A stretch of 20,000 nt of DNA, from NCBI GenBank assembly GCA_048213135.1, contig PS015217.1:131485-151484 (forward strand), in the 5' to 3' direction. A program made the translations under genes and the position numbers. This stretch comes from Reclinomonas americana ATCC 50394 (Eukaryota). Shown in pieces: positions 1 to 20,000 of the stretch; within the stretch, counting starts at the first letter, position 1; the number at the start of each line of letters is the position of its first letter. A model generated the notes under the pieces. That model was not told the DNA's origin. It ran no database searches and worked only from the letters and a program-made list of their open reading frames with translations.

Positions 1-62
1 GAGTTGCGTGCATCACGAAAACGCTGTCTTGTACCCACCGTGTGGCTGACAAGAATGAGCAG

Positions 63-3000
63 ACAACGTGATACCGTCGGCACCGACGTTGTCGACCAGC
101 TTGTACACTCCACCGCTCGCCGTGAATGGCATCATTGGAGCGCTGTCATCGAGCGATCCCAACACTGGCCAGACACTTGTGTTCTCCGTCGCGGGTGGCG
201 CGAATCAGGCGTCTTTTGTCATTACCGGCTCGAATCTGTGCTCGAATGTGGCGGGGTTGACCGGCAATGGTCTGCAGGTGTCGGTAAGCGTCAGCGACGG
301 TGCAGGTGGAGTCGCCAGTTCCATGTTCACCATTAGTGAGGGTGAGTCTCATGGCAGGCTATTGCTCGAGAGCGCCGTTGCGCTCATCTCTGGTGTGTGT
401 TTGTGTGCAGTGAACGTGCTGCCGACAGCTCCTGTTCTGTCGAGCAACCTGTTTGTGCCACCACTGCCGCTGAATGGCGTGATTGGCGCGCTATCGTCTG
501 TCGACCCAAACACGGGACAGATGCTGGTGTTCAGCATCACCGGCGGCACCAATGCAGCTCTGTTCAACATCAGCGGCTCGTCGCTACGGAGCAATGTGGT
601 GGGCCTGACGGGCTACAATCTGCAAGTGACGGTGCAAGTGAGTGACGGGGCGGGCGGCACGGTGAGCGCGATGTTCTCCATCAGCGAAGGTATGTACGAT
701 TTTCAGAATGTGGTGATTGGATTGTGCACGACCTCCTAACGCGCGTCCCATGTGCACAGGAAACGTGGCTCCGAGCAGCGTCAGTCTGTCGTCGTTGCTG
801 TACGATCCAACGCAACTGCCTCTCGCACTGGTCGGCACACTCAGCTGTGCCGACGTGAACACGGGGCAGACGTGCTCCTTCACTGTGCTCCCCACTGGCG
901 ACGGTATTCTGTTTCGAGTGACGAACGGCAATCAATTGTTTATCAGCAGCGCTACGGAGACGACCACGCCGCTCAGCGTCAGCATCCAGGCAACGGACAG
1001 CGGCGCCGTGCCACTGTCTTTCACGCAGCTGTTTACCATCAATGCTGGTGAGTCCGGCTCATGGCAGCGTGCTTCTTGTTTTTCCTAAAATACTCATTTT
1101 CTGTCTCTGTCCACCGCAGCCAATCTCCCGCCTACGGGTCTCACGCTCTCGTCGACTGACTATCGCCCGCCGCTGGCCCTGAACTCCGTGGTTGGCACGC
1201 TGTCGGCCACGGATGCCAACTGCTGCCAGACACTGACGTACCGGCTGGTGGGTGGCGCTGATCAGGCCAAGTTTGCGATTGTGGGCAATCAGCTGCGCAG
1301 CAACATGGCTGGTGGACTCACGGGCACAGGGTTGCAAGTGAGTGTGGAGGTGGCGGACGGTGCTGGAGGGACGCAGGTCAGGTCGTTTGTGGTTAACGAA
1401 GGTGCGAGGCGGAGAAGGGGAGATAAGGGAAAGGGGAAGAGGGACAGAGATAGAGAGGGAGAGAGACGGAGGGAAAGAGGAGAGGGGTGAAACGTGAAAT
1501 TACTTTCGTGGTTTCAATCTGTGGATAACTCAAGCAGAGTTAATGAGAGAGAGACAGAGAGTAACAGATAAAGGCAGTGTGAGAGAGAAAGCAGAATGAG
1601 ACATCGAATGAGGCATCGCGGGAAGGAGAGACAGATAGAAGCGTACAGCGTGAGAGAGAACCAAAAATTACCCGGGGAGAGAAACCAGAATGAGACATTG
1701 CCTGAGACAGCGTGGGAATGAGAGATAGAGAGGAGGGAGAGACATATAGATGCGTACAATGTGAGAGAGAAACAGAATGAACCAGAGAGAGTAATAACAG
1801 AATGTGACATTGCACGAGGCAGCAAGGGAAGGAGAGACTGAGAGGAGGGAGAGACAGGTTGACGCGGACAGCGTGTGAGAGAAAAGGAATGAAACCGAGA
1901 GAGAAAACAGAGTGAGACATTAAATGAGACAGCGAGGAAAGGAGGACAGAGGAGGGAGAGACAGATAGTCGCGCACATCTTGTGAGAGAAAAGAAATGAA
2001 ACCGAAAGGGGAATCGGAGTGAGACATTGAAGGAGACAGCGAGGAAAGGAAGACAGAGAGAGAGAGAGAGAGAGAGACAGAGATAGGCAGCGAGAGAGAG
2101 AGATGACAGAATGGGGCATTGTATGAGAAACGCAGCGACAGAGATGAGAGATATAAGATAGCTGCCCGTTTCCGTTGCTCTCTCGTTGTCAACTTCCCTC
2201 TCTAAACATTCTCCTGGCGCTGGTAATGCAGTGAATATCCCCTCCACTCGCATCGTACTCTCTGCCGCGACATATTCGCCGCCAACGGCGGCCGCCAATC
2301 AACTCATCGGCTCGCTTTCCACTGTGGATCTCAACTGCTGTCAATTGTTTTCGTACACGATTGCCGGCGGCGCAGACGCTGCGCTGTTCGACATTATCAA
2401 CGGCAACCAGTTGGTGCTGCGTCTGGCCGGTCAGCGTGGAAGCAACTTGTCGGTCACTATTCAGTCGACAGATAATGCCATGCCTGCGCTCTCGATGCAA
2501 CAATCGTTCAGCGTCAATGAGGGTGAGCTGTCTGGTTGTGGAACTTCGCATTTGATGTACGCTAATTCACCATCATTGCATGCAGTCAATGTGCCACCAA
2601 CTGACATTACACTGTCGTCGAACACATACGCGCCACCGACTGCGATGACTGGCGTCATTGTCGGCACGCTTTTGACGGTGGACGGCAACAGCAACGAGTC
2701 GTTCACGTACTCGGTTGTTGGCGGTGCTGCGGCTTCGTACTTTTCGATTGTCAACAACAATCAGCTGGCTCTCCTGCCGGTGGGACTGGTGGGCAATGGA
2801 TTCCGTGTGATTGTTCGTACTGCGGATCGATTTGGCGTCACGTTTGACAAGATGTTCACCGTGAATGATGGTGCGGAAGGAGGAGAAATGGGAAAGGGAG
2901 AGAGGGAGAGGGAGAGGGGAGAGTGGAGAGTGGAGAGTGGAGAGTGGGAGAGGGGAGAGAGAGGAAGAGGGAGACAGAGTGAGAGAGAGAGGAATGTGCC

Positions 3001-6000
3001 AACGGAAGAAGCTGCAACCTACGGTTTCCGCCTTGTATGATTTTGTCTTCATCCTTTCTTTCTCTTGCTCGCGTTTGTTGATATGGGTTTCGGTGGGTGT
3101 ATTTAGATTGTACTGTCATTCACTTCTCTCTCTCTCATGCGTCTGGCGTTCGAGCGTTGTTTGGTTGTATCGTGCTGTACATTTCCTGTTTTATTACTTG
3201 ATGGTGTTCCTGCTCGTTGATGTGATGTTGGTGGGCGTATCTGTTGCTCTGCTGTCTCACATTCTCGCTCCCTTCCGCTCCCGGGCATTCTTCTCCCTTC
3301 CATGGCCACTTCCGTCATGTGTTGAGCTTTCATCTGTTGTTTGTTCTTGTTGTACGGTTCCAGCTGCTCGCTCTTCTCTCATCAAATGTGCGTTGTATTC
3401 ACCTTCATCCTCGTACAGCCAATGTCCCACCCACCGACATGGCGCTGTCGACCAATGTCTACACGCCCAACTGGCCCCTTCCCAACCTGGTTGTCGGTGT
3501 GCTGTCAGTGACCGACGCCAACATTGCCGACACGTACACCTTTAGTGTCACCGGCGGCGCCGATGCTGCGAGCTTCACGATCAATGGCTCCTCCCTGGTC
3601 ACCCGTGTGGCTCGCGTCACCGGGAACAGGCTTGTTGTTGAAGTTACTGGCACGTGTGCGGCCAGCGGCGATGTTATTATGCGGACATTCACCCTGGATG
3701 AGAGTTTCGTGACTCGACGAGCCAGAGCTTGTTGCAGTAACATGCTCTGCTGACCTCTCTCTCTCTCTCTGTGCTTCCCAACACACAGGGAATGTGTTCC
3801 CCACCGCGGTGCAACTTAGCAACACGTCGTATGTGCCGCCTGGCACGACTGCCTACGTGGTTGTCGGCGCTCTGATGGCTGTGGACGACAACTGTTGTCA
3901 GACATTCACATTTACTGTGGTTGGCGGCATCGATGCCATGCGTTTCTACGTTGGCTCGGATTCGATGCTGTATCTGCGCTACGACACGACGATTGTGTCG
4001 CGACTGCAAGTGCAGCTTCAAGCGAGCGACGGACTGGGTGGACAATGCGTCAGCTCGTTCACCATATCGGAAGGTGCGTTCGAGAGATGGGTGATGGCAC
4101 GTCAGAGATGGTGGAGGGGGGAGAAGAGACGATCCTTTGTTTTCGGCCGCACTCTCACGCTAATTTTCTCCTTCCTTCACAGCCAATGTGCAACCGACGG
4201 ACATTTTGCTCTCATCATCGACGTACGTGCCGCGGATTGCCATCGGCAACATGATCATCGGCACGCTGTCGACGGTGGACGCCAATGTCGGACAGGATCA
4301 TGTGTATGCGGTGGTCGGCGGTGCCGCACAGGCTCAATTTACAGTGACAGCTTCCAACAAGCTGCTCCTTGTGCCGGCCAACGTCACCGGCAATGGACTG
4401 GAGGTGGTGGTGCGCACCACGGATGCTGCGGGTCTTGTGTTTGAGAAGACGCTCCTGATCAACGAAGGTGCGTCTCGATGATCCAAAGCTGTGCTTCCTG
4501 TACGCTAATGATGTGGGTGCATGCAGTCAACGTGCCTCCGTCGAACATCCGGCTGCTTCCCAACGCAACCTATACGCCCCCGACACTGGCATCTAACACG
4601 GTTATCGGTACACTGGCCACGGACGACGACAACACCAACGACACATTCACGTACACGCTGCTGGGTGGACCCTCTGCGTCCCTCTTCCGGATCATTAACG
4701 GCTCGACATTGGCGTTGCGCAACGCGCAGCAACGTGGCGCCCGGTTCACTGTCACAGTGCGCTCGACGGACTCGGGAGGGGCGTTCTTGGACAAAGTCCT
4801 GACTATCACCGATGGTGTGCGGTTTGGCGTTCACTTACTTTTGTGTTTGTGGATGTGTGCTTTGCTGATCGTTATCAATCTGGACAGTGCCTGTCGCGCC
4901 GACGGACATTCTACTGTCGAATGTCGTGTACACGCCGCCTGTTGCCCTGGTGAACACGCTAGTTGGCATCTTGTCGGCAGTGGACGGCAACACCGAGGAC
5001 ACGTTCACGTATGAGATTGTGCCGGGAATGGATGCGGTGAGTGTGGATGGAAGAGAAAGAAAAAAGAAGAAGAGAGGGCGACGATAGAGAGTCGAATTGG
5101 TGCAGAAGTACGAGAAAAAGGAAGAGTAGTCGATCAAGTGACAAGAGTGAGAGAGCAAGACAACCGACGATGTGCGACATATTGGATATGGGGGAAGAAG
5201 AAAGAAGAAGGGAGGGTGACGATAGAGAGTCGAACTGGCTGCAAGACTTCTACAAGAGAGGAAGAGTAGTCGATCAAGTGACAAGGGTGAGAGGGCAAGA
5301 CGCGAGAGAGTGCATATTGGGGAAGAAGAGAGAAGAGGAAGTGTTGCAAACAGGAAGTGTTGGAGCGAGGAAAGAGGACACGAGAGGTGAGTGAGAGATA
5401 GACAGTGAGCGGGAGAGTGACTGACGGGTTGGCGTTGTAAGAGAAGTGAGACAGTATCGGTGTGTTCCACTCATCTCTCTGTTCCACCCGTAGTCGCACT
5501 TTGACGTTATCGACGACCAGCTGGTGATGACGCAAATCGGTGACACCGGGACGCTGCGAGTGAGGATCACGGTCACGGATTCGACCGAGAATACGTTCAC
5601 CAAGCTTTTTGTGATCGGCGAGGGTGTGTCGAAGGAAACCCGACTCGCCAGTTCATCTTGCGTTATTCTCAATCCTGCACAGCGCATTTGATGCCCACGG
5701 CACTGACGATGAATCGCACCACTTTCCCACTGGGTCTCGCACTCGGCGGCACCATTGTCACCCTGCACACCGCCCATCCGAATTGCTGTGTCAGTCTGGT
5801 ATATTCGATTGTCGGAGGCGCGGATGTGGTTCGTGTTTTCGTGCATATTCTTCTTCGTTGGTCTTCGGATATTGCTCTCTTGCTCACTTCATGTGTGCTT
5901 GCAGGCCAAGTTCCGCATCCAAGGAGACAAGCTGGTGTCAGATGTGTCTCCGCTCGTTGGCATAAATCTGGAGGTGGTGATACAGACCGACGACCAGCAG

Positions 6001-6822
6001 GGTGGCGTGCTGCAGAAGACGTTTTTGATTTCCGAAGGTGATTTTGCATACCGCTTTGTGCGCTCCTCTGCAACTCATGGCACTCACCGGACATGTGGAT
6101 GCTTTCCTATTACAGAGGCCGTCGCACCCAGTGCGCTTTCCCTCTCGGCCACCACCTACGTGCCACGCACGCTGACACCCAACTATGTAGTTGGCACGCT
6201 GACGACCACCGATGCCAACTGCTGCGATTCGTTCACATATTCGATTCGGGGAGGCGGTCAGGCGGCCCTGTTCAACATTGCTGGCAACAAGCTGCGCTTC
6301 ACAAAGGAGAACATTGGCGGGCAGCCGCTGGAGGTGACGGTGCGCACGACGGATTCGGGCGGCTTGTGGTTGGAGGAGACCTTTTCCATCATGGAGGGTG
6401 AGTGCGATGCAACAAATGCTTGTCGATGCCACTTCTGCCGCTCATCAATGGCTGTCATGACAGCGAACGCGGTGCCGGTGGGCGTAGTGATTGAGCCACT
6501 GCTGTTCAAGGGGCCGGCGTCGCGGAATGGACTGGTGGGGCGTCTTCGTGCGCTGGATGCCAACTGCTGTCAGTCGCACACATTTACGCTGGTTGGCGGC
6601 GCTGCTCAGGTTCTTCATTGCCCTCTGCTGCTGTTTGCTTGTTCGTTTGTGATGATAAAGATCGCTGACCTTTGGCATGCGTGTTACAGGACAAATTCTA
6701 CATTGCTACCACGGAGCTGAGGGTGAATGTGGATCGATTGTCGGGCAGTGGGATGGAGGTGGTGATCTTGGTGGATGACGGGCAGGGTGGTCGAGTGAAC
6801 AGCACGCTGGTGATTGGAGAAG
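63..6822 (+). CDS. Gene 1 ectodomain: 14 tandem cadherin-like repeats (93-97 aa each)
   Basis: Recurrent motif NxxPTxxxLS..Y.PP....VGTLS..DxN...FTY.I.GGA.A..F.I.G..L.....L.V.V...D.GG......FTI.E. Each repeat spans 279-291 nt and is bounded by phase-1 introns. Confidence 0.88.
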
Positions 6823-7159
6823 GTGAGGAGAGGGAGGAGGAGAGGAAAGGGAGAAGGAGAGGGAGAGAAAGGAATGAAAGAGGGAGATGGGAGGGAGGGA
6901 GGGAGAGGAGAGGGAGGGAAAGGAGAGGGGAGAGGAGAGAGAGGGAGAAGGAGGGAAAGGGATGAAAGAGGGAGAGAGAGGAGAGGGAGGGCAAGGAGAG
7001 GGGAGAGGGGAGGGTGGGAATTGGAGAGGGAGAGAGAAGAGAGGGAGGGCACAGGAGAGGGAGAGGAGGCAAAATGCATGAGAATTGTGGAGGGGGAAGA
7101 CGAGGAGAGAGTGAGCGATCGGCGATGCAGGTGCTGATGCTCGTGTCAAAGTAGGATGA

Positions 7160-7194
<35 letters not shown>

Positions 7195-9343
7195 CAGCAG
7201 GAGGAGATGAGAACAACAAAGTGCGCAGCAGATAGAAGTTTGTCGCGGAAAGCAAGAGTTTGTTGATGTGTATCCGCTGTCTATGTTGAGGGATAGGTTA
7301 CCTGATTCCTCCTTGTGATGGAGATTGCGTCGACGTGCTTGGACGTGCCACTCACCCGCCACACACAGAGCCACCGCCGCCTCCGCCTCCTCCATCCGTC
7401 TCCCTCGCCCCCGGTGTGGCAACAAGTATTCCCTCCGGCACCACAACGCTGGCCACCAGCGTGGTGTATGCCAACTCGGGCAACTCAGTCAACTGGCTTT
7501 CCTCTGCCGTGATGACAACGAAAGTCAATGTGGAGCTGTGGGTGCTTGTGAATGGTGCGTTTGCTCGCTACTTGACATCGTGGATCAGAATAACTTCTGA
7601 TCCTTTCGCGTCACAGGCACCTTTGTAAAGGAAACCGAGTTGGCCAGTGGCGTGGACAGCACATTGTCGACGGCGGAGCTTGATGCGTCGTTAAAGACGG
7701 TGAAGGGTCTGGTGTCGTCGAGTGCCACGTTTAGGGTGGTGGTGACGGAGGCGTCGGCGAATGGCACGGTGGTGGGGTTGACGGATCCGTTTATGCTGAA
7801 ATGTTGAGGAGGGGGGAAGGGGAACGGGAAGGGGAAAAGAGAAGGAGGAAGGAGAAGGGGAGAAGAGGGATAGAAAGAAAGTGGAGAATGAGGCGGAAAC
7901 TTGTGGACGAGAATGCCGGTTTACAAAAGATAGGGAGAGTAAGTGCAGAGTTGTAGTGGCATTAAGATCAGGAAAGAGAAGAGAGAGGGCGGGGGGAGGA
8001 GGACGAAGAGAGACAGAGACACAGAGAGAGACAGGAAGTAAGAGAGTGAGAAAGGAGTTTAGTGGCAGAGGAGAGAGGACGAAGAGAGACAGAGACAGAG
8101 AGAGACATGAAGTAAGAGAGTGAGAATGGAGTCTAGTGGCAGAGGGGAGAGAGAAATGAGAGAGAATAGATGAGCGAAAGCACAGAGAATCGAGAGAGAG
8201 CTTAAACAGGGTCTCGAAAGCTGAGAAATAGAGGGTCATCACAGACGGTTGTGCGGGGACTAAAGGTGAGGAAAGATAAAGACAGAGAAAGAGACTTGGC
8301 AGGGATCCAATGTACAGAACAAGAAACGGAGAATTTATTGGGGAATGGAGCGAGATTGTGCGGAACGTGAGTGGAGCAGGAGAGCGCGAGAAGCATAGTT
8401 GCTCAATGGGAAGAGAAAGGCATCGAGCGAGTGACTGCGCACTCACTGCTTTCCTTCACCGTTGCAGATCCGAGCATTGCAAGTCGTGCATCGGCCACAC
8501 AGACGGAACCAGCGTCGGTCAGTGACCCGCTGTTTGTCACATGGATTTGTGACGGACCGCCCAAGGCCACCAACTTTACCATTAGCGTGAGTCTTGCATG
8601 GCCATCCGATAGAATAGCGTCAGTCGTCCCTCACCGCAAGATACAGTTGCAACAACGGTCCAACTCTGGTGGCTCGCTCGTGTCACTTGGGCGTGTGGCG
8701 ACTCATGTGCTCGGCGCTTGTACTGCTGGTGCCAGCTCCACGGTCTCGACATCGCGTGATGCAATCAGCGGCACAGCCGCCGAGCTGGCTCGTGCGTTGA
8801 ACGGCACCAACACGGCTGCGCTGACGCTGTCCTCGAGTGCCAGTGGGCTGAGACTGCAGAGTGGTACGGACTACGTGTTCGAGGTGACGCCAGAGGTCGA
8901 CGATGTGTCGTTGTATGACATCTCGCCGACGTCGGCGTTTCGAGTGTTTGGTGAGTGGCGGAAGGGGGGCAGGGTGTGGTGGAGATGATCGGTGNNNNNN
9001 NNNNNNNNNNNNNNNNNNNNNNNNNNNNNNNNNNNNNNNNNNNNNNNNNNNNNNNNNNNNNNNNNNNNNNNNNNNNNNNNNNNNNNNNNNNNNNNNNNNN
9101 NNNNNNNNNNNNNNNNNNNNNNNNNNNNNNNNNNNNNNNNNNNNNNNNNNNNNNNNNNNNNNNNNNNNNNNNNNNNNNNNNNNNNNNNNNNNNNNNNNNN
9201 NNNNNNNNNNNNNNNNNNNNNNNNNNNNNNNNNNNNNNNNNNNNNNNNNNNNNNNNNNNNNNNNNNNNNNNNNNNNNNNNNNNNNNNNNNNNNNNNNNNN
9301 NNNNNNNNNNNNNNNNNNNNNNNNNNNNNNNNNNNNNAGAGAG

Positions 9344-9417
<74 letters not shown>

Positions 9418-10141
9418 ATGTGAGAGAGAGAGATGTGGTGTTTGGCGAGAGAAGGAGTGGAGGCAGAGATGGAAGTTAATGAGCAAGTGCACCTCGTTTG
9501 TGAGGAGATCCCGCGAGTGTTTGTGGACGTGCAAGACCTGAGTAGTGCAGCAGTCGTCTGAGTGTTAATTTTGTGGCATTCGGATCATGCTTGCAAGTGA
9601 CCTGTCATTTTACTTGTTGTAGTTTTCATGTCTGGCTTGCTTGCACCACAGATCCCACCTCCGTGTTCGCGACTTCCACGTGCCCATCCTCCATTCGATG
9701 CTGGTACTGGATTGCGCTGATGGCCGCAGGTGGCACTCTGCTGTGCATGATCACCACCTGCTGCTTCATGTTTGCCTGCTACCGCCGCCGGCAACGGCGT
9801 CGTGTCGGGGGTGCAAAACTCGGTCCGGGTGCCGGCTGGCTGCTGGATCGTGATGTGAGTTTTGTGCAGTTTGTCGTGTCGCCCAGTCTGTGGTGTGCTC
9901 GACGTGCTGGTCAAAAGGCGGATGCAAAGGCAATCACCACGCTGACGATGATTGATTTGCCGGGAACACGTTGCGCGCGAATCCGTGCTGTGCAGCTCAG
10001 CCTGCGTTTCGCTCACCTGCAATATTCACAGCCATCAATGCCGCCACTGCGCCGCTACCTCGTTGCGTCTCCTTCCAATTGACACTGCTTTCTGCATCTC
10101 TGAGATTTCGTCCAGAACTCCCTTGACATCATGTGAGATGA

Positions 10142-10172
<31 letters not shown>

Positions 10173-11555
10173 TTGTCTGTCTTCTACTTTCTGTCTCTTT
10201 TTGTTTCTCTCGCCTGTCTATTTCACTCTTTGTTTCTGTCTCCTCGCGTTGAGCTTGACTCCTAATTGCTTCTACCTGTCCTTGCTGCAGCGCTCTCACC
10301 GTCAGCCACTTCCCCAACATCGCCGCCGGCAAAGAATCCCGCCATCCACTTCTTTAGCCCTGTTCCACCACCACCCTTGCCGCCCCAACTGCCTTCACCG
10401 TCGTCATCACCGTCGGCGAGCGCTGTGTCGTCAGACAGCGTGCACGTGCTCATCGATGCGCCGCGACAGCCCGTATTGCGACTGCCGAACCTGCCGACGC
10501 TGTCGCAGTTTACGATGCTCACTGGCATTCGATTGCCGCCGCCTCCTGGGCGGCCTCCAATGTCATTGTCCACTCCTGGGCTGGTGCCTCGGTTGCCTTT
10601 TGCGTTCACACATAATCGCAGCTACATGACGCTGACGCCGCCACCGCCTGTGCGTCCTCCGCCGCTAGTGGCGGCATCAACCGAGAGTGAGCCGCGTGAG
10701 TTGCGAGGACCGGCAAAGGTGGAAGCGGATTCTGCTGGCGCGGCGGAGATGCCACAACTGCCGTCACCGCCGCGACGTACCTCGCTGCTGTTGCCATCGC
10801 TGCCGGTATGTGTGCGGAGTCAAGGGGAAGAGGAGTGAGACAAATTTGTGGGAATCGAAGCCGATAGCAGGCCCGCTTTGCTTCACGAGACTCCTCTCCA
10901 CCTGTTCTTTGTTCTGCAACAGAACTACTGCTTGCCCCTCCCACACAGAGACGCATTGTTGTTCATTTGTGCGGATCACTAAGTAATGGTCTCACAGGTG
11001 GGGTCGATGGCTTTGCCAAGGAGGATTCGGTCACCGTCGGTCATGGGTGCGATGGCGGTCGCGTTGCAGAAGCGGCTGCAGTCGTCGGCGTCGCCTGGTG
11101 TTGCAAATCTCTTGCCGCATCCAGTCGATAGACGATTGCCACGGATGAGCGAGTTATGCCTGTCGCTGCCGCTGCCGCCACCCCCGCCGCCTCCATTGCC
11201 ACCAGTTGAGTATGTTTGTGATGTGAGGCAGACACGAAGCAGAGAGTGGTTTGTGTGTCCAGAGTTTGACGACGGGTGGTGCACAGATTCCACTTCCTTT
11301 GTCGCGCGGAGGAGAGACGACAAAGGCACTGGGAGCTCGGCGACCGGGCTTGTCGCTGCAGATGGCTGTGCCGTTGCCGCGAGCGCGGGTTTGTTATTCC
11401 TTGTTTCTGATATCGAGTGGTGTGGGGCTGTTGATGACAGACCGGTGTCTGTGCAGCTTCAAAGGACGCAGCTGGCAGAGTCGAGTACGGTCGTGACGAT
11501 CGAGCAAGAGCGCCGAGTGGGTGGACGAGAGCAAGAGGCGGAGTTTTGCGAATGA
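63..11555 (+). CDS. Gene 1 (5'-partial): spliced type I transmembrane protein with cadherin-like repeats and a proline-rich cytoplasmic tail
   Basis: Manual GT-AG exon chain that keeps one frame to TGA 11553-11555: 63-341, 411-689, 760-1047, 1120-1401, 2232-2522, 2586-2870, 3419-3703, 3789-4073, 4183-4467, 4527-4814, 4888-5036, 5494-5623, 5683-5828, 5905-6037, 6116-6397, 6464-6609, 6690-6822, 7369-7554, 7617-7802, 8468-8586, 8647-8950, 9652-9854, 9918-9969, 10032-10061, 10291-10805, 10998-11204, 11287-11388, 11457-11555 (~1990 codons). Repeat exons are confident. Exons after 9854 are less certain, and exons could hide in the gap at 8995-9337. Confidence 0.85.
1578..2060 (+). repeat. Degenerate ~110-bp purine-rich tandem repeat in intron 1402-2231
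   Basis: Units begin GTGAGAGA at ~1578, 1650, 1761, 1875 and 1982. They share GA[A/G]TG[A/T]GACAT, and the middle units share GAGGAGGGAGAGACA. Confidence 0.7.
5060..5330 (+). repeat. Direct duplication (~138-bp period) in intron 5037-5493
   Basis: GACGATAGAGAGTCGAA occurs at 5080 and 5218; GGAAGAGTAGTCGATCAAGTGACAAG occurs twice. Confidence 0.8.
6823..7075 (+). repeat. Polypurine (G/A) low-complexity tract at an intron 5' end
   Basis: About 250 nt almost exclusively G and A. Confidence 0.85.
7369..8950 (+). CDS. Gene 1 membrane-proximal region: EPPPPPPPPS linker plus two non-cadherin beta-sandwich-like domains
   Basis: Exons 7369-7554, 7617-7802, 8468-8586 and 8647-8950 splice in frame. 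Both domains show V.W...V/F.I/V.L ... Y/F.V/F.V ... P/A-F; the 60-nt intron 8587-8646 is inferred from GTGAGT...CTCAC...CAG. Confidence 0.65.
8995..9337. other. Assembly gap (N run)
   Basis: Ns in the sequence. Confidence 1.
9338..9407 (+). repeat. (GA)n microsatellite flanking an assembly gap
   Basis: Directly visible AG dinucleotide run. Confidence 0.95.
9652..9854 (+). CDS. Gene 1 transmembrane exon
   Basis: CAG acceptor at 9649-9651. It encodes WYWIALMAAGGTLLCMITTCCFMFACY (9702-9782) followed by a basic stop-transfer RRRQRRR, then a GTGAGT donor at 9855. Confidence 0.8.
9918..11555 (+). CDS. Gene 1 proline/serine-rich cytoplasmic tail exons
   Basis: In-frame exons encode PVPPPPLPP, LPPPPGRPP, TPPPPVRPPP and LPLPPPPPPPLPP, ending EQEAEFCE*. 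Confidence 0.65.
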
Positions 11556-12015
11556 CCATCTCACTTGCACCTTGAGATAATACAGGAGGGCTCTCGAAAT
11601 TTGATCGATCGCATTCGCGAGTGTGACTGCAACACTGATTTCGCAGCATGCCGTGGTCGTCTCAGTGCCTGGATGGTCACGCGGACGTGCGTCATTTTTC
11701 CAGGTTTATTGAAAGTGCACGCACAAGATTCACGCAAGTGACATGCTCTTCTGCATTTGTGCACTCCACTGCAATGGGTTTCCGAAGAGGTCAGCTTCAC
11801 ATTGATTTCCAGACGAATTTGAAGTGGATTTTCAGCGCGCATGTGTTGTCTTTGGAGTGCTTCTGGTCCTCCACGCAACCGACACTCGTGGGCATTCTCT
11901 TCGCTGATATTGATCGCTGGGCCTCCACTGAGAAGCATGGGTCGAAGAAAAATTAGACTTGTGCAACCAATTTTCCAATTGGCCGATTGGTCATCCAACA
12001 AGTCCGACCCCCTGC

Positions 12016-12759
<744 letters not shown>

Positions 12760-12918
12760 GAGCGCCTCCTTTCTTTTCACGCCTTTCGCACTGAACACAC
12801 ACAAAGACACACACGCGTGCGCATTCATACGTGCCTCAGAGTCAAGCAGTGTGAGAGTGCGGGAAAATAGAGGCATCTCTTCTTTCATCGTCATTTTTTT
12901 CAGTCTTCGAGCCGCGAC

Positions 12919-15900
12919 ATGCCCAAGTGTGACTCTTCTGCCCATTCGCTCATGTGCCCTCGCCGCCGCCATCACTCGCGCGCGTCGCCGTGGGCTTGCG
13001 CAATGATATTGACTTTTGCTGTTGGCTTCCTCTCGCTGGCGCATGGCGCGAGTGCCACTGTTCCTCCAAGTTGCGTGTGCGACTGTGCGTGTGTGTACCT
13101 TGGTATGTGTCTCTCGATGTGTGTGCGCGCGACCGTTTTTTTGCAATTGGCAGAAATGTGTGTGTTTTGGGGTCATGAGTGCGTTCGCGGGGGGTGGTGT
13201 CAAATCTAGACATGCACATTTGTGTGCGCCGGTGCGTGCATTTGTGAGTGCGGTGGTGCGCTGAATGCAGTGTCGATGAGAGCACGCGCGCGCATGTGAG
13301 AGAGAAATCGAAATTTATCATCCATTTCTTCTCTCACGCACGCACATTTTCTCTCTGTCTCGCACGCACTCTCTGTCTCACTCTCCTCCACGCTCGCACT
13401 CTGAGCAGAAAGGGGAGAATGGTGCTTTTATGTCAAGTGCATTGCCTCACTCGCACTGTCTCACTCACACACTCGCTCTCCCTCTTTGTACACACGCAGT
13501 GTGCAGCAGCGGCAGCCAGCCAACCACGTACTGGGCAAGTGCGACGCTCGCTGTCGGTACCTGCACTGGCACATGGACGACCATTCTCAACTCCACAGCG
13601 GCTGCGCTGTGTGCCACCAACTACTGGATCTGTTCCTACACAGATGCTGCGCCAAACGCACTTGGTTTGGTCGACTACACCCAGGCCATCGCGGTGGCTG
13701 GCTGCTTTGCGTACCGCGCGGCTGATGACGGTGGAACATGCAAGCAGCTCAACTTCTCCGACAGCAATGCCAATGAAGTCGCTGGCATTGGCGCCCAGTG
13801 CTCGTGAGTGCCGTTCCTCTGTCTCCTCACCCCCGCCTCTGTTCCTCCCTCTCTTGCCCCCGCCTCCGTCTCTCCTCTCTCTCTCCCCCGCTCCGTGTCT
13901 CCTCCCTCTCTCGCCCCCGCTCCGCGTCTCCTCTCTCGCCCCCGCTCCGCGTCTCCTCTCTCGCCCCCGCTCCGCGTCTCCTCTCTCGCCCCCGCTCCGC
14001 GTCTCCTCTCTCGCCCCCGCTCCGCGTCTCCTCTCTCGCCCCCGCTCCGCGTCCTCCTCCCTCCCCCGCGCCGTGTCTCCTCCTCTCTCGCCCCCGCTCC
14101 GCGTCTCCTCCCTCTCCCCCCCCCCCGCTCCGCATCTCCCCCCTCGTCCCCGCTTCGTCTCTCCTCTCGCCTTCAATGTCTCCTCCTCTCGCACCGCCCT
14201 CCATTCTGCCGTGCTTCGCACTCGTCCATCCCCCTCTCTGAAACCAGTGCCTTCCGCATTTCATGCCGTCTCATTTATTGTGCATGCAGAGCTCAAGGAG
14301 CCACGGCAACCAGTTGCTTCGGATCGGGCCTCGGTCGCATCGATTACGCCCAATCGAGCGCGAGCGGCGCCCGAAATACCGGTTTCTCGCCTGGTGGCGT
14401 TGTTTGCTGCGGACCGGCCACCAACAGCGCTCCTACGGACATCAGCTTGAGTTCTGCGACATATGTTGCTCCCTCGGTCGCGGGAGTTGTTGTGGGCACG
14501 TTGTCGACCACCGATCCAGACCCGATCGACACCAGCTTTACATACACCATCACGGGAGGCGCCAATGCAGCCAACTTTTCAATCTCGTGCGTCTGTGCCT
14601 GCCTGTGTAATCACTTATTTCGGCTGCGTGTGCTATTTGCCACTAACTCCGTACGCTCCCTGATCCGTGCAGAGGCTCGACACTGTCCATCGTCACTGCG
14701 GGCCTCACGTCGACGTCGTTGTCTGGTGACGTTACGCTCCATGTGAGGCATCTTTATCATTGGGCGACTCATTGTTATTGCGCTGTCTAGTAACTGTGAC
14801 GGCCAACGACGGCAAAGGAGGAACGTTTGCAAAAGCGTTCACCATACCCTCCATCAATAATGCGCCTACGGCGATCACGTACCTGGGTGCTCCGTGGTAT
14901 CTGGGCCCAACGCCGACTGCTGGGTATTTGGTCGGCGTCTTGTCGACGACAGATGTAGACTCGCAGCAGTCGTTCACATATGCCATTGTCGGCGGTGCGA
15001 ACGCATCAAACCTATCCATTGTCGGAAACAGTCTCTACATCAAGAATAATGGACAAAATGGCAATCTGGTGGTCAACATTCAAGTGACGGACAATGGCGT
15101 GCCTCCGCAGTCGTACACTCAGTCATTTACGCTAACTCGTTGCGTTCATTCTTCGCCTTTTTCTGTTCACATGTATTTTGAGCCTCATCACCCACGTGTG
15201 CCTCAGCAAACACCGCTCCGTCCTCTCCGACATTGACGCCAACGACATATCCTCCTCCGCTAGCCTTGAACGGAGTGATCGGCACACTATCTGCAACGGA
15301 TGTGAACTCTGGACAGACTCTCTCGTACACGATTACGGGTGGCACCAACGCTGCGTCATTCAACATCAGTGGCACGAGTCTGCGATCGAATGTTGCTGGC
15401 CTCACTGGCAATGGCCTGCAAGTGATTGTGCAAGTGAGTGACGGAGTTGGTGGAACAGCAAGTGCGACATTTACCATCAACGAAGGTCAGTGTGCGATGA
15501 AGCTGTAGCTGTTATGGTTTACGATTTACCGTTTTCTGCAGTCAATGTTGCACCTTCTGCACCGACGCTGTCAAGCAACACGTACGCGGCGCCTCTCGCC
15601 ATGAATGGCGTGATCGGCACGTTATCGTCGACGGATGGGAACACCGGGCAGACACTGACATACACGATTACCGGTGGCACGAACTCGGCGTCGTTCAACA
15701 TCAGCGGCACGAGTCTGCGATCGAATGTGGCTGGCCTCACTGGCAATGGCCTGCAAGTGACTGTGCAAGTGAGCGACGGAACGTTGACAGCGAGCACCAC
15801 GTTCACCATCAACGAAGGTGCTTTTTTGTTCATTGTCTCCTTCTTGGTCAGTTCTTTGCCTACGCGACGCTCAACGCGCCATGTCACTATGCAGTTAATA

Positions 15901-18900
15901 TTGCGCCAACTGCGCCGACGTTGTCGAGTAGCACCTACACGCCGCCGCTAGCCTTGAACGGAGTGATTGGCACGCTGTCGTCAACTGATCCGAACACTGG
16001 TCAGACACTGACATACACAATTACGGGTGGCACGAACTCTGCGTCGTTCAACATCAGCGGCACGAGTCTGCGATCGAATGTGGCAGGTCTCACGGGCAAC
16101 GGCCTGCAAGTAATTGTGCAAGTGAGTGACGGAGCAGGTGGGACGACAAGCACCACGTTCACCGTCAACGAAGGTCAGTGTGAATTTGCGGTGTCTGTCT
16201 GCACCGATGTCATTCCCCGGCGTTCGGTCACCTCAACCGTGCCATGTTTATGTGCAGTCAACGTTGCACCAACTGCGCCCGCTCTCTCGAGCAACACCTA
16301 CACACCGCCGCTAGCCTTGAACGGAGTGATTGGCACGCTGTCGTCCACCGACCCCAACACTGGCCAGACACTGACATACACCATCACGGGCGGCACCAAC
16401 TCGGCGTCGTTCAACATCAGCGGCACGAGTCTGCGGTCGAATGTTGCTGGCCTCACTGGCAACAATTTGCAAGTGGTTGTGCGCGTGAGTGATGGAACTT
16501 TGACGGCGACGACAACCTTCACCATCAGCGAAGGTCGGTGTGAAGTGCGTGAATGGCTTTCTGTGAATGTGCTCACAGATCCTCTTATGTTTGTGTTCAG
16601 CCAACGTTGCGCCGACTGCACCAACTCTATCCAGCAGCACTTACACACCACCACTGGCGTCCAATGGAGTGATTGGCACGCTGTCGTCCACCGATCCAAA
16701 CACTGGTCAGACACTGACGTACACGATTACGGGTGGCACGAACTCTGCGTCGTTCAACATCAGCGGCACGAGTCTGCGGTCGAATGTTGCAGGTCTCACT
16801 GGCAATGGCCTGCAAGTGATTGTGCAAGTGAGTGACGGAGCAGGTGGGACGACAAGCACAACATTCACCATCAACGAAGGTCAGTGTGAGATGAAGCTGC
16901 AGCTGTGCTGGATTGCGATTCACCGTCCTCTACAGCCAATGTTGTACCAACTGCGCCCGCGTTGTCGAGTAACACCTACACACCGCCGCTGGCGTCCAAT
17001 GGAGTGATTGGCACGCTATCGTCCACAGATCCGAACACTGGTCAGACACTGACGTACACAATTACGGGAGGCACGAACTCTGCGTCGTTCAACATCAGCG
17101 GCACGAGTCTGCGCTCGAATGTGGCTGGCCTCACTGGTAACAATCTACAAGTCATTGTACAAGTGAGCGACGGAGCAGGTGGTACAGCGAGCTCAACGTT
17201 TACAATCAGCGAAGGTCAGTGTGATATGAGGCTGTTGCTGCTGTGATGAATTGTGACTCACCGTCCTCTACAGCCAATGTCGTTCCGACTGCGCCCGCGT
17301 TGTCGAGTAGCACGTACACTCCTCCTCTTGCCTCGAACGGAGTGATTGGCACGCTGTCGTCAACTGATCCGAACACTGGTCAGACACTGACATACACGAT
17401 TACGGGAGGCACGAACTCTGCGTCATTCAACATCAGCGGCACGAGTCTGCGGTCGAATATTGCAGGTCTCACTGGCAACAATCTACAAGTCATCGTACAA
17501 GTGAGCGACGGAGCAGGTGGGACAGCAAACACAACATTCACCATCAACGAAGGTCAGTGTGAGATTAGGCTCTTGCTGCAGTGCTGGTTTATGACTCACC
17601 GTCCTCTGCAGCCAACATTGTACCGACTGCGCCCGCGTTGTCGAGTAGCACCTACACTCCTCCTCTCGCATTGAACGGAGTGATTGGCACGCTGTCGTCC
17701 ACCGACCCCAACACTGGCCAGACACTGACGTACACGATTACGGGTGGCACCAACTCGGCGTCGTTCAATATCAGCGGCACGAGCCTGCGATCGAATGTTG
17801 CAGGTCTCACGGGCAACAATCTGCAAGTAATCGTGCAAGTCAGCGATGGGGCAGGCGGCACGGCGAGCACAACATTTACCATTAGCGAAGGTGTGTATAA
17901 TTGTGCCGAAATTATTCCTGGCGTGCAGCACGGTCAACTTACCATGTCTGTGAGCAGTCAACGTTGCGCCAACTGCACCGACACTGTCGAGCAACACGTA
18001 CATTCCTCCTCTTGCCTCGAACGGAGTAATTGGCACTCTGTCGTCCACCGATCCGAACACTGGCCAGACACTGACATACACAATTACGGGTGGCACCAAC
18101 TCGGCGTCGTTCAATATCAGCGGTACGAGTCTTCGATCCAATGTTGCTGGCCTCACCGGCAATGGCCTGCAGGTGACTGTTCGCGTCAGTGATGGAACGC
18201 TGACGGCGAGTACAACGTTCACCATTAGCGAAGGTCAGTGTGAGATGAAGCTGCAGCTGTGCTGGATTCTGTCAGAACTCACCGTCCTCTACAGCCAATG
18301 TTGTACCAACTGCGCCCGCGTTGTCGAGTAACACCTACACACCGCCGCTGGCGTCCAATGGAGTGATTGGCACGCTATCGTCCACAGATCCGAACACTGG
18401 TCAGACACTGACGTACACAATTACGGGAGGCACGAACTCTGCGTCGTTCAACATCAGCGGCACGAGTCTGCGCTCGAATGTGGCTGGCCTCACTGGCAAT
18501 GGCCTGCAAGTCATTGTACAAGTGAGCGACGGAGCAGGTGGGACAGCAAGCACGACTTTCACCATTAGCGAAGGTCAGTGTGTTTGATGAAGATCTGAAG
18601 CTGCTGCTGTGATGAATTGTGACTCACCGTCCTCTACAGCCAATGTCGTTCCGACTGCGCCAACGCTGTCGAGCAACACCTACACACCGCCACTCGCATT
18701 GAACGGAGTAATTGGCACGCTGTCAGCAACAGATGTAAACACTGGCCAGACACTGACNNNNNNNNNNNNNNNNNNNNNNNNNNNNNNNNNNNNNNNNNNN
18801 NNNNNNNNNNNNNNNNNNNNNNNNNNNNNNNNNNNNNNNNNNNNNNNNNNNNNNNNNNNNNNNNNNNNNNNNNNNNNNNNNNNNNNNNNNNNNNNNNNNN

Positions 18901-20000
18901 NNNNNNNNNNNNNNNNNNNNNNNNNNNNNNNNNNNNNNNNNNNNNNNNNNNNNNNNNNNNNNNNNNNNNNNNNNNNNNNNNNNATACACGATTACGGGAG
19001 GCACCAACTCGGCGTCGTTCAACGTCAGCGGCACGAGTCTGCGGTCGAATGTGGCTGGCCTCACTGGTAACAATCTACAAGCCATTGTTCAAGTGAGCGA
19101 CGGAGCAGGTGGTACAGCGAGCACTACATTCACCATCAGCGAAGGTTTTGTTTCATTGTCTCCTTCCTTCTCAGCTCTTTGTCTGTACGGCGCTAAGCTT
19201 GTCGTGTCTATGTGCAGTCAATGTTGCGCCAACTGCACCCACTCTCTCGAGCAACACCTACGTACCGCCGCTGGCGTCCAATGGAGTGATTGGCACACTG
19301 TCGTCCACCGACCCCAACACTGGCCAGACACTGACGTACACCATCACGGGAGGCACGAACTCGGCGTCGTTCAACATCAGCGGCACGAATTTGCGATCCA
19401 ATGTTGCTGGCCTCACTGGCAATGGCCTGCAAGTGACTGTGCAAGTGAGTGACGGAACATTGACAGCGAGTGCGACATTCACCATCAGCGAAGGTCAGTG
19501 TGAGATGAAGCTGCTTTTCTGCTGGATTATAACTTATCGTTATCCACAGCCAATGTTGCGCCGAGTGCGCCCACTGTCTCGAGCAACACCTACACACCGC
19601 CGCTGGCGTCCAATGGCGTTATCGGCACACTGTCGTCCACCGATCCGAACACTGGTCAGACACTGACGTACACGATTACGGGTGGCACCAATTCGGCGTC
19701 GTTTAACATCAGCGGCACGAATTTGCGATCCAATGTTGCTGGCCTCACCGGCAATGGCCTGCAAGTGACTGTGCAAGTGAGTGACGGAACATTGACAGCG
19801 AGTACAACCTTCACCATTAACGAAGGTCAGTGTGAGATGAAGCTGCTTTTCTGCTGGATTATGACTTATCGTTATCCACAGCCAATGTTGCACCGAGTGC
19901 ACCGACACTGTCGAGCAGCACCTACACACCGCCGCTGGCGTCCAATGGAGTGATTGGCTCGCTGTCGTCCACAGATCCGAACACTGGCCAGACACTGACA
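12919..20000 (+). CDS. Gene 2 (3'-partial): secreted/surface cadherin-like repeat protein, paralog of gene 1
   Basis: In-frame ATGs at 12919, 12952 and 13003; signal peptide MILTFAVGFLSLAHGASA. Exons: start-13069, 13500-13803, 14290-14586, 14673-14725, 14791-15138, 15207-15485, 15542-15817, 15895-16173, 16258-16533, 16601-16879, 16936-17214, 17274-17552, 17612-17890, 17958-18233, 18295-18573, 18640-(gap)-19144, 19218-19493, 19550-19825, 19882->20000. Splice phases are compatible throughout. Confidence 0.85.
13500..14410 (+). CDS. Gene 2 N-terminal cysteine-rich module (~140 aa, 10 Cys)
   Basis: Exons 13500-13803 and 14290-~14410 give CSSG...GTCTGTW...AALCATNYWICS...GCFAYRAADDGGTC...VAGIGAQCS...TSCFGSGLGRID...GGVVCC. 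Confidence 0.75.
13880..14130 (+). repeat. 25-bp C-rich minisatellite (CTCCTCTCTCGCCCCCGCTCCGCGT)n in gene 2 intron 13804-14289
   Basis: About five perfect units at ~13905-14055 (TCCGCGTCTC recurs at 13921, 13946, 13971, 13996, 14021) plus degenerate flanking copies. Confidence 0.92.
15207..20000 (+). repeat. Tandem array of at least 14 near-identical exon+intron units (~330-365 bp) in gene 2
   Basis: Exons are 276 or 279 nt with the near-invariant core GQTLTYTITGGTNSASFNISGTSLRSNVAGLTGN. Many introns begin GTCAGTGTGAGATGAAGCTG or a close variant. Confidence 0.95.
18758..18983. other. Assembly gap (N run) inside a repeat exon
   Basis: Ns in the sequence. Confidence 1.

Follow-up and report, generated by a model that had tools for sequence, protein, structure and literature searches.

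Tandem genes for cadherin-like repeat proteins built from phase-1 exon modules, with a candidate calcium-ligand-poor repeat subtype

Organization of the Locus

The window analysed here, a stretch of 20,000 nucleotides, covers parts of two genes on the + strand, the 3′ part of gene 1 (63–11555) and the 5′ part of gene 2 (from 13003 to beyond 20000); the 5′ end of gene 1 is cut by the window edge, and gene 2 is still open at the window end. Exon tables and alignments agree with the original prediction that these are two co-oriented paralogous genes for giant membrane proteins composed of cadherin-like repeats. Together they encode 30 repeats (14 in gene 1 and 16 in gene 2) of about 92 residues each, and all modelled introns possess GT–AG borders (Table 1).

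In three repeats of gene 1, an extra phase-0 intron divides the exon, the two parts adding to 279 nt in each case; these repeats form no common group in the domain tree. Downstream of the stalk, the hydrophobic 19-mer of the transmembrane exon, with a Kyte–Doolittle 19-residue maximum of 1.95, is followed by the basic stop-transfer stretch RRRQRRR. The tail (10291–10805 plus 10998–11210) has a proline fraction of 0.24, 23 PxxP motifs, and four proline runs of at least four residues. The 3′ end of gene 1 is uncertain: an open reading frame at 10983–11555 runs to the stop codon at 11553–11555, which terminates gene 1 provided that no intron lies beyond 10998. In the stalk, transmembrane, and tail exons, no Pfam family scored over the cut-off. 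The Pfam scan of the tail exon at 10293–10805 gave no family at E ≤ 1 and found neither a catenin-binding domain nor another known tail domain, in which this proline-rich tail differs from those of the classical and giant metazoan cadherins.

In the signal-peptide-like N-terminus of gene 2, hydrophobicity over 12 residues peaks at residue 1 (2.29). A second in-frame ATG is located upstream of the gene 2 start, at 12919. The head exon had no homologue among proteins of 176–2000 aa and no Pfam match, and its comparison with the Atlas gave only a weak match (0.92, recognition under the usual level). Rfam and tRNA scans detected no non-coding RNA genes, and a comparison of the long introns for a common element family returned GA-type low-complexity matches only.

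Table 1. Positions of the modelled features of the two genes and of the region between them
Feature	Position	Strand	Remarks
Gene 1, repeats 1–14	63..6822	+	exon table with AG/GT flanks, open frame, alignment A1, translations
Gene 1, single-exon repeats (n = 11), first part	63–341, 411–689, 760–1047, 1120–1401, 2232–2522, 2586–2870	+	
Gene 1, single-exon repeats (n = 11), rest	3419–3703, 3789–4073, 4183–4467, 4527–4814, 6116–6397	+	
Gene 1, split repeats (n = 3)	4888–5036+5494–5623, 5683–5828+5905–6037, 6464–6609+6690–6822	+	extra phase-0 intron
Gene 1, membrane-proximal stalk, ~265 residues	7369..8950	+	spliced translation without stops
Gene 1, stalk exons	7369–7554, 7617–7802, 8468–8586, 8647–8950	+	opens with an eight-proline run
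Gene 1, transmembrane exon	9652..9849	+	hydrophobic 19-mer IALMAAGGTLLCMITTCCF, then MFACYRRRQRRR
Gene 1, proline-rich cytoplasmic tail	10291..11555	+	exon 10291–10805 and exon from 10998
Intergenic region	11556..13002	.	(CA)56 at 12018–12130; assembly gap 12135–12743
Gene 2, exon 1	13003..13102	+	start ATG 13003; signal-peptide-like N-terminus MILTFAVGFLSLAHGAS...
Gene 2, cysteine-rich head, ~150 residues	13500..14422	+	exon 13500–13803 and first part of exon 14290–14586
Gene 2, divergent repeats (n = 2)	14423..15138	+	starts ~14423 and 14856, no intron at either
Gene 2, introns within first divergent repeat	14587–14672, 14726–14790	+	
Gene 2, array of 14 single-exon repeats	15207..20000	+	276 or 279 nt each; last unit cut by window end
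Gene 2, array unit starts 1–7	15207, 15542, 15895, 16258, 16601, 16936, 17274	+	
Gene 2, array unit starts 8–14	17612, 17958, 18295, 18640, 19218, 19550, 19882	+	
Assembly gap within one array unit	18758..18983	.	flanks of 118 + 161 nt give a 279-nt exon

Fold and Relatives of the Repeats

An AlphaFold2 model of the repeat (pLDDT 95.8, pTM 0.84) contains six β strands by DSSP. Among the Foldseek matches listed against the PDB, 39 of 42 were cadherin-superfamily ectodomains, with TM-scores to the query of at most 0.75 and a best E-value of 2.7e-3, none reaching 1e-3. A profile of 24 repeats retrieved 20 PDB sequences at E ≤ 1, of which 15 are named cadherin, protocadherin, or CELSR (best E 8.7e-4), and hhalign matched alignment A1 to a T9SS protein, which itself matches PF00028 at E 1.6e-119, with a probability of 98.7%, an E-value of 3e-16, and 38% identity over 91 columns. 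Scored repeat by repeat, none of the 24 repeats reached a Pfam gathering score; at E ≤ 0.1, PF00028 was matched by two of them and Big_9 by 11. From the structural model, the repeats are predicted to adopt the cadherin β-sandwich fold, and the label “cadherin-like” denotes remote homology and predicted fold, without a Pfam match. A search with two array repeats among proteins of 372–2000 aa yielded no close relative (best identity 35–40%), and in tblastn searches of the window with the 41 top matches and with P0192, P0263, P0264, and P0266 as queries, nothing but the repeats was matched.

The locus combines tandem repeats (14 and 16) with a signal-peptide-like N-terminus in gene 2 and, in gene 1, a transmembrane segment downstream of the repeats. 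The giant metazoan cadherins (FAT, Dachsous, cadherin-23, protocadherin-15, and CELSR) likewise carry long strings of cadherin folds on a single-pass membrane protein and supply the best PDB fold and profile matches to the window repeats. However, their sequence match is weak, the best PDB cadherin profile domain scoring about 20 bits; nine oyster Fat4-like domains had a mean score of 21.5 bits versus 40.6 bits for all 3010 domains present in an initial set of 262 collected proteins, mostly of bacterial type. By score, bacterial cadherin-domain proteins are the closest sequence relatives, with 17,608 representatives at E ≤ 1e-3; the top-scoring matches that have a name are Bacteroidota and other bacterial proteins with PF00028. 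Such adhesins of the T9SS and RTX types have the core motif VGTLS.TD....T.TY.I.GG....F.I.G..L. in common with the window repeats, and in them, as in the window array, near-identical tandem repeats make a long extender; for RTX adhesins, tandem, even identical, β-sandwich repeats are reported to be employed as extenders (PMC7493085 and PMC4083281). In contrast to the bacterial adhesins, the window genes contain spliceosomal introns and encode a predicted eukaryote-type signal peptide, a transmembrane helix, and a proline-rich tail.

Loss of Calcium Ligands

The bacterial-type repeats retain acidic calcium ligands, whereas most of these are missing from the window repeats. The canonical ligand motifs are the E11-type Glu, DxE/DRE, DxD, and the DxNDN-type linker. 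At four columns, namely the E11-like position, the linker D/E, the Glu of DxE, and the second Asp of DxD, acidic residues occupy 89, 66, 83, and 91%, respectively, of 2520 bacterial-type domains; the corresponding values are 0, 0, 14, and 0% for the 14 repeats of gene 1 and 0, 0, 0, and 8% for 13 repeats of gene 2. The Asp columns 32 and 79 are retained in the window repeats (93–100%). Judged by these columns, the window repeats constitute a cadherin-like subtype without most of the canonical Ca2+-binding acidic residues. A EukProt transcript carrying the label GGOE01002849 has the same subtype, as do three unnamed proteins. A tree calculated for 114 domains places the window repeats and four eukaryote-like proteins on one side of a branch with an SH-aLRT value of 95, a side that includes none of the 70 bacterial-type domains. 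A literature search confined to cadherin-like proteins and Euglena gave an unrelated paper and no prior description of the subtype. Because most of the Ca2+-ligand residues are gone, a rod assembled from these repeats may not need calcium, a suggestion taken from the residue loss only. Calcium-free linkers are reported for some giant cadherins of Metazoa (PMC5120219 and PMC8325961), whereas here the replacement of the ligands extends to every repeat or almost every one and is not confined to a few linkers.

Repeat Exons and Their Divergence

Single exons of 276, 279, 282, 285, 288, or 291 nt encode 25 of the 30 repeats, all multiples of three, as originally predicted. Phase-1 introns occupy the homologous linker codon at 29 places, of which 15 belong to gene 1 and the other 14 to gene 2, and bound 28 of the 30 repeats, among them all 14 of gene 1, in line with the approximately 28 that had been claimed; this count includes the last gene 2 repeat, whose 3′ side lies beyond the window; two repeat starts are intronless. 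A repeat exon of this frame-symmetric class (1-1) could, as also proposed earlier, be skipped or duplicated with the reading frame kept, and only the junction residue would change. The inter-repeat introns of gene 2 are of phase 1 and 56–84 nt long, with a unit period of about 332–363 nt (TRF on the array: period 338 × 10.2 and 332 × 2.4), and eight of the 13 are mutually alignable at 0.815 identity. Since introns and exons are both homologous between units, the duplicated unit was the exon plus its intron. As the units arose from each other by duplication, the regularities of the repeat exons are inherited rather than independent and offer no coincidence for a test against chance. The arrays would have grown by tandem duplication of exon and intron, a unit of about 335–360 nt, each copy retaining the ancestral intron site within the linker codon, and the layout of one repeat per exon with phase 1-1 borders is the ordinary footprint of exon duplication.

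In the class 1-1 modules of the Patthy framework and the Ig/FN3 arrays of titin and related proteins, an extracellular domain likewise corresponds to one phase-1-flanked exon of 3n length, and arrays likewise grow by duplication of exon plus intron. PMC8001218 poses the question of why exon shuffling is confined to Metazoa. Contrary to exon shuffling in this framework, duplication here is found within and between two paralogues only, with no transfer into unrelated genes; furthermore, the module is cadherin-like, and the host may not be an animal. The locus provides a clean example of amplified class 1-1 exons, perhaps in a non-animal.

The 12 complete gene 2 units show 83–97% protein identity to a reference unit, and DNA identity between units is 73–95%. 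Over their 66 pairs, the mean dS is 0.762 and the mean dN 0.070 (ratio 0.092), and identity at codon positions 1, 2, and 3 is 0.918, 0.931, and 0.623. The amino acid is invariant at 62 of about 92 codon columns, 51 of which contain more than one synonymous codon, and no stop codon occurs in any of the 30 repeats. The gene 2 array is old and has been held nearly invariant in protein. As the original prediction stated, the gene 1 repeats near the 5′ edge match this array: those at 63–341 and 411–689 have 71% and 72% protein identity to a gene 2 unit and 63–71% identity in DNA. Identity to the array unit is 36–61% for gene 1 repeats 3–13 and 39% for the gene 2 repeat at 14856.

Splicing of the Repeat Exons

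Frame symmetry had led to the proposal that the exons are cassettes whose regulated skipping or choice gives many isoforms of different length or composition, making the locus a protist counterpart of the Dscam or clustered protocadherin systems. All 25 single-exon repeats and the three split pairs are indeed 3n in length with phase-1 borders, so that skips stay in frame; the splice sites of the array are nearly alike, so that a donor could in principle join any later acceptor; and the gene 1 repeats 3–13 are divergent enough that skipping there would alter composition. However, exon duplication alone yields symmetric exons, and no alternative splicing is needed for them. The gene 2 units are almost one protein, and their high identity and low dN/dS (0.09) imply that exon choice could alter length but hardly composition.

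In Dscam1, the alternative exons are versions of the same domain, one of which is selected with docking/selector RNA pairing, and in the clustered protocadherins, a separate promoter serves every variable exon, which codes for a complete ectodomain together with the transmembrane segment. The window resembles both systems in having tandem paralogous exons for adhesion-type domains on a putative surface receptor. Contrary to Dscam1, consecutive exons here encode consecutive whole domains, nearly identical in protein, and not alternative forms of one domain. Contrary to the clustered protocadherins, each exon encodes one repeat, the 56–84-nt spacers leave no promoter space, and the transmembrane segment and tail are encoded by separate, unique 3′ exons of gene 1. 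A search for docking/selector pairing in 13000–20000, which detects pairings of at least 14 nt and not weaker ones, found 15 inverted-repeat pairs with arms in exons, exon borders, or intron 1, none of which links two array introns. The short introns and this lack of intron–intron pairing leave neither a docking/selector layout nor room for per-exon promoters. Intron retention would keep the frame for one of the 13 inter-unit array introns (16174–16257, 84 nt), the only one both 3n in length and stop-free. In addition, a survey of 65 eukaryotes (PMC6142364) reports that exon skipping outside animals is rare and shows no enrichment of frame-preserving exons, which is relevant if the host is not an animal. 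As a splicing-diversity system, the locus would matter greatly; the evidence goes against a diversity generator of this kind, which we consider improbable.

Recombination and Copy Number

The flanks of the assembly gap at 18758–18983 abut in register within one unit, so that the unit count of the array is provisional and whole units may be missing. Ungapped sliding 100-nt windows identified 44 tracts with at least 93 matches per window, of which the most alike (16911–17188 versus 18270–18547) is 95.0% identical over 278 nt and joins non-adjacent units four apart. Because synonymous divergence is high and even this tract is just 95.0% identical, the array has not been recently homogenised, which argues against the frequent unequal crossover envisaged in the original prediction (dS 0.76, third-position identity 0.62). 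In a PHI-like test, neighbouring-site incompatibility was 0.511 against a shuffled mean of 0.551, a value as low being obtained in 48 of 2000 shuffles, and 55% of the informative site pairs fail the four-gamete test. The weak mosaic signal, the 95% tract, and the in-register gap are compatible with some recombination between units.

These same observations bear on a locus of variable copy number, in which unequal crossover or gene conversion would change the unit number between strains and so tune the length of a surface rod. A gap exactly in register is what collapsed or polymorphic repeats would give, and the shared tract, the shuffling test, and the four-gamete failures point in the same direction. 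However, the gap may stem from read length only, repeated mutation would likewise produce four-gamete failures at such divergence, and with the mean dS and the 73–95% DNA identity given above, a long identical recombination substrate is absent, the 95.0% tract being the best of 44. Variation of this kind is on balance unlikely. An assembly artefact or a decaying pseudogene could be suspected in a draft assembly with three N gaps, one of them in the array, but is hardly credible for a locus with open frames and intact GT–AG borders in all 30 repeats and a dN/dS of 0.09; moreover, the units differ at 5–27% of bases and so are not copies from one collapsed read pile. Unit counts of such arrays in draft assemblies are not to be trusted.

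Proposed Architecture and Implications

Based on the gene structure, fold, and selection pattern, we think it probable, with room for doubt, that tandem duplication of exons gave rise here to rod-like surface proteins, with constitutive splicing and a uniform extender rod. Each gene would encode a giant type-I surface protein, possibly with an adhesive or receptor role and with an ectodomain made of many cadherin-fold β-sandwiches in a row. The gene 2 array, assumed to be constitutively spliced, would form a uniform and perhaps rigid extender or rod carrying the cysteine-rich N-terminal head far off the membrane. In gene 1, the divergent membrane-proximal repeats, the stalk, one transmembrane helix, and the proline-rich tail would join the rod to the cell interior; the complete arrangement of head, uniform array, divergent repeats, stalk, transmembrane helix, and tail is a composite of the two genes, unseen in one. 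A binding role of the head at the tip is guessed from its position, as it belongs to no recognisable family. Near-identical adjacent domains are thought to risk misfolding (PMC4660218), and the tolerance of such neighbours by the gene 2 array is a point against the extender-rod reading. Such domains, usually thought to be selected against, have here been preserved for a long time by strong purifying selection.

A broader proposal can be offered only tentatively. The repeats may represent a eukaryotic (protist) cadherin-like subtype missed by current domain models, with the signature Y-x-P-P for the E11 region, D-x-N for D-x-D, and N-V-x-P in the linker, in which calcium-stiffened linkers were given up. 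With bacterial adhesin repeats as nearer relatives than the cadherins of animals, the subtype would perhaps be of bacterial-type descent and would have become a class 1-1 exon module amplified to at least 14 nearly identical copies, the protein held by selection and the synonymous sites almost saturated. If true, the locus would provide a non-animal example of the exon-module growth held to be typical of animal surface proteins, as well as a natural case of tolerated identical adjacent domains. A Pfam-invisible, Ca2+-ligand-poor subtype also bears on the origin of cadherin-like adhesion modules and on the number of them overlooked in protist annotations.

Gene Organization and Repeat Exons

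Exons were identified by a screen for repeat-coding segments that are preceded by AG, followed by GT, and open when read as “2 nt + codons + 1 nt”, and they were joined by coordinates into two gene models on the + strand. No stop codon occurs within either model (1,895 residues for gene 1; 1,333 and 277 residues on either side of the gap for gene 2), every modelled intron has GT-AG borders, and position 1 of the window falls within a gene 1 intron. The window comes from a draft assembly of a eukaryote and has a G+C content of 0.52-0.60 outside three N runs (8995-9337, 12135-12743, and 18758-18983), and tRNA and Rfam scans of the window found neither tRNA genes nor Rfam families. A perfect intergenic (CA)56 microsatellite (12018-12130) adjoins the gap at 12135-12743, beyond which a further CA repeat is present. 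A second in-frame ATG is located 84 nt upstream of 13003 (12919-13005), the use of which would make the hydrophobic segment of gene 2 internal rather than N-terminal.

Coordinates of the features of genes 1 and 2 and of the array introns
Feature	Position	Strand	Remarks
Gene 1 repeats (n = 14)	63-6822	+	
Gene 1 repeats with Asn-Cys-Cys	1120-1401, 2232-2522, 3789-4073, 5683-6037, 6116-6397, 6464-6822	+	
Gene 1 stalk	7369-8950	+	Eight prolines at its start
Gene 1 hydrophobic exon	9652-9849	+	Single hydrophobic 19-mer, then RRRQRRR
Gene 1 tail	Stop at 11553-11555	+	Frame open up to stop
Gene 2 start ATG	13003	+	Signal-peptide-like N-terminus
Gene 2 head		+	Cysteine-rich, ~150 residues, after signal-peptide-like N-terminus
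Gene 2 repeats		+	After head, two divergent repeats, then near-uniform array (n = 14) running past window end
Array introns with second GT	15486, 16174, 16534, 16880, 17215, 17553, 18234, 18574, 19494, 19826	+	

The original prediction had described about 28 repeats of frame-preserving length between phase-1 introns, and the screen recovered the same exons, with 28 of the 30 repeats bounded in this way. The phase-1 introns (n = 29; gene 1, 15; gene 2, 14) lie at one linker codon (E-x|x-N), and 25 repeats are encoded by a single exon of 276, 279, 282, 285, 288, or 291 nt, while the first two gene 2 repeats are without an intron at their starts (~14423 and 14856). The predicted match between the repeats of the two genes was likewise confirmed, gene 1 repeats 1 and 2 sharing 71% and 72% protein identity with a gene 2 unit. 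The regularity of the repeats does not represent many separate coincidences. The exon-intron period is 338 nt in 10.2 copies (TRF), and eight of the 13 array introns align together at an identity of 0.815; since homology among the units extends to introns and exons alike, the exon plus its intron was duplicated and the phase was carried along. The arrangement of one domain per exon with phase-1 borders is described as the class 1-1 module in the exon-shuffling literature (PMC8001218); in contrast to such shuffling, the window shows amplification inside two paralogues and no shuffling into other genes. An extra phase-0 intron is found at one common alignment column (after G-G-x-x-x) in three gene 1 repeats (introns 5037-5493, 5829-5904, and 6610-6689), each exon pair totaling 279 nt, and these three repeats show no common grouping in the domain tree.

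Cadherin Fold and Closest Relatives

The gathering score of any Pfam family was reached by none of 24 repeats; at E<=0.1, Big_9 was matched by 11 repeats and Cadherin by two, all below that score. A cadherin fold is indicated by the agreement of a PDB profile search, structural modelling, and a feature search. The profile of the 24 repeats retrieved 20 PDB sequences at E<=1, 15 of which are named cadherin, protocadherin, or CELSR (best E 8.7e-4). When the AlphaFold2 repeat model (pLDDT 95.8) was compared with the PDB by Foldseek, cadherin ectodomains accounted for 39 of the 42 matches listed, with TM-scores of up to 0.75 and a best E of 2.7e-3, none being <=1e-3, and the Atlas feature search with two gene 1 repeats as the query listed Cadherin-family clusters. 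At the sequence level, the strongest relatives are bacterial. With a cut-off of E<=1e-3, the repeat profile matched 17,608 representative proteins; in a search with two array repeats, the named proteins among the best matches are Bacteroidota and other bacterial proteins with PF00028. One of them, P0172, possesses PF00028 (E 1.6e-119) and a T9SS signal domain, and aligns with the repeat profile at an hhalign probability of 98.7% and 38% identity. In fold and layout, the window proteins are similar to giant animal cadherins, and in sequence to bacterial cadherin-domain adhesins. By the criteria for cadherin repeats, they lack the Ca2+ motif and stay under the Pfam threshold.

A Calcium-Ligand-Poor Subtype

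The first 262 collected proteins were re-scored with an HMM of A1, the alignment of window repeats, which gave a domain average of 40.6 bits. The top single domains (94 and 82 bits) both belong to P0192, a protein of 2,199 residues in which Pfam Cadherin was not found at E<=0.001, and P0192 as the query retrieved three relatives, P0263, P0264, and P0266, with 36-43% identity. P0264 bears the EukProt label GGOE01002849.1.p1, the accession prefix of which is given as denoting Euglena longa transcripts (bioRxiv 10.1101/573709). The repeats are the sole part that these four proteins (the P0192 group) have in common with the window. In the four proteins, the repeats are followed by a cysteine-rich stretch that is C-type-lectin-like by eye and has no Pfam hit, and then by Big_5 (from a Pfam run for P0192 and precomputed in the database for P0263 and P0266), more repeats, and a conserved C-terminus (...FMQGCCAD...); their genes are seemingly intron-less on their contigs.

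All domains were aligned to the HMM, and acidic residues were tallied at four ligand columns. The replacements in the window repeats and the P0192 group are Pro, Val, Leu/Gly, and Asn, and two Asp columns are retained in all groups.

Domains with an acidic residue at four ligand columns (bacterial-type, every other collected protein, most without a name)
Group	Domains	E11-like	Linker D/E	E of DxE	Second D of DxD
Bacterial-type	2,520	89%	66%	83%	91%
P0192 group	21	0%	0%	29%	0%
Window gene 1	14	0%	0%	14%	0%
Window gene 2	13	0%	0%	0%	8%

A quick maximum-likelihood tree of 114 domains was built from all 14 gene 1 repeats, 4 of the 13 gene 2 repeats, 21 P0192-group domains, five oyster Fat4-like domains, and 70 bacterial-type proteins drawn at random and represented by one random domain each. 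A branch with an SH-aLRT of 95 has all 39 rows of the window and the P0192 group on the same side; the tree is based on only 91 columns, and the signature columns contribute to the split. This tree supports the grouping of the window repeats with the P0192 group as a distinct subtype. The residues at the ligand columns suggest that Ca2+ binding has been lost in the window repeats, which would then be Ca2+-independent; calcium-free linkers have been reported in some animal cadherins (PMC5120219, PMC8325961). In six of the 14 gene 1 repeats, Asn-Cys-Cys (D-x-N-C-C-Q) is found where the gene 2 repeats have D-P-N-T-G-Q; this loop is the counterpart of the DxD calcium site, and a vicinal Cys pair there is unusual.

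Age of the Array and the Proposed Diversification

The 12 complete gene 2 units show 83-97% protein identity to the reference unit and 73-95% DNA identity. Nei-Gojobori analysis of their 66 pairs gave a dS of 0.762 and a dN of 0.070 (ratio 0.092), identity at codon positions 1, 2, and 3 is 0.918, 0.931, and 0.623, and more than one synonymous codon is used in 51 of the 62 amino-acid-invariant codon columns. High dS, low dN, and invariant residues with varied codons thus identify the units as old copies, the protein of which has been held almost fixed. Neighboring domains in tandem-repeat proteins are described as usually divergent in sequence (PMC4660218); in this array, neighbors that are nearly identical are tolerated. 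Adjacent units are not more similar to each other than distant ones, the most alike tract reaches 95.0% over 278 nt (16911-17188 versus 18270-18547; ungapped sliding-window count), and a PHI-like test gave a weak signal, with 48 of 2000 shuffles as low as observed. There is little sign of recombination between units, and the pattern argues against unequal crossover at high frequency and against homogenization in recent time; occasional events may have occurred. At 18758-18983, the assembly gap interrupts an array unit in register, its flanks of 118 and 161 nt making up one 279-nt exon, and whole units may be missing there, so the copy number counted here is provisional.

The original prediction had further proposed that skipping, duplication, or swapping of these exons could diversify the proteins in the manner of Dscam or protocadherins, and this proposal was not supported. 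Among the defining features of the Dscam-type and clustered-protocadherin systems that are open to testing, the locus shows none. Because the gene 2 units are nearly fixed in protein, choice among them cannot yield compositional variety. The array introns are 56-84 nt long, none of the 15 inverted-repeat pairs found in 13000-20000 joins two array introns, and the intron at 16174-16257 is the only one of the 13 between array units that combines a 3n length with the lack of a stop. According to a survey of 65 eukaryotes, which bears on this locus only if its host is not an animal, exon skipping outside animals is uncommon and shows no enrichment of frame-preserving exons (PMC6142364). Splicing of the repeat exons is probably constitutive.

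Intron and Splice-Site Features

Among the array introns (15486-19881), the eight that align together form one family, type-A, which starts with GTCAGTGTGAGATGAAGCTG and ends with ...ACTCACCGTCCTCTACAG. In the eight units, the identity of type-A interiors is 0.777 versus 0.625 at third codon positions of the adjoining exons, a comparison biased by the choice of type-A for likeness, and in 27 of 28 pairs the intron value exceeds that of the exon. Identity at fourfold, amino-acid-invariant sites is 0.60 over all 38 sites, 0.56 over the 25 with CpG context, and 0.69 over the other 13, and CpG decay therefore accounts for only part of the intron-exon gap. The gap may stem from constraint on introns of such short length, or from a pressure on the repeats to differ at synonymous sites. 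A second GT lies 6 nt past the donor in ten of the 13 array introns (GTCAGT|GTGAGA), and its use would preserve the frame and lengthen the linker by two residues; linker-length homology with other repeats favors the first GT as the probable donor. Ten of the 12 complete array exons (15207-19825) contain an internal GTGAG(T/C) at Q/R-V-S-D codons, which resembles a strong donor, although its phase (0) means that splicing there would shift the frame. On the sense strand, the long gene 1 introns (1402-2231, 5037-5493, 6823-7368, and 7803-8467) have a purine content of 73-77%, and they contain minisatellites rich in GA (units of 107, 138, 73, and 74 nt in 4.2, 2.1, 3.3, and 2.1 copies, respectively), whereas gene 2 intron 13804-14289 has the opposite bias (18% purine; 25-nt unit x 12), and comparison of the two revealed low-complexity similarity only.

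Proposed Architecture and Function

Genes 1 and 2 are most likely paralogues of one architecture, seen as its 3' half and 5' half, respectively, and the proposed order is a composite of the two. A signal peptide would be followed by a cysteine-rich head, for which no recognizable family was found in gene 2, and by a long run of uniform repeats with the cadherin fold; the repeats nearer the membrane would be more divergent, and a stalk, a single TM helix, and a tail rich in proline would complete the protein. Such a protein would be located at the cell surface and may function in adhesion, and the uniform run, which is probably rigid, would serve as an extender holding the head far from the membrane. 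This role may be likened to that of the repetitive beta-sandwich regions of bacterial RTX adhesins, which are likewise described as extenders (PMC7493085, PMC4083281). The tail of gene 1 is 24% proline and contains 23 PxxP motifs. PxxP motifs and proline runs are docking sites for SH3-, WW-, or EVH1-type partners, and their occurrence in this tail suggests that partners of these types may dock there.
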